NCBI GenBank assembly: GCA_013285655.1
Contig: JABDHI010000006.1
Span: 933 to 64,932 of the forward strand
Direction: 5' to 3'
DNA length: 64,000 nucleotides
Source: Bacteroidota bacterium
GTDB taxonomy: Bacteria; Bacteroidota; Bacteroidia; JABEUT01
In this document: positions 1-64,000 of the stretch, one piece after another
How the letters are laid out: each line of letters starts with the position of its first letter
How positions within the stretch are numbered: position 1 is the first letter of the stretch
Translations under genes and position numbers: made by a program
Notes under the pieces: generated by a model
Database searches by the model: none
What the model was told of the DNA's origin: nothing
What the model saw: the letters and a program-made list of their open reading frames with translations, nothing else

Positions 1-115
1 AATCTATACCGCGTTCGCTGTACATCTTATCGCCTTCGGCTTGTAGCTTTTCGCCAATGCGCCTGAACCTTGTTGCGCCTGCCAGGTAACCTAGTTTCTG
101 GACTGTATCTGTCAT
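1..115 (-). CDS. N-terminal fragment of a possible winged-helix (MarR-like) regulator; gene runs off the left edge
   Basis: Reverse-strand ATG at 115..113; frame stays open to position 1 (MTDTVQKLGYLAGATRFRRIGEKLQAEGDKMYSERGID). Family guess rests only on remembered similar N-termini. Confidence 0.3.
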   Translation of the reverse strand, partial: MTDTVQKLGYLAGATRFRRIGEKLQAEGDKMYSERGID

Positions 116-283
116 GTATATATGAAATATGTTTTACAAATATATGAAAGTAGTTTCATATAACAAGTGAAAAGTTAAAAACTAATGGTGAAAAGCTTTT
201 AATCTCAGAGATACAAGAGCGCAATGTTATAGCTTGTCGAAACGCAATCCTTTTACTAGTTTTGTATTAACCAGTCATACATA

Positions 284-1012
284 TTGAGTCTGAGAAAGAA
301 CGATTTTCTTTTTTTGTTTTTGCTATTACCTTTTATGGGGCGTGCTCAGCTTGATATAAGGAATGATTCTACAAGGTATAAGGAGCTGGTATCGGTAAGT
401 ACCGGAGTGGGCGCTAGTTTTATGCAATTTGATTTGATAGCCAGTTTTAAAAACGGGTATTGGATTTCTCCGTATTTATTATACCCTTATAATTTGTCGG
501 CACCGGATTTTGTTTATCAATCAATTGTATATAATGGTTCTATTGATTGGCGGATATATAAGAACTCATACATTGGTATTGGTGCTACTTATCAATATCT
601 TATTGACCTACCTTGTGTTCAAATTGATCCATCACAACAAACTGAAAAGATTACCCGAACAAATTTTGGTGTTAGTTATTTTTATAATATTCCTTTATCG
701 GATGCATTAGATGCTTCACATGCCCTGGAAATGTACGGAGGTGGGAGGATTGGTATATCTTATTGGAAAGATGTGTTGCCCCAAGGAATGCCTTCTGATG
801 ATACCTATCTGGCGACCAATCGACCAAATGGGGTTTTGGTAAGAGGCAGTATTCAGGTGGTTTTATGTATGCGATGTTACCCGTTTTACAAAAGAAGCAG
901 GGCGAAAGCTTTGTTAGGTGGGTTAGGTATTCATGCTGATATTGCTTTTGGTACACCGTATTTTGCTGAAGGTGGTATTACGTTTGCTATAAATACCGTA
1001 CAAAAGCGCTAA
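284..1012 (+). CDS. hypothetical secreted / outer-membrane protein
   Basis: 242-aa ORF (TTG start) with a signal-like N-terminus LFLFLLLPFMGRAQ and Gly/aromatic-rich beta-strand-like sequence; no family recognised. Confidence 0.5.
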   Translation: MSLRKNDFLFLFLLLPFMGRAQLDIRNDSTRYKELVSVSTGVGASFMQFDLIASFKNGYWISPYLLYPYNLSAPDFVYQSIVYNGSIDWRIYKNSYIGIGATYQYLIDLPCVQIDPSQQTEKITRTNFGVSYFYNIPLSDALDASHALEMYGGGRIGISYWKDVLPQGMPSDDTYLATNRPNGVLVRGSIQVVLCMRCYPFYKRSRAKALLGGLGIHADIAFGTPYFAEGGITFAINTVQKR

Positions 1013-1078
1013 TTAAATTTCACCTAAGCCATCTCTATAGTAAAAGAATACAAGATGAGATCAAATTAGATAGAGTAA

Positions 1079-1143
1079 CGACACGTGAGGTGAAGAGAGG
1101 CGATAATAGGAATGGACACATAGATGCAAAGCACTGTGCCAAA
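1079..1143 (-). repeat. AB-element, module A only
   Basis: CGACACGTGAGGTGAAGAG...GACACATAGATGCAAAGCACTGTGCC matches module A of the family listed below. Confidence 0.8.
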
Positions 1144-1314
1144 ACCACGTGACAATTAAATATCGAATATCCAACAAGGAATGAAGAATGATGAATGGAA
1201 TACAGAAGAAAAAAAGAGGGGATGGTGCAACCTCACGAAAACCATCCCCCTATGTCTCGGCCCGGTAGTAAGCCCGACGCGAGACCCTTACAAGGAGCTA
1301 GCGCTCCAAAATAT

Positions 1315-2124
1315 TTAGTTCAACTTAAAGCTAACAGGCAATGTGTACTGTACACGCACGGCATGGCCGTTTTGTGAGCCTGGCTCCCAGCGTGGCATTT
1401 TTTGCAAGCCTTTAATAGTATTTTCACTCAGCTTATCGGCGCCTGCAATGCCGCGTAATATTTTAATATCGCTAACTGTGCCGTCGGTCTCTACCACAAA
1501 TGTGGCAAACACGGTGCCTTGTATACCAATTTCGCGGTACTCAGCCGGAAACTCAACATGTTCGCTGATGAACTCGCCCATATCGCCGGGAAACTTTGGC
1601 ATTACTTGCGCTACGTGGAATATTTCAGTGCTTGTTGTACCCGATGGCCCCGGATCGGCTTGCTGTATAATAACCGGGTCGTGGGTTGGTGTACCGGTAA
1701 TGTTGGTACCACCAATGATCATGTGTTCCAAGTCGTGGTTTGTTTTTTCACTATCTTTTTGGTCGGGTGTTTGCACCACAATTGGTACCAGGTGTTGCGC
1801 TTGTGGTGGCGGCTTTACATTAGTTGTTTTGGGTGGAACAACTTTAGCTTTAACCGGCGGAGTGTAATAAAAAGCTTTAACTATGCGATTAAATTCTTTA
1901 GTAGCAGGTGTAATATCGTGCTTCCAGTATTTGCTTATTAATAATGGCACACCACCGCCAACTACCAATAACGATAAGCTGAAAAGTAAACCCATTAAAA
2001 GTGCATTGTTGTAACGTTGCCTTACATAGTAGGCCCCGTAGGCTTTATTACGCCCTTCGAATACAACTTCGTTGCGACCCAGGCTGGTAACATCGTCCCA
2101 GCTTCCGTTTGTTGTGTGTCCCAT
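1315..2124 (-). CDS. TonB-family energy transducer
   Basis: N-terminal TM anchor (LLMGLLFSLSLLVVGG), a Pro-rich spacer (PPVKAKVVPPKTTNVKPPPQ) and a C-terminal TonB domain (GIQGTVFATFVVETDGTVSDIKILRG...VQYTLPVSFKL). Confidence 0.8.
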   Translation of the reverse strand: MGHTTNGSWDDVTSLGRNEVVFEGRNKAYGAYYVRQRYNNALLMGLLFSLSLLVVGGGVPLLISKYWKHDITPATKEFNRIVKAFYYTPPVKAKVVPPKTTNVKPPPQAQHLVPIVVQTPDQKDSEKTNHDLEHMIIGGTNITGTPTHDPVIIQQADPGPSGTTSTEIFHVAQVMPKFPGDMGEFISEHVEFPAEYREIGIQGTVFATFVVETDGTVSDIKILRGIAGADKLSENTIKGLQKMPRWEPGSQNGHAVRVQYTLPVSFKLN

Positions 2125-2485
2125 GGTTGGTTGATTTTAAAGTTGGGTCACTTTGCTGCATGCGATGTTGTTTTGATTTAATAACGTGCTGTGGTTTCGA
2201 ATATTGTACGTGCGTATAAAAAATAAGTTTCAGTTAGTATAACCACGGAGGTGCAAAGGGGCAAAAATGTTGGCGCTAACCACCGAATTTAAATTGGAGT
2301 TTTAACAGGGGGAATTTTTTTTAAAGCCAAATTTTACCGTTTTACAGATTAAAAAGGCCATATTAACCGAATTTAATCTCCCCACAGGCCCGATTGATTT
2401 TAATTTTATACTAAACTACTAAGCTTGTATAAAGCAAAATAACAGAGAGACGTAATTAAAACTAATTTTATAAAAAACTAAAATT

Positions 2486-3253
2486 ATGAAAACGATTATA
2501 CTTTTTATTATCTCATTTTCCTTACTAGTGCAAAATGCGATAGCCCAACAACAACCAACAGATACTACATTTGGGAAAAGTGCTAATTACCTTGGCGATG
2601 GTGCTATACCTGATAATAGCAGGACAAAGCTTCTGCCTTCCTTAATACTTCCTGTGGCTTTAATAGGGTATGGATTAACCACCTTGCAAAATCACGGCCT
2701 TTATAGCAGTTACCAGGCAAAGACCGATATTCAGCGCGCATTTGGTAACCAGGGAGCACCGATTGATAACTATTTAGTTTTTTCGCCTTATGTAGAATTT
2801 GGTGCACTGGTTTTGTTTAAGGTTAACTGTAAAAACGATATGGTTAACACACTGCTGATAATTGGTAAATCGGAGATATTGATGTTGGCAATTGTTGAAC
2901 CTTTAAAATACATTACAAAAGAAGAACGCCCCGATCACTCCGATGATCTGTCTTTCCCTTCAGGCCACACAGCTGAAGCATTTGAAGCTGCTACCATTGT
3001 TTACCGCGAATTCAGGTATAAAAGCCCCTGGTATGGCATAGGTGCTTATGCATTAGCTACCACTGTAGGTATGTACCGTATGATAAATAATAAGCATTGG
3101 GAAAGCGATGTAATTGTGGGTGCCGGTATTGGTATTTTATCTGCCAATTTGGTTTATGCTACCCACCTTTACCGTTGGGGCCGTAAAGATTATTGCTTTA
3201 TGCCTATGTATAATGGTACCAGTCAGGGTTTGATGTTTACCTGCACTTTGTAG
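2486..3253 (+). CDS. PAP2-superfamily phosphatase (membrane)
   Basis: Signal peptide plus the PAP2 motifs KEERPD, PSGH and HWESDVIVG. Confidence 0.85.
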   Translation: MKTIILFIISFSLLVQNAIAQQQPTDTTFGKSANYLGDGAIPDNSRTKLLPSLILPVALIGYGLTTLQNHGLYSSYQAKTDIQRAFGNQGAPIDNYLVFSPYVEFGALVLFKVNCKNDMVNTLLIIGKSEILMLAIVEPLKYITKEERPDHSDDLSFPSGHTAEAFEAATIVYREFRYKSPWYGIGAYALATTVGMYRMINNKHWESDVIVGAGIGILSANLVYATHLYRWGRKDYCFMPMYNGTSQGLMFTCTL

Positions 3254-3295
3254 TTTTTAATATTGAGTTTGTAGAAGTATTCCTCCTTTATTTTG

Positions 3296-3468
3296 TTGGG
3301 CGTTTCCCTCGTGCCTCTGGTCGGGTCCCGCAATGCTGCGGGATCCTCGCTTCACTGCGGGCTTTCCGCTACTATCCCTAACGCAAACTACTATTGCACA
3401 AAATAACGGCACGTGAGGTGAAGAGAGAAAATGATAGGACTTGACACATAGATGTAAAGTACTGTGCC
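3296..3468 (-). repeat. AB-element, full copy (modules B+A on the reverse strand)
   Basis: TTGGGCGTTTCCC...CCCTAACGC (module B, rc) followed by CGGCACGTGAGGTGAAGAG...GACACATAGATG...CTGTGCC (module A, rc). Confidence 0.9.
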
Positions 3469-3493
3469 TCGTTAAATTAGAACTAGCCCCCAA

Positions 3494-5053
3494 TCACTGA
3501 ATGATAATCTTCTCCAACCTATTCTTATCGGTTATGGTGTAGATGTTGTTGTTATAGGTATCAGCAAACTTATAAGCGACCGGGCCAATAACAACATCGT
3601 TAGGGTTTTGTAAGTTGACAATGGCAACATGCTGCTTGCCGATATCAAACAATAACAAAAAGCCTTTTACAGGTAGCAATGATGAAATGTATTTAATATC
3701 CTTAAAATGTTTTGTGAAAAGTAATTGATGTGTTTTCGCATCAAAGCACCACAGGTAATTATTAAATGCTATAAATAACCTAACGCCATCGCTGTTTTCG
3801 GCCATATAAACGCCATCGTCGTAAGCACTGTATACGGGCGGCTTCCCGATCGCTGAATCAGGAAAATAGCTGGTGATGTCGTATCGCCATGATGTAGCCA
3901 GTGAATCGTAGGTATCGGTTAAGAAATAATGTGTTTCTGTTTTGCCTTTTTTATTTACAATCTGAAGTATCTGCAATGGTCCGGTCGGTAGCGGTAGTTC
4001 CGCATCGGAGTAATCATTTGGGAATTGTGTTTCTTTTAAAACTTTACCCGTGTGCAGATCCATAACAATGGTGAACAATTTCATATCGCCATTTTTGTAA
4101 GTAACCACCTTGGTAAAGCTTACCGAATCACCATCAACGGTAGTGTTGTCCTCGTAGTTTATGCGTTCGGCATTGCTATCGTTAAATGTAGCTGGGTATT
4201 GCGGGAAAAAAGGAGAACTGCCTGCAAAATATTTCGTTTGGAGTCTTTCGGTATGCCATGTGGTATCGGGTTCCCAGGTAAACCTAAAGTGTTTCCAATC
4301 GAACACCAGGTTTGCTGAGCCATGGTCGGGGTCATGAGTGTATGATTCAGTCTTAAGTAAATAATGTTGGGTGTTGTCAATTTTCCAAAGTAGTTTAAGC
4401 GTGGTGAGGTCAATACCAAAAGTGTATTGCGTAACGTGAATGATAAGTACATTTTTGCAGATCATTTTAATATCGCCATGCACGTTACCGGCAATTTTTG
4501 TAGCCACACCCGTTTTAATGCTTACCCGATAAATAGGGCAGTCGAGCGTGTCGTCGTCGCCAATGGCTTGTAAAAAAAGGGTGCTGTCTATCTTGGTGAG
4601 GTACGATATGGTATAGTCGTCGATATTGGTGAGGAACGAATCTTTCAACGTGTATTGGTTCAGCATAAAAAGGCTGTCGTGGTGCGTATGGTAAATATTT
4701 GTGCTGTCTTCGCAATACAATGCATGCTTACTAACAGTTAATGTTTTTACTTTTTCACCGGTTTTGCCATTTATGTAAATGTATTGGGGGCCTACCTCTT
4801 TCGATTTTACATAGAGCTGGTTTATCCTTACCACATCGCCAAAAAAGTTTAGCGGGTTTAAGTCAGGAAAGAGATTGGTTGTTATTGCTGTACTCCACAC
4901 AGGGTGCTGCATTGCGCTTAATACTGCTGCAGATGTTTGTGCTTTGCAGTAAACTGCAATAACCAGAGTAAGTATGAAGCAGAGTTTTTTCAATATTTTA
5001 CTGTTGCATAAAAATAGCAAATAAGTTGCTATTTGTTCCCCTGCCGACCTCAC
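3494..5053 (-). CDS. hypothetical secreted protein
   Basis: 519-aa uninterrupted ORF with a hydrophobic N-terminus (CFILTLVIAVYCKAQ); no family recognised; the exact start is uncertain. Confidence 0.55.
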   Translation of the reverse strand: MRSAGEQIATYLLFLCNSKILKKLCFILTLVIAVYCKAQTSAAVLSAMQHPVWSTAITTNLFPDLNPLNFFGDVVRINQLYVKSKEVGPQYIYINGKTGEKVKTLTVSKHALYCEDSTNIYHTHHDSLFMLNQYTLKDSFLTNIDDYTISYLTKIDSTLFLQAIGDDDTLDCPIYRVSIKTGVATKIAGNVHGDIKMICKNVLIIHVTQYTFGIDLTTLKLLWKIDNTQHYLLKTESYTHDPDHGSANLVFDWKHFRFTWEPDTTWHTERLQTKYFAGSSPFFPQYPATFNDSNAERINYEDNTTVDGDSVSFTKVVTYKNGDMKLFTIVMDLHTGKVLKETQFPNDYSDAELPLPTGPLQILQIVNKKGKTETHYFLTDTYDSLATSWRYDITSYFPDSAIGKPPVYSAYDDGVYMAENSDGVRLFIAFNNYLWCFDAKTHQLLFTKHFKDIKYISSLLPVKGFLLLFDIGKQHVAIVNLQNPNDVVIGPVAYKFADTYNNNIYTITDKNRLEKIIIQ

Positions 5054-5100
5054 CCTTTATCCCTCTCCTTGCTCAAGGAGAGGGTCGGAATATTCTTAAA

Positions 5101-6420
5101 TTATTGTGGCATAAAAATAACTTTTCCGCTAATACCATTTGCACCATCATTACCAGGCAGGCCATCATTGCCTCTGTTGCCTGACATGCCCGATGGATTG
5201 CCGCTGCCGCCACTGCCGCCAGCACCACCGCTGCCGGCCATGCCTCCCATGCCACCAGTGCCGGGTATGCTTACTGCAGTAAGTAAATTTAAGTAGGGTT
5301 GTGCTGCAGCGTTATAAATTACGGTAATGTTTCCTCCGTTGCTACCATTGTCGCCATCAGTACCGTTACCGCCATCGTCGCCATTACTGCCATCGCTACC
5401 GGGCCCTTGAGATGTAATAGTAGTTGTACTTGTTGTACCATCGGCGTTAGTGGTAGTTTCATCAGTAGTGCTTATTATACCATCTGAACCATTACTGCCA
5501 TTGGCGCCTGTATATCCTTGTGTGCCATCGGCACCGTTAGCGCCCTTGGTGCTGATATGTATAGAGCCGCCCACAGTATTAAATACATAGTCGTACGCCT
5601 TTTTGCCAATGCTATCACTAACATGTATATGCATAAGCTTGGCATGTATAAGGCTATCGTCATACACATTAGCCGTAACCTTTAGGTTGTGGCCGGTATT
5701 TGCCGATGCAATGTTGCATTGGTAATTTGCCACATAATCGAGCACTATTTGCAACGTATCTTTTATGGCAGGATCTTTAGCTAAAATAGCTATCAGCCTC
5801 ACTTTGTCGTTTATAATTTTAACAGGGTCGTTATCTATCTTCAGGTCACCCTTCGATTTTGATATGTGGCTGCCACTATCAGCGGCAAGTACAAAATCTT
5901 GCAGATTTTTAGATGCAGGAGCCCATTTGTCAACTGTCATTTTGTTATTGTAAGTGGTATGTATGCCAAACCCCACATGGTTGCCGGGAGCTTTAGTAAA
6001 GGTGCCTTTGGTTAATATTTTTATTCCGGTTTCGTAGTTGTAAGGTATTTTGCCGGTGAGTAAAAGAGCGCCTTTGCCGCCAAGTAACCATTTGCGGGCA
6101 TAAACATGCACCGTTACCGAATCGCCTTTTTTGTAAAGAGTTGTTGAGCCACCCATTTTAATTTTACCATTGGTATAGCTGCCACTGTCAACCTCAATGC
6201 GGTATTTGGTCCAGTTGTAGTTGCCATTTAATAAGCCACGGGTTTGTTGTAACACGCCCTTGTCAGAATAGCTGACAATGCCAATAGGCACTTTATTGCC
6301 AGATATGCGCAATACGTTAGTATCGTATTTTAGTTTAATAGTTTGTTGGCTGCCAGGTGTGGTTTGCGTAAAACCGATAGCTGCAATAAATAAAGCAGCT
6401 AGTGTGGTTGGGGTTTTCAT
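5101..6420 (-). CDS. secreted protein with C-terminal collagen-like G-X-Y repeats
   Basis: Signal peptide MKTPTTLAALFIAAIGFTQT. The C-terminal ~130 aa are dominated by GxxGxx triplets (GANGADGTQGYTGANGSNGSDG...GNRGNDGLPGNDGANGISG). Confidence 0.65.
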   Translation of the reverse strand: MKTPTTLAALFIAAIGFTQTTPGSQQTIKLKYDTNVLRISGNKVPIGIVSYSDKGVLQQTRGLLNGNYNWTKYRIEVDSGSYTNGKIKMGGSTTLYKKGDSVTVHVYARKWLLGGKGALLLTGKIPYNYETGIKILTKGTFTKAPGNHVGFGIHTTYNNKMTVDKWAPASKNLQDFVLAADSGSHISKSKGDLKIDNDPVKIINDKVRLIAILAKDPAIKDTLQIVLDYVANYQCNIASANTGHNLKVTANVYDDSLIHAKLMHIHVSDSIGKKAYDYVFNTVGGSIHISTKGANGADGTQGYTGANGSNGSDGIISTTDETTTNADGTTSTTTITSQGPGSDGSNGDDGGNGTDGDNGSNGGNITVIYNAAAQPYLNLLTAVSIPGTGGMGGMAGSGGAGGSGGSGNPSGMSGNRGNDGLPGNDGANGISGKVIFMPQ

Positions 6421-6667
6421 AGGGGTTTGGGGTAAAAAGGTTTTAAAAATAATAAATAATTACCTGAGCGTTCTTTAACAAAAGTTTGATGAAGATTTGG
6501 TGAGCAGGTTTAATTGCAAAAATTTCAACAAGGTGGTTTTTAACACTTTTTAAGAAATGCTGTGTTTTACCGCAGAGACGCAAAGGAGCAAAATTCCCGT
6601 CATTGCGAGGAACGAAGCAATCTTATCAAATTATGGTAGCCTTTATTCAAGGAAAATTTAAGATGAT

Positions 6668-6883
6668 TTATTTGGGCAAGCCCCGGTCATGTCTTCCCCA
6701 CCAAAGCTTATAGCCAGCAATATTTTCGTAATAAGAAAGATTGAATCTATATGTTCCCGAGTTAATAAATTCTTCTCCCGTTCCACAGAACCCCATTGGC
6801 TTTCTGTATCGTATTTTGTTTTTAACTACTCCGGCGACAAGGACTGCAATAAATAGTAGAAATATGCTGAAGATACTTCTCAT
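6668..6883 (-). CDS. small membrane-anchored hypothetical protein
   Basis: 71-aa ORF with an N-terminal TM segment; its start overlaps the stop of the upstream gene by 4 nt. Confidence 0.3.
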   Translation of the reverse strand: MRSIFSIFLLFIAVLVAGVVKNKIRYRKPMGFCGTGEEFINSGTYRFNLSYYENIAGYKLWWGRHDRGLPK

Positions 6884-7413
6884 TTGCTCGCTCCTCTTTT
6901 CAATATTTCAGCTCTTAACTCATCAGCCGGAAAGGCAGCGCAGTAGTTACCAATACGCTTTCGCTTACCATTGTATTTATAAAAAAGCACTATCGGGTTT
7001 TTGTAATAGTTTGATGTTAAACGCAGCGATCGTAAAAGAGATTGTGCCCTACTGTTTTCTTCTACATACAAATCGGTTAGTTGGTTTATTTCATAAACCT
7101 CGTTAGTTTCTTTCTGGCCAATTATTTTGTTAATGGTCATGGTTGTTTTATCGAGCGTAATGGTTTCATTGCCCTTAAATATCCACATTATCCATTTGCT
7201 TGTTTCAACAAACCTGAATGCAATTTGTATAAACGCTAAAGGAAACAGAATAAGTAGAAAATTGTTTTTCAAATACAATGGTGCTTTTATAATGAGCAAA
7301 TAGGCTAAAAGCCCCAACGCTACTAAGGAGAAGGCCAGTTGAAATACGAAGGTGAATTTTAAACCGCTAGCGGGTTTTAACTCGAGTGTGTAAATGTCTG
7401 TTGTTTGATTCAT
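6880..7413 (-). CDS. hypothetical membrane protein
   Basis: 177-aa ORF with two clear hydrophobic helices (FVFQLAFSLVALGLLAYLLII, LLILFPLAFIQIAF). Confidence 0.55.
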   Translation of the reverse strand: MNQTTDIYTLELKPASGLKFTFVFQLAFSLVALGLLAYLLIIKAPLYLKNNFLLILFPLAFIQIAFRFVETSKWIMWIFKGNETITLDKTTMTINKIIGQKETNEVYEINQLTDLYVEENSRAQSLLRSLRLTSNYYKNPIVLFYKYNGKRKRIGNYCAAFPADELRAEILKRGASK

Positions 7414-7726
7414 AATGGTGGTGTTTGTTTTGTAAAAATAGCAAATAATTATCTGTTAATCTGTGGCTGTTTTTTTGACGCGAATTTCACGAATTTTTAC
7501 GCCAATTTCGTCCACCATTTACCATTCACAATTCACCATTTTTTTGCTAAGCAGTAGCTACGAGGAAGCATATGCTTAATTGTAGCTTATTTTTTGTGCC
7601 TAAAAACCGGTATGTAAAACCGCCGCCGGAACACCTGCTATTGTTTAATTACCAGTTATTTAAGAGCGATGTTGTTCTGTGATTATTTAATTAGAAATTT
7701 TAATAAGAAAAATGAAATTTTGGGCA

Positions 7727-7814
7727 CTTTTCTCTCTTTCTTTTTTAAGGGGATATAGAAAGGGGGGTATAAGGGGGGAAAGAAAAATGGGAGTTTTTTT
7801 CTTTCTCTCTTTTC
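7727..7814. repeat. homopyrimidine mirror repeat flanking a purine-rich core
   Basis: CTTTTCTCTCTTTCTTTTTT (7727-7746) mirrors TTTTTTTCTTTCTCTCTTTTC (7794-7814). The two flank AAGGGGATATAGAAAGGGGGGTATAAGGGGGGAAAGAAAAATGGGAG. Confidence 0.8.
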
Positions 7815-7871
7815 GTAAAACGGTGCGGAATTGATGGCTTGAATTATCCCGATAAATTAGTTCGGTTTTCA

Positions 7872-8042
7872 GGCACAATTCTCTGCAACTATGTGTCCGT
7901 TTCTGTTATCGTCACTTTTCACCTCACGTGCCGTCACTTTGTGCGCTGGTATTTCGCGTTAGGGATGGCAGCGGTTACCCCGCAGCGCAGCGAGGAGTAA
8001 AAGCGTACAGCCCGACCCGACGTTAGGAGGGGAACGCCCAAG
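7872..8042 (+). repeat. AB-element, full copy
   Basis: GGCACAATTCTCTGCAACTATGTGTC...CACCTCACGTGCC, then a linker, then GCGTTAGGGATGGCAGCGGTTACCCCGCAGCGCAGCGAGGAG...GGGGAACGCCCAAG. Confidence 0.9.
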
Positions 8043-8070
8043 AGTTTAAAACAAATCTAAATTTTTGAGT

Positions 8071-8127
8071 TGTTGAAAACTAACAGCACAAAATGTTTAT
8101 TAGTATTTAACATTGTGTTTACCTTTG
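8071..8127 (+). promoter_or_regulatory. conserved promoter block ending in a Bacteroidota -7 box (TACCTTTG)
   Basis: This 57-nt block aligns without gaps to 27069-27125 (blocks TGTTGAAAACTA, TGTTTATTAGTA and AACATTGTGTTTA.CTTTG are identical). A TAnnTTTG box lies at 8120-8127. Confidence 0.6.
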
Positions 8128-8238
8128 CAACGTCAAACAAACGCTGAATTTTGAATTCTAAATCTTAAATTTTGAATTGAAAACGGCGAACCACAGTACT
8201 CATTTAGAATTTAAAATTCAACATATAAAATTGCAGTT

Positions 8239-9339
8239 ATGGGAGCCATACCATTCAAACACTACTCGCTCGATGCACCCGATGCAGCCTGGGATGCAGA
8301 TGCCGAAATTGCCAAGGCCGGTACCGACGACCTGCGCGTTATGTGCGCCTGGGACGATGTTACCCGCCCTGAGCAGAAGAACGGCTACAAGCTGCCTCAC
8401 CACCGTGCCGATACATACCACACCAACCTCAAGGGCCTTATGGCCGCAGGCAATGCGCTGATGGGTGCACGTGGCGGCGTTGAAATACCGAAGTATGATT
8501 TAGATGCTGTGAAAGCGCATTTGCAAAAGCACTACCACGAGTTTGGCCGCACTGCTCCCTGGGAGAGCAAAGCCGAATGGCGCTGGTACCAAACCAAAAG
8601 CGCAGGCAACAACTCACTGAAAGATGTTGATACCACTGGCCGCACTGTTTGTGGATATTTTGCATCGTTCAACACCACGGACAGCGATGGCGATATGTTT
8701 GCACCCGGTTGCTTTGCCAAAAGCCTGAACGAAAACAGTAGTCGCATTATGCACCTGTTGCAACACAACACCCTGCAACCTATTGGCCGCCCCAGCTTGC
8801 TGAAAGAAGATAACACGGGTTTGTACTTCGAAACACCTATTGCTAAAACACAACTGGGCGATAATGTGTTACAACTTTACCGCGATGGTGTGTACAAGGA
8901 GCATAGCGTGGGCTTTGAGATGATAAACTCTTCAATCGAAGCCCTTCGACAAGCTCAGGGTGACCGTCATGTTGAGCCTGTCGAAACATCTGTAAATGTT
9001 ATTAAGGAGGCTAAGTTGTGGGAGGGCTCAACCGTTACCTGGGGAGCGAACCATAATACTCCGCTGGTTGGCATAAAATCAAATTACTCACTGCCCAATA
9101 CTCACTACTCACATCTAACATCACAGAATATTCTCGATGAGGCGCTGGAGCGCAGTTCGCTTATTTACAAGCAGCTGCACCGCGGCAACCTACACGATGA
9201 TACCTATACACTTTTAGAGATTGAGCTTAAGCAGTTACAGGCTCTTTTGGCAGCAAGGCCGTGCGATCACACTTTGCCCGCTTCAAACGATGCTGAGCTT
9301 AATGTGCTCAATAAGATCAATTCTTTGCTTAAACAATAA
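8239..9339 (+). CDS. phage prohead (capsid maturation) protease, HK97/S78 family, with an N-terminal extra domain and C-terminal coiled coil
   Basis: Protease core GRTVCGYFASFNTTDSDGDMFAPGCF...LLQHN...HSVGF...AKLWEGSTVTWGANHNT. The N-terminal KLPHH domain is common in phage protease fusions. The gene lies directly upstream of the capsid gene. Confidence 0.85.
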   Translation: MGAIPFKHYSLDAPDAAWDADAEIAKAGTDDLRVMCAWDDVTRPEQKNGYKLPHHRADTYHTNLKGLMAAGNALMGARGGVEIPKYDLDAVKAHLQKHYHEFGRTAPWESKAEWRWYQTKSAGNNSLKDVDTTGRTVCGYFASFNTTDSDGDMFAPGCFAKSLNENSSRIMHLLQHNTLQPIGRPSLLKEDNTGLYFETPIAKTQLGDNVLQLYRDGVYKEHSVGFEMINSSIEALRQAQGDRHVEPVETSVNVIKEAKLWEGSTVTWGANHNTPLVGIKSNYSLPNTHYSHLTSQNILDEALERSSLIYKQLHRGNLHDDTYTLLEIELKQLQALLAARPCDHTLPASNDAELNVLNKINSLLKQ

Positions 9340-9361
9340 AGGCATTATGATGACTTGGATA

Positions 9362-9532
9362 TGGCACAATCCTTTGCATCTATGTGTCAAGTCCTATCAT
9401 CTTCTCTCATCACCTCACGTGCCATTACTAAGGCGCGCTGGTGTTTCGCGTTAGGGATTGCAGTGGAAAGCCCGGAGTGTAGCGAGGACTTGTAACGTAA
9501 AGCCCGACCCGAGGAACGAGGGGAACGCCCAA
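9362..9532 (+). repeat. AB-element, full copy
   Basis: TGGCACAATCCTTTGCATCTATGTGTCAAG...CACCTCACGTGCC, then GCGTTAGGGATTGCAGTGGAAAGCCCGGAG...GGGGAACGCCCAAG. Confidence 0.9.
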
Positions 9533-9634
9533 GTAATAATGAATAGATTCTTCGCTTCACTCAGAATGACAAAAACTGAGATTGCTTCGTGCCTCGCAAT
9601 GACGAATACAGAAATAACAATTAAACACTGAACA

Positions 9635-10861
9635 ATGGAAAACAAACAAGTGGACGCTATCGTGAAAGAAATAAGCGATAACATAAACACCATAAAAACA
9701 AAAGGCGAAGCGCAAGATGCGCAGCTAAAATCGCTCGATGCTAAAATAGCAGCCAACCAATGGCAGCTGGGCGATAAATACGAGGCCCTGCGTAAGGACT
9801 TCGACCAGATGACTGCTATGCTTAAAAAAGGCAGAATATTTGGTGCTGCCGACCGGGGCATGACCGTAAAAGACTTACTGCATGCACAACGCGAAGGACT
9901 GGCGAGTCTGAGGAATAAAGCCGGCATACCGGTAAGCTTGTCGTTAAAGGCAAATCATTTATTTACCAAAACGGCAGGTAATGTTACCGAAGGTAGCAAC
10001 CTAATAGGCACTGATGCTATACCACCTACCAGGCTCGAAGGTATTTATTCGCAACCCTTAAGGCCGGTGCATATACGCCAGTTTATGAATACTACGGCTA
10101 CCGATAGTAACCAGATACTGTTTAACCAGTTGACCGGTGAAAACGACGGAAGTGGAAGCACAGCAGAAGGAGCCAGTGCGGCACAGAGCGACTTTACCAT
10201 TACCGCGCAAGAAGTGGTAGTACGTAAGCTGAACACTTACCTTACCATTAGTAAAGAAATGATGGAAGATGCCGACTTTGTAGATAACTACATTAACACC
10301 CACGTAGCCGGCCGCTTGCTGATGCAGGAAGATACCCAGATAATATCGGGTAACAACAGTGCGCCAAATTTGCAGGGTATTGCACCTATTGCATCGGCGT
10401 ATGCTAACCCAATTATTCCGGGTGCTACACCAAGCAGCATTAACTATTACGATGTGCTGCACCAGGCTGTTACCCAGGCTCGCGTGTTGTACTACACACC
10501 AAACTATATTATCATTCACCCGAACGATTATAACGCATTGGTGTTAAGCCGCGATAGTTATGGCCGTTACCAGTTTCCGCAAATGATAAGCGGAGCACCG
10601 GGCACCTTCTTTATTAACGGTGCGCAGGTTATTGCTAACACGGCTATGACACAGGGTTACTTCCTTGTCGGCGATTTTCAACTGGGTGCTACCCTTGCTT
10701 ACCGCGACGAGATAAACGTAACCTTCAGTAATCAGCACGTAGACAACTTTGTAAAGGGGTTTATTACTGTGCTTGTTGAAGAACGCCTTGCCAATGTGGT
10801 TTACCGACCAACCGCATTTGTGTATGGCAACTTTAACCAGGCGGAAGCTTCTGGCTCGTAA
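9635..10861 (+). CDS. phage major capsid protein, HK97 fold
   Basis: 408 aa with an N-terminal coiled-coil delta-like region, then sequence typical of HK97-family MCPs (LNTYLTISKEMMEDADFV...ISGNNSAPNLQGI...YIIIHPNDY). It follows the prohead protease. Confidence 0.85.
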   Translation: MENKQVDAIVKEISDNINTIKTKGEAQDAQLKSLDAKIAANQWQLGDKYEALRKDFDQMTAMLKKGRIFGAADRGMTVKDLLHAQREGLASLRNKAGIPVSLSLKANHLFTKTAGNVTEGSNLIGTDAIPPTRLEGIYSQPLRPVHIRQFMNTTATDSNQILFNQLTGENDGSGSTAEGASAAQSDFTITAQEVVVRKLNTYLTISKEMMEDADFVDNYINTHVAGRLLMQEDTQIISGNNSAPNLQGIAPIASAYANPIIPGATPSSINYYDVLHQAVTQARVLYYTPNYIIIHPNDYNALVLSRDSYGRYQFPQMISGAPGTFFINGAQVIANTAMTQGYFLVGDFQLGATLAYRDEINVTFSNQHVDNFVKGFITVLVEERLANVVYRPTAFVYGNFNQAEASGS

Positions 10862-10975
10862 AGCAAAGCCCCATCCCAACCTTCCCCATTAGGGAAGGAA
10901 ACAGAGCTTGCTAAAGTCCTCCCCAATGGGGAGGATTTAGGAGGGGCTTCTATTTAGTTCTTTCATGGTTGGTTT

Positions 10976-11014
10976 GGCCGGGCTTTGTTCTTAGGGACGG
11001 GTCCGGCTTTTTTT
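10976..11014 (+). terminator. rho-independent terminator after the capsid gene
   Basis: GGCCGGGC...GTCCGGC stem followed by TTTTTTT. Confidence 0.55.
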
Positions 11015-11173
11015 ACAATTAAGAATTAAAAATTAAGAATTACGAATGAAAACGAGGGCGGTTTTTGTCCCCCGCTGGAGGGGGAAGTGGGAGGATTGAA
11101 CAAGCAAGCCGGTATTTTGCAGAAACAAGGATTTTTCGTAAATTTGTATAGGTTACTCATTAATTATATAGCC

Positions 11174-11410
11174 ATGACTACACTGCAAATAAAGAATAAG
11201 CTTATCAGTACCATAAAATCGGTTAAAGACCCTGATGTATTGGAAGATTTGTACAGGTTATTGAATATTGAGACAGAGGATATTGAGAAGCTGAAAATCC
11301 CTGCGCGTGTAAAGAAAGCAATTGCTCAAGGACAAAAAGATATTAAAGAAGGCAGACATTATACAAATAAGCAGGCAGACGATCAGATTGACCGATGGCT
11401 AAAGAAATAG
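11174..11410 (+). CDS. type II antitoxin (partner of the ParE/RelE toxin)
   Basis: 78-aa acidic protein (MTTLQIKNKLISTI...) that overlaps the toxin start by 16 nt. The ORF-track start at 11087 lies in repeat DNA, so the internal ATG at 11174 is preferred. Confidence 0.6.
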   Translation: MTTLQIKNKLISTIKSVKDPDVLEDLYRLLNIETEDIEKLKIPARVKKAIAQGQKDIKEGRHYTNKQADDQIDRWLKK

Positions 11411-11697
11411 TATGGTCGGCACTGGCAATACACGACCGTAAGAATATTTTATCGTACTGGATAAACAGGAACCACTCTAAGTTATATAGTATTAAACTGG
11501 ATATGCTTATTAGAGAAGCTGTAAAACTAATTGCAGAATACCCGTTTATTGGTAAGCCAACAGATGCCAGAGGGATTAGAGCTAAGAAGGTGCGCGATTA
11601 TTTTATTCTTTATACAGTAAAAGAGAATCAGATACAGATATTAACTATATGGGATACCCGCCAAGACCCACAAGACCTAAAAGAAAGATTGAAGTAA
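11395..11697 (+). CDS. type II toxin, RelE/ParE family
   Basis: 100 aa with family-typical layout (EIVWSALAIHDRKNILSYW...YPFIGKPT...YFILYTVKENQIQILTIWDTRQDP). Confidence 0.75.
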   Translation: MAKEIVWSALAIHDRKNILSYWINRNHSKLYSIKLDMLIREAVKLIAEYPFIGKPTDARGIRAKKVRDYFILYTVKENQIQILTIWDTRQDPQDLKERLK

Positions 11698-11705
11698 TTT
11701 GAGGT

Positions 11706-12641
11706 ATGAGGAAACCACTGTATATCATCTTAATATCTGTTTGCCTGTTGATACTTATTGCGTGCCAGCAAAAAAATGGGTTCACTAATAAAAATGAAGC
11801 TAAAAATGATATGGTTAATGGACTCAAAGAAGGTAAGTGGATTGAATATTGGGATTATAATCATTATGTAACTGATACTAATAAGGGATATGAAATATAC
11901 ATACTCACGATTTATAAAAAGGGTAAGCCATATGGTATAGTTCGAGAATATTATAAATGCGGAAAAATAGAACGAGAGATCCCTTATGTAAATGGAGTCG
12001 AGAAGTGGTATAGTGAAAACGGGTATGAGTGGGGTGAATACCCAACAATAAACGGTAAAAGGGATGGAATCGCTAAAGAGTATTTTAAGGGTATGTTAAC
12101 AAAGGAAGCCCCTTTTAATAATGGTAAGTTAAATGGAGTGGTAAAGGAATATATCGAAAGTGATAAAGTAATTAAAGAAACTCCTTATTCTAATGATGAT
12201 AAAAATGGAATTGAAAAATGGTATTACGAAAATGGTAAAGTTTTTAAAGTAGTTCCATATAAGAATGGGGTAAAGGATGGAATTGAAATTGTTTACGGTG
12301 AGAAAGGAGAAATTGAATCTAAGCATTCGTTTAAAAGGGGTTGCGAATACGGAACGGGAATAGATTATTATTACAATGGAAAGATTATGTATGAAGTGCC
12401 TTATATTATAGATAGTACAGTTGGAAGCTTTAGAAGTGAAATAAATGGCATTAAGAAAACCTATTATGAAAGTGGTGAGTTGAACTTTGAGATGCCTTTT
12501 ACCAAGGGTAACTTAAATGGAGAAGTAAAAGAATATTATAAAAATGGGAAATTAAAGTCTGAAACTAATTATAAGAATGGGGTGTTTGGTATACAAGGAA
12601 AAACAAAACACTATGACGAAATCGGTAACGAAATAAAATGA
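11706..12641 (+). CDS. YwqK/MORN-variant repeat lipoprotein, paralog 1
   Basis: Lipoprotein signal (LLILIAC), the shared N-terminal motif GFTNKNEAKNDMVNGLKEGKWIEY, and repeated NGxxxGxxKEYYxxGKL units. Confidence 0.8.
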   Translation: MRKPLYIILISVCLLILIACQQKNGFTNKNEAKNDMVNGLKEGKWIEYWDYNHYVTDTNKGYEIYILTIYKKGKPYGIVREYYKCGKIEREIPYVNGVEKWYSENGYEWGEYPTINGKRDGIAKEYFKGMLTKEAPFNNGKLNGVVKEYIESDKVIKETPYSNDDKNGIEKWYYENGKVFKVVPYKNGVKDGIEIVYGEKGEIESKHSFKRGCEYGTGIDYYYNGKIMYEVPYIIDSTVGSFRSEINGIKKTYYESGELNFEMPFTKGNLNGEVKEYYKNGKLKSETNYKNGVFGIQGKTKHYDEIGNEIK

Positions 12642-13372
12642 CCAAACCACTGTATATAACCTTACTTATTGCATTGCTTATAACCAGCTGCAAGCAAACG
12701 GCCAAAGAGTATTACAGTAACGGCATGCTAAAAAGTGAAGTTCTGCTATCGAATGGCGTAAAAGATGGAATAATGAAGGTATATACTGCTGATGGTAAGT
12801 TAAGAGCTGAGATACCTTATGTAGATGGAAAAGAAGAAGGTATTGGCAAATGGTATTGGGATGATGGCAAGATACAGATACTAATGCCTAAGAAAAACAA
12901 TAAAGCAAACGGAATAGTGAAGTGGTATTTCGAGAATGGAAACCTGAGCCAGGAGATACCCGACAGCGATGGTGTGAAGAACGGATTGGAGAAGCGCTAT
13001 TACGAGAGCGGTAAACTATTGGCAGAAACCATGTACAGCAACGGCGTTGAAAATGGTCCGGAGCGGGAGTATTTCGAGAATGGTAAATTGAAATTTGAGG
13101 TTACCAATAAGATGGGTAAGCGAGCCGGGCTATGCAAAACCTATTACGAAACCGGGTTTATAACAGAGACACCTTACATTGATAATGAAATAAGCGGTAC
13201 CGAGAAGATATATGATGCCAGTGGCAAGTTATTTCAGGAGACTGTATTTAAGGATGGTGATAAGGTTAGCGAAAAGTATTATAAAGATGGAAAGCTGGAT
13301 AGCGAAACCGATTACAGTAATGGTACAGAGACCGATCATAAAGAGTTTGATAAAAACGGCAATGAAAAGTAA
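12638..13372 (+). CDS. YwqK/MORN-variant repeat lipoprotein, paralog 2
   Basis: ATGA overlap with paralog 1, lipoprotein signal (LLITSC), and repeated G-x-K-x-G-x-x-K-x-Y-Y-x-x-G-K-L units. Confidence 0.8.
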   Translation: MTKPLYITLLIALLITSCKQTAKEYYSNGMLKSEVLLSNGVKDGIMKVYTADGKLRAEIPYVDGKEEGIGKWYWDDGKIQILMPKKNNKANGIVKWYFENGNLSQEIPDSDGVKNGLEKRYYESGKLLAETMYSNGVENGPEREYFENGKLKFEVTNKMGKRAGLCKTYYETGFITETPYIDNEISGTEKIYDASGKLFQETVFKDGDKVSEKYYKDGKLDSETDYSNGTETDHKEFDKNGNEK

Positions 13373-13494
13373 AATGAAACAGCCCTCTCCAAACCTCTCC
13401 CTCGAGGGAGAGGTTTTTGGAAAGAAAACTCCTTTAGTCCTCCCCTCTAGGGGAGGATTTAGGCGGGGCGAATTGGTAACGAAATAAAATAATT

Positions 13495-13872
13495 ATGAAG
13501 CTAAAGATAATAATACCTTGTTTTTTACTTCTTATGCCTGTTTTGGTGGTTGGACAAAAGGCCCACCATACCAAATATTTATATGCTGACAGTGGCTTTA
13601 CCAATAAAGCAGAGGCCAAGAACGTTACTATAAATGGTTTGAAGGATGGGAAATGGATGGAGTATTATAATCTTGAAACTAAAACATCAAATTCTAATCC
13701 TTATGAAACAACCATAAACGTACCAACTGCAGATACTAATGCCATGTATTATGATTTGGGTGTTTACAAAGCCGGCAAGCTAAATGGGGTAGTAAGATAC
13801 TACGAGAATAAAAGCAATAAGTATATGTTTTGGCATTATTTTATCAATGGTAAAAAAATAGAAAGCCGGTAA
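13495..13872 (+). CDS. YwqK/MORN-variant repeat protein, short/truncated paralog 3
   Basis: Signal peptide plus DSGFTNKAEAKNVTINGLKDGKWMEY; only 125 aa, so it may be a truncated copy. Confidence 0.6.
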   Translation: MKLKIIIPCFLLLMPVLVVGQKAHHTKYLYADSGFTNKAEAKNVTINGLKDGKWMEYYNLETKTSNSNPYETTINVPTADTNAMYYDLGVYKAGKLNGVVRYYENKSNKYMFWHYFINGKKIESR

Positions 13873-13956
13873 ATAAAGTAAAGCCTAAATGATAACCCTC
13901 GTTGACTACAATAACTTTTACGCTTCATACATGCGATATAAAATAATAAAATAACT

Positions 13957-14679
13957 ATGAAACTAAAAAAACTGATTACTTGCTCTTTATTACTTGCTCC
14001 TGCCTTTATGATGGCGCAGAAGCATATCCAACAACCACAATACCCCGATAGTGGCTTTATCAATAAAGCAGAGGCGAAGAACATAACCATAGATGGAAAA
14101 AAAGAAGGGATGTGGATCGATTATTTGGATTCATTGCGCAGACTTACTACAGATACCAATGCGCCGTATTATGCACTTAATGTATATAAGGCGGGTAAGT
14201 TTACTAAGCTTGAGCGCGGGTATTATAAAAGTGGAAAGTTGATGTTTCGCATACACTATGACAATGGCAGGGAAAATGGACGGGAAGAAAATTTTTATGA
14301 AGATGGGAAAGTAAGATCGGATGCTATGGTGATAAATGACACTTTGCATGGAACGGTTAAATTCTACTATCCTAATGGAAAAATGAAATCGCTTACTAAT
14401 TATTTTCACGGAATAAAAGTGGGAGAGGTTAAAGTTTATTATGAAAACGGCAATATACACCAGGAAGCTGAATATTCTGATGGTGTGCCGAATGGCACTG
14501 TTACCACATACTACGAAGATGGTAAGCTGAAAGATGTAGATACCTATGACAACGGTAATTTAAACGGGCTAAGCAAAATGTATTACGAAGATGGTAAGTT
14601 GGAACGTACAGTAAGTTATAACGAGGGTACACCGGGAGAAATTAAGAACTACGATGAAAACGGCAATGAAATAAAGTAG
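13957..14679 (+). CDS. YwqK/MORN-variant repeat protein, paralog 4
   Basis: Signal peptide, DSGFINKAEAKNITIDGKKEGMWIDY, MORN-like repeats, and C-terminal YDENGNEIK. Confidence 0.8.
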   Translation: MKLKKLITCSLLLAPAFMMAQKHIQQPQYPDSGFINKAEAKNITIDGKKEGMWIDYLDSLRRLTTDTNAPYYALNVYKAGKFTKLERGYYKSGKLMFRIHYDNGRENGREENFYEDGKVRSDAMVINDTLHGTVKFYYPNGKMKSLTNYFHGIKVGEVKVYYENGNIHQEAEYSDGVPNGTVTTYYEDGKLKDVDTYDNGNLNGLSKMYYEDGKLERTVSYNEGTPGEIKNYDENGNEIK

Positions 14680-14749
14680 CATGAATTGGCACATGAAACA
14701 TTGAAGTGTGTGCCATTATGTGCCAAAATTTAAACGAGCTAAAATAACT

Positions 14750-15220
14750 ATGAAACTAAAAGCAATAGTACTACCAGTATTTTTAATGGGTATCTCTGTA
14801 TCGGTGAAGGCCCAAAAGCATGCCCATACAGAAGCATACGATAGTGGCTTTACCAATAAAGCCGAAGCCAAAAACAAAATGGTGAATGGTAAAAAAGAAG
14901 GTAAGTGGGTGGAGGAATTTAAAAACACTGGAGATACTACAAAGCCAATTTATAGGTTAGCGGTTTATAAAAGTGGTAAGCTAAACGGCATTGCCAGGTA
15001 TTACTATGCTAATGGAACCGAATACGAAGAAGAAGCATACACCAATGGTACCAGGAATGGGGTTACTAAAGAATTTGATAGCCGTAAACACCTTGTAAAA
15101 GAAACTCCGTATATTAACGATACTATAAACGGAGTAGTTAAAGATTTTAATGCGGATGGAACACTTAAAAAAGAGACGTTGTATTATAAGGGGAAGGAAG
15201 GAATTTCGAAAAGCCACTAG
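14750..15220 (+). CDS. YwqK/MORN-variant repeat protein, paralog 5
   Basis: The internal ATG at 14750 gives signal peptide MKLKAIVLPVFLMGISVSVKAQ, followed by DSGFTNKAEAKNKMVNGKKEGKW. Confidence 0.75.
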   Translation: MKLKAIVLPVFLMGISVSVKAQKHAHTEAYDSGFTNKAEAKNKMVNGKKEGKWVEEFKNTGDTTKPIYRLAVYKSGKLNGIARYYYANGTEYEEEAYTNGTRNGVTKEFDSRKHLVKETPYINDTINGVVKDFNADGTLKKETLYYKGKEGISKSH

Positions 15221-15494
15221 GCCAATTAAGAATTAAAAATTAGTAATTAAGAATTGAGGAACAATGTTGAACCCAATAGTTTTAAGAGTCCCTTTAGGGG
15301 ATGGGATGAAAATGAAATACTTGATGAGAAGCTACACACATTTTTTCGACCTGTGTGCAATTGTGTGTAATGATAATTTATTAATGGAGTGAATGCTTTA
15401 CACAAATACCCTGTTTCGTGTAAAAATATGTAAAGTAAAAAGAAGTCATAAGTGGAAAGTTGTAAGTCGTTAGAGAAACAGTAAATTGTAGTTT

Positions 15495-15578
15495 GCGTTA
15501 GGGATAGAAGCGGTTACCCCGCAGCGCAGCGAGGAGTAAAAGCGGATAGCCCGACCGAGGAACGAGGGAACGCCCAAA
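15495..15578 (+). repeat. AB-element, module B only
   Basis: GCGTTAGGGATAGAAGCGGTTACCCCGCAGCGCAGCGAGGAGTAAAAGCGGATAGCCCGACC...GGGAACGCCCAAA. Confidence 0.9.
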
Positions 15579-15652
15579 TGAAATTAGAAATGAAAAGCTA
15601 AAAGTGAAAATTAAATAGGAAGGTCTTCGACAAGCTCAGACTGACAATATAT

Positions 15653-17230
15653 ATGAAACGCCCCTTAATATATACCATACTACTAACTACGCTGCTAATA
15701 AGCTGCCGTAACGATACGGGCTTTACAAACCCAAAGGAAGCTGAGAACATAGATATAATGGGGGTAAAGACAGGCAAATGGCTGGATAGGTTAGATAGTA
15801 ATTTCGAAATTACTAAAGATACCAACGCGCCTTTTTACAACCTGGTGTTTTACCGTGCGGGTAAAGCCAACGGAATGATACGCACCTATTACCGCGATGG
15901 TAAACTGCGGTGCGAATATGCGGCATGGGGTTACAGGCCAGATGATACGGTAAAGGTGTATTACGAAAGCGGAAAGATAAAATCGTTGATACCTTATGTG
16001 CACGATACCATTACAGGTACCACGCGAGATTTTTATAAGAACGGAAAACTGGAGCTGGAAATACCCCGTAAAAACGGGTTGTACGACGGGGTTACCAGGA
16101 AGTATTACCCCAATGGGCAGCTGGAGAAAGAGACTCCCTGCACCGATGATAATATTGACGGGCCCGAAAAGGCATATTACGAAAACGGCAAGCTGCAATA
16201 TGTGGCTCCGTATGTTGATGGTAAGCTAAATGGCAATTACACCGAGTATTACGAAAACGGAAAGGTAAAAGCCATTTCGCCTTATGTAAATGGTAAGCTT
16301 AACGGAATTAAAAAAGAATATGCCGACGACGGTGCCTTAAGCTACGAGGGCAACTACGAATTTGGTAACCGTACCGGCTTGGTTAAGTGGTATTACGCCC
16401 ATGGCAAACTGAGTGAAGATGCTATGTATAAGAATGATAGTGTGCAGGGTATAGTACATTGGTATGATACAAATGGCAAAGTTCAATATACGGCGACCTA
16501 TAAAAACGATGAAATTATAGACGGGAAATTTAAAAGCGATCCGGATGATGATGGAGATTATTCGATAGGTACTTATAAAAATGGTGCGTTGAATGGAACC
16601 ATGTACTGGTATTATGCCGATGGTAAAGTAGAAACAGAAGTGACCTATGTAGATGGTTTGGCACAAGGCATTAAAAAAGGCTTTTATGAGAATGGCAAAC
16701 CGAAGTTTACCCAGGCTATGAAAGATGATGATGTCAATGGCATTGCTATATTTTATAAGCCCGATGGAAGTGTAGATTATAAGTGTGTATATGACCTGGG
16801 CATTCCGGTAAGCGGAATTGAGCGCAGCAATTTCGAAAAAGGCGGAGAAGGAGCTTATACCGAAGCAACGTATGATAACAGTAAGCTTAATGGCAGTTTT
16901 AAATGGTTTTACCCTGATGGTAAGCTGGAGTGCCAGTGTATATATGTAAACGATAGCGTGCTAAGCGGTACTGCACGTAAAGACTATGATGAAGCAGATG
17001 GCGGTGGCTATACCGAAGCATGTTATGTAAATGGCAAACTTAATGGCGTTTACAAATGGTTTTACTCCGAAGGAAAATTGGCCGCCCAAATACCGTATAC
17101 CAACAATGTAGAAGATGGACTGGCTACTTTTTATTATAAAAGCGGTATAAAAAAAGAAGAAATACAGTGGAGGGACGGACGCCGTATGGCAGATGCCACA
17201 TATGATGAGCATGGCAAACTGATGAAGTAA
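15653..17230 (+). CDS. YwqK/MORN-variant repeat lipoprotein, long paralog 6
   Basis: 525 aa with lipoprotein signal (LLISC), GFTNPKEAENIDIMGVKTGKW, and about 18 MORN-like units. Confidence 0.8.
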   Translation: MKRPLIYTILLTTLLISCRNDTGFTNPKEAENIDIMGVKTGKWLDRLDSNFEITKDTNAPFYNLVFYRAGKANGMIRTYYRDGKLRCEYAAWGYRPDDTVKVYYESGKIKSLIPYVHDTITGTTRDFYKNGKLELEIPRKNGLYDGVTRKYYPNGQLEKETPCTDDNIDGPEKAYYENGKLQYVAPYVDGKLNGNYTEYYENGKVKAISPYVNGKLNGIKKEYADDGALSYEGNYEFGNRTGLVKWYYAHGKLSEDAMYKNDSVQGIVHWYDTNGKVQYTATYKNDEIIDGKFKSDPDDDGDYSIGTYKNGALNGTMYWYYADGKVETEVTYVDGLAQGIKKGFYENGKPKFTQAMKDDDVNGIAIFYKPDGSVDYKCVYDLGIPVSGIERSNFEKGGEGAYTEATYDNSKLNGSFKWFYPDGKLECQCIYVNDSVLSGTARKDYDEADGGGYTEACYVNGKLNGVYKWFYSEGKLAAQIPYTNNVEDGLATFYYKSGIKKEEIQWRDGRRMADATYDEHGKLMK

Positions 17231-17277
17231 ATAGTGTAAATGGTGAGTTGTAAATGAAATATCACCTAATGTGGTTC

Positions 17278-17377
17278 GCGTTAGGGATTGTAGTGGAAAG
17301 CCCGGAGCATAGCGAGGATCCCGCAGCATTGCGGGACCCGACCCGTCCCGAGTACTCGGGAGAGGGGAACGCCCAAG
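17278..17377 (+). repeat. AB-element, module B only
   Basis: GCGTTAGGGATTGTAGTGGAAAGCCCGGAG...CCCGCAGCATTGCGGG...TCCCGAGTACTCGGGA...GGGGAACGCCCAAG. Confidence 0.9.
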
Positions 17378-17431
17378 TAATTAAATGGAATAGATGCTTC
17401 ATTCTTCAGCATGACAAAAATGGAATAAGAA

Positions 17432-17980
17432 ATGAAAACCTTTGCAGAAACAGAAAGACTGATATTACGGGAGTTGGTAATGGCCGACGACCAGGGTATG
17501 TTTGAGCTCGACTCAGACCCGGAGGTGCACAAATACCTGGGCAACGAACCGGTTAAAACCATAGAACAAAGCCGCGATGCCATTAACTTTATAAGGAAAC
17601 AATATGAAGATAATGGCATTGGCCGCTGGGCGGTTATTGAAAAACAATCGGGTAAGTTTATAGGTTGGGCCGGCCTAAAACTTATTAAAGAACCTGTAAA
17701 CGGACACATTAACATACACGATGTTGGCTATAGGTTTATAAAGCAAGCCTGGGGCAAAGGCTATGCAACCGAAGCCGCTAAGGCTTGTATAAATTATGGG
17801 TTTAACACCCTTGGCCTAACCGAAATTTATGGTTTTGCCAATTTAGATAATGAAGCATCGAAGGCGGTATTGCAAAAGTGCGGCTTGGTATACCGCAACA
17901 ACTTTACCTTTGTGGGTATTGAGCACGCATGGTACGAGATTAAAAGCGTAGCTTTTAATCAATTAAAAATTAAGAATTAA
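17432..17980 (+). CDS. GNAT-family N-acetyltransferase (RimJ/RimL-like)
   Basis: ETERLILRE start, then ...GIGRWAVIEKQSGKFIGWAGL...GYRFIKQAWGKGYATEAAKACINYGF. Confidence 0.85.
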   Translation: MKTFAETERLILRELVMADDQGMFELDSDPEVHKYLGNEPVKTIEQSRDAINFIRKQYEDNGIGRWAVIEKQSGKFIGWAGLKLIKEPVNGHINIHDVGYRFIKQAWGKGYATEAAKACINYGFNTLGLTEIYGFANLDNEASKAVLQKCGLVYRNNFTFVGIEHAWYEIKSVAFNQLKIKN

Positions 17981-18068
17981 AAATTGCGAAACAATAATGA
18001 GTTCAATATTTAATAATTGAGATGGGATTAATTATAACATTTGCGTTTTTGCGGTAAAATAAATTAAA

Positions 18069-19268
18069 ATGAAAGCGATCTTATTTTTTTCACTTTTAGC
18101 GTTTCACTTTTCACTTTTAGCTCAATCAGGCGGTTTTACAAATAAAGCTGAAGCTGAGAACCATAAGATAGATACGGTTAAAGAAGGTAAGTGGATAGAG
18201 TATATAGATAGTACAGGCCATGTAACTACTGATGGGGCTGCGCCGGCTTATGTGCTTACCAATTATCATTTGGGTAAACCTGCAGGTGTTGTAAATGGCT
18301 TTTTCCGGAATGATGATGCTAAGCTTTTTGAACTGCCTTACATAAATGGTATGAAAAACGGTGTACAGAAAATATTTTACCATAGCGGGGCTCTCCATAT
18401 TGAAGTTCCGTTTACCAATGATACTGTTAATGGTATTAAAAAAGAATATTTAGAAAGTGGAATACTTGCACAAGAAACGACTTATAAAATGGGTATTCAG
18501 CATGGCCTCTTTAAAAAGTATTACGATAATGGCACTGTAAACTGGATAATTCCTTTTGTAAACGGTAAGATAGATGGCGTACAACGTGAATTTTATAAAA
18601 GCGGACTCCGCCAGGGGTTATTTGCTTTTGTGGGCGGTGTTGAAACCGGTGTTGACTCTCAGTTTTACGAAAGCGGAAAACCCCAATTTATTACACCTTT
18701 TGTAAATGGTAAAAAAAACGGTGTCGAAAAAGATTATTACCCGAGTGGAATACTTAAAGGTGAATACCCTTACCTGGATAATAAGACCGATGGCCTTGTA
18801 ATAGAGTACTACGAGAGCGGTAAACTAAAAAGCGAAAAGCCCTGCAAGCAAGATCAGATAAACGGTACTGAAAAAGATTATTACGAAAGCGGTTTGCTAA
18901 AGGCTGAGTTTCCATACAGCAACGGTGTATCTAATGGTATTGTTAAAGAATATTATGAAAGCGGTAAGCTGAAATACGAAACGCCTATAACCAATGGTAA
19001 AAAAAATGGTGTCGAAAAAGACTATTACGAAAGCGGTATACTTAAAGGCGAATTTCCGGTGACTGATGGTAAAACCAATGGACTTGTAAAGCAGTATTAC
19101 GAAGACGGCAAACTACAATTTGAAGCACCATATACATTAGATAAACGAAACGGAACAGCCAAAGAATATTATGAGAATGGGAAAGTAAAATCTGAAATAC
19201 CCTATACCAACGACATTATTAGCGGCCCTGTAAAGAGCTATGATGTTAATGGCGCCCCAATCAATTAA
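18069..19268 (+). CDS. YwqK/MORN-variant repeat protein, paralog 7
   Basis: Signal peptide, GGFTNKAEAENHKIDTVKEGKWIEY, and about 13 regular NGxKxGxxKxYYESGxLK units. Confidence 0.8.
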   Translation: MKAILFFSLLAFHFSLLAQSGGFTNKAEAENHKIDTVKEGKWIEYIDSTGHVTTDGAAPAYVLTNYHLGKPAGVVNGFFRNDDAKLFELPYINGMKNGVQKIFYHSGALHIEVPFTNDTVNGIKKEYLESGILAQETTYKMGIQHGLFKKYYDNGTVNWIIPFVNGKIDGVQREFYKSGLRQGLFAFVGGVETGVDSQFYESGKPQFITPFVNGKKNGVEKDYYPSGILKGEYPYLDNKTDGLVIEYYESGKLKSEKPCKQDQINGTEKDYYESGLLKAEFPYSNGVSNGIVKEYYESGKLKYETPITNGKKNGVEKDYYESGILKGEFPVTDGKTNGLVKQYYEDGKLQFEAPYTLDKRNGTAKEYYENGKVKSEIPYTNDIISGPVKSYDVNGAPIN

Positions 19269-19302
19269 AAATTACGAATTAAAAATTAAGAATGCGGCGT
19301 TT

Positions 19303-19422
19303 GTCATTGCGAGGAACGAAGTTGTTTTTATAATCCCGACCAATTGTGGCGGGGCAATCTCAAAGCAAATACTCAGACTGCCACATCCGCCCCGAGCACT
19401 CGTGGCCGGACCCGCAGTGACG
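19303..19422 (+). repeat. C-element (~110-120 nt nested-hairpin repeat)
   Basis: The first ~60 nt are nearly identical to 27878-27940 (GTCATTGCGAGGAACGAAGTTGTTTTTATAATCCCGACCAATTGTGGCGGGGCAATCTCAA). The ends GTCATTGCGA / TCGCAGTGAC are inverted. Confidence 0.85.
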
Positions 19423-19448
19423 AGTTACTAACCACTAAAACCACTAAA

Positions 19449-20759
19449 ATGAAACTGACAATTCTTGTCTGTTCGCTGCAAAAGCGACTGACTTTGTTTG
19501 CAAACCTATGCGAACACCTACAAACCCAAGCCGATAAATACCCTAACCAGGTTGAACTGCTTTGGCTGGGCGATAACAAAACCATGAGCGTTGGCGAAAA
19601 ACGCAACAAGCTGTTAAGCCTGGCTAAAGGCGACTACGTTTGTTTTGTGGATGATGACGATTGGGTTCCCGATAACTATGTTGTTGAAATTATGAAGGGC
19701 ATAGAGCAGAAGCCCGATTGCGTTTGCTTTAATGCTATCTATACAGCAGATGGCACTTCGGTGGCTGTCGAATACAGTTTACAAAATTTATTGAATGTGG
19801 ATGAGCCCGGCAAACCACGCCTGCGTGTACCTAATCACTTAATACCTATTAAGCGAGAATATGCACTCAAAACCATGTTCCTCGAAAAAAGCTTTGGCGA
19901 AGATACCGACTATGGCTTGCGTGTTAGGCGTTTGCTAAAGACTGAATATCGCATTGAAAAGCCACTGTACCATTACCGGTTCTCGGCTGCTACCAGCGAA
20001 ACACACCGTTACTCACCAAAGTATAAAAAACCTAAACCAAGCCCCATGATAAAGATGGATGTGGTGATGGTGAGTGATGCAGGACTACAACCCGCAGCCC
20101 CCCTTAATACCCCCATTGGGGGGGAACAAGAAGTGATCGTTCCAAGCCAAGGCTCCCTCCACAATGGAGAGGGTTGGGGTGGGGCTGTTATGACTCAGGC
20201 GGCAATCAATAGTATTGCATCACCCGAGGTGAATGTAATAGTGTTGGAAAAGAGTGAACAGATACGCTATGCCAATGCCGATACTTATTTGCAAAGGCAT
20301 CCCTTCAATTATAACCAGTGCTTAAACAACGGTGCTACTATGGGTAATGCTGAGTTAATATGTTTTACCAATAACGATGTGGTGTTCCCTGATGAGTTTT
20401 TGCACAGCGTGCTGCAAATTATAAAAGATACCGGAGCCGATGTGCTATCGTTCGCTAACCAACATGGTTTCCTTCATCCTGAAATTATTAGCGGCTTTTG
20501 TTTTGTAATTACGCGCAAGGCCTATTATAAAATAGGTAAGCTAAAACAAGATTATCTTTTTTGGTGTGCCGATAATGTTACCAGCGAACAAATTAAGCAA
20601 CATGGACTGAAAGAGGTTAAGAGTCCGTTGCGGGTTACGCACTTAACTTCGGTTACGCTTAAAAAGCTTCCGGCAGATTTGCGTGAGGCTTATACCCGCG
20701 ATTGTGTGAAAGCCTTTAATCGCGATTATAATCAGAATGTGTTGAACTTAGGAAAGTAG
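19449..20759 (+). CDS. two-domain glycosyltransferase (GT2-like + GT2-like), with a repeat-derived in-frame insert
   Basis: The internal ATG at 19449 gives MKLTILVCSLQKR...YVCFVDDDDW (DxD). The second domain is MIKMDVVMVS...ELICFTNNDVVF. An insert at 20095-20185 is made of palindromic repeat words. Confidence 0.7.
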   Translation: MKLTILVCSLQKRLTLFANLCEHLQTQADKYPNQVELLWLGDNKTMSVGEKRNKLLSLAKGDYVCFVDDDDWVPDNYVVEIMKGIEQKPDCVCFNAIYTADGTSVAVEYSLQNLLNVDEPGKPRLRVPNHLIPIKREYALKTMFLEKSFGEDTDYGLRVRRLLKTEYRIEKPLYHYRFSAATSETHRYSPKYKKPKPSPMIKMDVVMVSDAGLQPAAPLNTPIGGEQEVIVPSQGSLHNGEGWGGAVMTQAAINSIASPEVNVIVLEKSEQIRYANADTYLQRHPFNYNQCLNNGATMGNAELICFTNNDVVFPDEFLHSVLQIIKDTGADVLSFANQHGFLHPEIISGFCFVITRKAYYKIGKLKQDYLFWCADNVTSEQIKQHGLKEVKSPLRVTHLTSVTLKKLPADLREAYTRDCVKAFNRDYNQNVLNLGK

Positions 20760-20877
20760 TCGTTAGTCAATGATTGTCATTGCGAGGAACGAAGCAATCC
20801 CCTTGGGGCTCATCAGGATCTTTGAAAAATAAATAGAGAACCGAATAATCTCAACGCAAATAAAGTTGATTTGGTTT

Positions 20878-21059
20878 TGGCACAATCCTTTGCAACTATG
20901 TGTCAAGTTCTAACATCGAATCTCTTCACCTCACGTGCCGTTACCCTTGTGCAATGGTAGTTTGCGTTAGGGATAGTAGCGGTTACCCCGCAGCGCAGCG
21001 AGGAGTAAAAGCGAATAGCCCGACCCGTCCCGAGTACTCGGGAGAGGGGAACGCCCAAA
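20878..21059 (+). repeat. AB-element, full copy (reference copy)
   Basis: TTGGCACAATCCTTTGCAACTATGTGTCAAG...CACCTCACGTGCC, a linker, then GCGTTAGGGATAGTAGCGGTTACCCCGCAGCGCAGCGAGGAGTAAAAGCGAATAGCCCGACCCGTCCCGAGTACTCGGGAGAGGGGAACGCCCAAA. Confidence 0.9.
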
Positions 21060-21108
21060 GAATGATTAACTGATGTATTATTCTGAACTAATCAATAAAT
21101 AATATCCA

Positions 21109-21789
21109 ATGAAATTTTTGAGCCTGAAATGGGGCAAAGAATATGTAGTAGCCATGGGCGATACTATAGATTGCGTATCGCTGATAATGCAACTATCTAA
21201 AAAAGCCCCCCTGCTAATACCAGTGCAAGCACATTGCATGGCAACGGTACCAAGCCTGTTTCCAAAACATGCGGCAGTCGATTTTGTAACCATGCGCAAC
21301 TTTGCACACCTGCCCGAACTGGAGCGTGAATATGAAACGCTGAACATACATAGCGACGAAACTAAAACCGTAGGCATTAAGGGCCATAATGATATGATTG
21401 GCTTGTATATGGCTGCCAACCTCGACTATAGCAAGCGCGATGAACATTGCCCTATACCAACGCAGGTAAAACACGTGGTGCAGTTAAAAGTTCCAACAAG
21501 GCCCTATGCTTTTGTACCCGAAGGTGGTAGCCCGGGTACCTATTTTGTAAACCGTAAGTATATCGATCCGTCATTAGATATTATTGTGCCTCCTAAAAAC
21601 ACGCCTATGTTGCAATGGGCATCTATCATTGAGCATGCTACTGAAATACATTGCCATATTACAAGTTGGTGGCGGCTGATAGATAAGATTCCTACACGTG
21701 GTAAGCTGTTTATGCATCATTATGCCCGGCAAAGCTCTATACCTATTAACGAGTTTGAGTTTAGGAAGGAATGGGAGCAGTTACTTTAA
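21109..21789 (+). CDS. hypothetical protein
   Basis: 226-aa ORF with even codon usage and no family recognised. Its position next to the glycosyltransferase suggests, but does not show, a surface-modification role. Confidence 0.5.
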   Translation: MKFLSLKWGKEYVVAMGDTIDCVSLIMQLSKKAPLLIPVQAHCMATVPSLFPKHAAVDFVTMRNFAHLPELEREYETLNIHSDETKTVGIKGHNDMIGLYMAANLDYSKRDEHCPIPTQVKHVVQLKVPTRPYAFVPEGGSPGTYFVNRKYIDPSLDIIVPPKNTPMLQWASIIEHATEIHCHITSWWRLIDKIPTRGKLFMHHYARQSSIPINEFEFRKEWEQLL

Positions 21790-21810
21790 TGTAAATTCTA
21801 AATGCAAAAT

Positions 21811-22010
21811 TTGGGCGTTTCCCCAAGCTGCGCAAGGGGTCGGGCTATTCGCTGCAAGTCCTCGTTTCACTGCGGGCTTTCCGCTGCTATCTCTAACGCA
21901 AACAGCCCTAACGACTAATGACTGTCGACTAACTACTGCAAAGCTACGGCACGTGAGGTGAAGAGATTCGATGATAGGAATGGACACATAGATGCAGAGT
22001 ACTGTGCCAA
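21811..22010 (-). repeat. AB-element, full copy with an expanded linker
   Basis: Modules B and A in reverse orientation. The linker carries extra CGACTAATGACTGTCGACTAAC word repeats. Confidence 0.9.
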
Positions 22011-22089
22011 AGAAAGTGAATAGTGAAAAACTAAAAATGAAAATATAACTCACGACTGTTGACTAGCGACTAATCACTATCTTTGCGGC

Positions 22090-22221
22090 ATGGTAAGGGT
22101 ATTTAAAATAATAGTAATGGGCGTAGCCTCGATATTGATAGGCACAATGCTGCTGGGTATAGTGGCAATTGTGGTGTTCTGTTTCTATAATTTCTTTAGG
22201 GGACTGGGGCACAGAATGTAA
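22090..22221 (+). CDS. possible 43-aa membrane micro-protein
   Basis: MVRVFKIIVMGVASILIGTMLLGIVAIVVFCFYNFFRGLGHRM. A perfect TAnnTTTG box (TATCTTTG, 22078-22085) ends 4 nt before the ATG, which would give a near-leaderless mRNA. Confidence 0.3.
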   Translation: MVRVFKIIVMGVASILIGTMLLGIVAIVVFCFYNFFRGLGHRM

Positions 22222-22563
22222 TAGGTGAGGGCCTAAAAAGCTAAAAGGGGAAAGGACCCCATACCTCCCCCCGTTTTAGAGCGCGGTTGCCATAAGTTTT
22301 CACCAGACAAACCACAACATCAAGACTATTTAAATAAAATTCGCTTTTCTAACCTCTGTGCTATTGGCGTAATGCCCTATCTAATCACTAGCAAATTAAC
22401 AAATAGGTAACCTTATAAAATATGATTTAAGTCAGTATTTTTATAAATACCTGCTTTTCACCCCATTGATTTTTAGGAAATGCCTGTGTTTACAATAATA
22501 TTAGAAGTTTCTAATATTATTTAAAAAAGTAAAGGAAGTCTGGTGTTTTAAAGCTCTAAATAA

Positions 22564-23046
22564 CTAATTGTTATCGGCGTTTATTTGAAGGTCGTAAAGG
22601 CGGTTGTCGGTAAGGTCGTACTTAATGCTTAGGTAGTTAGACCCACCGCCTTGTACCATAACCATTTGTTTAAGCCAGTCCTTTACATATTTGTCTTCTT
22701 CCCAAAACATGTTTATGTAAAGTACCCTGTGCCCATCGGTAGTGGTATAACCAAAGTACTGGCGACGGTATTTCTTAAGGTGACGGTAAACATCGGGCAG
22801 CCTTTTAGTAGTATCGCGTTGTTGCAGCATTTGCTGGGCTATAGCGTGTTCGGCCTTATCAATATCGGGGAAGCCGGGAGTAAAGCGCTTGGTGTTGTGT
22901 ACAATATCGGTACTGTACGCCATGGGAAATATAGCACAGTCGTAGCTATCGGTCTTATAATGCCATGCAGCAGTAGAGTCCTTTAGCTGAGCATTTGCAG
23001 CAACTGAAGCAATAAAAATAAGCGCTACGAGTACAGTTTTCTTCAT
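22564..23046 (-). CDS. hypothetical secreted protein
   Basis: The internal ATG at 23046 gives signal peptide MKKTVLVALIFIASVAANAQ; no family recognised. Confidence 0.55.
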   Translation of the reverse strand: MKKTVLVALIFIASVAANAQLKDSTAAWHYKTDSYDCAIFPMAYSTDIVHNTKRFTPGFPDIDKAEHAIAQQMLQQRDTTKRLPDVYRHLKKYRRQYFGYTTTDGHRVLYINMFWEEDKYVKDWLKQMVMVQGGGSNYLSIKYDLTDNRLYDLQINADNN

Positions 23047-23159
23047 TCCTGAGTTATAAAATGGTATCCGACGAAATGGAACTCTACAAAAATATAATTT
23101 GTTTGCAATTAAGCAACAGATAAAAATCAATAAAACGAAGATTGTTAGGTGTTTAAGCC

Positions 23160-23975
23160 CTATTGTTCAAAAACAACCTGCACCGTATGCCAAACCCGAA
23201 CAGGTACATTATTTATAAGGGCAGGCTGCCAGTGTGAATAGGCTGCCAGTGTTTGTTTAGCAAGGTTATAAAATTGACTACCACAATTATTATATACCAG
23301 GCTATAGCTTCTGCCCATTTTATAATAAATTACTCCTTCAGATTCAAAGCTTATTAACTTATATGCAGATACTTTTCCATCGGGTTCGATTAATAGTTGT
23401 ATGATCATATACGGTACTGCCAATGGCCCCGCCACATGTTTAAATTTATTATACAGTGCTGTATCGTAATGGGCCTGGAAAAACTCACCCTTTGAACTGA
23501 CGTGAATATTATTGTCGGATAGGCGTGCCGGTGTGCAGTAGGCTTCGTTAACCGTATCGGTAATAATGTTGGCCATAAGGCAGCTATCGGCTTTGGCCGT
23601 TATTTGAATTTTGTACCAGTTGCCGTAATGTAATTTCAGTATCGAATCCATTGCAGCCATGTAACAACGGAAAGGGTTAAACCCTTCAAAGCCTAACCTC
23701 GATTCGGACATAAAATAGTACCTAAGGTTGTTTGCTTTGCATATGGCAGGCATATACTTTAAATGTAAGGGTGTGTTTATTGCACTTTCAATAAAGTAAT
23801 ACTTACCCGCATGGGCATCGTTAATGGCGCGCTGGCGTTCGGTAGCGCAAGGTTTATCTACCGAGTAATTGAAATTACAAACGGTATCGCAAGGCATTAG
23901 CAAGAAGGCGCTATCGGTTTGAGCTTGCGCCATGTAACTAATTAGTATAAATAATATAGATAGCTTAAAGCGCAT
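23160..23975 (-). CDS. hypothetical secreted protein
   Basis: 271 aa with signal peptide MRFKLSILFILISYMAQAQ; no family recognised. Confidence 0.55.
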   Translation of the reverse strand: MRFKLSILFILISYMAQAQTDSAFLLMPCDTVCNFNYSVDKPCATERQRAINDAHAGKYYFIESAINTPLHLKYMPAICKANNLRYYFMSESRLGFEGFNPFRCYMAAMDSILKLHYGNWYKIQITAKADSCLMANIITDTVNEAYCTPARLSDNNIHVSSKGEFFQAHYDTALYNKFKHVAGPLAVPYMIIQLLIEPDGKVSAYKLISFESEGVIYYKMGRSYSLVYNNCGSQFYNLAKQTLAAYSHWQPALINNVPVRVWHTVQVVFEQ

Positions 23976-24101
23976 AGTTGCAAATATAGGATGATAGCAT
24001 TAAGTTTTAAAACTCTCAACCACTTATACCCCCAACCCCCTAAAGGGGGCAGAATGCACGAATGGTGTTAAATCCCCTTTAGGGGTTTGGGGTAAATAAA
24101 C

Positions 24102-24870
24102 CTAATACGTAATATTAGGTTTTATGCGCCCGAAGCTATACGACAGAGTAGCAGTAAGATTACCGTATTCCATAACAGACTCGCTGCGGTTGGTGGATAC
24201 CTGGTCGGGGTTATTAGGTGAAATGATAGTAGTAGTAGTATGGAAAACAAAAGCGCTATAAAGTACATCGGCATAAAGCATTAGGGCTAAATGCGTATTT
24301 AGCTTTTGTCCAATACCTATACCCGGGCTCATGGCAATACCTGTTGATGTTGAAGAGGTAGTACTTACTTTGTAAGCCTGGTAGCCGTTGCCATTGGGTA
24401 TATTAATACTATAGTTAAGTGCGGGCAGGGCACATATCATTGGGCCAATCATTACCCTTACCTCAAAAGCAGTGCGGGTAGTGCGTTGTGGTAGTTTAAT
24501 ATTTAAACCGCCTAGTAAGTAATAAATGTTGTAATGTGCTGTGTTGCCTCCGCCAAAGGTTTTGGTTTTGTTAGTATCAAAGCCGAGTGGGGCATAAGCC
24601 GAAAGATTAAAACCCGGAGCGCTATAGCCAAGCACTGCCGCAATGCCCCAGTACGATTCTTTAATAGCAAATAATGCTGATGCACTTGCTGTTGGCCCGT
24701 TGGTTCCCCAAAAAGGCCGAACATCGGTGGTGGGATTTTTGCTCAGGTTCTCGCCATAACCTACACCGACAGATATGAGTGAATACATATAATGCGGCCG
24801 ACTGCTATCGGCTTGGCTAAAGGCAAATGAACTTATTACTAGTGCTGCTGCAAGTAGAAGGTGTTTCAAG
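24102..24870 (-). CDS. probable outer-membrane beta-barrel protein
   Basis: A TTG start at 24870 gives MKHLLLAAALVISSFAFSQ. The sequence has alternating Gly/aromatic strands and a C-terminal ...LSYSFGRI. A TACATTTG -7 box lies at 24887-24894 (rc). The track's N-terminal extension runs into repeat DNA. Confidence 0.5.
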
Positions 24871-25035
24871 CGGCGGTGTTTAATAACAAATGTACAAATA
24901 TGGTGAATACCCCAATCACCTGCACCCCCATCCCCCTGAAGGGGGTAAAATGCACGCACTGTGCTAAAGCCCCTTTAGGGGTTTGGAGTAATAGGGTGGT
25001 TTTTAGTAATATTGTATATAACAAACGAATAAAGG

Positions 25036-25827
25036 ATGATCAGAAAAAGACTACTACTATTTAGTGTTGCCTGTTCGCTTATGGCATGTAACACAAACCA
25101 GCAAGGTAAATCGGTAAGCAATGCAAAGCCCGGCGATACAACCAAAGCGTCTGTGGTTGTTCCGGTAGACCCGAAGATTGCAAAGTTGCTGGCCCACTTT
25201 AAAGACAATGTTGTTTTTCCATTACGTATGGATTCAGCTTATATTGACAATGTTGTAAAGTATGATTCGCTGGGAGCCAATGAAGTTAAGATGCTTGCGG
25301 TGCAATGGTATAAAGATAAAACCATGGATGATGATCATGGATATCTTACTGGTTTTTATAAAATAGATTCGTTAAAGACAAATCACAAATATGCCAGGTA
25401 TGTCGATTCGCTTCAGCCGGGCGATACTAAGCTATCGAATGCGTATGGCTTGCAAAAGTTAAAGCTGAAGGATAGCACACTATTATTGGTATGGGCATTT
25501 ACATATTCGAGCTACGAAGCCGACCCGGTGTTTGGTGGTACCAATATTTACGGCACGGTTTTAAATAACAATAATATTGGTATTACATATTTGCTTGCCC
25601 AAAGCAGCAGTGCTGCCGATCCTCCAAGCGGTACCGAAGGAATGCTTACCGATAGCATAACTAGCGATGGTAAGTTCTTTTACAGGCAAAGAAGCATACA
25701 AGAAGATTATGATAGCATGAAGGGCCAGGTGTACCAAAGTTTTTTTGAATATGATATAAGCCATGGCAAGACCAGCGCGAAGGCGAACAAAGACGGCGGT
25801 AGCTGGGAAATAAAATTGAAGGAGTAG
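25036..25827 (+). CDS. hypothetical lipoprotein
   Basis: Lipobox LFSVACSLMAC; 263 aa; no family recognised. Confidence 0.55.
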   Translation: MIRKRLLLFSVACSLMACNTNQQGKSVSNAKPGDTTKASVVVPVDPKIAKLLAHFKDNVVFPLRMDSAYIDNVVKYDSLGANEVKMLAVQWYKDKTMDDDHGYLTGFYKIDSLKTNHKYARYVDSLQPGDTKLSNAYGLQKLKLKDSTLLLVWAFTYSSYEADPVFGGTNIYGTVLNNNNIGITYLLAQSSSAADPPSGTEGMLTDSITSDGKFFYRQRSIQEDYDSMKGQVYQSFFEYDISHGKTSAKANKDGGSWEIKLKE

Positions 25828-26180
25828 AGTTGGTGAAATGCCTCCCGAATTTCGGTTTGCAAGTATAGGCCATGTATAAATCAAAAAGTGTTAAAAAAAC
25901 AGAAAAATTTGGGGCTGTTAGTAAATAAACCGATGCCTAACTATTGACAAACGGTTTTTGGTGGTGTACTTTGGCATTAAATATTTCTACAGAAGCTTCT
26001 GGAAATATAAAACGGAATACAAACCAATAAACCTACCCGGGGCAAAGGCAACGGGAAGCTAAAATTGAGGAATACCCGACGGGGTAAACCGGAAACAGAG
26101 AGGCATGAAGAACCCTGTTATTCATGTGGCAGGAAAATAAGTGCAATGCCTTAAAATAGAGAGCACTAAACAAATTAGTT

Positions 26181-26219
26181 AAAAAAGTAAGGGTTGCCCT
26201 GTAAGGCAGCCCTTTTTTA
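26181..26219. terminator. bidirectional rho-independent terminator
   Basis: AAAAAAG-TAA-GGGTTGCC-CTGTAA-GGCAGCCC-TTTTTT: an 8-bp stem with an A-run on one side and a T-run on the other, 110 nt downstream of the TIR gene. Confidence 0.6.
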
Positions 26220-26326
26220 TTTGTGCTAAAGAAGATTATTGTCTAAATCATTCCCATCGTTTGGCTTGTTGATAGTTATGTGAAATGGGTTAGCATTACT
26301 CGGACCTGGTGTAATAACTGAGGGGT

Positions 26327-26974
26327 TTATAGAAGATTATGATTTAATATGTTATGATAGTTAGTATGTTCATTTAAGGAGGCAACAGTGTAAAGGGGAG
26401 CATTATTTACTTGTTGTGAATCAGTACGCACTATTTGAAGGATTTCCTCTAGTATATCTCTGTCAGATCTCTCTGGTTCTTTTGTTGTCTCGGTTTCCTT
26501 TATCGCAGACAATTCTTTTTCAAATGGCGCCCATAATGCGTCAAATAAATCATTTAGGGTTTGGTCAGGAATAGGTTTTTCTTTATTGTCTGATAATTTG
26601 ATGTTTATAGTATGAATGAGTTTTTTTATGTCAGCCTTTGAGAATATAGTATGTTGAAATTGCCCAAGTGGAGGTTTTACATCACTGGGCGTCATATCTA
26701 GAAGAAAAGTACATACGTGGGCGTCTTGTGTCTTCGATAGCGCTCCAGCTTCAAAAAGTATCCATTCGGAAGATGTGTTTTCTTTGTTTAAGCATAATAT
26801 GCCAATTTTAGTGTTCTCTAATTCTACTCTTATTGTATCTATACCTCTCGACCCTTTTTTTATTTCTGTTGAAATAAAAGGCTCTACCGCTTGAATAACT
26901 TTTTCTAGAAATTTCTTCAATGCCTCAGCAGTTGCTTTGCTTTTTTCCCCTGACCAACTAAAAAATACTTTCAT
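26327..26974 (-). CDS. TIR-like domain protein (ThsB/COG4271-like N-terminus) with an uncharacterised C-terminal region
   Basis: N-terminus MKVFFSWSGEKSKATAEALKKFL...IGILCLNKENTSSEWILFEAGALSK matches the bacterial TIR-like pattern (F-x-SWSG...I-x-C-x-T/N-x-EN...W-I-x-FEAGALSK). The gene sits in a visibly AT-rich islet. Confidence 0.65.
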   Translation of the reverse strand: MKVFFSWSGEKSKATAEALKKFLEKVIQAVEPFISTEIKKGSRGIDTIRVELENTKIGILCLNKENTSSEWILFEAGALSKTQDAHVCTFLLDMTPSDVKPPLGQFQHTIFSKADIKKLIHTINIKLSDNKEKPIPDQTLNDLFDALWAPFEKELSAIKETETTKEPERSDRDILEEILQIVRTDSQQVNNAPLYTVASLNEHTNYHNILNHNLL

Positions 26975-27063
26975 GATTATGAATTTGTTTCTTTAAATGT
27001 AGTAATAATTTTGAAAGCCCAATGTTAGTGTGTCATGTTACTCTTCTGTGTAATATTTTTTTT

Positions 27064-27125
27064 CGACCTGTTGAAAACTACATAACTATTTTGTTTATTA
27101 GTAGTAAACATTGTGTTTATCTTTG
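27064..27125 (+). promoter_or_regulatory. conserved promoter block (CGACCTGTTGAAAAC box + TATCTTTG -7 box)
   Basis: Positions 27069-27125 align without gaps to 8071-8127. The box TTCGACCTGTTGAAAAC recurs inverted at 42052-42072. A TAnnTTTG box lies at 27118-27125. Confidence 0.6.
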
Positions 27126-27222
27126 TGCCATAATTAGTACATAGTATTGGGTAATGAGTATAGAGATATAAAAAGCTCTTACTGAATCTCACTTCTCAAT
27201 ACTCACTACTCAATACCAAAAC

Positions 27223-27831
27223 ATGGCACTTACCGAATTAAAAATAGTAACACCTCCGGCGACTGAGTTGGCTCTTGCCACCGTCAAGAGTTATTTGCGC
27301 GTTGATTTTACCGACGACGATACCACTCTCGGTTTGTTGATTCAATCAGCGCGAGAAAGAGCAGAGCAATACTGCAACCGCTCATTTATAACCCAGACGC
27401 TGGAGGCATACTACGATAAAATAGAAAAGAACTTCACCCTGCCACGTGCGCCCATACAAAGTGTAAGCACCGTTAAACTTATTTACCTGAACGAGGTAAG
27501 TACGCTTACCCAAAATGCCGACTACTATGTTATGGGGAACCAGGATCAATGGTTGACTATTACAGCCACTACGTATAACCTGCCTCCCGGCTTTTCTCCC
27601 GGCGATGATTTAAGTAGGTATCACCTTGATGTAACCTATACTGCCGGTTATGGCAGTTCATGGACGAGTGTACCCATGGGCATACAAGAAGCTATTATGA
27701 AAATGGTTGGTGCCGCTTATGAAGTACGTGAAGATGTTGCACAACTCAGTAATAAAGGCATAAGCAATCTTATGGAGATACCCAATGATGCAAAAAGCCT
27801 TTTGAATGCATACAGAGTAGTTCCTTTATAA
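27223..27831 (+). CDS. phage head-tail connector (gp6-like / DNA-packaging) protein
   Basis: N-terminal signature LALATVKSYLRVDFTDDDTTLGLLIQSARERAEQYCNRSFITQT, typical of the gp6-like head-tail connector family. Confidence 0.75.
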   Translation: MALTELKIVTPPATELALATVKSYLRVDFTDDDTTLGLLIQSARERAEQYCNRSFITQTLEAYYDKIEKNFTLPRAPIQSVSTVKLIYLNEVSTLTQNADYYVMGNQDQWLTITATTYNLPPGFSPGDDLSRYHLDVTYTAGYGSSWTSVPMGIQEAIMKMVGAAYEVREDVAQLSNKGISNLMEIPNDAKSLLNAYRVVPL

Positions 27832-27877
27832 TTAAAAATGAAAAATTACGAATTACGAATGAAAGCAACAAAAGATC

Positions 27878-27987
27878 GTCATTGCGAGGAACGAAGTTGT
27901 TTTTATAATCCCGACCAATTGTGGCGGGGCAATCTCAATGCAAACGCTAAGGCTGCCACGCCCGCAAAAGCCGGGTTCGCAGTGACG
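27878..27987 (+). repeat. C-element (second copy)
   Basis: See 19303-19422. This copy is itself nested between the inverted word repeats AATTACGAATTACGAAT (27846-27862) and ATTCTTAATTCTTAAT (27996-28011). Confidence 0.85.
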
Positions 27988-28019
27988 GGAATTTTTTCTT
28001 AATTCTTAATTGAAATAAT

Positions 28020-28391
28020 ATGATAGGAACACTTCGATATAAAATAAACGTACATCAATTATCTTCCACCACCGATGGCGCCGGAGCTTTAAATGACCAG
28101 TCGATTGGTACCACTAGCCCTCAAAAATCATTGTTTTCTTCAGTTCGTACAATTTCTACACAAATGCATATGTACAATCGAGGAGTAGATATTACATCCT
28201 CACTAACTCAAAATTCAGTCGCAATACCAAATCTCGTAATGTATGCACTAGGTGCTAATAACGCTGGAAGTATTGGTGCACCGACCTCTGGGCAAATTGG
28301 GATTTCATATGCCGGTGCAGGTAATATTAACCAAGTAACTTTATATAATGTAATCCAATCTTTTGCCATTAGAATTGGATTTAATGTGTGA
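28020..28391 (+). CDS. possible phage head-closure / head-tail adaptor protein (only the N-terminal motif is recognisable)
   Basis: MIGTLRYKINVHQLSSTTDGAGALND resembles the (I)G-x-LRH-R-I-x-I start of SPP1 gp16-type head-closure proteins, and the gene follows the connector. The remainder is unrecognised and AT-richer. Confidence 0.35.
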   Translation: MIGTLRYKINVHQLSSTTDGAGALNDQSIGTTSPQKSLFSSVRTISTQMHMYNRGVDITSSLTQNSVAIPNLVMYALGANNAGSIGAPTSGQIGISYAGAGNINQVTLYNVIQSFAIRIGFNV

Positions 28392-28503
28392 AGTATGAGA
28401 ATTAAAAAAAATACTTAAGTATTGCTAATTATTTCTAGTGAGTAGTTCATTATATATATGTTAGATATATGAGTATTTTTGAAAACTAATTTGAAAAAAA
28501 CTG

Positions 28504-29637
28504 ATGGAGGAATTAAACGGTAGAACCAAGTATTTTTCGCAACTAGATGGCCTTAGGTTTATCGCTATATTGGCTGTGATGCAATGTCATTGGATTCGGA
28601 CTCCTCTTCCCGCTACAGGATTTTCTGGTGTTAACTTATTTTATGTTATTAGTGGATTTCTAATTACAAGAATATTATTAATGAGTAAGGAAGATAATAA
28701 AGGGCTTGGAATATCATTAAAGCGGTTTTATATACGTAGAACCTTGAGGATATTTCCTATTTATTATCTGTCTATTTTGGTATTGTTTATATTGAATATA
28801 CCTGGGGCCAGACAGGATATTTATTGGTTAATAACTTATACTTTCAATATAAAACTAGTGTTGCTTAATGCTTATGTGCATGGCGAAAATTATGGCTTCT
28901 ATGCTCATTTCTGGAGTTTATGTGTTGAAGAGCAGTTTTACTTCTTGTTCCCAATTTTGATATTACTTATTCCTAAAGCATATATGAAGCGGTTTTTGAT
29001 TGGTGTTATTTGCATTGGGTTTTTTACGAGATTTTTCTTAATGTTTCAATCAAACCGATCATTTGAAACAGGTCTTTTACCTGATTGTTTAGATTCCTTT
29101 GGGTTAGGTGCTTTATTGGCCTTTTATATTTTAAACGAGCCTGAAGCATTAAAGAAAATCATGATGAACAATCTTATATTTATAATCAGTATGATTTCTT
29201 ATATAGCTTTAGTAGTTATTGATTACGAGTGCTTTTCTATTTTTAATCCAGTTTATTGCTTATTAGATAGATTTTTGTTTTCGTTATGCTGTTTTTGGAT
29301 TGTTGGGAAGGCTTCTTTGGGTATGCATAAAGGATTAATGAAGGGATTTCTTGAAAATAAAGCAGTCGTTTACTTAGGTAAGATTAGTTATGGAATATAT
29401 GTGTATCATGTGTTTGTGGAAGAATTTTTAAATCATGCACTTTACCCAATTTACAGAAAGTGTCCAGTCTTTCTTCAATATTATTGGAGGGTACTTATAA
29501 AGTATGGACCTGACAATAATAGTAATTGGGTATACAGATTTTTAGGATACTCTATAGTGACTGTAATAGTTGCATCAATATCTTGGTACGTAATAGAAAA
29601 GCCAATAATCAAGTTAAAAGATAAGTATGCTAAGTAA
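28504..29637 (+). CDS. acyltransferase family 3 (OafA/YrhL-like O-acyltransferase), integral membrane
   Basis: YFSQLDGLRFIAILAVMQCHW start and about 10 hydrophobic helices across 377 aa. Confidence 0.85.
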   Translation: MEELNGRTKYFSQLDGLRFIAILAVMQCHWIRTPLPATGFSGVNLFYVISGFLITRILLMSKEDNKGLGISLKRFYIRRTLRIFPIYYLSILVLFILNIPGARQDIYWLITYTFNIKLVLLNAYVHGENYGFYAHFWSLCVEEQFYFLFPILILLIPKAYMKRFLIGVICIGFFTRFFLMFQSNRSFETGLLPDCLDSFGLGALLAFYILNEPEALKKIMMNNLIFIISMISYIALVVIDYECFSIFNPVYCLLDRFLFSLCCFWIVGKASLGMHKGLMKGFLENKAVVYLGKISYGIYVYHVFVEEFLNHALYPIYRKCPVFLQYYWRVLIKYGPDNNSNWVYRFLGYSIVTVIVASISWYVIEKPIIKLKDKYAK

Positions 29638-29714
29638 ACATTCCGCATAGTAATCTGTAAATTCCTTTTCCCTTTTTGTTTTTACACCACTTCAACCACT
29701 CAATCCTATGAATC

Positions 29715-30029
29715 ATGGAACTCGAATCAGTTTTATTAAAAGAAATTCGTGCTAACAGGCAAGCAAGTGCTGAAGAGCATGCTGCACTTAAGGAATTAGT
29801 GCAAGATCAAGCAATTGTTATTAATGAGATAAAAGAAGACTTACGTGGCAATAAAGAGCGTGGTATTGATGGGCTTATTTATACGGTGAGGAAACATAAC
29901 AAGCTTCTTAGGCCAATTGAATTGTTAAATCAATACCCAAAAATTTCAATTGTCGCTTTTTTTATTGTGGCTCATATTCTGGCATATGCTTCATTTAAAG
30001 GCATTGATAAACTACTTACATTATTTTAA
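29715..30029 (+). CDS. hypothetical coiled-coil protein with one C-terminal TM helix (holin-like by position only)
   Basis: 104 aa with TM helix ISIVAFFIVAHILAYASF. It lies immediately upstream of the endolysin. No family recognised. Confidence 0.4.
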   Translation: MELESVLLKEIRANRQASAEEHAALKELVQDQAIVINEIKEDLRGNKERGIDGLIYTVRKHNKLLRPIELLNQYPKISIVAFFIVAHILAYASFKGIDKLLTLF

Positions 30030-30127
30030 ATAGAAATAGTGGGTACATAGTATTGAGTCTTAGTACATAAGGTTCTTTATCTATAAAGCAATGCTCAATA
30101 CTCACTACCCATTACTCAATACTCATT

Positions 30128-30619
30128 ATGGATATTACCAAAGCATTTACCGTACTTCAACAGCTTGAAGGTGGCGATAAAGTAACCAATATTACGGGAG
30201 ACTTAGGCGGCCTAACCAAATATGGTATTAGCCAGGCTTCGCACCCAGGCCTTGATATAGCAAATTTAACAGCCGACCAGGCCCAGGCTATTTATCAAAC
30301 CCAATACTGGCATACGGCTGGCTGTGATCAGCTTAAGCCCGATCTGCAATATATTCATTTCGATACTGCCGTTAATATGGGTGTTGGAATGGCTATAAAG
30401 TTGCTGCAAAAAGCAAGCGGAGTTGCTGAAGATGGTGTTTTAGGGCCGAATACTATAAATGCAAGTAATACTATATCTGCTGAAGCATATTTGCTTACCA
30501 GGTTAATGCATTATAATGCTATTATAGCCAACGATGCCAACCAGTATAAGTTTTGCAGGGGCTGGACAAATAGAATAGCCACCTTGTTTGGTATGAGCAG
30601 GAATGGAGAGCTTATATAG
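30128..30619 (+). CDS. GH108-family lysozyme (N-acetylmuramidase) with a PG_binding_3-like C-terminal half; phage endolysin type
   Basis: LQQLEGGDKVTNITGDLGGLTKYGISQ (EGG catalytic motif, GG-x-T-x-YGI), followed by GVAEDGVLGPNTINA. Confidence 0.8.
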   Translation: MDITKAFTVLQQLEGGDKVTNITGDLGGLTKYGISQASHPGLDIANLTADQAQAIYQTQYWHTAGCDQLKPDLQYIHFDTAVNMGVGMAIKLLQKASGVAEDGVLGPNTINASNTISAEAYLLTRLMHYNAIIANDANQYKFCRGWTNRIATLFGMSRNGELI

Positions 30620-30662
30620 GCATTATTGTTGCTACTTGAGAGCTGTTAAATTACATTTCCGT

Positions 30663-30813
30663 AGTTTTAATAGAGATTCCTCGCTTCGTTCTGAATGACA
30701 GGATTTGTATTTAAATAATGGAGTGTAGGGGCGCGGACGAAGCCCGCACCCCTACACTCCCAAAGCCAAATTCCTCTGTCATTCCGAACTGCGAGTTGGC
30801 GGTGAGGAATCTC
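30663..30813. repeat. MITE-like nested palindromic element
   Basis: Terminal inverted repeats GAGATTCCTCGCTTCGTTCTGAATGACAG / CTGTCATTCCGAAC...GAGGAATCTC enclose a long hairpin, GGAGTGTAGGGGCGCGG-ACGAA-GCCCGCACCCCTACACTCC. Confidence 0.75.
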
Positions 30814-30901
30814 AGCAATAAATTACGTATACCTGTCGAATAAAACATTCTAAACCAAAACTTATTTTACTTTTGTGGGCAAATAAACACTAACTTTAAA
30901 A

Positions 30902-31399
30902 ATGAAAACAAAACAAATTACAGGCCTTTTTGCAATTGCATGTGCCTCTATCTATTTTTTTAGCTGTAGCAATGGCTCAAGCACAAGCAAAATGCTTGTA
31001 AATAAGTGGCAGATCGAGTCTTTTAAAAGCGCTGACTTTGATAAAGAAATGACCAACTTAAAACAGATGGCCGATACCACCAAAGATACCATGATGAAAT
31101 CTCAGGTTGCACAACGTATGCAAATGGAACAAGCTATTATGGAAGCTTTAAAGAACTCTGTTATTGAATATAAGGCTGATAGCACTTTCGAAATGAAAGT
31201 TTCTTTTATGGGCCAGGCTCAAACCAATAAAGGCAAATGGGTTTTGTTAGAAGATAAGGATAGCAAGAGGTTAATTCAGACTGATGACAAGCAAAAGAAG
31301 GACACTATGATCATTTCTGATATTAGTGCTGATAAGTTTACTGTTACCAGTCCTGATAAGAGTGTAACTGTAGTTTACAAGCCTGCACCTAAGTCGTAA
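30902..31399 (+). CDS. hypothetical lipoprotein
   Basis: Lipobox IYFFSCSNG; 165 aa; Lys/Met-rich; no family recognised. Confidence 0.6.
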   Translation: MKTKQITGLFAIACASIYFFSCSNGSSTSKMLVNKWQIESFKSADFDKEMTNLKQMADTTKDTMMKSQVAQRMQMEQAIMEALKNSVIEYKADSTFEMKVSFMGQAQTNKGKWVLLEDKDSKRLIQTDDKQKKDTMIISDISADKFTVTSPDKSVTVVYKPAPKS

Positions 31400-31415
31400 T
31401 ATTTTATACTGTAAA

Positions 31416-31448
31416 AACCCTCCCGATTATTGTTGGGAGGGTTTTTTA
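31416..31448 (+). terminator. rho-independent terminator
   Basis: AACCCTCCC-GATTATTGT-TGGGAGGGTT followed by TTTTT. Confidence 0.75.
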
Positions 31449-31490
31449 TTGCGCATTATTCACCCGTATAGAATGTAAATAATTCGAGTT

Positions 31491-32441
31491 ATGCCTGAAA
31501 AGTATCCCTTAAAAGAAGATATAAGTGCTGCTCATGAGCGCATAAAGCCTTTTATTCATCACACACCTGTAATGACCAGCCAAAGCATTAACGCAATGGT
31601 TGGGGCCGAATTGTTTTTGAAATGCGAGAACCTGCAAAAAGTCGGTGCTTTTAAATACCGTGGGGCCACTAACGCAGTGTTATCGCTTACTGATGATGAG
31701 AGAAAGAATGGCGTTGCAACGCATTCATCGGGTAACCATGCCCAGGCATTGGCTTTGGCAGCACGTAATAACGGATTAAAGGCCTATATAGTAATGCCAT
31801 TAACTTCATCAAAAGTAAAGCTGGATGCAGTAAGGGGTTATGGTGCCGAAGTAATAACCTGCGAGCCCAACCAAAAGTCTCGCGAAGAAACCTTGGCCGA
31901 TGCGGTAAAGCGCACGGGGGCAACGTTTATACACCCCTATAATAATTACCATATTATTACCGGGCAGGCTACTGCGGCTAAAGAGCTGATAGAAGATGTA
32001 AAAGGACTTGATGTAATAATGGCGCCGGTAGGTGGTGGCGGCTTACTTAGTGGTACTGCATTATCGACCCATTATTTTTCACCGACAAGTGTGGTTATTG
32101 CGGGTGAACCTGCTAATGCCAATGATGCTTACCAATCGATGCAACAGGGTAGGATAGTAGAGGCCGTGCCACCAAATACTATTGCCGATGGTTTGCTGAC
32201 TTCATTAGGAGATAAGACCTTTGACATTATTCGGAAACACGTAAACGAAATTGTGCCTGTTACCGAAAGTGAAATTGTAACGGCCATGCGCCTTGTATGG
32301 GAACGTATGAAGATAATAATAGAGCCATCGAGTGCCGTACCTATAGCCGCTGCTTTTAAAATAAAGAATAATATCAAGGGTAAGCGCATAGGTATAATTA
32401 TAAGCGGTGGTAATGTAGACCTGAGTAAGCTGCCTTTTTAG
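31491..32441 (+). CDS. PLP-dependent threonine/serine dehydratase (serine racemase-like fold type II)
   Basis: PLP-lysine motif GAFKYRGA, then HSSGNHAQALA and the glycine loop PVGGGGLLSG. Confidence 0.85.
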   Translation: MPEKYPLKEDISAAHERIKPFIHHTPVMTSQSINAMVGAELFLKCENLQKVGAFKYRGATNAVLSLTDDERKNGVATHSSGNHAQALALAARNNGLKAYIVMPLTSSKVKLDAVRGYGAEVITCEPNQKSREETLADAVKRTGATFIHPYNNYHIITGQATAAKELIEDVKGLDVIMAPVGGGGLLSGTALSTHYFSPTSVVIAGEPANANDAYQSMQQGRIVEAVPPNTIADGLLTSLGDKTFDIIRKHVNEIVPVTESEIVTAMRLVWERMKIIIEPSSAVPIAAAFKIKNNIKGKRIGIIISGGNVDLSKLPF

Positions 32442-32501
32442 TTAAACCCTTAATTATGTTTGCTAAGTTTTATTACATTTACTTAAACTAACAACCTATT
32501 T

Positions 32502-32906
32502 ATGAAACGACTTATTTCTTTTTTTACAGTATGCCTAATATTGTGTGGCATACATGCAACAGCACAGGTAAAAACCTCGCTTGACGGCAGATCATTTTCT
32601 ATTACCCTTACCCAATCGGGTGCAAAAAAGACACAAACCAGCTGGCATTGGGGTAATGATGAACTGCAATTTATGTCAGGTAAAATGCTTACCTCGAGTA
32701 TTAAAAGCCATGAACGTTTTAACGAAGCTAAATATGTAGCTACTGCCGGTTCAACTGCGGTAAAGTTTACATGTATTGCCCGTAATTCCAACGGAGCTAC
32801 CTTAAAATGGAGTGGTACCATACAAGGAAATAAAATATCGGGTACGGTAACCTGGAAGAATGCCAGCGGATCGCAAACATATAGTTATACGGGTACGGCA
32901 AAGTAA
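32502..32906 (+). CDS. hypothetical secreted protein
   Basis: 134 aa with signal peptide LISFFTVCLILCGIHATAQ; no family recognised. Confidence 0.5.
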   Translation: MKRLISFFTVCLILCGIHATAQVKTSLDGRSFSITLTQSGAKKTQTSWHWGNDELQFMSGKMLTSSIKSHERFNEAKYVATAGSTAVKFTCIARNSNGATLKWSGTIQGNKISGTVTWKNASGSQTYSYTGTAK

Positions 32907-33104
32907 TAGCCGGATTGGCATTAATTTGCAGTTTTACAGTTTTCTGAATTTTATACCCAACCATTTAGCCTGTTTTTGTATCTAAAGGGTAAGGTGCTTT
33001 CTTTCTAAAGATATAGAAAGAATTGGTTGATGTGGTGTTAGCTAATATGTATATTTGCCTTTAGCAATTGGCCAGCAATACTATAACGTACATAATACAT
33101 TTTA

Positions 33105-34322
33105 ATGAAAAAAATAGTACTCTTTCTTATTCTCAGTTCTCCTTTATTTATAAAGGCTCAGGGCTTTCAGGTAAACCTGCAGGGGCAAAAACAACAGGGC
33201 ATGGCAGGGGCCGGTACAGGCTTAATGCAAGATGCGGCAGCTGTATTCTTTAACCCGGGCGGAGTTTCGTTTTTGCAGGGCAATAGCGCATCAGTGGGTA
33301 TGACACCTACTTTTGCCAACGGCACTTTTTTAGATGCCGATAACGGATCGGTAGCACATAGCGATGCACCGGTAGGTACACCATTTACAGCTTATGTAGT
33401 TTGGGGGCCGGATAGTAGCAGGTTTAAATTTGGTTTTGGCGTATATACACCCTTTGGTAGCATAGCCAGCTGGCCCGATAACTGGACAGGCCGTTTTGCA
33501 CTTATCTATATGAAATTGCAATCTATCTACTTTCAACCAACCGTTAGCTATAAAGTATGCAATAAACTTGGTATTGGCGCGGGCCTTGTGTATGGCACGG
33601 GCGATGTAGAATTTAAGCAGGTTATGCCCGTGGTTGATGCTAATGGTAATTACGGTATTGCCGATTTAAAAGCCACAGCTGCCAATTATGGTTTTAACGT
33701 TGGCTTATATTACCAACCTACCGATAAGCTTTCAATCGGCCTTACTTACCGTTCGCAAATAACAATGAATGTTACCAATGGCCAGGCTACATTTACGGTT
33801 CCGCCTTCGCTGGCTTCTAATTTTCCTTCTGGGCCCTTTACTTCAAAATTGCCATTGCCACAAGAAGGTACATTAGGTATTGGCTATAAGGTAAACGATA
33901 AATTGTCTTTTGCTTTTGACGCTAACATTATTGGCTGGAAAGCACTGGATACGATTGCTTTTTATTATAAAGACACCACATCGGCATTAAAGCCAACCAA
34001 GCTACCACGCGATTACCAGAATGCCTATGCATTCCGCCTGGGTGCGCAGTATATGATAAATGATAAGTTAACTGTTAGGGGAGGTGTGGCCTATTCTATT
34101 TCTCCGGTTAAGGCTGGTTACGTAACACCTGAAGTGCCTGATGCAAACAAGGTGAATTTAACCTGTGGTGTTGGTTACAAATTCAGCAGCCATTTTGGGG
34201 CTGATGCTTCAGTAACATTTGAGAACCTTAAGCGTACCGACGATAACCTATCATTACAATTGAACGGAACTTATAAGACCTATATACTTGCTCCCGGACT
34301 TTCTGTTATATACCAATTTTAA
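33105..34322 (+). CDS. outer-membrane transport protein, FadL/OMPP1/TodX family
   Basis: Signal peptide; N-terminal GFQVNLQGQKQQGMAGAGTG, typical of the family; beta-barrel periodicity; C-terminal ...LSVIYQF. Confidence 0.8.
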   Translation: MKKIVLFLILSSPLFIKAQGFQVNLQGQKQQGMAGAGTGLMQDAAAVFFNPGGVSFLQGNSASVGMTPTFANGTFLDADNGSVAHSDAPVGTPFTAYVVWGPDSSRFKFGFGVYTPFGSIASWPDNWTGRFALIYMKLQSIYFQPTVSYKVCNKLGIGAGLVYGTGDVEFKQVMPVVDANGNYGIADLKATAANYGFNVGLYYQPTDKLSIGLTYRSQITMNVTNGQATFTVPPSLASNFPSGPFTSKLPLPQEGTLGIGYKVNDKLSFAFDANIIGWKALDTIAFYYKDTTSALKPTKLPRDYQNAYAFRLGAQYMINDKLTVRGGVAYSISPVKAGYVTPEVPDANKVNLTCGVGYKFSSHFGADASVTFENLKRTDDNLSLQLNGTYKTYILAPGLSVIYQF

Positions 34323-34324
34323 AA

Positions 34325-35662
34325 ATGAAGAACACATTACATAAAATATTTCTGGCATCGGTAAGTGCATCTTTGCTGGTGGCATGCAAACCAACCTTAA
34401 CTCCACCAACTGCAAGTAAAGGCAATGTAGATGCTACACGATACGTAGCTATTGGCGGAAGCATGACTGCCGGTTATGCAGACGGAGGACTGACTTACAA
34501 AGGCCAGCAAAACTCCTACGATAACCTTATTGCCGGCCAGTTTAAACTAATTGGTGGCGGAAGTTTTAATCAACCTTTAATACCTGCCTCATCAATTGGT
34601 TGTGGTGCGGGTGGTGCATCACCATTACAGTTAGGTTATGCTACCGATTGTATGGGCGCAACATCATTAATACCTGTGCCTATTGCAAAGAGTGGTGATA
34701 TAACCATTTTTGGTAATTCGGTTTATGCCAGCGAAGGGCCATTTAATAACATGGGTGTAGCGGGTGCAAAATCTATATACGTTGTAACCCCGGGTTATGG
34801 CAATCCTGCCAACGGTGCCGGTAATTACAATCCTTTCTTTACCCGTATGGCTGCTAATGCTGCTACCTCATCTATATTATCAGATGCAGTAGCAATGAAG
34901 CCTACTTTCTTCACCCTTTTCCTTACCGATGATATAATGGCCTATGCTATGGCGGGCGCAGCATCTGATTCTATTACCTCTACAGCCAACTTTACAGCAT
35001 CACTTAATTACATTATAAGCAGTTTAAAGGCAGCAGGCGCTACCGGCGGCGCTATTGCTAACATACCCGATGTTACGTTGTTCCCGTTCTTTACAACTAT
35101 ACCATACAATGGCCTTGCCCTTAATGGTTCTAATGATACTTTGATGAATTTGCTATATAATTCACGGGGCTTGTATTTTAAAATAGGTAATAACCCTTTT
35201 GTTATTGCAGACCCAAGTGCTCAATATGGTTTGAGGCTTATGAAATCGGATGAACACCTTTTGTTAGACATTCCTCTTGATTCGGTTAAATGCGATGGGC
35301 TGGGTTCTTACTATAAAGCTATTCCAAGCCAATATGTATTAACCGAAACCGAAATAAGCAATATACGCGCTGCAATTGCTAACTTCAACAGCATAATACA
35401 AGCTGCGGCATCGGCAAACGGCCTAGCTTATGTAGATATGAATAGTTTTTTCGGTAGTTTACAAACAGGTATTACCTACAATGGTGTGGCTATGAATGCA
35501 CAATTTGTAACAGGTGGCACATTTTCACTCGATGGTATTGACCTTAACCCAATTGGGCAGGCTATGCTGGCTAACCAGTTTATTAAAGCTATTAATGCAA
35601 AATATGGTTCAACTATACCACAGGTAGATGCAACACAATACTCAGGCGTAGTTTTTCCTTAA
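34325..35662 (+). CDS. SGNH/GDSL-like lipoprotein
   Basis: Lipobox LLVAC; GDSL-variant block YVAIGGSMTAGYADGG. The gene starts 3 nt after the FadL-family gene stop. Confidence 0.55.
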   Translation: MKNTLHKIFLASVSASLLVACKPTLTPPTASKGNVDATRYVAIGGSMTAGYADGGLTYKGQQNSYDNLIAGQFKLIGGGSFNQPLIPASSIGCGAGGASPLQLGYATDCMGATSLIPVPIAKSGDITIFGNSVYASEGPFNNMGVAGAKSIYVVTPGYGNPANGAGNYNPFFTRMAANAATSSILSDAVAMKPTFFTLFLTDDIMAYAMAGAASDSITSTANFTASLNYIISSLKAAGATGGAIANIPDVTLFPFFTTIPYNGLALNGSNDTLMNLLYNSRGLYFKIGNNPFVIADPSAQYGLRLMKSDEHLLLDIPLDSVKCDGLGSYYKAIPSQYVLTETEISNIRAAIANFNSIIQAAASANGLAYVDMNSFFGSLQTGITYNGVAMNAQFVTGGTFSLDGIDLNPIGQAMLANQFIKAINAKYGSTIPQVDATQYSGVVFP

Positions 35663-35719
35663 CAATCTTTTATAAGACCAAAACAAAAACAACAAACAAA
35701 AATCCAAAAACAACACATC

Positions 35720-37009
35720 ATGAAAAAGTTCTACTTATCAATTTGCGCAGCGCTGGCAATTGGCACTATGGCTAATGCACAGCTTTGCAACGGAGGGCGC
35801 TATGCCAATACGGTTTTTAAAAGCGTTACCAAAACAGACAGTGTAGTGTATGGTTCAAACACAACCTTTTCGGGTAGTACACAAACACTTAATATGAACA
35901 TTTACCAACCTGCCGGAGATACTGCTAAGGCCCGCCCGCTTATTATTTGGGTGCATGGTGGTAGCTTTTTAGGTGGTTCAAGTGCCGATGGTGATGTATC
36001 TACATTATCAGATTCATTTGCAGTTAAGGGGTATGTATGTGCTTCTATCAATTACCGTTTAGGTATGGCAGGTGTCGATTCAGCTCAAGCCATTTTAGCT
36101 GTTATACGTGCTGTGCAAGATTTAAAGGCTGCTGTACGTTTCTTCTATAAAGACAGTAAGACAACCAATACTTATATGATAGACACTAACCACATTTATA
36201 TTGGTGGTGCTTCGGCAGGTGCTTTAACTGCATTACACACAGCTTATTTAAAGAGGGATTGCCAGATTGTTGACCCTGGTTATATTACCGAATCCGCTTT
36301 AACAGCAATGGGTGGTTTAGAAGGTACCAGCGGTAACGCAGGTTATTCTGACAAAGCAGCAGCTTGTATTAGCCTTTGCGGCGCACTTGGCCATTACAAT
36401 TGGATGGAAATGGGTGATATGCCTCTTTGCTCAATGCATGGTACATCTGATCCTGTGGTTATTTATGGCCGTGGTAAAGTTAATCCGGGTATTCCTTTAA
36501 TGTACCTTGATGGCGACCGTATACTTTATGCACAAGCTAAAACCATTGCATTAGCTGATAGCTTTTACACATGGGTAGGTGCTCCGCACGTTCCATTTGA
36601 TAACAGCGTTGCGTATATGGACACTACCATTTGGTACGTTCGCGACTTTTTAGTAGGCCAGTTAGGTTGCACAGGTTATGCAGCATTGCAAAAGACCGAT
36701 GCTCCTTATGGTGCAGCTAATTTATACAGTTTCCCTACCTGTCCGCTTGGCATACCAACTTTGAACAGCGAATTGGTAAGCAATATGTATCCTAACCCTT
36801 CTCGTGGTGAAGTTACATTGCAACTAGCAGAAAGCCATGGCGAATACAATATACAGATCAGTGATATTTCCGGTCGTATTGTATCCACCACTTCTACCAG
36901 CAAATCGACATACACTATTGAAAGGGCCGGCTTAACCGCAGGCGTTTACTTTGTGCGTGTTGCCGATACTAAGGGTAATACTTCAGTTAAGAAACTGATA
37001 TTCTATTAA
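35720..37009 (+). CDS. secreted alpha/beta-hydrolase (carboxylesterase-type) with a T9SS C-terminal sorting domain
   Basis: HGG oxyanion motif (LIIWVHGGSFLGG), nucleophile elbow GGASAGA, and a C-terminal MYPNPSRGEVTL...GVYFVRV...KLIFY tail. Confidence 0.8.
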   Translation: MKKFYLSICAALAIGTMANAQLCNGGRYANTVFKSVTKTDSVVYGSNTTFSGSTQTLNMNIYQPAGDTAKARPLIIWVHGGSFLGGSSADGDVSTLSDSFAVKGYVCASINYRLGMAGVDSAQAILAVIRAVQDLKAAVRFFYKDSKTTNTYMIDTNHIYIGGASAGALTALHTAYLKRDCQIVDPGYITESALTAMGGLEGTSGNAGYSDKAAACISLCGALGHYNWMEMGDMPLCSMHGTSDPVVIYGRGKVNPGIPLMYLDGDRILYAQAKTIALADSFYTWVGAPHVPFDNSVAYMDTTIWYVRDFLVGQLGCTGYAALQKTDAPYGAANLYSFPTCPLGIPTLNSELVSNMYPNPSRGEVTLQLAESHGEYNIQISDISGRIVSTTSTSKSTYTIERAGLTAGVYFVRVADTKGNTSVKKLIFY

Positions 37010-37035
37010 TAGAAAGAACGTTTAATTTTAAAAAG

Positions 37036-37064
37036 AGCCTCGCAGAAATGCGGGGCTTTTTTTA
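37036..37064 (+). terminator. rho-independent terminator
   Basis: AGCCTCGCA-GAAA-TGCGGGGCT followed by TTTTTTT. Confidence 0.7.
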
Positions 37065-37156
37065 TTGCTTACTTCTTAAATCTGCAAACCCCCGGGTAGT
37101 AAGCCCGGGGGATTTATGTGCAGTTTTCCCACCCCAAAATCTATCGCTTTAATTTT

Positions 37157-37627
37157 TTATTTTACCTGTTCAAATACAAACATATCGTTTGCCTGTAGTT
37201 TAAATTTCTTGTTCGTATCATCGGTGCTTGCGTAACTTAACTTGTAATCAATAGTGCTGCCTTTTGTTTTTAAGCAATATACATATCTGCTGCCGTCGCC
37301 GCCTTTAGTTACTTCATTCATACCTACAAATACCGGTTGGCAGGTCGGTACATTGGCCATGTTAACATGTAACAATAGCATGTAAAGATCGAGGCCGCTT
37401 TGGCGAGGGCACACTTTATAGCCATGTGCAACAGCGCTGTCTAATACTACACTCCATTTTATATTGGTAGTGTCTTTAAAGCCCAGTTCGGTAGCCGATA
37501 CCAATACCATTTGTGTGGTTTTGATGTTATAGGTAACATTGGTTAAGCTATCGTTAGTTGGGTCAGCTATTAATTTACCGCTTATTAAGGTGGCGGCTGC
37601 TAGTAGTATGTAGATCAGGTTTTTCAT
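37157..37627 (-). CDS. hypothetical secreted protein
   Basis: The internal ATG at 37627 gives signal peptide MKNLIYILLAAATLISGKLIA; no family recognised. Confidence 0.5.
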   Translation of the reverse strand: MKNLIYILLAAATLISGKLIADPTNDSLTNVTYNIKTTQMVLVSATELGFKDTTNIKWSVVLDSAVAHGYKVCPRQSGLDLYMLLLHVNMANVPTCQPVFVGMNEVTKGGDGSRYVYCLKTKGSTIDYKLSYASTDDTNKKFKLQANDMFVFEQVK

Positions 37628-38062
37628 GGCGTTTTGTTTTTGTTTGTTGTTATTTACGATACAAAGGTATATCGGCCTATAGCCCTCATGCGCCGCTATG
37701 TAACCAGCCCCGGGTAGTTTTGTAATGAATGGCAAAAACTACGTAATGGAAATAGGGTAGGGCACCTTAATTCAAATAATGGTTTGCCCTATATACCCAT
37801 GTATGCCCCCTGTTTACCGAATGATTAAGGCTAAAGGCAGCTTGCGACAGTAACTTTACATCAACATTTAATACTAAATACTATGGACTTACAACATCAG
37901 CATCATCAAACCTGGTTACATCACCTCGAAAGGGCTTTGTACCTGTTCTATAAGCGCGAAAACCACACGGTAGCCAATTACCTGGTTTTAAACGTTATTA
38001 TTGGCGGTGGTATATTAGTTATGCTGTTTATAGCAGAACTCTTCTTTAAATACTAACGCGGT

Positions 38063-38434
38063 TTACTTACCGGCAGCCTTCATTTGCTTTTGGGTATAAG
38101 CTTTGCTTTTAGTAAAGTTCTTCATACCGAAGTTGGCAATGGCTTCTATAATAGGTTTCAGTTCCATACCAAAGGCTGTGAGTTGGTATTTTTTGCGCCT
38201 TGCAGAACCGGTATAAGTAATTAAGCCTTTATCGGTAAGTGAAATAAGCCTGTCGTTCAGTATGTTGGTGGCTATCTTTTCATTCGATGCCAAAAACTCG
38301 TTGTACGTAGTTTTGCCAAACATCATCATATCGCGTATAATAAGCAACGACCATTTATCGCCCACCAAATCAAGGGTACACGATATGGGGCAGTCCGAAC
38401 GCTTTTTAATAGCTGATGTTTTGCTTTTTACCAT
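38063..38434 (-). CDS. HxlR-family transcriptional regulator
   Basis: CPISCTLDLVGDKWSLLIIRDMM-FGKTTYNEF is the HxlR winged-helix signature. Confidence 0.85.
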   Translation of the reverse strand: MVKSKTSAIKKRSDCPISCTLDLVGDKWSLLIIRDMMMFGKTTYNEFLASNEKIATNILNDRLISLTDKGLITYTGSARRKKYQLTAFGMELKPIIEAIANFGMKNFTKSKAYTQKQMKAAGK

Positions 38435-38535
38435 TCTGTTACAAAGTTACAAAAAATTAATATTACAAACTTGCATTTTGCAAGTTAATTGTTTTATATT
38501 TGTTTTATTAAACTAATCATCAAACCATATACCAC

Positions 38536-38799
38536 ATGAAAAAGCCCTGGATAGCCGCCCTGCTTAATCTCTTTCTTTTTGGCGGAGGTTACGTGTATAA
38601 CGGCAAACGCAAAATGCTTGGCCTTGCACTTATAATGGCCTGGATACTTATACGCTACGGCGAAATAACCATTTACCTTACCAACCTGGTGTTCGAAAAG
38701 TGGCTGGTGCTGTTTACCGGACTGGTAGTATTGATGTTTAGCCTTGCTGCCGATGCGTATAAAGAAGCCATAGCCATAAACGAACAAAATAAAAAGTAA
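38536..38799 (+). CDS. small integral membrane protein
   Basis: 87 aa with three hydrophobic helices. It is divergent from the HxlR gene. The overlapping minus-strand ORFs were rejected. Confidence 0.5.
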   Translation: MKKPWIAALLNLFLFGGGYVYNGKRKMLGLALIMAWILIRYGEITIYLTNLVFEKWLVLFTGLVVLMFSLAADAYKEAIAINEQNKK

Positions 38800-38828
38800 C
38801 AATAACTCTATAATTAAAACAACAAAAC

Positions 38829-39311
38829 ATGTCAAACGAAAAAGAAATAGCCGTAAAAGTAGTTCTCGATTCATGGAACTCAAGAATTAAACAAGCAGAT
38901 GAAATGTTCGGTAAGCTTACCGATGAACAATTGCAAAAGGAAATAGCACCCGGCCGTAACCGTGCCATTTACCTGTTGGGCCATCTTACTGCAGTACACG
39001 ATCATATGTTACCATTATTAGAGTTTGAAAAAGCTGCTTACCCGCAATTCGATGAGCCTTTTTTAACCAAGCCCGATAAAGCTGTTGCTGAGCTACCATC
39101 GGCTAAGGAATTGCGTGCTGCATGGAAAGCTACCAACGAAAAGCTTGCTGCGCACTATGCTAAGCTTAAAACCGACGATTGGTTTACACGCCATACTTCG
39201 GTAAGCCCTGAGGATTTTGTTAAAGAACCTCACCGCAATAAGCTTAACATTGTGCTTGGCCGTACCGGTCACCTGGCTTCTCATATTGGGCAGTTGGCGT
39301 TGATCAAGTAA
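38829..39311 (+). CDS. DinB-superfamily protein
   Basis: 160 aa with a four-helix pattern and conserved His residues (LGHLTAVHDHML...GRTGHLASHIGQL). Confidence 0.7.
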   Translation: MSNEKEIAVKVVLDSWNSRIKQADEMFGKLTDEQLQKEIAPGRNRAIYLLGHLTAVHDHMLPLLEFEKAAYPQFDEPFLTKPDKAVAELPSAKELRAAWKATNEKLAAHYAKLKTDDWFTRHTSVSPEDFVKEPHRNKLNIVLGRTGHLASHIGQLALIK

Positions 39312-39369
39312 TTGTAAATGGTGAGTTGTAAATGGTGAATTAAAAAGCACTAAGCTCATTTATATAGTA

Positions 39370-39399
39370 GGCTCCGTTTAATTGACGGGGCCTTTTTTA
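39370..39399 (+). terminator. rho-independent terminator
   Basis: GGCTCCGT-TTAATTG-ACGGGGCC followed by TTTTTT. Confidence 0.75.
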
Positions 39400-39421
39400 T
39401 TTACTATTTTATTACGTGTAT

Positions 39422-39668
39422 TTGGCACAATCCTGTACATCTATGTGTCAATTTTCTATCATTGTTTCTCTTCACCTCACGTGCCGTTACAATTCTTAAT
39501 TTTTAATCGTAATTCTTAATTGGCTATGCCCCATGTGCCGTTACAATTCCTAATTTTTAATTCGTGATTCTTAATTGGCTATGCCTCACGTGCCATGTCT
39601 TTCTGCGTTAGGGATAGCAGCGTATAGCCCGACCCGTCCCGAGTACTCGGGAGAGGGGAACGCCCAAG
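39422..39668 (+). repeat. AB-element, expanded copy (tandem ~53-bp duplication in the linker, module B internally deleted)
   Basis: Module A, then 2x GTGCCGTTACAATTC.TAATTTTTAAT.CGT.ATTCTTAATTGGCTATGCC, then GCGTTAGGGATAGCAGCG-[deletion]-TATAGCCCGACCCGTCCCGAGTACTCGGGAGAGGGGAACGCCCAAG. Confidence 0.85.
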
Positions 39669-39709
39669 TTATTAAATGATCTTACTATCACCAAAGTCAC
39701 AAGCCCGGC

Positions 39710-40090
39710 CTAAATCCGCTCAAGGGTACTCTCCGAATTAGTCTCATGCGCCGAAGCATTGTGCTTTTCGAGAGGTAAAATATCCTCAATGGTTTCAAGC
39801 CAGTCTTCGCCAACTTTACGGTAAACCTTTACATGCAAGCCAAAGTGCTTTTTAAAACCATGTTTCAGGCTATCGGCGGTCATATCGGGTTTAATGGCAA
39901 CGGTGCCTTTGCTGTGAACCTGGCGGCACTCGCCAATTTCTTTGGTAGGGTGTACCAGTATTTTGTTGCGTAGGCCGCCGCGTTCTTCTCCTTCTACAGT
40001 AAAAAACTCGAGTTTAAGATTTGGAAACAGGATAGAGAAATCATTCTGTATCTCATGTATCTTTCGTTTGTCGTGAATGTTAATTTCCAT
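39710..40090 (-). CDS. hypothetical protein
   Basis: 126-aa ORF; no family recognised. Confidence 0.5.
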   Translation of the reverse strand: MEINIHDKRKIHEIQNDFSILFPNLKLEFFTVEGEERGGLRNKILVHPTKEIGECRQVHSKGTVAIKPDMTADSLKHGFKKHFGLHVKVYRKVGEDWLETIEDILPLEKHNASAHETNSESTLERI

Positions 40091-40111
40091 AATGCAGGTG
40101 TTTAATGTTTG

Positions 40112-40366
40112 TTATATAAAAGGTGTAAAATCTTTACGGAACACGCGGTACCCATATATAAGTATAACTACCGATAATGCACCAATAAAGGCCCCTGAAA
40201 TGGCCGTGCCGAACATGGGGAAAATATCGGGCCTGTTGTTAAGTAAAGAGTAACCGGCAAAAACCAAACCAATTAAGCCCAATAAAATATATAGGCTACC
40301 TAATAGTTTAGGGTGCATGTTAAACCGCTTGGGTTTCTTTTGAGTTGCAGTTGGGGTAGTGTTCAT
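40112..40366 (-). CDS. small membrane protein
   Basis: The internal ATG at 40366 avoids overlap with the SDR gene. Two TM helices (LLGSLYILLGLIGLVFAGY, FGTAISGAFIGALSVVILIYGY). Confidence 0.45.
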   Translation of the reverse strand: MNTTPTATQKKPKRFNMHPKLLGSLYILLGLIGLVFAGYSLLNNRPDIFPMFGTAISGAFIGALSVVILIYGYRVFRKDFTPFI

Positions 40367-40388
40367 TGAGTTTTTGTATAGGGGTTTA

Positions 40389-41147
40389 TTAAAATGAGGT
40401 CCAGCCACCATCGGCAGTAACTACGGTGCCGTTAATGTTGCTGGCTTTATCGCTGGCTAAAAACAAGGCAAGCTCAGCTATTTCGTTAGGTTCGGCCATG
40501 CGCAGGTTAGTGCCCAGGCCGGGGTTTATACGTTCGGCACCAAACTTGTTAAAGCTGGCGCCTTCCATAATATTGGTGTTTACCGCGCCGGGTGCAATTG
40601 CATTGCAGCGTATGCCTTTAGTACCATATATATAACCAATGTTTTTGGTAAGGCCCACCAATGCGTGTTTTGATGCGGTGTATGCTGCACCGGCACGCGC
40701 ACCCTGCAAGCCGCCAATAGACGATATGTTTACAATAACACCTTTACCTTGTTTAAGCATTTGCTGCAAAGCAAGCCTGCAAGCATAAAACGGGCCGTTA
40801 ATGTTCACACCCATAACTCTGTTCCATAGTTCGTCGGTAACTTCGGCAGCAGGTGTAAAGTCGTCCATTACACCGGCATTGTTTACCAATACATCAACCG
40901 AGCCATAAGTTAACATAGCAAGGGTAAATAGATTCCTTACATCGTGCTCAATAGCTATATTGGTGGTTATGCCTTTAGCAGTTAACCCCTTTTCTGTAAT
41001 CTCTTTTACTACTTCGTTTACTCTATCCGTGTTTATATCGCTCACCACCACTTTAGCGCCTTCGGCTGCAAAAAGCAGTGCCATGGCTTTCCCCATTCCC
41101 GATCCGGCTCCGGTTATTATGGCTACTTTATTTTCTAATGCTTTCAT
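40389..41147 (-). CDS. SDR-family oxidoreductase (FabG-like)
   Basis: TGAGSGMGKA cofactor motif, NNAG, and the catalytic YTASKHAL. A TACATTTG -7 box lies just upstream. Confidence 0.9.
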   Translation of the reverse strand: MKALENKVAIITGAGSGMGKAMALLFAAEGAKVVVSDINTDRVNEVVKEITEKGLTAKGITTNIAIEHDVRNLFTLAMLTYGSVDVLVNNAGVMDDFTPAAEVTDELWNRVMGVNINGPFYACRLALQQMLKQGKGVIVNISSIGGLQGARAGAAYTASKHALVGLTKNIGYIYGTKGIRCNAIAPGAVNTNIMEGASFNKFGAERINPGLGTNLRMAEPNEIAELALFLASDKASNINGTVVTADGGWTSF

Positions 41148-41510
41148 GTTTTGTATTTATAGGGCAAATGTATCTCGGGTGCTTCCTTATTCTATTGCGC
41201 TTGGTCATTGGGTTAAATGATTAAAGTCATACTTCTGCAAGGTGGTCATTACCAGTCATCGGGCTATCGTACTTTTCGCTTTTAGTTTTATACTTTTTAC
41301 GTATTTGGTGATGGAGGAAGATTTTACCGCAGGGTACGCCAGGGAATAAACGCAGAGTTTACCCCAACCCCTAAAGGGGCTTTTGTTTATTTAAAAATGC
41401 AACACTTCTGTACGCAGATCAAAAAATGTGTTGCATTTTCTGTAGTTGAGTGCGTTTACACTTTTAATACCTTGTAAACACCTATGTGTTTGATTTTCAT
41501 AACTAACATT

Positions 41511-41873
41511 CTACTTTTTTTCGGTGTTTTGTAAACCCGGTATTTGTCTTTCGCTATAGCCACGGTTCCGGCCACGGATAGTAAGAATGAACATGGTGCG
41601 CTGCAATTCAAGCTCATAAAGTACTTTATCTACATCCCACTTAACTGCCAGGGTCATTATACCTTCTACTGCTTTTTTGTAAACAGGGTCTTTTGCCAGC
41701 CAGCGGTAATGGGTGCAGCGGTCAATGCCGGCATCTTTTGTGGCACGGGCTATTACACCCATGCGTTTATCCAGGGCAATAAGCATCTTTTTCTTTTTCA
41801 GTTTTAGCTGCATTACTGCCTCGTTCCGTATTCGTTCGGGTATAAGGTCGTTAATTGTGGTATCAGATATCAT
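41511..41873 (-). CDS. HTH protein resembling a phage small terminase subunit (phBC6A51-type HTH)
   Basis: KKKMLIALDKRMGVIARATKDAGIDRCTHYRWLAKDPVYKKAVE...FILTIRGRNRGYSE parallels the TerS pattern (...AGISRSTYYRWL..D.EF...V...FLLK.KGK.RGY). The first 9 codons of the track ORF are repeat-derived, so the ATG at 41873 is preferred. Confidence 0.45.
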   Translation of the reverse strand: MISDTTINDLIPERIRNEAVMQLKLKKKKMLIALDKRMGVIARATKDAGIDRCTHYRWLAKDPVYKKAVEGIMTLAVKWDVDKVLYELELQRTMFILTIRGRNRGYSERQIPGLQNTEKK

Positions 41874-42051
41874 ATTGTCATGTTGAGCCTGTCGAAACAT
41901 ATTCCGCTATTTTACCGCAGAGGCACGCTGAGAAAAACCCGCAGAGAGCCGCAGAGGTTTCACCCCAAACCCGTAAAGGGCTATTGGGGTACCAAACCAT
42001 ACTACAAAAATAAAGCTGTTTTAGTGCTTTTTAACGGTTGAATGGTTGCTG

Positions 42052-42072
42052 GTTTTCAACAGGTCGAAAAAA
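42052..42072 (-). promoter_or_regulatory. inverted copy of the TTTTTTCGACCTGTTGAAAAC box
   Basis: GTTTTCAACAGGTCGAAAAAA is the reverse complement of 27058-27078. It lies upstream (minus-strand sense) of the TerS-like gene. Confidence 0.5.
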
Positions 42073-42083
42073 CTTAGATGGCA

Positions 42084-42377
42084 CTAAAGTGGTTTCTTCG
42101 AAGGGTTTTTACTGGTGTTCCAAAAGTAAACCAGATATAAGGTTGAGCCTGAAATCCTATATATAAGAATGGTGTGTTTGGTGATTACTGCTTCACGCGT
42201 ATCTTCTTTACCGGCATGGCGGTATGATAAGGGGAAATGCTGTATATGATTGATTACCTCGTCAGTCTTTTTAATAAAATTAACGATCTCACGCTGCGAC
42301 CATTTTTGTTGCAGGTAAGTTAAAACAGTTTCAAAACTTTTTTCCGATTCCGGTGTCCAAATTATTTTTTTAACCAC
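42084..42377 (-). CDS. type II toxin, RelE/ParE family
   Basis: 97 aa: KIIWTPESEKSFETVLTYL...HFPLSYRHAGKEDTREAVITKHTILIYRISGSTLYLVYFWNT. Confidence 0.75.
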   Translation of the reverse strand: MVKKIIWTPESEKSFETVLTYLQQKWSQREIVNFIKKTDEVINHIQHFPLSYRHAGKEDTREAVITKHTILIYRISGSTLYLVYFWNTSKNPSKKPL

Positions 42378-42607
42378 CGGCTATAGCTTTTCATTACTTC
42401 ATCGTGAGATCTTCCAATACCTTTTTTCGATTGCTCTATTCCGCGCTCAACGCCTTTTTTTACCTCATCAGGCATTAAATCATATAATGTAATGGACTCT
42501 TCAGCAAAAGTTTTAACTACCGATAGTACAGCTTTCTTCTTTTTATCAGTTAAAAGCCCCAGGTAATTAATGATCTCCTTGTCTAATGCCTTGCTTGCAG
42601 ATGCCAT
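42362..42607 (-). CDS. type II antitoxin (partner of the ParE/RelE toxin)
   Basis: 81-aa protein that overlaps the toxin start by 16 nt, the same spacing as the 11174/11395 pair. Confidence 0.6.
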   Translation of the reverse strand: MASASKALDKEIINYLGLLTDKKKKAVLSVVKTFAEESITLYDLMPDEVKKGVERGIEQSKKGIGRSHDEVMKSYSRWLKK

Positions 42608-42879
42608 ACAGGTATGAATTACTTATTTAAACAAAGTTAAGCTTTCTTTTTTATTTATGCAAATGAGTGTAAGTGGGTAGTAGTTAGGCAATACGCGTAA
42701 GCTGCCTCACCTAAATCCTCCCCGGAGGACTCAAGGATTTTTTATTTCTTGAACCTTCCCCTAAAGGGTAACGGTTTGGTAGGGGCATTTTAATACCAAA
42801 ATTTCCTTTTCACAAACTTTTTTGTTACACTTGTAGTAGAAAATACATACCCCATTAATAACCCTAAAGAACTGCAAGT

Positions 42880-43323
42880 ATGATAAATAAAATTAAAAGA
42901 ACCGGATGGCTGTTTGCAATATGTATACTAGTGTTTAGCAGCTGCAGTAATAACTCATATAACAAAATGACTAACGAGAAATTGATTAAAGACTATTACG
43001 CCGCTTACGAGCAAAAAGACTGGAACATGTTAACGGGCCTATTGGCAGATGGCTTTGTATTTAATAGCCCTAACGACGACCATATTGATTTAGCAACCTA
43101 TAAGCAACGCTGCTGGCCAAACTCTGCCAGCATTAAAAAGTTCGATATTGATAAAATGGTAATTGATGGCGATGATGCCTTTGTAACGTATAATGGCCAT
43201 ACCAACGATGGCAGAATATTCCGCAATACGGAGTATTTTAGGTTTGTTGACGGTAAAATAAAAGAGAATGCCTGTTACTTTGGCCCGGGTATTAGTTACC
43301 CCGATAATAAGGCGGCCAAATAA
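42880..43323 (+). CDS. SnoaL-like / NTF2-fold lipoprotein
   Basis: Lipobox VFSSCSNN; KLIKDYYAAYEQKDWNMLTGLLADGFVFNSP is a typical SnoaL-like start. Confidence 0.7.
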   Translation: MINKIKRTGWLFAICILVFSSCSNNSYNKMTNEKLIKDYYAAYEQKDWNMLTGLLADGFVFNSPNDDHIDLATYKQRCWPNSASIKKFDIDKMVIDGDDAFVTYNGHTNDGRIFRNTEYFRFVDGKIKENACYFGPGISYPDNKAAK

Positions 43324-43331
43324 GTTAAAAG
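43191..43331 (+). repeat. 141-bp direct repeat, copy 1 (native 3' end of the SnoaL-like gene)
   Basis: 135 of 141 positions are identical to 43971-44111. Confidence 0.95.
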
Positions 43332-43365
43332 CGTAAAGCTAAAGGTGAAAATAGAAGATTCTTAA

Positions 43366-43620
<255 letters not shown>

Positions 43621-43622
43621 AT

Positions 43623-43973
43623 ATGCGTTTTAAAACCGACGAAAACTTACCATCTGATTTAGCCGAACTGCTTAAGCAGGAAGGTCATAATGCTTTTACT
43701 GTAAACCAGCAAAAAATGCAGGGCTACAAAGATGATGACCTGATAAAGGTTTGTAAGCATGAAAAGAGAGCATTAATAACCCTTGATACTGACTTTTCTG
43801 ATATTCGCAGATACCCGCCAAAAGAGTATCATGGAATAATAGTATTGCGTTCTGCCAATCAATCAAAGGCTGTAATTATGGCACTTATGCATAGAGTACT
43901 ACCACAATTAAAGCTAGAAAAGCTTACTGGTGCATTATGGATTGTGGAAGAAAACAAAATACGGATTAGATAA
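43623..43973 (+). CDS. DUF5615-family PIN-like putative toxin
   Basis: MRFKTDENLPSDLAELLKQEGHNAFTV...DDDLIKVCKHEKRALITLDTDFSDI, paired with DUF433 across a 2-nt gap. Confidence 0.7.
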   Translation: MRFKTDENLPSDLAELLKQEGHNAFTVNQQKMQGYKDDDLIKVCKHEKRALITLDTDFSDIRRYPPKEYHGIIVLRSANQSKAVIMALMHRVLPQLKLEKLTGALWIVEENKIRIR

Positions 43974-44111
43974 TGGCCATACCAACGGTGGCAGAATATT
44001 CCGCAATACGGAGTATTTTAGGTTTGTTGACGGTAAAATAAAAGAGAACGCCTGTTACTTTGGCCCGGGTATTAGTTACCCTGATAATAAAGTGGCGAAA
44101 TAAGTTAAAAG
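43971..44111 (+). pseudogene. 141-bp direct repeat, copy 2: orphan duplicate of the SnoaL-like gene 3' end
   Basis: Encodes only NGHTNGGRIFRNTEYFRFVDGKIKENACYFGPGISYPDNKVAK*. Its first three bases supply the toxin stop codon. Confidence 0.9.
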
Positions 44112-44170
44112 TTAAAGCCCATTTAGGTGTTGGGGTAAACTTTAAACATTTCTTTCTGTTCCGTTAATGC

Positions 44171-44272
44171 AATGGCACGTGAGGCATAGTTAATTAAGAA
44201 TTTGGAATCAACGCAGGGAGTAAAGGCACGTGAGGTGATAAGAAGTTGACACATAGTCGCAGATTTCTGGGA
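44171..44272 (-). repeat. degenerate AB-element fragment (module A + linker words)
   Basis: AATGGCACGTGAGGCATAGTTAATTAAGAAT and GGCACGTGAGGTGATAAGAAGTTGACACATAG match module A and the 39570-39595 linker in reverse. Confidence 0.7.
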
Positions 44273-44415
44273 AAGGTAGATTAAATCATTTATTTAATAA
44301 GCCCTCGTACTAGTTCATACCCTTTACCACCTCATTGGGCATTAAATATCAATCGGTTATCGATTCTTTAACAGGGGTTTATTGATAACAGGTATTTTGG
44401 CAAAAACATTAAAGC

Positions 44416-44847
44416 ATGGTAACAAAAGAACTTGTAGCAACATCGCAAATAACTGTAAACGCACCTATAAGCAAAGTGTGGGATGCATTTGTAAACCCGG
44501 CAATTATTAAGCAGTATATGTTTGGCACCACGGTTACTGCCGACTGGAAAGTAGGTGGCGAAATACGCTGGAAGGGTGAAATGAACGGTAAGCTATATGA
44601 AGACAATGGCGTTATACTTCAGTTTAACCCCGAAACCCAATTAGAGTATACCCACTTTAGCCCCCTTGCCGGCAAACCCGATATACCCGAAAGCTATCAT
44701 AAGGTTACCATTAACCTGGCAGAGCGCGAAAATGGAACCTTTGTTAAACTGACCCAGGATCATAACCCAACCGAACAAGCTAAAGAACATTCGCAAAAAA
44801 ACTGGGATATGATGTTAGCTAAGCTAAAAGAAATGCTTGAGAGTTAA
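44416..44847 (+). CDS. SRPBCC / AHSA1-like protein
   Basis: INAPISKVWDAFVNPAIIKQYMFGT...WKVGGEIRWKGE is a typical Aha1/SRPBCC pattern. Confidence 0.8.
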   Translation: MVTKELVATSQITVNAPISKVWDAFVNPAIIKQYMFGTTVTADWKVGGEIRWKGEMNGKLYEDNGVILQFNPETQLEYTHFSPLAGKPDIPESYHKVTINLAERENGTFVKLTQDHNPTEQAKEHSQKNWDMMLAKLKEMLES

Positions 44848-44880
44848 AAGCTAAAAGTAAAAACTACCTAAAGCGGCTCA

Positions 44881-45879
44881 ATGAAAATTATTAAATTATT
44901 TGTAATGGGCTTGTTGCTGGTAGCTTCGTTTGCTAATGCACAGCAATCGTTCAAACCGCTAAATGCAGGGCTTGCCAATTACCAATACCCTTACCCGGTG
45001 CATTTTATTACCCTTAGCATACAGGGCGAGGTGCTGAAAATGGCCTATATGGATGTGCAACCCGCTAAGCCAAATGGCCATGTGGTAATGCTATTGCACG
45101 GTAAAAATTTTGGCGGCGCGTATTGGGAGCAAACTGCAAAAGTACTGGCCGATAACGGATACAGGGTTATCATCCCCGATCAAATTGGGTTTGGTAAATC
45201 ATCGAAGCCGGGGCATATACAGTATTCGTTTCAGTTGCTTAGCCAAAATACCAAAGCCATATTAGATACCTTGGGTATTACCCGAATCTGTTTACTCGGG
45301 CATTCAATGGGTGGCATGGTTGCAACACGCTTTGCATTAATGTACCCGCAAATGATTGAGAAATTTATTTTGGAAGACCCTATTGGCCTCGAGGACTGGA
45401 AAGTAAAGGTGCCATATCAATCGGTTGATAAATGGTACCAAACCGAGTTGAAAGAAGATTATAATTCGTTTAAGAAGTATGAGATGGAAAGTTATTTCCA
45501 CGGTACATGGAAACCGGAATATGATAAATTACTTGAAATACCTGTAGGCTGGACGCTGGGTAAAGATGATTCGCTTATTGCATGGAATTCGGCCCTTACC
45601 TACGATATGATATTTACCCAACCTGTATGCTACGAATTTGAAAACATAAAAGCGCCTACTTTATTAATTATCGGCCAGCTCGACAGGACCGCCTTGGGTA
45701 AAAACCTGGTAAGCACCGACGTAGCAAAAACATTAGGTAACTACCCCGAACTGGGTAAGCTGGCACACCAAAAAATAAAAGGATCGAAACTGGTTGAGCT
45801 CGATGGCCTGGGGCATATACCCCACGTAGAAGCCTTCGATAGGTTCATTCAGCCATTGCTCGAGTTTTTGAAATCGTAA
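44881..45879 (+). CDS. secreted alpha/beta hydrolase
   Basis: Signal peptide, LLHGKNFGGAYW, nucleophile elbow GHSMGG, and a C-terminal GHIPHVE. Confidence 0.85.
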   Translation: MKIIKLFVMGLLLVASFANAQQSFKPLNAGLANYQYPYPVHFITLSIQGEVLKMAYMDVQPAKPNGHVVMLLHGKNFGGAYWEQTAKVLADNGYRVIIPDQIGFGKSSKPGHIQYSFQLLSQNTKAILDTLGITRICLLGHSMGGMVATRFALMYPQMIEKFILEDPIGLEDWKVKVPYQSVDKWYQTELKEDYNSFKKYEMESYFHGTWKPEYDKLLEIPVGWTLGKDDSLIAWNSALTYDMIFTQPVCYEFENIKAPTLLIIGQLDRTALGKNLVSTDVAKTLGNYPELGKLAHQKIKGSKLVELDGLGHIPHVEAFDRFIQPLLEFLKS

Positions 45880-45913
45880 TAATATCCGGTGAAAAGTTAA
45901 CTACTGAACTTAT

Positions 45914-46627
45914 CTACTCAATGGTTATATCCTTTACGCCACCCAAAATCATATCCTCATAACGCATCACGCTCTGTTCTGCACGTTTAACAGAAGTAAT
46001 ACTTACAGTAAACACACGGCCATCGCGGTTCATAAGCAAGTCGGTATAGCTGTTGCCATTACCGCCCGTTTTATGAAACCGAATGATCTTATCCATCGTA
46101 AATTCATTCCTGGCTTTCAGCCATTCAGCAAACCATTCTTCGCGCTGCTTAATAACCTCGGTAGAGTATAGTTGTGCCGATGACCATATTTGAGGTACCG
46201 TTGCATCTTTAATAAAGGTGTGTAGTTTGGTTCCATCCCAGCGTAGTTCGTGTATGGTTACGGCTTGGTTTTGTTCAAATATCAAGAGGGTAAAAGGTTC
46301 AATACCTGTGAAATCGTACTGCGTGCAAAAGTCATTTACGTTTTTGTACTTAAAAAAATCTAACAGCATCAGTCCGCGGCTAAGTTTGTAAGGCGGTTTA
46401 TGTTCATGCGGCGTAAAAGCGCCATTTAAAATGCACAATGTAAACTGCTTACTGGCTGCAGCAAACCAGGTTCCGTTGGCATCGGCATCTTTCGGGTAAT
46501 ACACATCGGTATCGTATACGCTATATTTAGCCGGCGGCAATGCTATTTTCCGGCTCTTGCCTTCATCTCTGTTCGATGTAAGTATGAACTTATCCTTGCC
46601 TAATGGCAGATATGTTACCGTGCACAT
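45914..46627 (-). CDS. NRDE-family protein (DUF833/TANGO2-like)
   Basis: MCTVTYLP...ILTSNRDE N-terminal signature. Confidence 0.8.
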   Translation of the reverse strand: MCTVTYLPLGKDKFILTSNRDEGKSRKIALPPAKYSVYDTDVYYPKDADANGTWFAAASKQFTLCILNGAFTPHEHKPPYKLSRGLMLLDFFKYKNVNDFCTQYDFTGIEPFTLLIFEQNQAVTIHELRWDGTKLHTFIKDATVPQIWSSAQLYSTEVIKQREEWFAEWLKARNEFTMDKIIRFHKTGGNGNSYTDLLMNRDGRVFTVSITSVKRAEQSVMRYEDMILGGVKDITIE

Positions 46628-46763
46628 ATTGCTTATTTATTATTACAAAGGTCTTATTTATTGCTCCATTTATTGTTAATGTAGATTAAGAAATAATATC
46701 GAATACCCCAACCCGTAAATGGGCTTTCGCTTTCAACTTTACACTTTTAGCTTTTAACTTAAT

Positions 46764-46939
46764 TTGGCACAGTACTCTACATCTATGTGTCAAGTTCTAT
46801 CATCGTATCTCATCACCTCACGTGCCATGGCACTGTGCTCTGGTTTTTTGCGTTAGGGATAGAAGCGGTTACCCCGCAGCGCAGCGAGGAGTATGAGCGG
46901 ATAGCCCGACCCCTTGCGTAGCTTGGGGGAACGCCCAAA
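46764..46939 (+). repeat. AB-element, full copy
   Basis: TTGGCACAGTACTCTACATCTATGTGTCAAG...CACCTCACGTGCC, then GCGTTAGGGATAGAAGCGGTTACCCCGCAGCGCAGCGAGGAG...GGGGGAACGCCCAAA. Confidence 0.9.
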
Positions 46940-47061
46940 ATAAGTTAAAAGTTAAAAGCTAAAAGGGAAGAGTTAAAATCTTAGTGAACCTTTGTGCTCT
47001 TAGTGGTGAAATGAACTGAAAAGAAGTTTATGACGTATATTTACACTTGAAATAAAAAACT

Positions 47062-47340
47062 ATGGCAGACATACAAGTAACCCATAACAAAGAGATGCAC
47101 CGCTTTGAGGCAGAAGTAGAAGGTAAGACAGCTTACCTGCAATACGCATTACGCGGTAACACTATTTCTATGGACCACACCTTTACACCGGATTCGTTAA
47201 GGGGTAGGGGTATTGCATCGGTAGTTACAAAATTTGCCTTAGACTATGCTAAAGAAAATAAACTGCAAGTTATTCCGGGTTGCTCGTTTGTGGCTGAATA
47301 CATAATCAACCATCCGGAGTACAAACCCCTGGTAAAATAG
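47062..47340 (+). CDS. small GNAT-like N-acetyltransferase (YjdJ-type)
   Basis: 92 aa: HNKEMHRFEAEVEGKTAYLQY...HTFTPDSLRGRGIAS...CSFVAEYI. Confidence 0.75.
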   Translation: MADIQVTHNKEMHRFEAEVEGKTAYLQYALRGNTISMDHTFTPDSLRGRGIASVVTKFALDYAKENKLQVIPGCSFVAEYIINHPEYKPLVK

Positions 47341-48369
47341 TTATTTCTTATTTACCAGCGGCGCAACGCGTGTACCAATCAGTTCAATGGAATGTAAAAG
47401 CTGTTGGTGGGTTAGTCCTGCATTATCCATCTGAAAGGTCAGTCTCGAAATTCCACCCAACGATTCGCTGTGGCGAAGTATTTTTTCCGCCACTTCTTCG
47501 GGGCTGCCAACTAAGTATGCACCATAAGCACCACGCTGAGATTCGAAACGCAAAGGGGTAACGGGCTGCCATCCACGCTCTTTACCAATACGTGTAAAGG
47601 TTTCGGCATAGCCGGGGTAATAATCGGCAACTGCTTTCTCGGTTGTTTCGGCAACATAACCTAAGGAGTGTAAACCAACTTTTAGTTTTTCATCTGAATG
47701 CCCTGCTGCTTTACCTGCTTTGCGGTATAAATCAACCAATGGACGAAACTGGCGTGTTTCTCCACCAATAACGGCCACCATAAGCGGCAAACCCAATTTG
47801 CCTGCTCGTATAAACGATTCCGGTGTGCCACCCACGCCTAACCAAATAGGCAATGGCGTTTGTAATGGACGGGGATATATAGCCTGGTCTTTTAACGGTG
47901 CCCTAAACTTACCCGACCAGTTAACCATTTCGTTGTCGCGTATGTTCAGCAGCAAGCCAAGTTTTTCGGCAAACAGTTCATCATAATCTTCCAGGTTATA
48001 CCCAAATAGCGGAAACGATTCAATAAAAGAACCTCGTCCCACCACCATCTCGGCACGGCCGTTTGAAACCAGGTCGAGCGTTGCAAAATTCTGAAACACG
48101 CGCACAGGGTCGGCAGCGCTTAATACGGTAACAGCACTGGTTAGCTTAATGCGCTTGGTACGTGCTGCTGCAGCAGCCAATATTATAGTCGGTGCCGAAT
48201 CTAAAAACTCCTTGCGGTGATGTTCGCCAACACCAAATACATCAAGCCCTACCTTGTCGGCGTATTCCATGCGGTCCAATAGCTCCGCTATCGATTGTCG
48301 GTTATTTTTTGCTGTGTCTTTTCCGTTACTTGCATTTGCTGCTGCAAAGCTATCTACGCCTATTTCCAT
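47341..48369 (-). CDS. LLM-class (luciferase-like) flavin-dependent oxidoreductase
   Basis: MEIGVDSFAA...GLDVFGVGEHH...; 342 aa with a TIM-barrel LLM pattern. Confidence 0.85.
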   Translation of the reverse strand: MEIGVDSFAAANASNGKDTAKNNRQSIAELLDRMEYADKVGLDVFGVGEHHRKEFLDSAPTIILAAAAARTKRIKLTSAVTVLSAADPVRVFQNFATLDLVSNGRAEMVVGRGSFIESFPLFGYNLEDYDELFAEKLGLLLNIRDNEMVNWSGKFRAPLKDQAIYPRPLQTPLPIWLGVGGTPESFIRAGKLGLPLMVAVIGGETRQFRPLVDLYRKAGKAAGHSDEKLKVGLHSLGYVAETTEKAVADYYPGYAETFTRIGKERGWQPVTPLRFESQRGAYGAYLVGSPEEVAEKILRHSESLGGISRLTFQMDNAGLTHQQLLHSIELIGTRVAPLVNKK

Positions 48370-48482
48370 GGTTTCTGTTTATAATACAAAGGTGTTATTT
48401 ATTGGCGCACTTTGCGTTAATGTAGATTAAGAAATTGGTTCGAACACCCCAACCCCTAAAGGGGCTTTCGCTTTTAACTTAT

Positions 48483-48713
48483 TTGGGTGTTTCCCCTCGT
48501 GCCTCGGGTCGGGCTTTACGCTCATACTCCTCTCCGCCAACTGGCGGATGCCGGGTAACCGCTACACCGGCGAAGCCTGCATGAGTTCAATAATAAATAA
48601 ACGAACACGAATAATCCCTAACGCGAAATACCAGCGCGCCTTAGTAACGGCACGTGAGGTGAAAAGATTCGATGACAGGATTTGACACATAGATGTAAAG
48701 GATTGTGCCAAAG
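48483..48713 (-). repeat. AB-element, full copy with a ~60-nt insertion inside module B
   Basis: TTGGGTGTTTCCCCTCGTGCC...[insert]...CCCTAACGC then CGGCACGTGAGGTGAAAAG...GACACATAGATG...TTGTGCCAAAG. Confidence 0.85.
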
Positions 48714-48759
48714 CCAAGTTAACCTAATGTATTTCAGACTCCGCAATAACGAACCTGTG

Positions 48760-49614
48760 CTACGCCTTATTCGCAGCCATATTGTCAAGCTCCTTCATGT
48801 TAGCATCGGTAAGCAAAACAGAAGTACACTTCATATTCTCCTCTAAATGGCTGACAGTAGAAGTACCCGGAATTAACAATATGTTATTCGAGTGATGCAG
48901 TAACCAGCTAAGCGCAACCTGGTGAATGGTGCTGTTGTGCTGTTTGGCAATTTCATTGAGCTGGGCAAGGTTTTGCGAACTGCCACCACCCATAGGATAC
49001 CATGGTATAAAGGCAATGTTGTGGGCATTGCAATATTCAAGCACCGATTCCCACTTACGGTTATCGACACTATACATGTTTTGCACCGATACTACTTTAA
49101 AGAATTGTTGTGCCTTTTCAATATCGGCTACACTTACTTCCGACAGGCCAATGTGTTTTACCTTTCCTTCTTGTTGTGCTTTCTGTAAAAACGCGAATGT
49201 TTCTTCTGCGGGCACTTTCGGGTCGACGCGATGTAACTGGTATAGGTCTATTGCATCTACTTTCAATCTCTTCAAACTTCCTTCGAGTGCTTGTTTAAGG
49301 TGTGCAACGCTCGCATCGATGGTCCATTGGTTTGGCCCTGTGCGGAGGAAGCCGCCTTTGGTTGCAATAGCCAAACCTTTAGGGTAGGGGTGCAGCGCTT
49401 CTGCAATCAACTCTTCTGAAACATAAGGGCCATATGAATCGGCAGTATCAATAAAGTTAACGCCAAGTTCTACCGCGCGCTTTAAAACTTTTAATGCTTC
49501 AGCTTTGTTTTCGGGCGGGCCCCATACGCCTTTGCCGGTTATGCGCATTGCGCCATACCCCAAGCGGTTAACAGTAAGTGCGCCTCCTATAGTAAATGTC
49601 TTTTTAAATTCCAT
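48760..49614 (-). CDS. aldo/keto reductase
   Basis: LGYGAMRITG..WGPP, FIDTADSYG, and LYQLHRVD motifs. A TACCTTTG -7 box lies upstream. Confidence 0.9.
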   Translation of the reverse strand: MEFKKTFTIGGALTVNRLGYGAMRITGKGVWGPPENKAEALKVLKRAVELGVNFIDTADSYGPYVSEELIAEALHPYPKGLAIATKGGFLRTGPNQWTIDASVAHLKQALEGSLKRLKVDAIDLYQLHRVDPKVPAEETFAFLQKAQQEGKVKHIGLSEVSVADIEKAQQFFKVVSVQNMYSVDNRKWESVLEYCNAHNIAFIPWYPMGGGSSQNLAQLNEIAKQHNSTIHQVALSWLLHHSNNILLIPGTSTVSHLEENMKCTSVLLTDANMKELDNMAANKA

Positions 49615-49729
49615 ATCGGTAATTTTTAATTGTAGTCTTAATTAACCCTATTACAAAGGTATGATACTTTGTATGAGTTTAAAGGCGTATTACCTTTGTT
49701 GGGTTAATGGAAGTTAATTAAACAAACAA

Positions 49730-50281
49730 TTATGGCTTATCCGCTGTTACATCTTCAGCAGATGTAGCATCGTCGGGAGTTTTTTCCAGGTCTCTATCTA
49801 ACGAATACAATGTATTGTTTTCAATCTTTTCTCCGCCGGCTATTTTTATTTTATCAAGCAAATTCATAGCAAGAGTTTCTTCTTCTATCTGTTCCTTTAC
49901 AAACCATTGCATAAAATTCCAGGTGGCCCAGTCACCTTCACTCAAACTCAGTTTTACCACTTTGTAAATAGAATTGGTATTATCTACTTCGTGTTCATAT
50001 ACCTTTTCAAAACAGTTGTTAAGGCTTGTCGGGTTCTTAAAAGGCGCCGGAATGGCAGTAACCTTAACCTCGGCACCCCTTTTTAAAATATATTCCAATA
50101 TTTTCATCATGTGGTTCCGCTCTTCCTGTGCATGCCTGAATAGGAAATTAGCTGTCCCGCCATATCCCTGGCTGTCGGCCCAGGCAGCGTATGATAAATA
50201 AATTTGTGAAGCATGTGCCTCCTTGGTCATTTGATCGTTAAGGGCTTTTGCAATGGTTGCAGATAGTCTGTTTGTATTCAT
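49730..50281 (-). CDS. ferritin (non-haem, Ftn-type) with a short acidic C-terminal tail
   Basis: The internal ATG at 50281: MNTNRLSATIAKALNDQMTKEAHASQIYLSYAAWADSQGY...HAQEERNHMMKI (ferroxidase-centre residues). Confidence 0.85.
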   Translation of the reverse strand: MNTNRLSATIAKALNDQMTKEAHASQIYLSYAAWADSQGYGGTANFLFRHAQEERNHMMKILEYILKRGAEVKVTAIPAPFKNPTSLNNCFEKVYEHEVDNTNSIYKVVKLSLSEGDWATWNFMQWFVKEQIEEETLAMNLLDKIKIAGGEKIENNTLYSLDRDLEKTPDDATSAEDVTADKP

Positions 50282-50397
50282 TTGCTGATTTATTGGTTTA
50301 TAAATTAAATGTAAAAGCCAGAAAAGACACACTTTACGGAGTGCTATATCTTTTCTGGTTAAACAAACCAACCTTACGGGGTTGGATTTTATTATTT

Positions 50398-50416
50398 ATA
50401 AATGATAATAATTATT
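50398..50416. promoter_or_regulatory. Fur-box-like sequence in the ferritin upstream region
   Basis: ATAAATGATAATAATTATT matches the enterobacterial consensus GATAATGATAATCATTATC at 14 of 19 positions. The local AT-rich context weakens this. Confidence 0.3.
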
Positions 50417-50532
50417 ACCATCGTGAAACAAATGTACATGCCGTTGCTGCCACGTGTTCATATAATCGATAAACTGAGATGTTTAGGGGGTGAACTAATA
50501 AAATAAGACTGGTTAGGGGAGTGGCTATCGTT

Positions 50533-51186
50533 TTATAGAACAGGTACCTGATGTACTCGAAGCTCCAAATTGTTATTTAAACCTGCCAAATAACAAACAT
50601 AATCGCTATCGATGTTTAATTTCTTCAGGTGCCAATGTTGCTGCTTGTAGCTTACTTTATCTCCGCTACAGTCCAGTTGTTGAGGCTCATTTGCAATGCC
50701 AATACCTATTGCTTTTAATACGGCTTCTTTACGTACCCAGGTATCAATAAGGGTTTCTTTACCGGGGTTCTTTAAAATCACTTCTTGTTCTTGATTGGAG
50801 AAAAAGTTTGTTGTTGAATCGGTATCTATCTCCCCATCTAGTTTTTCAATATCAATGCCTAACTCAGAATCTCCGCCATAAACCAATACCACCATATCTT
50901 CGGAATGAGAAATGTTGAACGGCATCCAATCCTTAATAAAAGGCTTTTCGTTCTTGTTCCTTTCCAATGTCAATAACAATTCAGCGGTAAAGCCAGATTC
51001 ACTAATAGCCTTCCGGAGCAATAGTTTGCCAATTAGGTTTCTCAGTTTATCCTTAAAAACGCGCATCCTGTTAATCTCCTGAATGAAGTTAGCAGGCAAT
51101 GTTTTCAGGTGTTCATCAAACGCGGCCTCGTTAAACTCGCGGATATCATAATGCAATACTGTAACAGTTCCTTTTTGTAAATGCAT
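50533..51186 (-). CDS. 4'-phosphopantetheinyl transferase (Sfp type)
   Basis: FNISHSEDMVVLV and WVRKEAVLKAIGIG motifs. The ATG overlaps the NRPS stop codon (TAATG), implying translational coupling. Confidence 0.8.
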   Translation of the reverse strand: MHLQKGTVTVLHYDIREFNEAAFDEHLKTLPANFIQEINRMRVFKDKLRNLIGKLLLRKAISESGFTAELLLTLERNKNEKPFIKDWMPFNISHSEDMVVLVYGGDSELGIDIEKLDGEIDTDSTTNFFSNQEQEVILKNPGKETLIDTWVRKEAVLKAIGIGIANEPQQLDCSGDKVSYKQQHWHLKKLNIDSDYVCYLAGLNNNLELRVHQVPVL

Positions 51187-54100
51187 TAGTTTACAGCAAG
51201 CCAACCTTTTATGGTGTTCTTTATTTTGTCAGCTGTTTCCGTTACATTTTGTTGAACAAAATAATGCCCTCCGTTCTTAACTGAATCGTAACTGGTGTTT
51301 TTTGAAAACTTTTGCCAGCCTTTATAATTGTCGGCCGTAGATGCGATGGACAGATCATTATCTCCATACAAAACATGTAAAGGAGAATTTAACTGAAGGT
51401 CTCCATAAGTGCTTTTGATGTAGGCCAGCGTATTTAACGAAACGTCAACATCGTGTCGTAGGTTCCTAATTAACAGATCCCTCGATTCCATATTTCTAAC
51501 CTCAGGCTTGTCGAGTTTTATTACAAGATAGTCCCATATTTCATCGTCGGTATAATTGGCCATAGAGGTGATGTTCTCATTAATATCCTGTTTGGCGTGG
51601 TATGCCGCCGCACTCTGAATTAAGCCGATAAATGAATCGCTATGTTGCTCCATTTCAAAGCTTAGGTCCAGCGCAAGGCTACTGCCTGCTGAGTTTCCGA
51701 GGATGACAAACCTGCCCGTTACTTTATCTTTTATCTCTTGCAAAAGTTTGTCTTTTATCCACTTGCTATCTTTTAATTCGGTGTTCTCATCTAATTTGCT
51801 CCATGGCATTGTAACAATGTATACATTCAACGAAGCCGAAAGTTCTTTAGCCAGGCCCATGTAAACATTATCGAAGGCACCTGCATAAGGAATCAGCACA
51901 ATACTTGCCTCATGTTGTTTTGTATCGGGGTATTTGGTTAACAGATCATCGTTCACCAACTCATTTTTTTTCAGGTCTTCCAATGCCTTTGTACACTCAC
52001 GTATTGTTTTGTGCTGGTAAATTACTTTTATAGGTACTGACATGCCTTCCATCCGGGATGCATTAACAGCCTTAATTGAATTACCACCCAACTGAAAGAA
52101 GTCATCATCAATGCCTATTTTTTCTGTACGCAAAACAACCTGCCATCTTTCGGCTAGTTTTTTTTCTGTTTCATTTCGCGGTGCAACATATTCTATTCCA
52201 CTGCTCATACCTAAGCCCTCTGGGCTTGGTAACAGTTTCTTATTTATTTTGCCATTATGGTTGAGCGGTAGTGCATCCATCTGAACAAAATAGGAGGGAA
52301 CCATGTAAGAAGGTAATGACTTGCCTAAGAACGCCCTGAGATCGGTACTGAGCAACGTTTGTTTGCTTACCACATAAGCTACCAAATGTTTTTCTCCCGA
52401 AGAATCGTCTTTTATAACAACAACTCCATCTTCAATATTCTCATGGCTTTGCAATACGCTTTCTACTTCGCCCAACTCTATACGATAGCCTCTGACTTTT
52501 ACCTGGTCATCCTTGCGGCCTATAAATTCAATATTGCCATCGGCTAACCATCGGCCAAGGTCTCCCGTTTTGTACATGCGCTCTCCATCTTTAAACGGAT
52601 CCTGTACAAATTTCTCAGCTGTTAATTCCGGGCGATTCAAGTAACCACGTGCTACGCCATCACCACCAATACATATTTCGCCTATAACACCAACGGGTGT
52701 TAACCGTTCTTCCTTATCGAGTATATATACCTGTGTGTTAGATAAAGGGCGGCCTATAAGCAGTACCGTTTGATTTTCTTTCCTTCTTTTATACAGCAAC
52801 TCAATTGATGTAACCGTTGTTTCAGTCGGGCCGTATTCATTATAGAATTTGTGGTGCTTACTCCATTTTTCGGCCAGCTCAATAGGGCATGTATCTCCAC
52901 CTGCTATTACTCTTTTTAAATGAGGATACTTTTTAGCCGTAATGTTTTTCAATACGCTTGGCACCGAATGAACATGGGTTATCTTATTGCTTTCAATAAA
53001 AGCCTCGAGCTTTTCCGGCTCTATCATGGTTTGTTTATCAATAAGGCTTAAGCGCGCTCCGCTTAACAGTGCTATAAATATCTGTTCTACCGATGCATCA
53101 AAGAACACATTCGAAAATTGCAAAATATTTTCTTCTTCCGTTATTTCAAATGAGCGTATTTGCGATAGAATAAGATTTACAACTTGTGTATGTTCCACTA
53201 TTACTCCCTTTGGCTTGCCTGTTGAACCGGAGGTATATATTACATAAGCCAGGTCTTTAGGTTTCGCAATGGCTGCCAAAGGAGTTTTTGCATTCTTCTC
53301 ATTTGCACTGTACTCATTGAATTTTTGCAATTCTTTTTCATCAATAATAACTTTACACGCACTATCCTCCAGTATGTATTCTATCCTGTCCTTAGGGTAT
53401 TCAGGGTCAACAGGTACGTAAGCCCCGCCACTCTTTAATACACCCAGTATGGCTACTATCATCCATTCACTTCTATCTAACTTAATGCAAATGGTATCTT
53501 CAGGCTTAATACTGTAGCATTCCCTTAAATAACATGCTAACGAATTTGCACGTTCATTCAGCTCGCTGTAAGTTAAGGCATTTCCATTAAATACCAGGGC
53601 AACATTATCCGGCGTTTTTTTTACCTGTCCCTCAAACAGATCAACTAGGGTTTTGTCTTTAGGGTAGACTGCTTCAGTATTATTAAAGTCCGACAGCAGT
53701 TCGTGTTTTTCAGGTGCGGTAACATAATCTATTTCCTTAATAAGCTGTTCAGGGTGAACAGTAACCGACTCCATCATCTGCGCAAAATGACCTGCTAATC
53801 TTTCTACGGTTTCTTTTTTATAAATGTCGGTGTTGTATTCTATCGCCATGTGAAGCTCTTTCTTCACTTCCGCAAAATTAAAGGTAAGGTCGAACTTGCT
53901 TACCACGCTTCTAACAACAGGGTAGGCGCTCAGTTTGGCATTGCCAACTGTTTGCTCTGCTATCATGTGTTCGCTCATGGCGTTGTTTTGCAATACTACC
54001 ATTACATCAAACAAAGCACTACGGCTAACGCCGCGGTGAAGCTTCAGATCATCCACCAGTTCATCGAACGGGTACACGTGGTGTTCATACGCATTTATAG

Positions 54101-57100
54101 ATGTACGTATTACATTATCCAACAACTGCTTGTAACTATCTTCACCACTAAAACGGGTGCGTAGTGCCAGTGTGTTTACATAAAAACCTATCTGGTCTTC
54201 TATATCAATGTGTTCTCTTCCTGCTATTGGGCTGCCAATTATTATGTCTTCCTGCCCGGTGTAGCGGTATAGTATAGCATTAACTATTGCAAGCAGACCC
54301 ATAAATAAAGTGCCGCCTTCTTTTTGTGTAATTACTTTAAGCTTGCCGACAGCATCACGTGCTATTACTTTTTTAATTATGGCGCCGTTGTATGTTTTTA
54401 CCGCAGGCCTGGGCTTGTCACCCGGCATTTCCAGGGTTGGTATATCACTTGTAAATTGTTCAAGCCAGTATGCTTTGTGTTCATTCAGGCTGTTGCCCAC
54501 CAATTGTTCCCTTTGCCACGCTGCATAGTCCTTGTATTGCAGCTTTAATGGTTTCATTACTGGCTCTTCTCCTTTAGCATATGCATTATATAAGCTAAGC
54601 AGTTCTTTCACCAAAATACCCATCGACCAACCATCGCCAATAATGTGATGCATGGTGTAGTTGAACACATATTTATTATCTGCAATTCGCAACAGGCATG
54701 CTCTTACCAGTGGTCCATTCTCCAGGTCAAACGGATCCTGCATTTCTTTCTCAACTTTCTGTTTTACCTCTTCGTCCTGCCATGCACGGTTACGCAAGTC
54801 TTCAAACCGCAAGGTAAAGAACTCCTCTTCCTCAGGCTTTATCCATTGCCTTATTTCTCCTGTACTAACATCTTCTTTAAATATGGTCCGCAACGATTCA
54901 TGCCTGCGTATCAGTGTGCGGAACGACCTTTCCAGTTCTTCTTTCTTCAACTCACCATCTAACACATACACGCCAGCCATATTGTAAGCCACATTACCTT
55001 CCTTAAACTGGCTCAGTACCCATATGCGGCGCTGTGAAGATGATAAAAGGTAGTTCTGTTGTTTCTCTACAGGTTTTATTTCAATGTGTATGGTTTTCCG
55101 TTTCGATGAAATTAAAGTTGCCTGCTCTTCTAATGTTGTGTTGGAGAACAGATCCTTCAGATCTATTTTTACACCAATGTTCTTATATATATGGGTAACC
55201 AGGCGCATGGCTTTTAAACTGTGTCCTCCCCAATCAAAAAAATCATCTTTTACGCCAATCTTTTCTTTTTCTATAGCCAGTACCTCGGCCCATATTTCTG
55301 CAAGCCTTTCTTCAGTTTCATTTCGTGGTGCAATATGTTCCACCGCTTTACCCATAGCCGACCATTGCGGATCGGGCAATGATTTCCTATTTATCTTTCC
55401 ATTGCTGGTTAAGGGCATTACCTCCAGCTGCATAAAATAGGCCGGTACCATGTACGAAGGCAATAGCTTACCCAATGCCTCACGAAGATCACTTATTGCA
55501 ATTTCATTTTTGCTTACAAAGTATGCCACCAGTTGTTTCTCTCCCGAAGCATCCTCACGGGTTATTACTACCGCATCATCAATGTTCTTTACATTTCGCA
55601 ACACAGTTTCTACTTCCCCTAATTCTATTCTGTAGCCCCTTATTTTTACCTGGTCATCTTTACGCCCAATAAAATCAATACTTCCATCATTCAGCCATCT
55701 TCCTATATCGCCTGTTTTATACATGCGTTCGCCTGGCTTAAATGGGTTCGAAACAAATTTCTCCGCTGTTAATTCGGGGCGGTTTAAATAGCCATGTGCC
55801 AGGCCATCGCCACCAATGCATATTTCGCCGCTTACACCTTTCGGTAACAATCTTTTTTCTTTATCGAGAATATAGATTTCTGTATTCGATATGGGTTTGC
55901 CAATGGTAGGCTTTATGGGTATATCGCCATTCGAAAAACTATGTGTAACGCCCGTTACCACGTGGGTTTCTGAAGGGCCGTACCAGTTGAATATTTTTAC
56001 CGAAGGATTTTTATGCAGAAAGGTACGCAAGGCACCGCTTACATATAACTGCTCTCCTGCCGAAATGATCTCTTTAATATGGTTCTCTTCCGATTCGTGA
56101 AATCCCACTTCGCTAAACATGCCTTCTAATGCCGCACAAGGCATTGAGATGGATGCTATTTTGTTCTTTATAATGTACTCCTTAAGCTCTAAGAAATTTT
56201 TACGTAAGGTTTCACTTGCCACGTATAGCTCTCCGCCGGTGGTAAGTGCATAATAGGTTTCAATAAGCGACATATCGAAACTAAAGGAAGAGAACTGCAA
56301 ATATTTTTGCCCCGTAAGTAATCCCGATTTGTTCTTTTCCCAACTAATTAAATTACACAACATGGTATGCGTCTGTTCTATCCCCTTTGAATTACCTGTT
56401 GAACCCGAAGTGTAAATAATAACCGAGGCGCATTGGCTCAAATTGGTAAGCCCAATATTTGATGCATCTAATTTCTTTAACTGTTCTGCTATCTCTGTTA
56501 TAGTAATGCAGGGTATATTATTGGTAGATGCTGTTGTGCTTGCTTCATTAACCAGCAATACCTTTGCCTTGCTGTCTTTAATAATGTGGTCGATACGTTT
56601 TTCAGGCAACAGCTTATCTATAGGCACATACAGGCAGCCAAGTTTCATTATGGCTATCATACTTATCACCGACCATTCAGAACGATCGGCTAATACGCCA
56701 ATGCTCTCTCCGGTTTTAATTCCTGTATTCTGTTGTATGTATCTTGCCAGGCGGTTGGCGGTTTCATTCAATTCTTTGTAAGTAAGTGTTCTGTCTTCAA
56801 ATACAACAGCTGTGGTATCGGGTATCTTTTTTACCTGCTCTTCAAACAGATCAACAACCGTTTTATCATTATGGTAAGCTACGCCAGTGTTATTGAACCC
56901 TTCCAGTATCTCATCTCGTTCTGCCTTACTTGTAACTTCAATGGCGTTTACATTTAGGTGTGCCTGGGTATATTGTGTATTCACCAGGGTATTAAAATGT
57001 GTTATCAGGTTGTTTATAACCTGGTCGGAAAACGAATCTTCTTTATAATCAATAGCAATGGTCAGGTCGCCCTCTTCCTTATATTCCAGCAAGTGGAACT

Positions 57101-58226
57101 GAAGATCTTCCTGCTGCTCGCCGTTATGCAAAAAGGTCATATCAGACGAAAAGGCGTTCAGCATTTTTACGTACGTATTCTTTTGATACGAGAACAAAAT
57201 GTTGGGCTGTTTCTTTATCACATTCAGTTCAGAATACAATTCGATGATCGGGAATTTTTTATGCCTGTAGCAGGTGTTTAAGTCATTCTTTATTTGAAGC
57301 AATATGTCTAAGAAAGAAGTATCGCCAAACGATGGAACAGGGAAGGGTAGGGCTTTAACAAAAGTACCTGTGGTATTCTTAAAGCGGATGTTATCGCGGT
57401 TAAAAATAGGCAGGCTGATGATAAACTCATTGTTGTTATACAGCTTATTTAAAAGGCCAATTATACCCACAAAGTAGTGTAACACCGTAACTTTATTCTG
57501 GGTGCAAAAGTTTTGTATGTTCACAAAGGTTTCCCTGGGCAGGGCTAGTTCCTTCCTTACCGACCTGAAAGATTGATCGCTGGCACTTAACTGTAAACAC
57601 GATTCAAAAGCCCTGTCGGTATCCAGGTTTTCAAACTTGTTCTTCCAGAATAGTTCATCCGTTTTATATTGCTCAGATAATTTATAGGCATTTTCATCTT
57701 CCACAAAATCAGAATACTTAAAGCTTTGTGGAAGCAGCTTTTCCTCGGCGTTTTGTACGCGCTTAGAATAAACTTCAAGGAATTTTTCAACGAAAATATT
57801 TATTGAAAACCCATCGAATAAAATGTGGTGTATGTTGAAGTACACATAGTATTTTTCTTCGCAGGGTTTCAGTATCCTCACCTTCAACAGGTCCTGGTGA
57901 AAGTCAATCTTTTTCCGGATGTCCTTGTTCATCCAGTCCTGGCAGTAGGCATCGGCATCGGGCCTGCCAGAGTGGTCGAAATATTCTATATCAAACTCGT
58001 TGGCCTTTATTTTAGTTTTTTCGTTGCCAAACAGTGTGCCCCTGTTGTGCAATACATCACTAAGTTCAAGCTGCTGCTTTATACACTCAATAAGCGTTAC
58101 CACATCAAGCTGGCCAATTACTAACGAATAGCCGCCAATATTATATTGTGCCGAGTCCGGAAATTTGACCTGTGAAAAGAAAATTCCTTTTTGAACAGAC
58201 GATAAGTTGTTAAGTTCCTGATTCAT
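51186..58226 (-). CDS. non-ribosomal peptide synthetase, two modules: C-A-T-C-A-T-TE
   Basis: C1 HHILFDGFS (aa 133-141); A1 YTSGSTGNSKG; T1 GGHSLKAM; C2 HHIIGDGWS; A2 YTSGSTGKPKG; T2 GGNSIKAV; C-terminal thioesterase GNSAGSS. A single 2346-aa ORF. Confidence 0.95.
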   Translation of the reverse strand: MNQELNNLSSVQKGIFFSQVKFPDSAQYNIGGYSLVIGQLDVVTLIECIKQQLELSDVLHNRGTLFGNEKTKIKANEFDIEYFDHSGRPDADAYCQDWMNKDIRKKIDFHQDLLKVRILKPCEEKYYVYFNIHHILFDGFSINIFVEKFLEVYSKRVQNAEEKLLPQSFKYSDFVEDENAYKLSEQYKTDELFWKNKFENLDTDRAFESCLQLSASDQSFRSVRKELALPRETFVNIQNFCTQNKVTVLHYFVGIIGLLNKLYNNNEFIISLPIFNRDNIRFKNTTGTFVKALPFPVPSFGDTSFLDILLQIKNDLNTCYRHKKFPIIELYSELNVIKKQPNILFSYQKNTYVKMLNAFSSDMTFLHNGEQQEDLQFHLLEYKEEGDLTIAIDYKEDSFSDQVINNLITHFNTLVNTQYTQAHLNVNAIEVTSKAERDEILEGFNNTGVAYHNDKTVVDLFEEQVKKIPDTTAVVFEDRTLTYKELNETANRLARYIQQNTGIKTGESIGVLADRSEWSVISMIAIMKLGCLYVPIDKLLPEKRIDHIIKDSKAKVLLVNEASTTASTNNIPCITITEIAEQLKKLDASNIGLTNLSQCASVIIYTSGSTGNSKGIEQTHTMLCNLISWEKNKSGLLTGQKYLQFSSFSFDMSLIETYYALTTGGELYVASETLRKNFLELKEYIIKNKIASISMPCAALEGMFSEVGFHESEENHIKEIISAGEQLYVSGALRTFLHKNPSVKIFNWYGPSETHVVTGVTHSFSNGDIPIKPTIGKPISNTEIYILDKEKRLLPKGVSGEICIGGDGLAHGYLNRPELTAEKFVSNPFKPGERMYKTGDIGRWLNDGSIDFIGRKDDQVKIRGYRIELGEVETVLRNVKNIDDAVVITREDASGEKQLVAYFVSKNEIAISDLREALGKLLPSYMVPAYFMQLEVMPLTSNGKINRKSLPDPQWSAMGKAVEHIAPRNETEERLAEIWAEVLAIEKEKIGVKDDFFDWGGHSLKAMRLVTHIYKNIGVKIDLKDLFSNTTLEEQATLISSKRKTIHIEIKPVEKQQNYLLSSSQRRIWVLSQFKEGNVAYNMAGVYVLDGELKKEELERSFRTLIRRHESLRTIFKEDVSTGEIRQWIKPEEEEFFTLRFEDLRNRAWQDEEVKQKVEKEMQDPFDLENGPLVRACLLRIADNKYVFNYTMHHIIGDGWSMGILVKELLSLYNAYAKGEEPVMKPLKLQYKDYAAWQREQLVGNSLNEHKAYWLEQFTSDIPTLEMPGDKPRPAVKTYNGAIIKKVIARDAVGKLKVITQKEGGTLFMGLLAIVNAILYRYTGQEDIIIGSPIAGREHIDIEDQIGFYVNTLALRTRFSGEDSYKQLLDNVIRTSINAYEHHVYPFDELVDDLKLHRGVSRSALFDVMVVLQNNAMSEHMIAEQTVGNAKLSAYPVVRSVVSKFDLTFNFAEVKKELHMAIEYNTDIYKKETVERLAGHFAQMMESVTVHPEQLIKEIDYVTAPEKHELLSDFNNTEAVYPKDKTLVDLFEGQVKKTPDNVALVFNGNALTYSELNERANSLACYLRECYSIKPEDTICIKLDRSEWMIVAILGVLKSGGAYVPVDPEYPKDRIEYILEDSACKVIIDEKELQKFNEYSANEKNAKTPLAAIAKPKDLAYVIYTSGSTGKPKGVIVEHTQVVNLILSQIRSFEITEEENILQFSNVFFDASVEQIFIALLSGARLSLIDKQTMIEPEKLEAFIESNKITHVHSVPSVLKNITAKKYPHLKRVIAGGDTCPIELAEKWSKHHKFYNEYGPTETTVTSIELLYKRRKENQTVLLIGRPLSNTQVYILDKEERLTPVGVIGEICIGGDGVARGYLNRPELTAEKFVQDPFKDGERMYKTGDLGRWLADGNIEFIGRKDDQVKVRGYRIELGEVESVLQSHENIEDGVVVIKDDSSGEKHLVAYVVSKQTLLSTDLRAFLGKSLPSYMVPSYFVQMDALPLNHNGKINKKLLPSPEGLGMSSGIEYVAPRNETEKKLAERWQVVLRTEKIGIDDDFFQLGGNSIKAVNASRMEGMSVPIKVIYQHKTIRECTKALEDLKKNELVNDDLLTKYPDTKQHEASIVLIPYAGAFDNVYMGLAKELSASLNVYIVTMPWSKLDENTELKDSKWIKDKLLQEIKDKVTGRFVILGNSAGSSLALDLSFEMEQHSDSFIGLIQSAAAYHAKQDINENITSMANYTDDEIWDYLVIKLDKPEVRNMESRDLLIRNLRHDVDVSLNTLAYIKSTYGDLQLNSPLHVLYGDNDLSIASTADNYKGWQKFSKNTSYDSVKNGGHYFVQQNVTETADKIKNTIKGWLAVN

Positions 58227-58665
58227 GTAATGTAAAATTCCTGCGTTTTTATACTAATAAGCCCCTTCTCTTGTTCATGAAAATTACATTCCTATAAAAC
58301 TACCAAGGTGTAATTCTATTATTGGTGGTCAATATCATAAAGCGGCCGCAATATTAATTTAAAAAGTGGTGGTAAAGGGTTTATATAATTGTTAAAAACA
58401 GGTTATGCAATAGCCTTGTATAGCCTAATAATACTGCAAAAGTCTGGTACTCTGCATGCTACGTGCAACGAACTATGAATAGAATTTGTGAATAAAAAAA
58501 TGAAACAAATTCAGTTTAACGCCAGTGGGGCTTTTTTGCCTTTATTCTGTAGGCATAGGGGTAGGCCCAAGCATAATAGTATATTCAATATATTTGCCGG
58601 CATATTATTCAAATATTACCTCAATCTTATTACATAGTATCCGCAAAACATAATTTAAATATTTT

Positions 58666-60813
58666 ATGAAAATATATTCAGCTTTAACCTTAATGGCCGT
58701 AGTGGCATTTTCATCATGTAAGAACACCGATAAGCCGGCCGCAACAAATACCGATTCTATGCTATCGAACAACCCATTTATAAACCCCAGCACATTACCA
58801 TTTCAAACAGCCGATTTTAGTAAAATAAAAGATGCTGATTTTAAGCCTGCTATTGAAGAAGGTATAAAGCAACAACTTGCAGAAATAGAAAAGATAGCTA
58901 ACGATTCTGCTGCACCTACGTTCGAAAATGTATTTGTGGCTATGGAAAAAAGCGGGCAGATGCTGCACCGTGTTAATGGTGTATTTGGCCTGTTAACGGG
59001 TGCTAACACCAACCCTACATTACAAAAGGTATCAGAAGAAGTAGCGCCTGAGCTTTCCGGTGCTGAAGATGCCATTTTCCTGAATTCGAAATTATTTAAA
59101 CGTGTTGAGGCTATTTACAATAAGAGAGAGGATTTGAAACTGGATGCTGAATCGAAACGGTTGGTTGAATATTATTACCAAAAGTTTGTGTTATCGGGCG
59201 CTAACCTGAGTGATCAAGCAAAGGACAGTTTAAAAAAGATCAATTCGGAAGAAGCGAGCCTGAGTGCAAAATTTGCTAACCAGTTATTGGGTGCCGCTAA
59301 AGGAGCAGCCTTGGTAGTTAGTGATAAGGCTGAACTGGCAGGCTTAAGCGATGGGGAAATTGACGCAGCAGCTGCAGCAGCTAAGGCCAACGGACAAGAA
59401 GGAAAGTGGATGATAAAGATTCAGAATACCACACAGCAACCTGCATTGCAATCGTTAACCGTACGTGCTACACGTCAAAAGCTTTTTGAAGCATCGTGGA
59501 CACGCGCCGAAAAAGGCGATTCGAATGATACCCGCGCTACCATTACCCGCATTGCATTAATACGTGCACAAAAGGCTAAGCTGTTGGGCTACCCTAACTA
59601 TGCTGCATGGACACTGGTAAACCAAATGGCAAAAAATGTAGATGCTGTAGAGCAGTTCCTTAACCAATTGATACCTGCTGCAACAGCTAAAGCAAAAGTA
59701 GAAGCAGCCGATATACAGAAAGTAATTGATTCGCAAAAAGGCGGCTTTAAATTAGAACCATGGGATTGGAATTTTTATGCCGAACAGGTGCGCAAGGCCA
59801 GGTATGATTTAGATGAAAGCCAGGTGAAGCCTTATTTTGAACTGGATAGCGTATTGAAGAATGGTGTGTTTTATGCCGCTACCCAGCTTTATGGCATTAC
59901 CTTTAAAGAACGCAAAGACATAGCTGTATATAATAAAGATGTACGGGTTTTTGAAGTGATAGATAAAGATGGCAGTTCGATGGCGCTTTTCTATTGCGAT
60001 TATTTTAAACGCGACAACAAAAACGGCGGAGCCTGGATGGACAATATGGTTGGCCAATCGAAGTTACTGGGTACAAAACCGGTAGTATATAACATTTGCA
60101 ACTTTACCAAACCTGCCGACGGTCAACCTGCGCTCATAAGCTTTGGCGATGTAACTACTATGTTCCACGAATTTGGCCACGCACTGCATGGTATGTTCTC
60201 GAACGTAACGTACCCAAGCATTTCGGGTACATCTACCGCGCGAGATTTTGTTGAGTTCCCTTCGCAGTTCAACGAGCATTGGGCATCGTACCCTGATATA
60301 TTTAAGAACTATGCCAAAAATTACAAAACCGGTGAGCCTATGCCGCAAGAGCTGGTAGATAAAATAAAGAAAGCTGCCACCTTTAACCAGGGCTATAGCT
60401 TAACCGAAATACTTGCCGCTGCCGACCTCGATATGCAATGGCACACAATTGCACCCGGCACCCCTATACAAGATGTAGACAAATTTGAAGCTGAAGCTTT
60501 GCGCAACACGCACCTCGATCTGCCACAGGTACCTACACGTTACCGTAGCAGTTACTTCCTGCACATTTGGGCTAACGGATATGCGGCAGGTTACTACGCT
60601 TACACCTGGACCGAGATGCTGGATGATGATGCGTTTGCTTGGTTTAAAGAACATGGTGGCCTTACCCGTGAAAACGGTCAGCGTTTCCGCGATATGGTAT
60701 TATCGCGTGCAAATACTGAGGACCTGAAGGAGATGTACCATAACTTTATGGGCCGCGATGCCAATATTCAGCCTATGCTTGAGAACCGTGGTTTAGTAGA
60801 GGCGAAGAAGTAG
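58666..60813 (+). CDS. dcp: M3-family zinc metallopeptidase (peptidyl-dipeptidase Dcp-like), lipoprotein
   Basis: Lipobox AFSSC; zinc motif HEFGHALH; 715 aa with M3 layout. Confidence 0.85.
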   Translation: MKIYSALTLMAVVAFSSCKNTDKPAATNTDSMLSNNPFINPSTLPFQTADFSKIKDADFKPAIEEGIKQQLAEIEKIANDSAAPTFENVFVAMEKSGQMLHRVNGVFGLLTGANTNPTLQKVSEEVAPELSGAEDAIFLNSKLFKRVEAIYNKREDLKLDAESKRLVEYYYQKFVLSGANLSDQAKDSLKKINSEEASLSAKFANQLLGAAKGAALVVSDKAELAGLSDGEIDAAAAAAKANGQEGKWMIKIQNTTQQPALQSLTVRATRQKLFEASWTRAEKGDSNDTRATITRIALIRAQKAKLLGYPNYAAWTLVNQMAKNVDAVEQFLNQLIPAATAKAKVEAADIQKVIDSQKGGFKLEPWDWNFYAEQVRKARYDLDESQVKPYFELDSVLKNGVFYAATQLYGITFKERKDIAVYNKDVRVFEVIDKDGSSMALFYCDYFKRDNKNGGAWMDNMVGQSKLLGTKPVVYNICNFTKPADGQPALISFGDVTTMFHEFGHALHGMFSNVTYPSISGTSTARDFVEFPSQFNEHWASYPDIFKNYAKNYKTGEPMPQELVDKIKKAATFNQGYSLTEILAAADLDMQWHTIAPGTPIQDVDKFEAEALRNTHLDLPQVPTRYRSSYFLHIWANGYAAGYYAYTWTEMLDDDAFAWFKEHGGLTRENGQRFRDMVLSRANTEDLKEMYHNFMGRDANIQPMLENRGLVEAKK

Positions 60814-60814
60814 A

Positions 60815-60982
60815 ATGCGCAAATATTCTTTGTGGGTATATATCGTCTTCGTTGTTGTAATGGTAGCTGTGGTAGTCGCTGTTGATTTTCTTTTCTTCAA
60901 AGATAATTTCCGGGAAAGGCTGCTTGCCAACATTGCAATTGTGTTGGTGTTCGCGGTGGTTTATTTGAGGTCTTTGAAGTAG
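60815..60982 (+). CDS. possible 55-aa membrane micro-protein
   Basis: MRKYSLWVYIVFVVVMVAVVVAVDFLFF...IAIVLVFAVVYLRSLK has two hydrophobic helices and starts 2 nt after the peptidase stop. It is not in the ORF track (<60 aa). Confidence 0.3.
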   Translation: MRKYSLWVYIVFVVVMVAVVVAVDFLFFKDNFRERLLANIAIVLVFAVVYLRSLK

Positions 60983-61153
60983 TTCACTGTTTCTACTTAT
61001 CGTTTATGTTTTTTATAAGAGTTACAAAAACAAAAAGGCTTGGATATGAGCCATATGAAAAACCTTAATTCTATAGGGTAACGCTGGTTACTAAAAATGG
61101 ACTATATTTATTAAAGAATATCGAACTACTTACTTAAAACTAACTTTTAGAAT

Positions 61154-63424
61154 ATGAAAAACCACTTTTTATTAATTCTTTTATTGTTTGCAGGATTATT
61201 GGCTAAAGCTCAGTATCCTGTTTTATATACCCTGTCGGGCACCAATGGTGAAACCCCTGAGGCTGGCGTTGCTATTTCTAATAATGTGTTGTATGGTACT
61301 ACATGGGAAGGCGGAGCATATGGATATGGTTGCATATTCTCCATTCATACTGATGGCAGTAACTATAAGAAAATACTTGATTTTAATGATACAAATGGTG
61401 GCTATTCCGGTACTACATTGAATGTTATTGGCTATAAATTATATGGAATGACCGGGCAGGGTGGCAAATATAAGTATGGATGTATCTTTTCTATTGACAC
61501 CAATGGCGTAGGCTATAAAGATATGTATGATTTTAACAGCTCTACTCAACCTGGTAATTTTATGACTTTATCAAATGGGTATTTGTTTGGAATGCTAGGG
61601 CAATATCAATATCCTGCTGTGTATAGCGAAATCATTTTCTCTATTGATACTAATGGAACAGGATATAAAACGATTCATAGCTTCCCTGCTGGTGGATATG
61701 GCTCTCAGTCTGGAGGGTTGACACAAGCAGGCGGAAAGTTTTACGGTATTTCACGCTCCGGCGGAACTATGGGCTATGGCAGTATATTTTCTATTGATGC
61801 CAATGGGAATAATTATAAAGATCTGTATGATTGCGATTCATTAAATGGCAGGCTGGCAGGAATCAACTCATTGGTTATATCGGGTAGTAAAATGTACGGT
61901 GTCTCAACTTCGGGTGGTACTAATAATGTTGGATATGTATTTTCGATGGATACAGCGGGTGGAAATTATAAAAACATATATAGTATTATTACTAAAGATG
62001 GAAATGAATACTATCCTACAGGTTCCTTAGTGCTTTCTGGCAGCACATTATATGGGCAAGGAGTGAATGCTGTTTTTTCTATTGACAGCAGTGGTACGGG
62101 ATATACCGAATTACTGGATTTGCCTCCAAATGTATTTACTAATAATTCTATTATCCTTTCAGGAAATAATATTTATGGAACTTCAGTGAATTCTGATAAC
62201 GGGGGTTGGGGCACGGTTTTTAATTACAAATTGCCTAAAGACACAGTTTATAAAATTGCTCCAATTAAATGTTATGGCGATAGTACAGGATCTGCCAGCA
62301 TGAATGTATCATTCGGTAACCCACCATATACTTACACCTGGTCTCCCAATAATATTGTGGCTGATACCATTAATGGACTGCCTGTAGGAATGTATACTGT
62401 AACTGCCAGAGACAGGAACAATTACCAACTAATTGATTCTATTAAAATTGTACAGCCTTCACCTATTGCAATAAACAATTCTACTATCTTGTCTGCATGT
62501 AAGGTTAATAGCGGAGTTGCCAGTGTAAGTGTGTCAGGCGGTATACCTCCTTATATGTATAGCTGGATACCAAGCGGGGGTAGTGGTTCAATGGCAAGCG
62601 GGTTAGCAGTAGGTTATTATACCTGTGCCATAACCGATTCATTGGGCTGCATCAAACATGAAAGCTTTACTATTAAAGACAGCGGTACACTTGGGGCAAT
62701 TATTAATACTTCAAAAATATTATGTCATGGTGATAGTAGTGCAACTGCTATTGCAAATGTTAGTGGAGGAACAGGCCCCTTTACCTATTCATGGGCTCCT
62801 TACGGTGGAGTAAATTCGATGGCCAATAAGTTAGCGGCAGGAACATACACGGTAACCGTAACCGATTCAAACGGATGTAAGGCTGACACTTTTGCTACTA
62901 TTACTCAACCTTCTCTATTTTTTTTAATACCACATTATGTATTAGAAACTCAGCTTAGCAATTGTAATGGAAGTATTTTGGTTAATTGCCAGGGCGGTAC
63001 ACCACCGTATAGTTATTATTGGGCAGGAGGGGCAACAACTGATTCTATAGGAAAATTATGCCCGGGTAATTATTGCATTAAAGCTACCGACTCTCTCGGC
63101 TGTATAGATAGTACATGTTTTATTGTTAAACTTGATACCACAGTTGGAATAAACGCAATTATAAAGCCATTTAATGCAATAGCCTATCCCAACCCAAGTA
63201 CTGGTGTATTCAATTTTACAATTAACGATGCACAATATATAATGAATAGTGAACTTTCAGTTTACAGTACATTCGGGCAAAAGATATATTCAAAAAAAAT
63301 ATTTAATCCACATTCTGCGTTATCGATTGATATAAGTGAACAACCAAGCGGTGTTTATTTTTACAAAATGATATCCAACAGCGGTACTGAACTTGCTAAT
63401 GGCAAGCTACTCATTAATAAATAA
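61154..63424 (+). CDS. T9SS-sorted surface protein: N-terminal GloVer-type tandem repeats + SprB-type repeats + C-terminal sorting domain
   Basis: About 9 repeats ending G-x-G-x-IFSID..G..YK.L; four C-x-GDS-x-G-x-A...GG-x-PPY-x-Y-x-W units; tail YPNPSTGVFNF...GVYFYKM. Confidence 0.75.
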   Translation: MKNHFLLILLLFAGLLAKAQYPVLYTLSGTNGETPEAGVAISNNVLYGTTWEGGAYGYGCIFSIHTDGSNYKKILDFNDTNGGYSGTTLNVIGYKLYGMTGQGGKYKYGCIFSIDTNGVGYKDMYDFNSSTQPGNFMTLSNGYLFGMLGQYQYPAVYSEIIFSIDTNGTGYKTIHSFPAGGYGSQSGGLTQAGGKFYGISRSGGTMGYGSIFSIDANGNNYKDLYDCDSLNGRLAGINSLVISGSKMYGVSTSGGTNNVGYVFSMDTAGGNYKNIYSIITKDGNEYYPTGSLVLSGSTLYGQGVNAVFSIDSSGTGYTELLDLPPNVFTNNSIILSGNNIYGTSVNSDNGGWGTVFNYKLPKDTVYKIAPIKCYGDSTGSASMNVSFGNPPYTYTWSPNNIVADTINGLPVGMYTVTARDRNNYQLIDSIKIVQPSPIAINNSTILSACKVNSGVASVSVSGGIPPYMYSWIPSGGSGSMASGLAVGYYTCAITDSLGCIKHESFTIKDSGTLGAIINTSKILCHGDSSATAIANVSGGTGPFTYSWAPYGGVNSMANKLAAGTYTVTVTDSNGCKADTFATITQPSLFFLIPHYVLETQLSNCNGSILVNCQGGTPPYSYYWAGGATTDSIGKLCPGNYCIKATDSLGCIDSTCFIVKLDTTVGINAIIKPFNAIAYPNPSTGVFNFTINDAQYIMNSELSVYSTFGQKIYSKKIFNPHSALSIDISEQPSGVYFYKMISNSGTELANGKLLINK

Positions 63425-63476
63425 CCCCACACTCTCGCAAGTTTAGCGCGGAATAAATGTGAGGATAAGTAACACA

Positions 63477-64000
63477 ATGCCAAACAAAGCTGAAATACCG
63501 ATACTTGGTTTTACTTCTGATAAGGAATGGGAATTGTGGCTCGTTAAGAATCACGCAAATTCGAATGGTCTTTGGCTTAAAATATTCAAAAAAGATTCAG
63601 GGTGTAAGACTGTGACCTATGCAGAAGCGCTTGATGTGGCCCTTTGCTATGGATGGATAGATGGGCAAAAGAAGAGTAATGATGGGCAATCCTTTCTTCA
63701 AAAATTTACTCCGCGGAGAGCAAAGAGTATATGGTCGAAGGTAAATACGGAGCATATTGAGCGGCTTACCAAAGCCGGGAAGATGAAGCCTGCAGGAATT
63801 AAGGTAGTAGAGGAAGCTAAAGCGGATGGCAGATGGGATAAAGCGTATTCCTCAGCCAGTAAAATGACGATACCCGAAGATTTCTTGAAGGAGCTTAGCA
63901 AAAACAAAAAGGCCGAAGCCTTTTTCAAGACCCTTAATAAAACCAATCTGTTTAGCATTGGCTTCAGGCTGCAAACTGCAAAGACAGAGGAAACACGGCT
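63477..64000 (+). CDS. YdeI/OmpD-associated family protein (3' end beyond the window)
   Basis: ATG at 63477; ...WELWLVKNHANSNGLWLKIFKKDSG..TVTYAEALDVALCYGWIDGQKK...FTPRRAKSIWSKVN. The frame is open to the window edge. Confidence 0.7.
   Translation, partial: MPNKAEIPILGFTSDKEWELWLVKNHANSNGLWLKIFKKDSGCKTVTYAEALDVALCYGWIDGQKKSNDGQSFLQKFTPRRAKSIWSKVNTEHIERLTKAGKMKPAGIKVVEEAKADGRWDKAYSSASKMTIPEDFLKELSKNKKAEAFFKTLNKTNLFSIGFRLQTAKTEETR

Follow-up and report, generated by a model that had tools for sequence, protein, structure and literature searches.

Phage-derived head genes set among host genes in a soil Bacteroidia lineage: probably a tail-less copy of a domesticated, co-regulated structural set

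Known GTAs are few and mostly from Alphaproteobacteria, and VSH-1 of Brachyspira is among those spread over several loci. RcGTA of Rhodobacter capsulatus occupies at least five loci (PMC5026251), and FpGTA of Faecalibacterium two operons ~125 kb apart (PMC12946183). A 2026 survey lists no GTA from Bacteroidota. The genes that RcGTA-type agents took from phages for heads, tails and packaging form a permanent part of the chromosome; they pass on by vertical descent and stay under purifying selection, and loci lying tens to hundreds of kb apart are switched on together. Cryptic or defective prophages, such as PBSX-like elements and the remnants in E. coli K-12, keep only part of a phage gene set, marked by deletion junctions and insertions of foreign DNA. 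A capsid-forming PICI (cf-PICI) is a compact, att-flanked island with an integrase and regulatory and replication modules, and has its own portal together with major capsid protein (MCP), protease, connectors and TerS. An encapsulin system consists of an encapsulin-family shell protein and an adjacent cargo protein with a targeting peptide.

The DNA considered here, called the window, is the whole 64-kb stretch that was analysed. Its phage-derived genes resemble those of RcGTA-type agents in being chromosomally fixed, vertically inherited and under purifying selection, the comparison being one of genes alone; their dispersal is seen directly, and they may be switched on together, to judge by the promoter sequences described below. 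Unlike in RcGTA-type agents, even the core head-tail cluster is split into units of 1-10 genes whose types bear one promoter block, cargo stands between MCP and connector, a GT2 glycosyltransferase lies within the head module, no portal was found in the loci searched, and several lineages are losing their tail modules. The set is probably a tail-less copy of a lineage-wide, domesticated, co-regulated phage structural set resembling a multilocus GTA, and we consider it fairly likely that the window is a chromosomal arm of such a vertically inherited set in an uncultured soil Bacteroidia clade.

Head genes of the window and their phage counterparts

The protease-MCP unit, GT2, a 226-aa gene, connector and endolysin stay whole in the window, where the phage-derived genes are interspersed with ordinary genes over >33 kb. 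Those of the upstream part are as follows.

8239-9339, plus strand: S78 prohead serine protease, 366 aa, intact (PF04586, E 2e-21; phrog_80, 4e-36)
9344-9511, no strand assigned: MITE-like interspersed intergenic repeat of ~170 nt between protease and MCP (repeat families D3, D6, D13, D15 and D17)
9635-10861, plus strand: HK97-fold MCP, 408 aa (PF05065, 5.5e-36)
19344-20759, plus strand: GT2 glycosyltransferase, a gene of the ancestral phage module (PF00535)
21109-21789, plus strand: 226-aa ORF, homologue of the phage gene between GT2 and connector

The domain matches bear out the protease and MCP named in an initial annotation of this DNA. The protease is 53% identical over its full length to that of phage L006 and its catalytic motifs are invariant among homologues, and a PDB sequence search with it gave no match. 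The MCP is 89-93% identical across 8 related loci, and its capsid domain is preceded by an N-terminal region of ~125 aa that, from its position, may be delta-domain-like. In three reference phages of ~50% identity (L006, L007 and L008) the genes form one block, TerS-TerL-portal-MuF-protease-MCP-x-GT2-y-connector-HCP-...-tail. Six genes of the window match their phage counterparts at 35-55% identity, and five of the six stand in the same order.

The ~16 kb after MCP had been read as unrelated cargo. For two genes this is ruled out, because in related phages counterparts of GT2 and the 226-aa ORF fill the corresponding places between MCP and connector: the GT2 is 53% identical to the one downstream of MCP in L006 and L008, and the ORF is 42-45% identical to L006 8515-9207 and L008 12773-13450. 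The ORF has no Pfam, PHROG or PADLOC match, and its AlphaFold2 single-sequence model (pLDDT 30) was unusable. Since a MITE-like element spans 19303-19346 and overlaps the annotated start of GT2, the gene probably begins at the ATG near 19461. The ParE pair, GNAT, GT2 and TIR protein named earlier were all recovered by profile search of the ORFs, the TIR protein as a PADLOC TIR-TM match (5e-58); among the seven MORN lipoproteins proposed, six are MORN_2 proteins and the seventh is a truncated paralogue.

Profile searches of window ORFs of at least 80 aa found no portal, TerL, tail or integrase gene, as the initial annotation had held, and tblastn with phage proteins agreed for portal, TerL and tail. 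At E values up to 10, the only pseudogene trace found by tblastn for TerL, portal, MuF, HCP, gp10 and tail genes was the N-terminus of HCP. No integrase, AlpA, primase or replication domains were found in the window ORFs, and scanning the window for Rfam families and tRNAs gave no matches. These results bear on the cf-PICI suggested earlier, a satellite that would build its own heads and take tails, and perhaps packaging machinery, from a helper phage. Protease, MCP, connector and a TerS-like gene without tail genes in the window are what such a satellite would show; however, integrase, regulation and replication modules and portal are lacking, the genes are interleaved with host genes and neither compact nor mobile, and close relatives encode tail modules of their own. 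With the integrase, replication genes and portal absent, and the chromosomal position fixed and syntenic across species, the reading is rejected as very improbable.

Encapsulins likewise place an HK97-fold shell protein in a cellular genome, apparently with no adjacent portal, and the persistence of a protease-MCP core where connector and tail have decayed is encapsulin-like. Unlike encapsulins, the window MCP matches PF05065 only and no encapsulin family, keeps its N-terminal region and is paired with an S78 maturation protease of its own; no candidate for a cargo protein was identified.

Dispersed units and a recurring promoter block

In at least ten uncultured soil Bacteroidia genomes, the set is split into TerS-TerL, protease-MCP, GT2, connector-tail and TMP units with host genes, TsaD among them, standing in between; all relatives are MAGs or metagenome contigs, and the gene set is known here as sequence. 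Upstream of the protease, TonB, w3494 and w5101 are common to the window, L010 and L014. Downstream, the window and L113 have in common GT2, w22564/w23160/w24102, connector, w30902 and PALP. Flanks syntenic in these four loci are what is found in chromosomally fixed, vertically inherited GTAs.

Three copies of a promoter block are present in the window.

8069-8127, plus strand: copy 1, ~110 nt upstream of the protease
27068-27125, plus strand: copy 2, ~100 nt upstream of the connector
42005-42070 (approximate), minus strand: copy 3, with a diverged 3' half, upstream of the TerS-like gene

Copy 1 has the pattern GTTGAAAAC-N14-TGTTTATTAG-TA-N3-AAYA-N3-TGTTTA-NN-TTTG, which contains a TGTTTA..TAAACA dyad and a putative Bacteroidota-type TAnnTTTG -7 box. 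Copy 3 has TTTTCGACCTGTTGAAAAC in common with copy 2 and a TAttTTTG box at its end. A 34-nt degenerate core has two exact matches in the window, those of copies 1 and 2, versus none expected, in agreement with the earlier claim that separated units carry one block. When ~305 kb of related loci were surveyed allowing at most one mismatch, the block was found upstream of the protease in 10 loci, and it also precedes connector units (including the connector-tail unit of L031), TerS-TerL (L029 and L115), GT2 (L004, L016 and L018) and TMP (L021). The sole match outside phage-derived units in that survey precedes a unit of unknown genes in L027. Every unit type has the block in some genomes, though not every unit in every genome. 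Phages L006 and L008 are without it, and a scan for sigma-70 promoters and terminators did no better than on shuffled sequence.

Under the preferred reading of a domesticated set, the donor would have been an HK97-like siphovirus whose genes ran TerS-TerL-portal-MuF-protease-MCP-x-GT2-y-connector-HCP-gp10-...-tail. In bacteria this order would have been broken into TerS-TerL, protease-MCP, GT2, connector-to-tail-tube and TMP-distal tail units, which host and cargo genes now part, by 112 kb in one genome. A single regulator acting through the ~60-nt dyad-bearing block may switch all units on together. The block would then drive protease and MCP to give HK97-type procapsids, maturing through cleavage of the MCP N-terminal region, with a shell possibly glycosylated by GT2. 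Genomes with the full set might make tailed, GTA-like particles, and the window genome tail-less heads at most. Intact across related species and preceded by copies of one promoter, the genes seem to have been retained for a purpose, possibly one that benefits the host, and not as junk.

Selection on the retained genes and fate of the packaging genes

Pairwise Nei-Gojobori estimates, which are near saturation, put dN/dS at 0.047-0.058 for MCP (at dS 0.96-1.56), 0.07-0.15 for the protease, 0.08-0.17 for GT2 and 0.03-0.05 for the connector. No protease or MCP copy has an internal stop, in genes of 1.1-1.2 kb. The comparison of synteny and dN/dS that the initial annotation had proposed thus finds a protease-MCP locus that is syntenic in several species, with dN/dS of 0.05-0.15 at dS ~1 or more. 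Furthermore, protease-MCP is kept even in MAG4, a sister genome with a pseudogene in place of an intact connector. Between the window and MAG4, dN is 0.047 for MCP versus 0.157 for cysteine synthase as a control, and the truncated MAG4 connector has dN 0.50 and dN/dS 0.50. Relaxation is limited to this fragment and perhaps TerS; MCP is constrained even in MAG4, indicating purifying selection in the host lineage, as in GTAs. Because MCP has a dS of 0.96 versus >2.4 for neighbouring genes, and because relatives are ranked differently by protease and by MCP identity, recombination or transfer may add to conservation, beyond vertical descent.

The packaging genes have fared unevenly.

41511-41900, minus strand: TerS-like gene, orphan, short and divergent, with no TerL downstream

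Its assignment, made in the initial annotation, is supported by position-specific homology: it shares 35% identity with the ORF that immediately precedes TerL in phage L008 (E 3e-12) and 39% with the TerS of L115. Its alignment shows an internal gap, and its dN/dS versus L115 is 0.40. In one relative, the only one with readable context, an intact TerS-TerL pair stands alone among TolC, RND and TsaD genes, ~112 kb from protease-MCP on the same contig, and belongs to no contiguous prophage. This bears indirectly on the refuting condition set earlier, a normal prophage with portal, TerL and tail just beyond the window. One TerL, of 404 aa, is on a 135,911-nt contig that putatively also carries an MCP and protease identical to those of the window, and TerL and connector homologues are putatively on the same long contigs as MCP. 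A portal is indispensable for tailed or DNA-filled particles. None was found in any related locus searched, and an IMG/VR portal search with a two-phage alignment matched only the query phage and distant phages. Upstream of protease-MCP there is no portal, TerL or MuF, even as a pseudogene, in L004, L010, L012, L014, L017, L018 or L114. This portal-less boundary, with the block abutting host genes, recurs in ~10 lineages at the syntenic site.

The recurrence of that boundary bears on whether the locus is the slowly decaying remnant of an ordinary cryptic prophage, its surviving genes without host function. On such an account, intactness and low dN/dS would reflect selection that acted while the genes still belonged to a phage, or repair through recombination with incoming related phages, and the repeated block would be the phage's own late promoter. 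The mosaic protease and MCP identities and the low dS of MCP fit it, as does the window's likeness to cryptic prophages in being incomplete, with deletion junctions and a foreign insertion. Against it, one boundary is common to ~10 lineages; dS is 1 or more, yet no stop codon is found in these genes in any lineage; in a genome with a decayed connector, MCP has changed less than cysteine synthase; and related phages lack the block. Truncations and junctions are present (the HCP remnant and TerS), whereas relaxed selection on the retained genes is not. Unlike cryptic prophages, the set shows long-term cross-species conservation at a syntenic site (MCP dN/dS ~0.05), a unit-specific repeated promoter, and intact packaging genes kept at a distance, including the isolated TerS-TerL pair. 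Decay without function is therefore regarded as unlikely.

Loss of the tail module and possible use of the remaining core

The downstream part of the set is altered in the window.

27223-27831, plus strand: gp6-like head-tail connector (adaptor), 202 aa, intact (PF05135, 3e-13; phrog_442, 2e-24)
28020-28148, plus strand: HCP remnant, first 22-43 codons only (tblastn against HCP of L021, L022, L031 and L033; DNA alignment)
28150-30029, plus strand: AT-rich foreign insert, GC ~0.32, with an acyltransferase_3 gene (28504-29637) and a 104-aa ORF
30128-30619, plus strand: endolysin with GH108 and PG_binding_3 domains, intact (phrog_315, 3e-43)

Connector, AT-rich insert and GH108 endolysin are as first described. 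The head-closure gene proposed at 28020-28391 is rejected: only its first 22-43 residues match the HCP of relatives, and the rest of the ORF is unrelated AT-rich sequence, which marks a deletion/insertion junction at HCP. The insert stands where the C-terminus of HCP and the tail module sit in relatives (HCP-gp10-gp17-tail tube-TMP), so the module that follows the connector in relatives whose connector is 92-94% identical (L031 and L033) has been deleted here. Downstream synteny (w30902 and PALP) shows that the insert site is the module's ancestral place. MAG4, with remnants of TMP and a truncated connector, lost the module at the same place, and in one relative P0078 is a fusion protein joining connector and endolysin. 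Tail loss was independent in at least three lineages: the window, MAG4 and the P0078 lineage.

These junctions, the replacement of the tail module by foreign AT-rich DNA, the orphan TerS and a truncated GT2 in L012 would also be expected of decay. Against the preferred reading stand the repeated independent tail loss, which looks like decay, the portal missing from the related loci searched, the truncated L012 GT2 and the divergence of the window TerS. A complete capsid-forming set is not what the window contains: HCP is truncated, tail, portal and TerL are absent, TerS is orphaned and the hallmarks of a cf-PICI are lacking. What stands of the earlier suggestion of a retained, co-regulated capsid set is that the genes are not random junk, given synteny, dN/dS and the recurring block; neither completeness nor self-sufficiency is supported.

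It could be argued that the window genome has a fully functional multilocus GTA, with portal, TerL, HCP and tail elsewhere behind further blocks and the truncated HCP a mere translocation scar. Units are dispersed in relatives, the 404-aa TerL may share a contig with the window's MCP and protease, and the window connector is unrelaxed (dN/dS 0.038 versus L033, a value equal to that for L033 versus L031, both of which have tails). However, foreign DNA now fills the ancestral place of the tail module, and the sister MAG4 lost the module there too, which makes this improbable.

As a tentative proposal, beyond the preferred reading of a domesticated set, the soil Bacteroidia clade may keep the first GTA-like viriform of its phylum, unusually fragmented, with a protease-MCP(-GT2) core selected even after loss of connector and tail. 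GTA-like units of one to ten genes would then extend over >100 kb, with unit types under one dedicated promoter-operator. If the core is selected after that loss, the cell would have to use an HK97 capsid without a tail, for instance as a protein shell that is glycosylated, or to block the assembly of related phages in a dominant-negative way. Such a family would add a soil lineage to the GTAs, with none described for Bacteroidota, and its architecture would show how a phage head-tail operon comes apart and how, one unit after another, a copied promoter re-wires it. Recurrent tail loss set against unbroken protease-MCP conservation would be a natural experiment on capsid use after the virus state, with a bearing on the possible origin of encapsulin-like shells from phage capsids. 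The block itself would serve as a searchable tag for the remaining members, such as portal and regulator, in complete genomes.

Two further observations concern the connector. Its leader has sequence words in common with that of the endolysin, and the exact connector of the window is also recorded on a 68,820-nt contig.

A phage structural gene set and its ancestral module

The capsid gene finding holds up and amounts to more than a prophage in decay. The window is a tail-less member of a lineage-wide phage structural regulon that is probably domesticated and co-regulated and has the protease and major capsid protein (MCP) genes as its constant core. The initial annotation had proposed a retained, co-regulated capsid set, not junk; retention stands and co-regulation is probable, but the window is not a self-contained capsid-forming set. 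The phage genes that it named and that were recovered are listed below.

Phage genes of the window, with the scan or match that supports each
8239-9339, S78 prohead protease (Pfam and PHROG scans)
9635-10861, HK97-type MCP (Pfam and PHROG scans)
27223-27831, gp6-like connector (Pfam and PHROG scans)
30128-30619, GH108 endolysin (domain scan)
41511-41900, minus strand, TerS-like gene (terminase small subunit; matches the ORF just upstream of phage TerL, the large subunit)

Domain and PADLOC matches also bore out the ParE pair, MORN_2 series, GNAT, GT2 and TIR protein, and the AT-rich stretch contains an acyltransferase_3 gene. The reported lack of portal, large terminase, tail and integrase genes holds, as portal, terminase, tail and integrase domains are missing from every ORF of ≥80 aa throughout the 64 kb, and phage TerL, portal and MuF as tblastn queries found nothing in the window even at E = 10. 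For the TIR protein (26327-26974, minus strand), the match to the PADLOC defence model TIR-TM (E 5e-58) spans model positions 1-199 of 293 only, so that the transmembrane part may be missing. Unrelated to the capsid finding is a two-module NRPS (50533-58226, minus strand; 2346 aa, C-A-T-C-A-T-TE) adjoining a 4'-phosphopantetheinyl transferase.

Homologues of the MCP at ~49% identity were found inside ordinary siphovirus modules of three related phages (L006, L007 and L008), in which the gene order is TerS, TerL, portal, MuF, protease, MCP, small gene, GT2 (~400 aa), ~230-aa gene, gp6 connector, head-closure protein (HCP), gp10-like, tail tube, chaperones, tape measure protein (TMP) and distal tail. 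The window protease, MCP, GT2, 226-aa ORF and connector follow the same order, with identities to the phage genes of 53%, 49%, 53%, 45% and 53%, respectively. Because of this identity and shared order, the GT2, earlier taken for unrelated cargo, and the 226-aa ORF are ancestral-module genes, not cargo. The head-closure gene proposed at 28020-28391 has to be given up: HCP similarity is confined to its first 22-43 residues, and DNA alignment with a close relative marks the end of homology, followed by low-GC foreign sequence, so that the ORF is a deletion junction.

Dispersed units and the promoter block

Relatives of the locus come from uncultured Bacteroidia of soil, as MAGs or metagenome contigs. 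The protease-MCP pair is intact in clade A (L004/L005, L010, L012, L014, L016, L017, L018 and L032; MCP 89-99% identical) and clade B (L023 and L114; 71-75%), and among relatives with upstream sequence no portal, TerL or MuF gene, not even a fragment, lies upstream of it. In the synteny comparison that had been proposed, the locus proved syntenic: the window, L010 and L014 all have TonB, w3494 and w5101 (window genes named by start coordinate) ahead of the protease, and the window and L113, a locus of the sister genome MAG4, have the same order of GT2, three minus-strand genes, connector, w30902 and cysteine synthase. The collagen-repeat protein (5101-6420, minus strand) kept upstream of the protease weakly resembles a phage tail protein (phrog_26246, 4e-5); it and its neighbour (3494-5053, minus strand) could be either fibre-like parts belonging to the element or surface proteins of an ordinary kind.

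Connector homologues are widespread (76-94% identity), and 3' of the connector in L031, L033, L021, L022/L023 and L114 lie HCP, gp10, gp17, tail tube and chaperones, often with TMP and distal-tail genes and with cargo genes interspersed. TerL homologues share long contigs (336,171, 346,668 and 135,911 nt) with protease-MCP; in the one readable context, contig k141_2433878, the TerS and TerL genes stand alone as a pair on the opposite strand, at a distance of ~112 kb from protease-MCP, with a MORN gene, TolC/RND genes and tsaD as neighbours.

The initial annotation's shared 57-nt promoter block at separated units is also upheld. Its 34-nt degenerate core has exactly two window matches (8094-8127 and 27092-27125) versus 0 expected, the similarity of the two copies reaches ~57-60 nt, and a third, half-diverged copy lies ahead of the TerS-like gene. 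The consensus, GTTGAAAAC-N14-TGTTTATTAG-TA-N3-AAYA-N3-TGTTTA-NN-TTTG, includes the dyad TGTTTA..TAAACA, and its end, TAnnTTTG, is the Bacteroidota -7 consensus. In ~305 kb of related loci chosen independently of the block pattern, matches with ≤1 mismatch occur only ahead of phage-derived units, namely the protease, the connector unit, TerS-TerL (L115), GT2 (L004, L016 and L018) and a TMP gene (L021); with 2 mismatches, a weaker one also lies ahead of the TMP remnant of L113. When metagenomes were scanned with the pattern, further hits fell at protease units, at L031 (connector to tail), at L029 (TerS-TerL) and at L027, a unit of small genes of unknown function. The block is absent from phages L006 and L008. 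This distribution suggests that the units are co-regulated through the block.

The L027 unit (2052-3083, minus strand; same MAG as L014/L113) has a perfect block copy ahead of genes for a 30-aa membrane peptide and proteins of 65, 151, 239 and 213 aa, which have no window homologue and are candidate extra regulon members. The connector leader (27126-27222) and endolysin leader (30040-30127) have the words GTACATAGTATTG and CTCAATACTCACTAC in common, despite which the block is absent ahead of the endolysin. A second ParE-like toxin gene with a small upstream partner (42084-42607, minus strand) directly adjoins the TerS promoter copy on its upstream side. Its antitoxin-like 42362-42607 shows weak similarity (26% tblastn match, corresponding L028 region) to 11087-11410, the antitoxin-like ORF in the first ParE pair.

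Selection, tail loss and mosaicism

The dN/dS check suggested for protease, MCP and connector gave the values below, and no copy compared has an internal stop.

Pairwise Nei-Gojobori estimates across relatives
MCP: dN/dS 0.047-0.058, dS 0.96-1.56
Protease: dN/dS 0.07-0.15
GT2: dN/dS 0.08-0.17, dS saturating
Connector: dN/dS 0.03-0.05

Comparison of the window with MAG4 served as an internal control. The dN of MCP is 0.047 versus 0.157 for the neighbouring cysteine synthase, and the truncated connector fragment of MAG4 has a dN of 0.50 and a dN/dS of 0.50; therefore protease-MCP stayed constrained in a genome with a long-broken connector-tail pathway. The window connector shows no relaxation (dN/dS 0.038 against L033; 0.037 between tail-bearing L033 and L031), so that either tail loss in the window is recent or a tail module lies elsewhere in the genome.

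Loss of the tail module involved no fewer than three different deletions. That of the window extends from HCP codon ~22 onward; that of MAG4 joined connector residue 119 to a chaperone remnant, leaving a 148-aa TMP N-terminus behind its block-like promoter; and in P0078, a fusion protein of a relative, connector residues 1-165 run into the GH108 endolysin, of which the C-terminal half is kept. The TerS gene of the window has diverged and is short, and GT2 is truncated in L012, where its N-terminal 114 residues are joined at a deletion junction to a DUF7619 and Por_Secre_tail (T9SS sorting) C-terminus (12709-14115). Because protease and MCP rank the relatives differently and MCP dS is below that of its neighbours, there are hints of recombination. 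Against L014, MCP (9635-10861) has a dS of 0.96, far below the adjacent protease (2.4) and flanking host genes (2.2-3.2), for which possible causes are high expression, through constraint on codon usage, and a recent recombination event limited to the MCP.

Known systems and interspersed repeats

The nearest analogue is the multilocus GTA. RcGTA is spread over five or more loci, separated by hundreds of kb, and VSH-1 over two (PMC5026251), FpGTA consists of two operons 125 kb apart, and no Bacteroidota are among the characterised GTAs in a 2026 list (PMC12946183). A full GTA gene set was not found within the window, and with the portal unlocated and the window set incomplete, GTA membership of the family is not established. 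The cf-PICI and encapsulin readings do not hold, as membership tests found defining features of each to be absent.

Repeats are interspersed among these genes. A ~170-nt intergenic repeat, MITE- or REP-like and with no match in Rfam, is present ~11 times in the 64 kb, in full or in part, including once between protease and MCP; an ORF of L021 reads parts of it as protein.

Copies of the ~170-nt repeat
7859-8040, 9344-9511, 15484-15556, 17271-17318, 20860-21027, 39411-39645, 46753-46912
Inverted partial copies: 1074-1150, 3402-3478, 21942-22018, 48643-48719

A second MITE-like element of ~125 nt (19303-19430 and 27878-28000; 44-nt exact core; terminal inverted repeats GTCATTGCG...CGCAGTGAC) directly precedes both the probable start of GT2 (~19461) and the ORF with the HCP remnant. 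A 142-nt direct repeat (43190-43331 and 43970-44111; 96% identity) flanks a DUF5615/PIN-like gene (43623-43973) and could reflect either a short inserted segment or a junction that was duplicated.

Follow-up and report, generated by a model that had tools for sequence, protein, structure and literature searches.

In Fusobacterium, MORN2 genes are expanded and clustered, 87% of them have signal peptides, and their function has not been assigned (Manson McGuire et al. 2014, PMC4222103). In B. subtilis, YwqK serves as antitoxin to YwqJ, an LXG toxin (PMC8321402). Moreover, constant N-terminal domains such as MAFB-N, Microscilla-N and Amoebophilus APD1/APD2 have been described in polymorphic proteins (Zhang et al. 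2012, PMC3482391). The array of seven paralogs (P1-P7) analyzed here is a further case of a kind already known.

The array and its neighbouring genes

All seven open reading frames listed in the first-pass annotation were present on the plus strand, spanning 11706-19268 with the starts it had given (Table 1). Its placement of the array next to phage-derived genes was borne out: genes for an S78 protease and an HK97 capsid precede the array, and a gp6-like connector and a GH108 lysozyme follow downstream. The window, which is the whole 64,000-nt stretch of DNA analyzed, also encodes a TIR protein (PADLOC model match, 4.6e-58) and a 2346-aa protein that is an NRPS.

Upstream of the antitoxin gene, the candidate -7 box TAAATTTG is accompanied by TTTG at the -33 position. 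The putative antitoxin, which had no match in the Pfam search, overlaps ParE by 16 nt, the ParE gene ends 8 nt upstream of P1, and the ATGA overlap between P1 and P2 at 12638 reported earlier is real; this upstream toxin-antitoxin pair probably shares a transcript with P1 and P2. The orphan C-terminal relic was also recovered, past an inserted repeat element in which a terminator scan found a terminator-like hairpin (13395-13410).

Table 1. Features of the array and its borders (positions in the window).
Feature	Position	Strand	Evidence
Prohead serine protease (S78)	8239..9339	+	Pfam Peptidase_S78 2.1e-21; PHROG head maturation protease
HK97-type major capsid protein	9635..10861	+	Pfam Phage_capsid 5.5e-36; phrog_10
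Candidate Bacteroidetes-type -7 promoter box	11139..11146	+	Pattern search, consensus match only
Putative antitoxin, 78 aa, ParE/RelE module	11174..11410	+	78-aa gene called on L001 and L080
ParE/RelE-family toxin	11395..11697	+	Pfam ParE_toxin 1.8e-10; TIGR02385 above cutoff
P1, 311 aa, lipoprotein-type MORN_2, with N-terminal module	11706..12641	+	MORN_2 90 bits; lipobox LIAC
P2, 244 aa, lipoprotein-type MORN_2, without N-terminal module	12638..13372	+	MORN_2 123 bits; alignment
Inserted repeat element, ~90 nt, copy of 10870-10950	13376..13468	+	Sequence
Relic of family C-terminus, RIGNEIK then stop	13469..13492	+	Translation
P3, 125 aa, short: SPase-I leader, N-terminal module, one further unit	13495..13872	+	Module HMM 3e-26
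P4, 240 aa, SPase-I-type	13957..14679	+	MORN_2 102 bits
P5, 156 aa	14750..15220	+	MORN_2 25.2 bits, under cutoff
Intergenic REP/MITE-like repeat	15484..15556	+	One of eight copies in the window
P6, 525 aa, lipoprotein-type	15653..17230	+	MORN_2 195 bits
GNAT acetyltransferase inside the array	17432..17980	+	Pfam Acetyltransf_3 3.7e-33
P7, 399 aa, SPase-I-type, conserved 'anchor' gene adjoining the glycosyltransferase	18069..19268	+	MORN_2 152 bits
Family-2 glycosyltransferase, right anchor of slot	19446..20759	+	Pfam Glycos_transf_2; PHROG moron glycosyltransferase

Repeat architecture and age of the paralogs

Five of the seven proteins (P1, P2, P4, P6 and P7; 90-195 bits) scored above the Pfam MORN_2 gathering score of 29.6 bits, and close homologs of the window proteins carry the database name 'YwqK family antitoxin', which agrees with the YwqK/MORN relationship first proposed. 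This name, carried over on the basis of similar repeats, is not evidence of function. P3 had no Pfam match, MORN_2 included, yet the N-terminal module is present in it. By heuristic reading of the sequence, leaders are found on all seven proteins, as had been noted: lipobox leaders in three (P1 LIAC, P2 ITSC, P6 LISC) and signal peptidase I (SPase-I) type leaders, ending in G or A before a Gln at +1, in four (P3, P4, P5, P7). The same reading of 192 family members gave 157 SPase-I leaders (A before Q) and 18 lipobox leaders, and the N-terminal module begins about 6 residues past the predicted cleavage site.

This module, (D)SGFTNKAEAKN..G.KEGKW.EY..T.DTNAP.Y.L.VYK.GK, is indeed shared by six paralogs and is missing in P2; its identity among the window paralogs is 52%, versus 37% for the remainder of the protein. 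The C-terminal endings YDENGNEIK (P4), YDEIGNEIK (P1) and FDKNGNEK (P2) agree with the family consensus. Motif and ending are family-wide (95 of 120 homologs outside the array) and give no evidence of local duplication. In the AlphaFold2 model of P4 (pLDDT 91.6), the whole chain consists of beta-hairpins in a continuous solenoid, for which the best Foldseek matches were the MORN1 structures 6t69 and 6t4d, with junctophilin also matched. In some homologs, the repeats are joined to an OmpA-family or a trypsin-like domain (P0044, P0037), which fits an envelope location.

The duplications of the array are ancient, the paralogs being 34-53% identical with saturated synonymous sites (pS 0.64-0.87). 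The shared upstream sequence was found as described, AAAATAACTATGAAACTAAA preceding P4 and P5 and the variant AAAATAATTATGAAGCTAAA preceding P3, and the intergenic segments called homologous (15249-15315 and 17980-18045) have in common an AT-rich heptad element and a further stretch of about 25 nt. The region had also been called AT-richer than its flanks, which holds in a comparison with the genes for capsid and protease (GC 0.32-0.42 in the array region vs 0.47-0.50); the GC3 of the array (0.28-0.44), however, equals that of ordinary host genes in the window (0.28-0.44). The compositional outliers are the capsid and protease genes and not the array, whose codon composition is host-like.

A conserved slot and a dispersed family

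The gene order protease, capsid, MORN genes, glycosyltransferase recurs in at least four other MAGs, with capsids 91-93% identical to the one here, at the related loci L003, L005, L015 and L018, and u188 and an OMP-like gene continue the syntenic order where the relatives' loci reach so far. The protease on the left flank is 73-80% identical in these four loci and L002, the capsid, as left anchor of the variable slot, 89-93% in five relatives (dN about 0.05, dS 1.0-1.6), and the glycosyltransferase 50-64% in L002, L003, L005, L015 and L018. Between these borders there are seven MORN genes in this window, five each in L003 and L005, one each in L015 and L018 and none in L002. The first-pass annotation had set its reading against a core, syntenic array with housekeeping-like conservation; across these relatives, the position is syntenic and the content is hypervariable.

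P7 has orthologs in L075 (g6, 74%), L003 (gene 5, 57-60%) and L018 (its single gene, 56%), and no match above 48% was found for P1, P2, P3 and P5 in the cross-species slot comparison. In L075, P4 has an ortholog with 64% identity (dN/dS 0.25), P5 with 47-61% (g3, dN/dS 0.20) and P6 with 96% (g4, dN/dS 0.07, dS 0.24), P5 being shorter than g3 (195 aa from the MKLK start, 218 aa as called); the GNAT of the array is 86% identical to L075 g5, is common to L075 only and was not found in L003, L005, L015 and L018. The five ortholog pairs with L075 gave dN/dS of 0.07-0.25, and these five genes are under purifying selection. In the near-identical strain L080, whose capsid does not differ and whose toxin-antitoxin pair is 99% identical, P1 is missing and the P2 ortholog lies directly 3' of ParE. 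The deletion/insertion junction lies in a 14-nt tract AAACCACTGTATAT common to the P1 and P2 leaders, and P1 is missing via recombination in this shared leader-coding tract.

Outside the array, the pattern GFTNK[AN]EA was found among 185,579 species genomes only in about 18 uncultured Bacteroidia MAGs, a census that, being seeded with one exact peptide pattern, is a lower bound biased to the canonical motif. One MAG has at least 17 family copies over 11 loci. Tandem arrays with 2-5 members occur often, with cluster sizes of 1 (48 cases), 2 (12), 3 (5), 4 (1) and 5 (3). Family loci, up to 11 per genome, adjoin housekeeping genes. The family is a large lineage-specific expansion in an uncultured Bacteroidia clade of bog, lake and soil.

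The earlier suggestion of a phage-encoded surface-exclusion set can be weighed at this point. As lysogenic-conversion or superinfection-exclusion cargo of a prophage, the exported proteins, encoded in a moron slot that follows the capsid gene, would cover envelope receptors or close them to other phages, while the glycosyltransferase and acyltransferase modify the surface polysaccharide. The array does lie between the capsid and the gp6-like connector, co-directional with the head genes, and borders a glycosyltransferase of a PHROG 'moron' class with Acyl_transf_3 and the GH108 lysozyme downstream; in L002, L003, L005 and L080 the slot is occupied by genes for different small proteins with export or lipoprotein leaders, and capsid-MORN adjacency was seen in four other MAGs. 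However, no portal, terminase or tail genes were found at the locus and the flanking cellular genes (TonB, collagen-like protein) are the same in different species, which indicates that the remnant is fixed and no longer a mobile phage. About 90% of the family members detected in MAG loci sit apart from any capsid gene, only 2 of 50,697 phage records match the family, 2.9 million viral contigs yielded only four distant relatives, all without the motif, and a PHROGs search of the array proteins gave no real match. With the host-like GC3, unlike that of capsid and protease, these results make phage cargo quite unlikely.

The other suggestion was an exported orphan immunity or decoy array, in which each MORN protein would neutralise a periplasm- or surface-acting toxin from competitors (e.g. 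T6SS, T9SS cargo) and copies are kept without toxin genes. The database name and the role of YwqK against YwqJ favour it, as do a copy number that varies between strains and species while the kept genes are under purifying selection, the conflict-type surroundings (ParE pair and TIR protein), and L074, where MORN genes are dispersed among many small uncharacterised genes near an integrase. Against this, the window is without a polymorphic-toxin domain, as first observed, and none was found in 156 neighbour proteins at other loci. These comprise the six largest neighbours and 150 that directly adjoin family members at 38 loci; for the 150, the 25 commonest of 164 Pfam families were covered, so that a rare toxin neighbour could have escaped. 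Members are spread over as many as 11 loci in a genome, next to housekeeping genes. In the survey of polymorphic toxins (PMC3482391), immunity proteins that are exported or lipoproteins are the exception, whereas all seven proteins here have export leaders. In addition, no recombinase was found adjoining the array. The array is also a single family and not a mixture, and orphan immunity islands reportedly hold mixed families as a rule. We consider this reading unlikely.

Proposed role and related systems

We find it fairly probable that the seven genes belong to a family that evolves by birth and death and encodes binding proteins, periplasmic or tethered to a membrane, and that they occupy a variable slot of an old prophage remnant. 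The cellular location, binding role and ligand of the array proteins we infer as follows. Each protein would be made with a Sec leader, four being cut by SPase-I before Gln and three lipid-anchored via the lipobox Cys, and with such leaders their place of action would be the periplasm or a membrane to which they are tethered, and not the cytoplasm. After cleavage, the protein would open with the constant module (GFTNKAEAKN cap, two specialised MORN units, DTNAP loop), followed by 24-residue MORN hairpins, which vary in number, and a constant YDENGNEIK-type end. The constant ends may cap and stabilise the solenoid or provide a shared handle, and the variable hairpin surface may bind differing envelope or external ligands. 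The slot, between the capsid and glycosyltransferase genes of an anciently fixed HK97-like prophage remnant, would evolve by gene birth and death, the P7 anchor being kept across species while other members come and go, with recombination between similar leader-coding 5' ends gaining or losing genes. The surroundings (capsid gene, toxin-antitoxin pair, TIR defence gene, surface-modifying enzymes) fit a conflict-related role, which lies outside this neutral description.

Surface adhesins through which cells attach or aggregate, a role put forward for the MORN2 proteins of Fusobacterium and for LIC20035 of Leptospira, would be another use of exported, repetitive, modular proteins in a lineage-specific expansion (cf. 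PMC4222103), and T9SS cargo adhesins with SprB repeats adjoin family members at several loci. All MORN members match the NCBIfam LIC20035 adhesin model below threshold, but the best score (P7, 96 bits) is far under the 250-bit cutoff. The Pfam search reported no C-terminal sorting domain of the T9SS for any of the seven, and four of the seven have SPase-I leaders without an evident route over the outer membrane. By sequence reading, the acidic lipoprotein surface-export motif, in the form in which it has reportedly been defined, does not follow the lipobox Cys. An adhesin function is, in our view, very improbable.

Compared with described systems, binding proteins of the kind we favour share with B. 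subtilis YwqK (COG2849) the MORN_2-type repeats and, for close homologs, the name. YwqK is intracellular and has no leader, and its gene immediately follows that of the toxin, whereas the window proteins all have export leaders and no such toxin beside them, nor was one seen among the commonest neighbour families at the 38 related loci. Eukaryotic MORN proteins (MORN1, junctophilin, SET7/9 N-domain) share the fold, a solenoid of beta-hairpins in a single layer (Foldseek E from 5e-7 to 1e-4), but with sequence identity of only 14-21%, a cytosolic location with membrane/cytoskeleton contacts and an unrelated genomic context. Like the polymorphic proteins with constant N-terminal domains, the window family has many paralogs per genome and a lineage-restricted conserved module right after the signal peptide or lipobox, ahead of a more variable C-terminal part; in those proteins, the module was proposed as an anchoring or clustering handle (Zhang et al. 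2012) and the C-terminal part carries toxin/effector domains, whereas here the variable part is MORN hairpins only and the module, belonging to the same solenoid in the model, may simply be a cap. With Fusobacterium MORN2, the family shares PF07661 repeats, mostly exported products, lineage-specific expansion to dozens of genes, and genomic clustering with local duplication and gene content that differs between close strains. It differs in its environmental Bacteroidia hosts (vs host-associated Fusobacteria), the absence of FadA or RadD adhesin neighbours, the constant N-terminal module and C-terminal ending, which are not part of the Fusobacterium study's description, and the fixed position of one array, in a slot that adjoins the gene for a phage capsid.

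Array proteins and their predicted fold

All seven plus-strand ORFs of the array, P1 to P7 (see the table), were present with exactly the starts proposed in the first-pass annotation, and the MORN relationship which it had claimed was borne out by the Pfam profile MORN_2 (PF07661): P1, P2, P4, P6, and P7 scored 90, 123, 102, 195, and 152 bits over the whole protein, so that five of the seven passed the gathering cutoff of 29.6 bits, P5 fell just under it (25.2 bits), and the short P3 gave no match to this profile. P3 and P5 are family members by an HMM of the N-terminal module (3e-26 and 2e-27). The module itself, (D)SGFTNKAEAKN-x3-G-x-KEGKW-x-EY...T-x-DTNAP-x-Y-x-L-x-VYK-x-GK, was aligned in six of the seven paralogs as proposed, the exception being P2, in which the lipobox runs directly into the MORN repeats. 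Signal or lipoprotein leaders were found on all seven proteins by heuristic reading of the sequence, three with a lipobox and four of the SPase-I type. The leaders of P1, P2, and P6 start with M(R/T/K)(K/R)PL and finish at the lipobox Cys (LIAC, ITSC, LISC); those of P3, P4, and P5 start with MKLK, and those of P3, P4, P5, and P7 finish with Gly or Ala and then Gln, as is usual for signal peptidase I in Bacteroidota. Among the window paralogs the module was 52% identical, versus 37% over the remaining protein, and the DNA repeats in the array had a periodicity of 72 nt (24 aa).

Sequence searches of the PDB were uninformative (no match with P7, and with the family profile weak matches only, to the SET7/9 MORN region), so a fold search was required to place the protein. 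The AlphaFold2 model of P4, for which a 36-sequence family alignment was the input (pLDDT 91.6, pTM 0.80), consisted of nothing but beta-hairpins from residue 43 to the C-terminus, and its AEAKN segment held a short helical turn. The best PDB matches in the structure search were MORN1 of Toxoplasma, Plasmodium, and Trypanosoma, followed by junctophilin-2 and the SET7/9 N-domain. As modelled, the array proteins have the features of a MORN_2 solenoid, namely tandem units of about 23 residues which form a beta-hairpin solenoid. Because the P4 model is all hairpins, the N-terminal module would be a cap plus two specialised MORN units with a loop between them, continuous with the repeats.

Features of the window around the MORN array (empty cells: no value)
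Feature	Position (strand)	Size	Remark
P1	11706 (+)	311 aa	
P2	12638 (+)	244 aa	
P3	13495 (+)	125 aa	
P4	13957 (+)	240 aa	
P5	14750 (+)	156 aa	
P6	15653 (+)	525 aa	
P7	18069 (+)	399 aa	
S78 prohead protease and HK97-type capsid pair	8239-10861		upstream of array; capsid 9635-10861
ParE/RelE toxin-antitoxin pair	11174-11697		directly 5' of array
Promoter consensus	11139		-7/-33 pattern match only
Relic RIGNEIK plus stop	13469-13492		
Family-2 glycosyltransferase	19446-20759		
ORF without assigned family		226 aa	last gene of co-directional stretch 8239-21789
TIR-domain protein	26327-26974 (-)	215 aa	
gp6-like head-tail connector	starts 27223		downstream of TIR protein, co-directional with array
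Acyl_transf_3 enzyme, then GH108 lysozyme			downstream of connector; ordinary cellular genes beyond
Two-module NRPS	51186-58226 (-)	2346 aa	condensation, adenylation, carrier, thioesterase domains; unrelated to array
REP/MITE-like repeat, 8 copies	3355, 7956, 9448, 15495, 17278, 20964, 21870, 46850	~70-170 nt each	
Second short repeat	10870-10950; 13376-13468		after capsid stop; after P2
AT-rich heptad element (AATTAAR)n	11016-11048, 15223-15255, 17960-17985, 19262-19294, 27829-27854, 39552-39577(-)		

Family distribution and age of the paralogs

The module and the YDENGNEIK-type ends, noted earlier as marks shared within the array, were present, but they are family-wide rather than local: 95 of the 120 best outside homologs had the module directly after the leader, and the family consensus ends in KxYDENGNEIK. 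The pattern GFTNK[AN]EA was scanned in one genome per species (185,579 species), which gave 69 confirmed loci, all in about 18 metagenome-assembled genomes (MAGs) which carry a Bacteroidetes or Bacteroidia label and stem from projects on bogs, humic lakes, and soil; among these bins are two labelled Saccharibacteria. On these loci the module HMM found 110 members, in 48 clusters of one gene, 12 of two, five of three, one of four, and three of five, and the richest single MAG had as many as 17 members, spread over 11 loci; all these figures are minimum values, given that one exact pattern seeded the scan. The array of seven is the largest observed, yet of the same kind as the other family clusters. 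Leaders were present in 175 of 192 non-redundant members (heuristic reading; 157 of SPase-I type with Ala before and Gln after the cut, 18 with a lipobox), and the module started a median of 6-7 residues past the predicted cleavage site, so the module is the mature N-terminus. In a few homologs the MORN repeats were fused to OmpA-family or trypsin-like domains, which fits an envelope location of the family.

Most of the duplication signs which had been listed were recovered in detail: the ATGA overlap at 12638, the string AAAATAACTATGAAACTAAA upstream of both P4 and P5 with a variant before P3, and the relic of a gene end beyond a repeat insertion of about 90 nt. The intergenic segments downstream of P5 and of the GNAT gene, which had been called homologous, proved partly similar. 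The duplications themselves are old, since the window paralogs are 34-53% identical and their synonymous differences saturated (pS 0.64-0.87), and on these values a recent origin of the array by tandem duplication was rejected. The AT content of the array does exceed that of the phage head genes, but its GC3 (0.28-0.44) equals that of ordinary window genes, and the outliers are the protease (0.53) and the capsid (0.49).

Genomic setting and gene turnover between capsid and glycosyltransferase

In the co-directional stretch 8239-21789 the capsid gene is followed by the toxin-antitoxin pair, P1 to P6, a GNAT acetyltransferase, P7, a family-2 glycosyltransferase which matches phage 'moron' families, and the 226-aa ORF; several exported proteins and the TIR protein lie beyond, and the genes upstream of the protease look cellular (TonB, PAP2). 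Between the capsid gene and the connector, the next head gene, lie about 16 kb of cargo. The array was thus rightly described as embedded between phage fragments, with protease and capsid upstream and connector and lysozyme downstream; no portal, terminase, or tail gene was found around the locus among the window ORFs scanned. The TIR protein was the single PADLOC match among the cargo genes (PDLC03016, TIR-TM, 4.6e-58), and the MORN proteins, GNAT, and other slot proteins had none. This match covers profile positions 1-199 of 293, and the protein thus lacks the C-terminal portion of the model; the gene is a probable anti-phage defence gene within the cargo region.

P1 and P2 are probably co-transcribed with the upstream ParE pair, as judged from the gaps between antitoxin, ParE, P1, and P2 (-16, 8, and -4 nt) and from a full Bacteroidetes promoter consensus, which was informative solely upstream of the antitoxin gene; a terminator-like hairpin lies inside the repeat after P2. 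A sigma-70 promoter and terminator scan of the window gave the same counts as shuffled sequence. A toxin-antitoxin pair (DUF433 + DUF5615) also lies directly 5' of a MORN array at an unrelated locus (L072, 9236-9806). Toxin-antitoxin pairs as a regular array partner were rejected: none was among the 25 commonest neighbour Pfam families, so the association is probably incidental.

When window proteins were searched against all fetched loci, the gene order recurred in four other MAGs (L003, L005, L015, L018), with 5, 5, 1, and 1 MORN genes, respectively, in the slot between capsid and glycosyltransferase genes. Their capsids were 91-93% and their glycosyltransferases 56-64% identical to those of the window, and the shared flanks included a collagen-like protein (L003, L005), TonB (L003), u188 (L003, L015, L018), an OMP-like protein (L003, L018), and a lipoprotein (L003). 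The viral-database contig L002 had the protease, the capsid (89%), one unrelated 196-aa lipoprotein and then the glycosyltransferase, with no MORN gene in the slot. The presence/absence comparison which had been proposed gave a syntenic slot with 0 to 7 MORN genes. P7, which adjoins the glycosyltransferase, was conserved (74% to g6 of the close relative L075, 57-60% to gene 5 of L003, and 56% to the single gene of L018), and a second ortholog group comprised gene 3 of L003, gene 1 of L005, and the L015 gene. Among the compared arrays P4 and P6 had orthologs only in L075, and the best matches of P1, P2, P3, and P5 were at most 48%.

The L075 array was 64% (P4), 47-61% (P5), 96% (P6), 86% (GNAT), and 74% (P7) identical to the window, and on its left side lay a different gene, at least 469 aa long. 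By their dN/dS (0.25, 0.20, 0.07, 0.09, and 0.12, in the same order) these five ortholog pairs are under purifying selection. Their dS ranged from 0.24 (P6) and 0.88 (GNAT) to about 1.0-1.6 (P4, P5, P7); therefore the array is a recombinational mosaic and not one inherited block. Even the P6 and GNAT block (window 15102-17949, L075 2670-5437; 87.5% identical in DNA) is not uniform, given the two dS values, and the pattern suggests that lineages have recently exchanged part of the array.

The near-identical strain L080 had an identical capsid protein, a toxin-antitoxin pair 99% identical in DNA, and an additional 157-aa exported gene after the capsid. In L080, P1 was missing and the P2 ortholog lay directly after ParE: in the three-way alignment L080 tracks the window ParE-to-P1 sequence through ATGAGGAAACCACTGTATAT and then switches to P2, and the leader-coding 5' ends of P1 and P2 have the tract AAACCACTGTATAT in common. 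This is direct evidence that similar leader sequences are recombination points at which array members are added or removed.

Several intergenic repeats accompany the array. Rfam and tRNA scans of the window found nothing, so the repeats are not of a known RNA family and a tRNA attachment site is not visible. A REP/MITE-like repeat (core GCGTTAGGGATWGWAGYGG...CCCG.AG; no Rfam match) had five of its copies within 9.4-21.9 kb (six within 7.9-21.9 kb) and also occurred in L002, L075, and L080; same-strain assemblies break at these repeats (the short contigs L001, L082, and L083). The copy of the second repeat (cccctc...ggggaggatttagg) after P2, with its terminator-like hairpin, sits between the P2 stop and the relic, which suggests that repeat insertion duplicated or displaced the 3' end of the gene. 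The AT-rich heptad element lies at or over the stops of P5, GNAT, P7, and the connector gene and in the capsid-side gap; no copy is expected from shuffles, and L002 had one copy just past the capsid stop (2679-2704). As a cassette boundary the heptad was appealing, because the block best conserved with L075 is flanked by two copies, but it was rejected since the element is absent from L075 and nearly absent from other loci.

Candidate functions and related systems

We consider it reasonably probable that the array is a local expansion of clade-specific, exported MORN_2 solenoid binding proteins, periplasmic or membrane-tethered, in a hypervariable slot of a fixed prophage remnant. Constant caps would hold the variable hairpin surface of these proteins, which would most likely bind ligands in the periplasm or while tethered to the membrane, and the array would fill the slot of an anciently fixed remnant and evolve through gene birth and death.

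The protease/capsid pair was syntenic in L002, L003, L005, L015, L018, and L080, with capsids 89-93% identical across species (dN about 0.05, dS 1.0-1.6 and saturated) beside neighbouring syntenic genes only 50-70% identical; the cellular flanks recur, and portal, terminase, and tail genes were not seen close by. This pair could be a domesticated phage-derived function and not a decaying prophage. That capsid, protease, and slot together form a domesticated locus kept clade-wide, with the MORN array as a fast-turnover envelope-protection cassette, seems very unlikely to us; the MORN proteins would then serve as decoys for, or would block, the receptor-binding proteins of phages or exported toxins, and the cassette would have diversified via recombination in the shared leader sequences.

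An exported immunity or decoy array of YwqK type, as the first-pass annotation suggested, is unlikely. YwqK itself is not known to have a leader, and the leaders read heuristically on all seven window proteins argue against cytoplasmic action. A survey of polymorphic toxins found exported or lipoprotein immunity proteins exceptional (PMC3482391), and YwqK as studied experimentally is encoded beside the toxin gene ywqJ (PMC8321402). No polymorphic-toxin domain was found in the window ORFs scanned, so the earlier remark that no toxin gene is visible holds for the window, where the 2346-aa protein is a non-ribosomal peptide synthetase. Among 150 proteins encoded no more than two genes away from a family member, at 38 other loci, 164 Pfam families were matched, the commonest being MORN_2 (8), Glycos_transf_2 (4), DinB_2 (4), TPR (3), and Por_Secre_tail (3); toxin families were absent from the 25 commonest, and the six largest neighbours were T9SS cargo with SprB repeats, alpha-2-macroglobulin, and a sortilin/BNR protein, with no toxin. 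The array thus appears to lack both defining features of YwqK immunity, an adjacent toxin gene and a cytoplasmic location. The immunity islands of Ross et al. 2019 reportedly have an adjacent tyrosine recombinase, mixed immunity families, and conserved repeats between them. No integrase or recombinase domain was found in the ORFs scanned from 284 to 34322, and none adjoins the array, which is a single family; its intergenic repeats are window-wide and REP/MITE-like, and those at the array boundaries are not conserved in L075. The locus of one relative (L074, ENA ERZ27253820 k141_2800179, 3327-20147) encodes an integrase and a DNA methylase and has four MORN_2 genes interspersed in a long series of small genes without assigned function; it resembles a mobile or immunity-type island more closely than the window slot does.

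The other earlier suggestion, a phage-encoded surface-exclusion set, we judge quite unlikely. Like morons, the exported proteins are inserted co-directionally between structural genes, other small exported proteins fill the same slot in L002, L003, L005, and L080, and surface-modifying enzymes border it. However, the family matched 2 of 50,697 deposited phage genomes, only four distant relatives without the motif occurred among 2.9 million viral contigs, a PHROGs scan of the MORN proteins gave no meaningful phage family, and about 90% of family members in the MAG loci lie away from any capsid gene; moreover, L002, a related viral contig, lacks MORN genes, and the window locus is without portal, terminase, and tail genes. 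Because the slot in relatives holds exported proteins between surface-modifying borders, this array may still have a conflict-related role. Giant viruses (for example Orpheovirus, Hyperionvirus, and Pithovirus; BFVD) show a heavy expansion of the MORN_2 fold, with the label 'YwqK family antitoxin' in some cases, and the Helicobacter equorum phage record BK070118.1 had 15 matching places. A surface adhesin is highly improbable, with scores of 24 to 96 bits against LIC20035 (NCBIfam NF033566; curated cutoff 250).

The original description of the array was accurate, and the array clearly illustrates how genes turn over within a slot; for now the finding is a descriptive one and modestly surprising. 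Exported MORN_2 proteins make up one of the larger repeat families in bacteria for which no function is known, and the 'YwqK antitoxin' label, which has spread automatically, is unsafe for the exported Bacteroidia subfamily, with its leaders, many dispersed loci, and no toxin partners. With 0 to 7 members across strains and species, two conserved borders, and a visible recombination junction, the slot is a tractable natural experiment and a defined place for testing what selects MORN gain and loss.

A constant module right after the leader with a variable part behind it recalls the MAFB-N and Amoebophilus APD domains, proposed anchoring handles (PMC3482391), whereas the module of the window family would, according to the P4 model, belong to the same fold as the repeats. 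The closest described phenomenon is the MORN2 expansion of invasive Fusobacterium, which comprises hundreds of genes, 87% with signal peptides, that are clustered, locally duplicated, strain-variable, and of unknown function (PMC4222103). The window family resembles it in lineage-specific expansion (at least 17 members in one MAG, arrays of 2-5 common), in its leaders, in clustering, and in local gain and loss (P1 at strain level), but it belongs to another phylum and habitat, its N- and C-terminal modules are constant, and one of its arrays occupies a fixed slot next to a capsid gene; a ligand, if found, would probably inform the Fusobacterium MORN2 question too.

Follow-up and report, generated by a model that had tools for sequence, protein, structure and literature searches.

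The repeat described here, called AB after its two modules, is a composite element that is dispersed between genes and assembled as a mosaic. Its structured half, module B, is a member of the Flavo-1 family (RF01705). The reading that we favour, with a probability of roughly 55 %, is a mosaic repeat of the REP/BIME or BOX kind in which B acts as a folded single strand; the descriptive part of this reading is held with high confidence and the mechanistic part at about one in three. Taken as an ensemble, AB copies are non-coding, intergenic, unbiased in orientation, mosaic in composition, old and turning over, and B travels with phages and plasmids.

Copies of the AB repeat in the window

The stretch of DNA analysed (64,000 nt, hereafter the window) contains eight A+B copies, two B-only copies and two A-only or degenerate copies (Table 1). 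All twelve copies of the preliminary description were recovered, with the same coordinates and strands, by pattern counts, alignments and the covariance model. The A box TCACCTCACGTGCC occurred 10 times with up to two mismatches, compared with 0.18 occurrences expected from shuffles, and GGGGAACGCCCAA occurred 12 times compared with 1.19 expected; ten of these 12 lay at reported copies and the other two were two-mismatch matches elsewhere. Exact matches to GCGTTAGGGAT numbered nine, and the covariance model of module B retrieved exactly 10 B copies. In an eight-way alignment the copies formed a single family, sharply delimited near (T)TTGGCACA and AACGCCCAA. Pairwise identity of the window copies over their full length was 55–82 %, and the closest A pairs were not the closest B pairs, the groupings of the two modules being in disagreement. 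No copy of either module lay inside an ORF, and the initial view of a genuine, abundant, non-coding and intergenic repeat, present in both orientations, was borne out.

Some details of individual copies required correction. Two nested hairpins had been reported, and TCCCGCAGCATTGCGGGA was indeed present in two copies, but the palindrome TCCCGAGTACTCGGGA was found in three window copies (17346, 21028 and 39637) and not in four. The copy at 17278, reported as B alone, does carry B, but a mutated remnant of the A tail, TCACCTAATGTGG, lies just upstream. The linker of copy 39423..39667 contains a duplicated sub-module, AT-rich plus 'TATGCCTCACGTGCC'. Copy 9362..9532 is flanked by a prohead protease gene and a capsid gene.

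Table 1. Positions of AB copies in the window and of the parts of the focal copy
Feature	Position	Strand	Evidence or remarks
Focal copy, module A	20878..20945	+	invariant boxes CTATGTGTC and TCACCTCACGTGCC; no conserved structure (alignments, RNAalifold)
Focal copy, linker, GTTACCCTTGTGCAATGGTAGTTT type	20946..20963	+	length differs among copies; extra insertions land here
Focal copy, module B, Flavo-1-type three-way junction	20964..21058	+	covariation model, covariance model, folding
Focal B, P1	20964-20968 with 21050-21054	+	
Focal B, P2	20970-21021	+	
Focal B, J2/3 (GA)	21022-21023	+	
Focal B, P3	21024-21026 with 21046-21048	+	holds palindromic insert 21028-21043
A+B copy	7872..8041	+	A 7872-7937, B 7956-8041; alignment, covariance model
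A+B copy	9362..9532	+	A 9362-9428, B 9448-9532; Flavo-1 34.9 bits
A+B copy	39423..39667	+	B 39605-39667, internal deletion in P2
A+B copy	46765..46938	+	B 46850-46938; alignment, covariance model, Rfam scan
A+B copy	3296..3468	-	B 3296-3384; hairpin TCCCGCAGCATTGCGGGA in place of P2 3' strand
A+B copy	21811..22010	-	B 21811-21899; insertion in linker
A+B copy	48483..48712	-	B 48483-48624; ~47-nt insertion within B after GGGAT
B-only copy	15495..15577	+	part of linker kept; Flavo-1 33.6 bits
B copy with A-tail remnant	17262..17376	+	both nested hairpins present
A-only copy	1075..1143	-	
Degenerate A copy, 5'-truncated, with second A-tail unit	44174..44257	-	

Modules A and B are separable

Pairing of the modules was counted in related DNA that had been selected by A and held 54 copies of B and 90 of A. 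A full A stood directly upstream, on the same strand, of 36 of the 54 B copies, and no B copy was accompanied by a full-length A placed otherwise; a few B copies had an inverted A fragment upstream instead. More than half of the A copies (54 of 90) lacked B and were followed by AT-rich runs, by GTCACTGCGAG...GGCAGTCTCA or by GAGATTGCTTCG...CGCAATGACGAA, and 18 of the 54 B copies lacked A. Within the window, eight of the ten copies of each module were paired with the other. Since A-only and B-only copies are common, AB is a frequent directional combination of two modules that can be divided, and not the single bipartite unit that had been proposed; the distributions of the two modules are also very different.

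The modules belong to a larger intergenic set that includes AT-rich AATTNNNAATT runs, GTCATTGCGAGG...GCAATC hairpins and small palindromic inserts, and the combinations vary. Orthologous intergenic regions differ in their modules: one related locus (L013) carries B-A at a position that other modules occupy in the window, and an AB copy in locus L164 corresponds to an empty site in L132, with different combinations in these two at a neighbouring site. Another locus (L020) is syntenic with the window at 70–83 % identity. The density of B on chromosomes is roughly one copy per 5–10 kb. The short-read contigs that encode a window protein begin no more than ~80 nt from an AB copy.

Orientation relative to genes was recorded in co-directional intergenic regions, with crude ORF calls serving as gene calls. 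B was sense in 16 cases and antisense in 14, and A was sense in 16 and antisense in 28. A sense bias of B in the first set (12:4) disappeared when more copies were included and was a small-sample effect. In the window only, all five copies between co-directional genes were sense.

Proteins encoded in the window include SprB repeats with a type IX secretion sorting domain, TonB, PAP2 and many MORN-variant proteins. These marker domains and the metagenome-assembled genomes (MAGs) with the A pattern indicate a Bacteroidota host, as expected for Flavo-1. A cyanobacterial SDR/Nezha-type element was ruled out by the genome scan and the Bacteroidota marker domains.

Module A is a lineage-specific sequence box

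Module A spans ~65–85 nt. An alignment of 60 copies showed two invariant boxes, CTATGTGTC and TCACCTCACGTG(CC), separated by ~21–24 nt, and a less conserved 5' end, TTTGGCACA(A/G)T. RNAalifold applied to the 60 copies gave −2.35 kcal/mol and no compensatory pairs. A is constrained in sequence only; the term 'structured repeat' therefore suits B but not A, which has no conserved secondary structure.

The A pattern was searched for in 185,579 species genomes and found in the Bacteroidetes MAGs JABCZW01 and JABDCA01 and in one Bacteroidia MAG. One further match lies on a 2.3-kb, probably mis-binned contig of an Alphaproteobacteria MAG. The species genome set yielded 28 stretches with A and the metagenome set 75, from few samples, and none was found in viral contigs or plasmids. 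A is lineage-specific, being restricted to a few related MAGs of Bacteroidota and to a limited number of metagenome samples.

A sigma-54 promoter at the start of A (TGGCAC...TTGC) was considered and rejected: the spacing is GG-N11-GC, one nucleotide off GG-N10-GC, and some copies, among them four of nine window copies, have A in place of the G of the invariant GC. By eye, neither strand of A or of the linker showed a Bacteroidota promoter (TTTG...TAnnTTTG), the closest sequence being TATGTGTC with two mismatches at key positions, and no conserved promoter or terminator was seen in A, the linker or the flanks of B.

Module B folds as a three-way junction

Module B (~85–110 nt) extends from GCGTT to AACGCCC(AA). 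A three-way junction model was derived by hand from 20 copies. Helix P1 pairs GCGUU with AACGC and is followed by a single A. P2, a long irregular hairpin, starts from GGG/CCC; next come a bulged A and G, two pairs, the first 3x3 loop (GNA/GNA) and GC/GC, and then the second 3x3 loop, three to four pairs, CC/GG and the GC-GNA-GC tip. It is the published Flavo-1 hairpin, with both 3x3 GNA/GNA loops conserved. The junction strand 3' of P2 is GA. P3 is a variable hairpin closed by CCC/GGG, with one unpaired base after it.

Covariation had been proposed as a check, and paired changes were found in three alignments. In the 20-copy alignment, 98.6 % of cells were paired, compared with 26–47 % when the 3' partners were slid, and seven of 22 pairs showed double-sided changes. 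The corresponding values were 97.2 %, 30–49 % and nine of 22 for 54 distinct copies from the window and related metagenome contigs, and 98.1 %, 25–52 % and 16 of 22, P1 included, for 65 distinct copies from viral contigs. In the viral-contig alignment, the pair adjoining the bulge occurred as U-A, G-C, A-U and C-G. The suggested pairing of GCGTT with AACGC to close B was confirmed in this way, with relatives carrying GCGUC/GACGC, GCGCA/UGCGC, GCGAA/UUCGC and GCGUG/CACGC. The 'block substitutions' said to define subfamilies were likewise real differences but turned out to be compensatory changes of one helix (UUAC/GUAA versus AAG/CUU versus AAC/GUU).

The minimum-free-energy fold of the focal B is the covariation model (z = −3.05), and thermodynamic folding alone gives the model fold for some B copies. 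On average the top strand gives the better fold of the two (mean z about −1.2, versus about −0.1 for its complement). Wobble pairs (G.U plus U.G) outnumbered A.C plus C.A mismatches by 28:13 and 10:1, counts that are suggestive only, as related sequences are included and the alignment was fitted to the model; this excess hints that one strand of B is the constrained one. What is constrained in B is the folding of one strand into a three-way junction.

Small hairpins are nested at helix tips, and the alternative hairpins already noted as fillers of slots in B were found at the tip of P2 or filling P3. These are the places where a structured element tolerates length variation. Several window copies have lost one strand of P2.

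Module B belongs to the Flavo-1 family

A relaxed Rfam scan of the whole window gave Flavo-1 as its five best matches, all to the full model and on the B strand, at 28.3–34.9 bits. These scores are below the gathering cut-off of 42 bits, and the other five of the ten copies were not reported. The B copy of a viral contig (L093) scored 52.2 bits, above the cut-off. All other Rfam families stayed below their cut-offs in the window and in 18 viral loci, and only Flavo-1 appeared at relaxed thresholds. In B, covarying pairs of the Flavo-1 hairpin were seen at 22/74, 27/69, 31/65 and 33/63 with model positions 1–76 aligned in full, and B agreed with the consensus hairpin <<<-<<---<<---<<<<...>>>>--->>--->>->>> and its letters GAU.G.AGCGG / AGCG.A.AGC..GA.

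The published Flavo-1 seed includes GCGUUAGGGAU...AGCCCGACC sequences, with Bacteroides plasmid loci among them, one of which matches the window B at 81 %. Seed rows NC_006873.1/806-733 and NC_009441.1/2016697-2016781 read GCGU(U/G)AGGGAU...GGAUAGCCCGACC and are homologous to the window B; such rows come from Flavobacterium johnsoniae, F. psychrophilum, Gramella and the Bacteroides plasmids NC_006873 and NC_004703. B and Flavo-1 share the hairpin (GGG-A-UN, a 3x3 GNA/GNA loop, GC/GC, a second 3x3 loop and a variable tip), the conserved letters GCGUUAGGGAU...AGCG.A.AGCCCGACC and a common phylum. They differ in the sub-threshold scores of the window copies (28–35 bits), in the three-way junction and in the fusion of B to a lineage-specific A with nested hairpin inserts. 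On the grounds of the sub-threshold matches, the relative above the cut-off and the shared seed sequence, B is assigned by sequence to Flavo-1. The element had been called unclassified, and a match to a known Rfam family had been named in advance as evidence against that description; for B, such a match (RF01705) is essentially what was obtained.

The published Flavo-1 consensus structure comprises the hairpin P2 only, and P1 and P3 are missing from it. The flanks given in the Flavo-1 supplement contain P3 hairpins and a closing helix, with GCGUG/CACGC replacing GCGUU/AACGC. Because P1 and P3 are visible in the seed flanks, the three-way junction formed with them is a general feature of this Flavo-1 subtype that was omitted from the published model.

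The original description of Flavo-1 reported its occurrence and gave no function (Weinberg et al. 2010, PMC2864571). No function was found in the literature, where a search with core sequence strings returned nothing relevant. In the F. psychrophilum transcriptome, Flavo-1 matches are sense or antisense to transcribed regions and many lie outside them (PMC9723704).

Module B on phages and plasmids

The B pattern GCGTTAGGGATNNNAG...AGCCCGACC was found in 70 IMG/VR contigs and the A pattern in none. Twenty-one of the viral contigs with B were Microviridae, recognised by an F-type capsid, Rep and a pilot protein. In these, B lies in a hairpin-rich intergenic region near the Rep or pilot gene, sense in 10 and antisense in 11, and at least seven lineages are represented. 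About half of the microvirus contigs thus carry B on a strand that is neither packaged nor mRNA sense. Neither an RNA role nor a strand-specific role as DNA suits such antisense copies, for which passenger insertion is the best reading. In one microvirus lineage, 23 of ~26 relatives, with Rep identities as low as 78 %, carry B ~20 nt upstream of the Rep gene, and two relatives retain just the first 15–20 nt of B, a deletion. B is long-lived yet dispensable in this lineage, and its retention upstream of Rep hints at some benefit and not at pure parasitism.

In tailed-phage contigs, B was found in sense orientation upstream of the small terminase gene or, in another placement, antisense and abutting the stop codon of a 565-residue protein. 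Phage copies are often sense and 20–230 nt upstream of terS or Rep genes. Some high-GC viral contigs have four or five B copies. A search of GenBank phages gave one microvirus for the L093 form of B and none for the window form. The dif-like attachment sites of Bacteroidetes microviruses (PMC3091885) are unrelated to B in sequence. Twenty-six Bacteroides/Phocaeicola plasmids (25 typed as conjugative and one as mobilizable) match the window B at 81 % over 63 nt, at an unannotated spot.

A mosaic repeat with a proposed role of the folded single strand

BOX elements of Streptococcus pneumoniae and the BIME/REP repeats of enterobacteria are short non-coding modules that occur between genes in variable order and either orientation, can form hairpins, exist in many diverged copies and have no transposase of their own. 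AB shares all of these properties: it is intergenic only, modular, found either way round and hairpin-capable. Its sequences are unrelated to those repeats, and its B module is a three-way junction with non-canonical loops, not a simple palindrome. No RAYT-type partner, a transposase associated with REP systems only, has been identified for AB, and B, unlike those repeats, also occurs in phages and plasmids. A scan of ~25 window ORFs gave no transposase, RAYT/HUH or other. In Nostoc, Elhai and colleagues reportedly described in 2008 small dispersed repeats nested in MITE-like hosts, with palindromic units of 16–20 nt. As in AB, short palindromes occupy set slots of a larger repeat, either as insertions or as replacements, but the phylum and the sequences differ and the slots of AB are the tips of helices supported by covariation.

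By analogy with REP/BIME and pneumococcal BOX repeats, AB would be a non-autonomous repeat, tolerated solely between genes and inserted or rearranged either way round. Host-encoded machinery acting in trans would spread and reshuffle it, and the entity recognised may be the folded single-stranded B. A dedicated transcript is less likely to be the folded form than DNA that becomes single-stranded in replication, in conjugation or when ssDNA phages replicate, and AB would be neither a protein-coding unit nor a self-contained sRNA gene. Since no mobilising enzyme, target-site duplication, long terminal inverted repeat or near-identical copies marking recent movement were found, we infer the mobility of AB from its distribution only. 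Between DNA and RNA we lean weakly towards DNA, because there is no transcriptional orientation bias and published Flavo-1 matches can be untranscribed, and because B occurs in replicons with a single-stranded phase and its P2 tip is GCGNAGC, an unusually stable DNA mini-hairpin motif. The covariation and the wobble tolerance of B fit RNA equally well.

Alternative explanations

It is possible, although we consider it doubtful, that the repeat is kept for an RNA function, with B either a multicopy sRNA whose promoter is supplied by A or a cis element of neighbouring mRNAs (a 5' or 3' stabiliser, a processing site or a protein-binding site). Flavo-1 is filed as 'Gene; sRNA' in Rfam, its covariation is strong and its conserved non-canonical GNA/GNA loops are typical of protein-binding RNAs. 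The better folding of the top strand, the excess of G.U over A.C on one strand, the location of A 5' of B on the same strand where both are full, the sense copies upstream of terS and Rep in phages and the five sense copies of the window would all fit an RNA function. However, the sense orientation did not hold in the larger set (16 versus 14), half of the microvirus contigs and one tailed-phage group carry B antisense to all genes, and several window copies have lost one strand of P2. The proposal of an ncRNA gene gained no support in view of this lack of orientation bias, the lack, by eye, of a conserved promoter or terminator in A, the linker or the flanks of B and the Flavo-1 matches of both senses, many untranscribed, in F. 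psychrophilum (PMC9723704). A precedent exists in FopS, a multicopy sRNA family of Bacteroides that is also phage-borne (PMC11697453). Like AB, it is a multicopy non-coding Bacteroidota family with a member in a phage, but FopS possesses sigma-ABfr promoters of its own, a Rho-independent terminator and a single-stranded seed, and AB showed none of these features; AB was not identified with FopS on account of this difference in architecture.

A role of B as a functional ssDNA signal of mobile replicons, such as ssi/sso-like priming or a folded recombination site, with the chromosomal copies being secondary, is distinctly unlikely. It would suit the 21 Microviridae contigs, in which B adjoins Rep in a hairpin-rich region, the 26 plasmids, which enter cells single-stranded, the GCGNAGC tip of P2, a very stable DNA mini-hairpin motif, and the tolerance of G.T on one strand only. 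Against this, Microviridae carry B both ways round although only one of their strands is ever single-stranded, some close microvirus relatives have deleted it, double-stranded tailed phages also have it, and its chromosomal density far exceeds the need of a priming role. An integron attC site was rejected by eye, because the core arrangement of attC is reversed in B, with GTT at the 5' end and AAC at the 3' end.

Least probable is a classical MITE, that is, an internally deleted IS derivative moved through its terminal inverted repeats by an IS transposase: the many intergenic copies in both orientations, the short inverted termini (TTTGGC...GCCCAAA), the close inverted pairs of A at two loci (L005 and L008) and the variable occupancy of sites between species would agree with it, but the termini are imperfect and just 6–7 nt long, against the ~10 bp or more of a MITE, no target-site duplication was seen in eight window copies or at the filled and empty sites of L164 and L132, where the flanks have diverged, the identities of 55–82 % show no recent burst, and A and B are found independently with very different taxonomic ranges. 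Neither ~1.1 Mb of related DNA nor the plasmid collection yielded an IS with A and/or B as its boundaries, and no autonomous IS sharing the ends of AB was found in the fetched genome, metagenome and viral loci or the plasmid matches. Inverted pairs of A and inverted pairs of B were examined as ends of a parent IS and rejected, as they flank ordinary-looking, non-transposase ORFs: short ORFs in L136, and in L148 and L185 ORFs judged from their sequence to be GNAT- and cupin-like. A PATE or omega-RNA derived from IS200/IS605 was likewise rejected, there being no conserved hairpin at the A end and no Rfam match other than Flavo-1.

Significance

Flavo-1 is among the most numerous orphan families in Rfam, and no function has been proposed for it since 2010. 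The structured half of the AB repeat is this catalogued motif, which makes the advance incremental. What is new is an extended Flavo-1 fold, a closed three-way junction longer than the published hairpin; its behaviour as a dispersed mosaic repeat without transcriptional orientation bias; its carriage by ssDNA phages, tailed phages and conjugative plasmids; and its coupling to an unstructured box A in one lineage. For annotation, the AB repeat accounts for spurious small ORFs and apparently also for assembly breaks. Whether Flavo-1 acts as RNA or as folded DNA can now be tested directly in cultured hosts, for example Flavobacterium johnsoniae, and on Bacteroides plasmids. An unlikely but far-reaching reading is that the three-way junction is a structure-specific ssDNA element common to Bacteroidota chromosomes, Microviridae, tailed phages and conjugative plasmids and recognised by a host enzyme, for which a primase, an HUH nuclease or a Xer-like recombinase would be candidates. 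If true, folded-DNA elements of this kind would form a new class, mobile or priming, and an orphan 'sRNA' family that ranks among the most abundant in Rfam would have found its explanation.

Units nested or inserted in the AB element

The AB element is a dispersed intergenic repeat in which module A, an unstructured sequence box, lies 5' of module B, a three-way junction of Flavo-1 type (RF01705). Fixed slots of module B were found to hold nested, very small palindromic units (TCCCGAGTACTCGGGA, TCCCGCAGCATTGCGGGA and CCTGCCTGTCGGCAGACAGG), the last of these with a possible GCC duplication. By analogy, these tiny palindromes may be likened to the small dispersed repeats known from Nostoc. An insertion of ~47 nt (TATTCGTG...GAACTCATGAGGGCTTCGCCGTTG) was recurrent and occupied one shared point inside module B. 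The A box was split at CACGT|G by AT-rich units starting with ATGGG or ATAGAAGG. In locus L016, a repeated CCTCACGT was present on both sides of this insert and is possibly an 8-bp target duplication.

Positions of units within the AB element and of the hairpin and AT-rich modules (L-numbers, related loci from genome, metagenome and viral collections)
Feature	Source	Coordinates	Strand
TCCCGAGTACTCGGGA palindrome in B	Window	17346-17361, 21028-21043, 39637-39652	
TCCCGCAGCATTGCGGGA palindrome in B	Window	3326-3343, 17319-17336	
CCTGCCTGTCGGCAGACAGG palindrome in B (approximate coordinates)	L003; L009	5840-5860; 4090-4110	
~47-nt insertion directly after GGGAT of B	Window	48569-48620	-
~47-nt insertion directly after GGGAT of B	L002, L007, L012, L016, L026		
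AT-rich insert in A box	Window	39491-39594	
AT-rich insert in A box	L016; L008	2845-2935; 3940-3960	
AT-rich insert in A box	L011	3866-3924, 5571-5640	
GTCATTGCGAGGAACGAAG(CAATC) hairpin module	Window	6596-6617, 9585-9606, 19300-19321, 20773-20794, 27875-27896	
AT-rich AATTAAGAATTAAAAATTACGAATTA-type module	Window	11012-11051, 15219-15258, 17956-17995, 19258-19297, 27825-27864	

Accompanying modules and genomic surroundings

Another dispersed module, the hairpin GTCATTGCGAGGAACGAAG(CAATC) (complement GAGATTGCTTCG..CGCAATGACGAA), was often adjacent to AB copies; a GTCACTGCGAG...GGCAGTCTCA module in MAG loci is related to it. An AT-rich module, consisting of an array of 11-12-nt units of type AATTAAGAATTAAAAATTACGAATTA (repeat family D12), was located at or close to gene stop codons. 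It was also present within the linker of AB copies, as well as in related MAGs.

At 8239-10861, genes for a prohead protease of HK97 type (Peptidase_S78) and for a major capsid protein were located in otherwise chromosomal surroundings. AB copies were present upstream of the protease gene and in the gap that separates it from the capsid gene. Among the ORFs scanned, neither a terminase nor a portal was recognised in the vicinity. Most coding direct repeats in the window derived from a cluster of paralogous MORN-repeat-variant proteins (11706-19268). An ORF of 2346 residues (51186-58226, minus strand) contained internal repeats of 300 nt (52362-52661 versus 55509-55808, 72 % identical). A 142-nt direct duplication with 96 % identity (43190-43331 and 43970-44111; repeat family D14) adjoined the degenerate A copy.

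B-like elements in viral contigs

The microvirus intergenic region upstream of module B (L103 1700-1875 and relatives) contained several more hairpins, each with AGCGTAGCGA. One of these, GTTAAACAAAGCGTAGCGACTTTAAC, had the tip GCGNAGC, as in P2, the long hairpin of module B. Two high-GC IMG/VR 'viral' contigs (L037 and L064) carried 4-5 diverged B-like copies per ~10 kb, and their B elements had 64-71 % G+C. The presence of multiple diverged copies in these high-GC sequences suggests that the range of the B family may reach beyond low-GC Bacteroidota.

Follow-up and report, generated by a model that had tools for sequence, protein, structure and literature searches.

The 57-nt block upstream of the phage-like genes in this stretch of DNA is a real, species-conserved composite promoter that stands before every scattered piece of a phage-like gene set resembling a gene transfer agent (GTA). 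What a sequence-only reading had taken for a single signal splits in two, a distal box found lineage-wide and a putative operator specific to the phage modules. Together these provide a concrete cis-regulatory signal (motif, geometry and regulon list) for an apparent domesticated multi-locus phage-derived particle system. A literature search gave no description of the motif. The window, i.e. the whole 64,000-nt stretch analysed, is C6:933-64932 of G000, a 2.69-Mb MAG in 121 contigs that is 69% complete.

Promoter copies in the window

The gap-free alignment of 8071-8127 with 27069-27125 has 44 identities in 57 nt, the three identical blocks that had been named (TGTTGAAAACTA; TGTTTATTAGTA; AACATTGTGTTTA.CTTTG) are present, and each segment ends in a TAnnTTTG -7 box, as had been noticed (Table 1). 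The extended box before the adaptor gene had also been reported as inverted upstream of a TerS-like gene; this copy of the 21-mer is exact, and is followed by a -7 box and a 129-aa ORF. The core TGTTGAAAAC lies 38-39 nt 5' of a TAnnTTTG box at 8071, 27069 and 42061(-). With up to three mismatches allowed, the 17-mer form of the box has 3 matches in the window versus 0.10 expected. All three -7 boxes (TACCTTTG, TATCTTTG and TATTTTTG) are canonical and are 97-111 nt before start codons.

Table 1. Positions of promoter elements and phage-like genes in the window, and of full copies of the non-coding core in G000
Feature	Position	Strand	Remarks
Protease-capsid unit, type A promoter	8064-8127	+	box variant TTTGAGTTGTTGAAAAC; -7 box TACCTTTG at 8120-8127
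Protease-promoter hexamers	8094-8099; 8107-8112 (TTAACA); 8116-8121	+	
Prohead protease, S78	8239-9339	+	
HK97-type major capsid protein (MCP)	9635-10861	+	
Partial copy TTTTTTCGACCTGT	15341-15354	+	loop of a diverged hairpin repeat (ACACAC...GTGTGT)
Distal box, extended form TTTTTTCGACCTGTTGAAAAC	27058-27078	+	invariant core TGTTGAAAAC at 27069-27078, about -61 to -52 from the putative transcription start
Adaptor unit, composite type A promoter	27069-27125	+	box, three hexamers, -7 box TATCTTTG at 27118-27125
Adaptor-promoter hexamers	TGTTTA 27092-27097; TAAACA 27105-27110; TGTTTA 27114-27119	+	
gp6-like head-tail adaptor	27223-27831	+	first gene of unit
123-aa head-closure-like ORF	28020-28391	+	orthologue matches PHROG head closure Hc1
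GH108 lysozyme with PG_binding_3 domain	30128-30619	+	downstream of adaptor unit, co-oriented
129-aa HTH protein	41511-41900	-	paralog (31-37% identity) of the TerS-like gene adjoining TerL (C56)
Box-only promoter	42005-42072	-	TTTTTTCGACCTGTTGAAAAC 42072-42052, 39-nt spacer, TATTTTTG 42012-42005; without TGTTTA hexamers
Full core copies (G000)	C14:45015-45184; C15:12222-12379; C10:35772-35924; C11:5710-5867; C50:8593-8750	+	
Full core copies (G000)	C15:47266-47109; C30:518-361; C88:424-267	-	

Geometry and promoter position

A genome-wide search found three exact copies of the 17-mer and, per genome, some 21-25 loose sites, not the hundreds of unrelated sites at which the motif would be just another repeat. 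The loose pattern TGTT[GT]AAAA[CAG] occurs 114 times in G000, and when its spacing to TAnnTTTG was scanned from 10 to 90 nt, 21 of these boxes had one, 15 of them at 38 nt and 6 at 39 nt, any other distance being represented by at most one case. The reverse-complemented box showed no distance peak over the same range. When every 7-mer was scanned, without bias, at each offset before the 2675 TAnnTTTG boxes of G000, the positional peaks were solely overlapping tiles of GACCTGTTGAAAAC, 16- to 37-fold enriched. The distal box is used by about 1% of the TAnnTTTG boxes in this genome, and some 15 promoters besides those of the phage-like gene set share it at the same distance from the core promoter. 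Such a fixed distance and orientation to the core promoter is as expected of a class I activator site, and the fixed position, asymmetry and strict phasing of the box point to a reading of this kind.

The canonical sigma-A promoter of Bacteroidota consists of a -33 TTTG and a -7 TAnnTTTG, and in Flavobacterium psychrophilum the latter spans -12 to -5 (PMC9723704). Because TAnnTTTG was taken as -12 to -5, the box core would lie at about -61 to -51, and its extended form would reach about -68, relative to the inferred transcription start site (TSS). A logo of 124 box promoters from eight genomes has no clear canonical -33 TTTG; promoters of this sort, about 20 per genome, belong to one subclade. 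Most of the 124 have a T-rich tract that lies 8-13 nt past the box and about 25-30 nt upstream of the TA. The element is lineage-specific and strictly phased, and it comes from a phylum in which promoter-proximal activator architecture is poorly charted.

Hexamers distinguish the phage-type promoters

The promoters that we call type A have three hexamers between box and -7 box: TGTTTA, which fills -38 to -33, TAAACA at -25 to -20, and a second TGTTTA at -16 to -11 that overlaps the -7 box. Read together, they make up a pair of palindromes that overlap and span the core promoter. A search of G000 for TAAACA-N3-TGTTTA-NN-TTTG with at most one mismatch returned exactly five promoters, all of the phage type. 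The set TGTTTA-N7-TAAACA-N3-TGTTTA, which the sequence-only reading had noted just as identical blocks, tracks the phage-like modules, and the hexamers occur only in the phage-like regulon. A further sub-type (type B), which includes a holin promoter, has a TTAC-N5-GTAA palindrome in the spacer.

Several familiar elements were considered and rejected. The SOS (LexA-like) boxes of Bacteroidetes are GGA-N5-TCC or CTAA-N5-TTAG palindromes (PMC8565304), and the palindromes here (TGTTTA-N7-TAAACA, TAAACA-N3-TGTTTA and the TTAC-N5-GTAA of type B) match neither. If TGAAAAC were the -35 element of an ECF sigma factor, a -10-like element should follow 16-17 nt downstream, and none is conserved there. 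Nor, by inspection, is the IHF consensus WATCAANNNNTTR satisfied.

Genes under the promoters

Besides the genes of the window (Table 1), G000 has, on another contig (C56), TerS-like, TerL and portal genes whose promoter reads TTGTTGATAAG, then 38 nt of spacer, then TATTTTTG, and it has a GTA_holin_3TM gene on C28 behind a box promoter (53 bits versus a cut-off of 24.8 bits). Two more TerS-like HTH paralogs map to C2 and C22, and the one on C22 has the exact 17-mer before it. Genes for structure, packaging and lysis are found in separate loci under one common promoter signal, as in a GTA-type regulon. Ten box promoters have a short leader to a credible ORF, and seven of these drive phage-like or TerS-like genes. 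The DNA-binding proteins found in the regulon are solely TerS-like HTH proteins, all of them behind box or type A promoters, which gives a narrow list of candidate binders, few in number and apparently autoregulated. Protease and MCP are separated by structured repeats that have no promoter of their own (9339-9635), as are TerL and portal.

The TerS-like ORF next to TerL (C56:3526-3967) is perhaps frameshifted or mis-called: a different frame of C56:3848-3967 is 55% identical to the C-terminal 40 residues of a TerS-like protein of G014. The paralog on C2 (188 aa; locus C2:92725-95950) is syntenic with an MBL-fold hydrolase and parA-parB, an arrangement shared with L112 and L119; given this synteny, the locus is probably close to the chromosomal origin region. 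Its AF2 model is mediocre (pLDDT 63), and a comparison of the model with the PDB gave no significant match, the best Foldseek E value being 0.2 and the folds only generic HTH or TerS-like ones. Downstream of the paralog on C22 (229 aa; locus C22:~37600-35900, minus strand), the one with the exact box, are genes for a HipA_C-like kinase, whose score is below the Pfam cut-off, and for a protein with a HIRAN domain. Possibly this group forms a defence or toxin module that rides on the regulon.

Other genes adjoin the phage-like units of the window. A TIR-domain protein is encoded immediately 5' of the adaptor promoter (26327-26974, minus strand), and genes for ParE-family toxins, at 11395-11697(+) and 42084-42377(-), flank the phage-like units, one of them ending 12 nt before box 3, that of the 129-aa HTH gene. 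An Acyl_transf_3 (O-acetyltransferase-like) gene at 28504-29637 comes directly after the head-closure-like ORF. Since the neck and tail genes of relatives occupy this position, the acyltransferase-like gene is likely to be a replacement or an insertion.

Conservation across congeners

Outside one GTDB genus of uncultured soil Bacteroidia MAGs the pattern is all but absent. Sites with both box and -7 box number 26 in G014, 21 each in G000 and G003, 20 in G011, 12 in G007, 9 in G001, 8 in G015 and 7 in G012; the other ten congeners have 0-3, and a reversed-pattern control gave 0-1 per genome. The eight box-rich genomes (7-26 sites) are carriers of the phage-like gene set. G017 also has the set, yet only 2 boxes. 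As the box-rich genomes form one subclade, their co-occurrence with the set may reflect shared ancestry alone.

The promoters themselves are conserved. Among the protease promoters of eight species, all of which retain box, hexamers and -7 box, 25 of 26 invariant alignment columns fall inside the block and the DNA outside is unalignable. In the adaptor promoters of six species TGTTGAAAAC-N13-TGTTTA-N7-TAAACA-N3-TGTTTAnnTTTG is kept, the orthologues in G001, G007, G011, G014 and G015 retaining every element. In these alignments the block upstream of the protease and adaptor genes stands out as a clear phylogenetic footprint. TTCGACC, the 5' extension, is preferred without being invariant; it varies among orthologues and recurs elsewhere, for instance in the protease promoter of G014.

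The genes have been inherited along with the host. The protease is present in 9 of 17 congeners and the adaptor in 8 of 17, at 76-92% amino-acid identity, and the two are always 16-19 kb apart with cellular genes (MORN lipoproteins, toxin-antitoxin pairs and others) between them. The cysK-like neighbour of the adaptor is 77-84% identical in the same genomes, a divergence about equal to that of the phage-like proteins. This host-like divergence and conserved synteny are what vertical inheritance predicts, with the eight genomes counting as one lineage and not as independent cases. A more distant congener, G002, has a contiguous prophage-like version that is 48-54% identical and lacks the box; the nearest MCPs of sequenced phages are 31% identical. 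Did the motif come from a phage? A scan of IMG/VR found no contig with the promoter context, and its two matches were chance ones, both within a coding region of a GC-rich phage.

Type A promoters in soil metagenomes

Scanning soil metagenomes for the type A pattern gave 34 sites, 32 with assessable downstream DNA. In 26 of the 32 the promoter precedes an adaptor/tail, protease/capsid or terminase/portal module or a TerS-like HTH gene: the adaptor in 11 cases, protease/MCP in 4, TerS-TerL(-portal) in 5, the family of the 188-aa HTH protein in 5, and in 1 a stand-alone TerS-like gene (G014_169-type) followed by mnmG. In the congeneric contig L117 (Ga0206835_1108, 4613-11541) the adaptor promoter heads a contiguous neck/tail operon. 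After the adaptor come Hc1 and Neck1, then the tail terminator and the major tail protein, next a TAC-like protein at the place of the chaperone, and then a tape-measure-like protein of 262 aa. A gene for a 460-aa secreted protein interrupts this operon. Given such an operon, the gene set of the relatives, as read from genes alone, appears to encode a complete small siphovirus-like particle. A search of the 69%-complete G000 assembly for tail genes of the L117 type found none. Having retrieved this operon from a relative, the composite motif can serve as a search key for further modules in metagenomes.

Box promoters outside the phage-like genes

The sequence-only reading had proposed one shared regulator for the dispersed genes. 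This holds insofar as one promoter architecture fronts the separated phage-like units, but the box alone is neither phage-specific nor a dedicated 'late' signal, because a TTCGACCTGTTGAAAAC box also fronts a few host genes and some 10 units of CGACA repeats that are non-coding. About 10 box promoters of G000 have, 50-130 nt after the -7 box, a conserved core of ~170 nt or its 3' part, which reads TGTCGCAAAATA..CTGAAAATCAAT..ACGACAAnTACGACACGAATTTCCCAAG..ATTGAAAATCAAT..ACGACAGAAAACGACATGAAACGACA and contains ACGACA repeats in 10-bp phase and two TTGAAAATCA motifs. The genome has 8 full copies (Table 1) and 3 partial ones, and 7 of the 8 full copies are downstream of a box promoter.

As a structured RNA the core fares poorly (RNAalifold -1.9 kcal/mol, almost no covariation); as a small ORF it lacks conserved start codons and frame in 3 of 8 copies; and tblastn finds nothing to suggest a TerS pseudogene. 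Rfam gave no match at the gathering score in the window and, among 13 leaders, one sub-threshold RAGATH-30 match, which falls on a hairpin, with no match for the ~170-nt core. No tRNA or stable RNA was found downstream of box promoters. The core upstream of gdhA is kept between G000 and G014 (nhmmer E = 8e-14), where the repeat unit is CCGCCA in G014. This unit lies 5' of a second, native gdhA promoter, and box-poor congeners have the native promoter alone. With a native promoter behind the core unit, the box units near rpsF, rpmB, gdhA and mnmG look like separate, non-coding units and not like the promoters of those genes. A different arrangement is seen in the DUF423-M32 carboxypeptidase-pckA operon, which is directly behind a box in six species. 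The lutA-like site lacks the 5' flank and is kept also in box-poor genomes; it may be unrelated to the box family.

A partial copy of the box upstream of MORN paralog 6 had been assigned to the same family and placed at 15337-15350. It actually lies four bases further on (Table 1), where, since it has no -7 box at 38/39 nt and sits in a hairpin loop, it does not belong to the promoter family. The hairpin (window 15330-15375) is a diverged member of a separate family of about 12 genomic copies (e.g. C14:45290-45340) of the form GCGACAC-loop-GTGTCGC (AATGCGACAC-(ATTTTTTTGATCTGTGTGCAAAA)-GTGTCGCATTT), with arms AATGCGACAC-loop-GTGTCGCATT, whose conserved loop TTTTTTTGATCTGTGTGCAAAA resembles the 5' half of the promoter box. 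This repeat often closes the non-coding box units in the manner of a terminator.

Regulatory models

How might one promoter type serve scattered loci? We lean, with slightly more belief than doubt, towards a class-I-type activator site and a module-specific operator that wire a vertically inherited, dispersed GTA-like set. The 57-nt block would then be a two-layer, sigma-A-type promoter. Its first layer would be the asymmetric distal box (core TGTTGAAAA(C), long form TTTTTTCGACCTGTTGAAAAC, about -68 to -51), a putative docking site for a sequence-specific activator that touches RNA polymerase from the class-I position. The hexamers, as the second layer, would be the operator for a module-specific regulator, which might be a repressor or a Q/GafZ-like loading factor; the TerS-like HTH proteins, encoded behind box or type A promoters themselves, are plausible hexamer binders. 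The two layers would co-ordinate the scattered packaging, head, lysis and (in relatives) neck/tail modules.

An activator may not be needed if the box (~-60 to -51) and the T-rich tract (~-42 to -37) are UP-element-like contacts for the alpha C-terminal domains, making a constitutively strong promoter with no dedicated regulator. Their positions match the UP subsites of E. coli, the tract recurs in most of the 124 promoters, and the downstream targets are functionally mixed, all of which favours this model. We nevertheless consider it unlikely, as the core is a near-invariant, G/C-containing 9-10-mer in strict orientation, unlike the degenerate A/T tracts of UP elements; the motif is found in one subclade of the genus though the alpha-CTD is universal; and only about one in a hundred TAnnTTTG boxes has it. 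We give similarly little credence to a phage-derived 'late' activator, such as a TerS-like HTH protein, that binds the box itself, the non-phage sites being recruits or decoys. The predominance of phage-like and TerS-like genes behind short-leader box promoters speaks for it, as do the restriction of the regulon's DNA-binding proteins to apparently autoregulated TerS-like HTH ones, the abundance of boxes in the same genomes as the gene set, and the state of gdhA, which has no box in box-poor congeners and in G000 and G014 has the box unit apart from it, 5' of the native promoter. Against it are the box directly before the DUF423-M32-pckA operon in six species and the occurrence of the HTH family also in G009, which is box-poor.

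The remaining models concern the hexamers and the block as a whole. If the hexamers (-38 to -11) were a Q-/GafZ-type antiterminator-loading element, RNA polymerase would read through the hairpin repeats within the units. The location between the -33 and -7 regions recalls the putative GafZ element of CcGTA between -35 and -10 (PMC11150451), BaGTA uses a Q-like antiterminator (10.1101/2024.11.20.624540), and the promoterless structured repeats between protease and MCP and between TerL and portal would fit. However, no Q-, GafZ- or BrrG-like gene was identified and no pause element defined, and the palindromic layout would equally suit a dimeric operator, so that we rate this model as quite improbable. 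Hardest to credit is a mobile promoter-bearing cassette with no regulatory meaning, although G000 is full of repeat families, repeat modules often follow box promoters, and a box unit was apparently inserted 5' of the native gdhA promoter. The copies are alike at fixed-position motifs only, a likeness that does not extend to the DNA between or around these motifs; orthologous sites persist from species to species, and the ~20 copies are all in promoter geometry. REP or MITE elements should align over their whole length, which these do not: pairwise BLAST of 22 sites with flanks gave promoter similarity in four pairs (19-79 nt), and the other matches were to unrelated repeats further downstream.

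Returning to the favored model of activator site plus operator, the gene set that it would control bears, in its sequence, the marks that a GTA-like (viriform) element should have (PMC9662315, PMC5026251). A bolder proposal, doubtful as it stands, is that the subclade has a genuine GTA (viriform) whose modules were scattered and have come, via the composite promoter, under the control of autoregulated HTH regulators derived from TerS; the same box would also fire about 10 non-coding units per genome. These CGACA units may be regulatory RNAs, or packaging or initiation sites tied to particle production. We know of no GTA described in Bacteroidota, and this one, if genuine, would be the first.

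Comparison with known systems

Class I activator promoters include those with CRP at -61.5 and those with the marboxes of MarA/SoxS. The promoters described here are similar in having an asymmetric site of ~17 bp centred at about -59, strict helical phasing and a weak or absent upstream core element, but the box resembles neither the CRP nor the marbox consensus, and the activator is putative. Phage late-promoter systems with an upstream activator site (P2 Ogr/P4 Delta) have this site at about -55, in P2 as a TGT-N12-ACA dyad. There too all morphogenesis operons are preceded by a single short element at a set distance, near -55; unlike in P2, the present box is asymmetric and the genes are not in one phage genome. 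With the sigma-A promoters of Bacteroidota (PMC9723704) all sites share the canonical -7 box; they differ in showing no clearly conserved TTTG at -33, in a conserved box that lies about 20 nt further upstream, and in the palindromic hexamers that span the spacer in type A.

The closest parallels are the GTAs, in which dispersed loci are integrated by one regulator, GafA in RcGTA (PMC6363796) and BrrG in BaGTA (10.1101/2024.11.20.624540). RcGTA with GafA is a multi-locus regulon with a direct activator (PMC6363796, PMC5026251), and the CcGTA promoter has IHF and GafY sites upstream and the GafZ element noted above (PMC11150451). As in RcGTA and CcGTA, head, tail, packaging and lysis genes lie here in several chromosomal loci and are vertically inherited, and the holin is of the GTA_holin_3TM family; as in CcGTA, the promoter is multi-element, with upstream sites and an element between the core hexamers. 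Unlike those systems, the present one has a Bacteroidota -33/-7 core promoter, an unrelated motif and a distal box common to non-GTA promoters, and is known from its genes alone; no homologues of GafA, GafY, GafZ or BrrG were identified in it. An activator- or operator-controlled, multi-locus phage-derived regulon is a known kind of system, of which the present one would be a variant.
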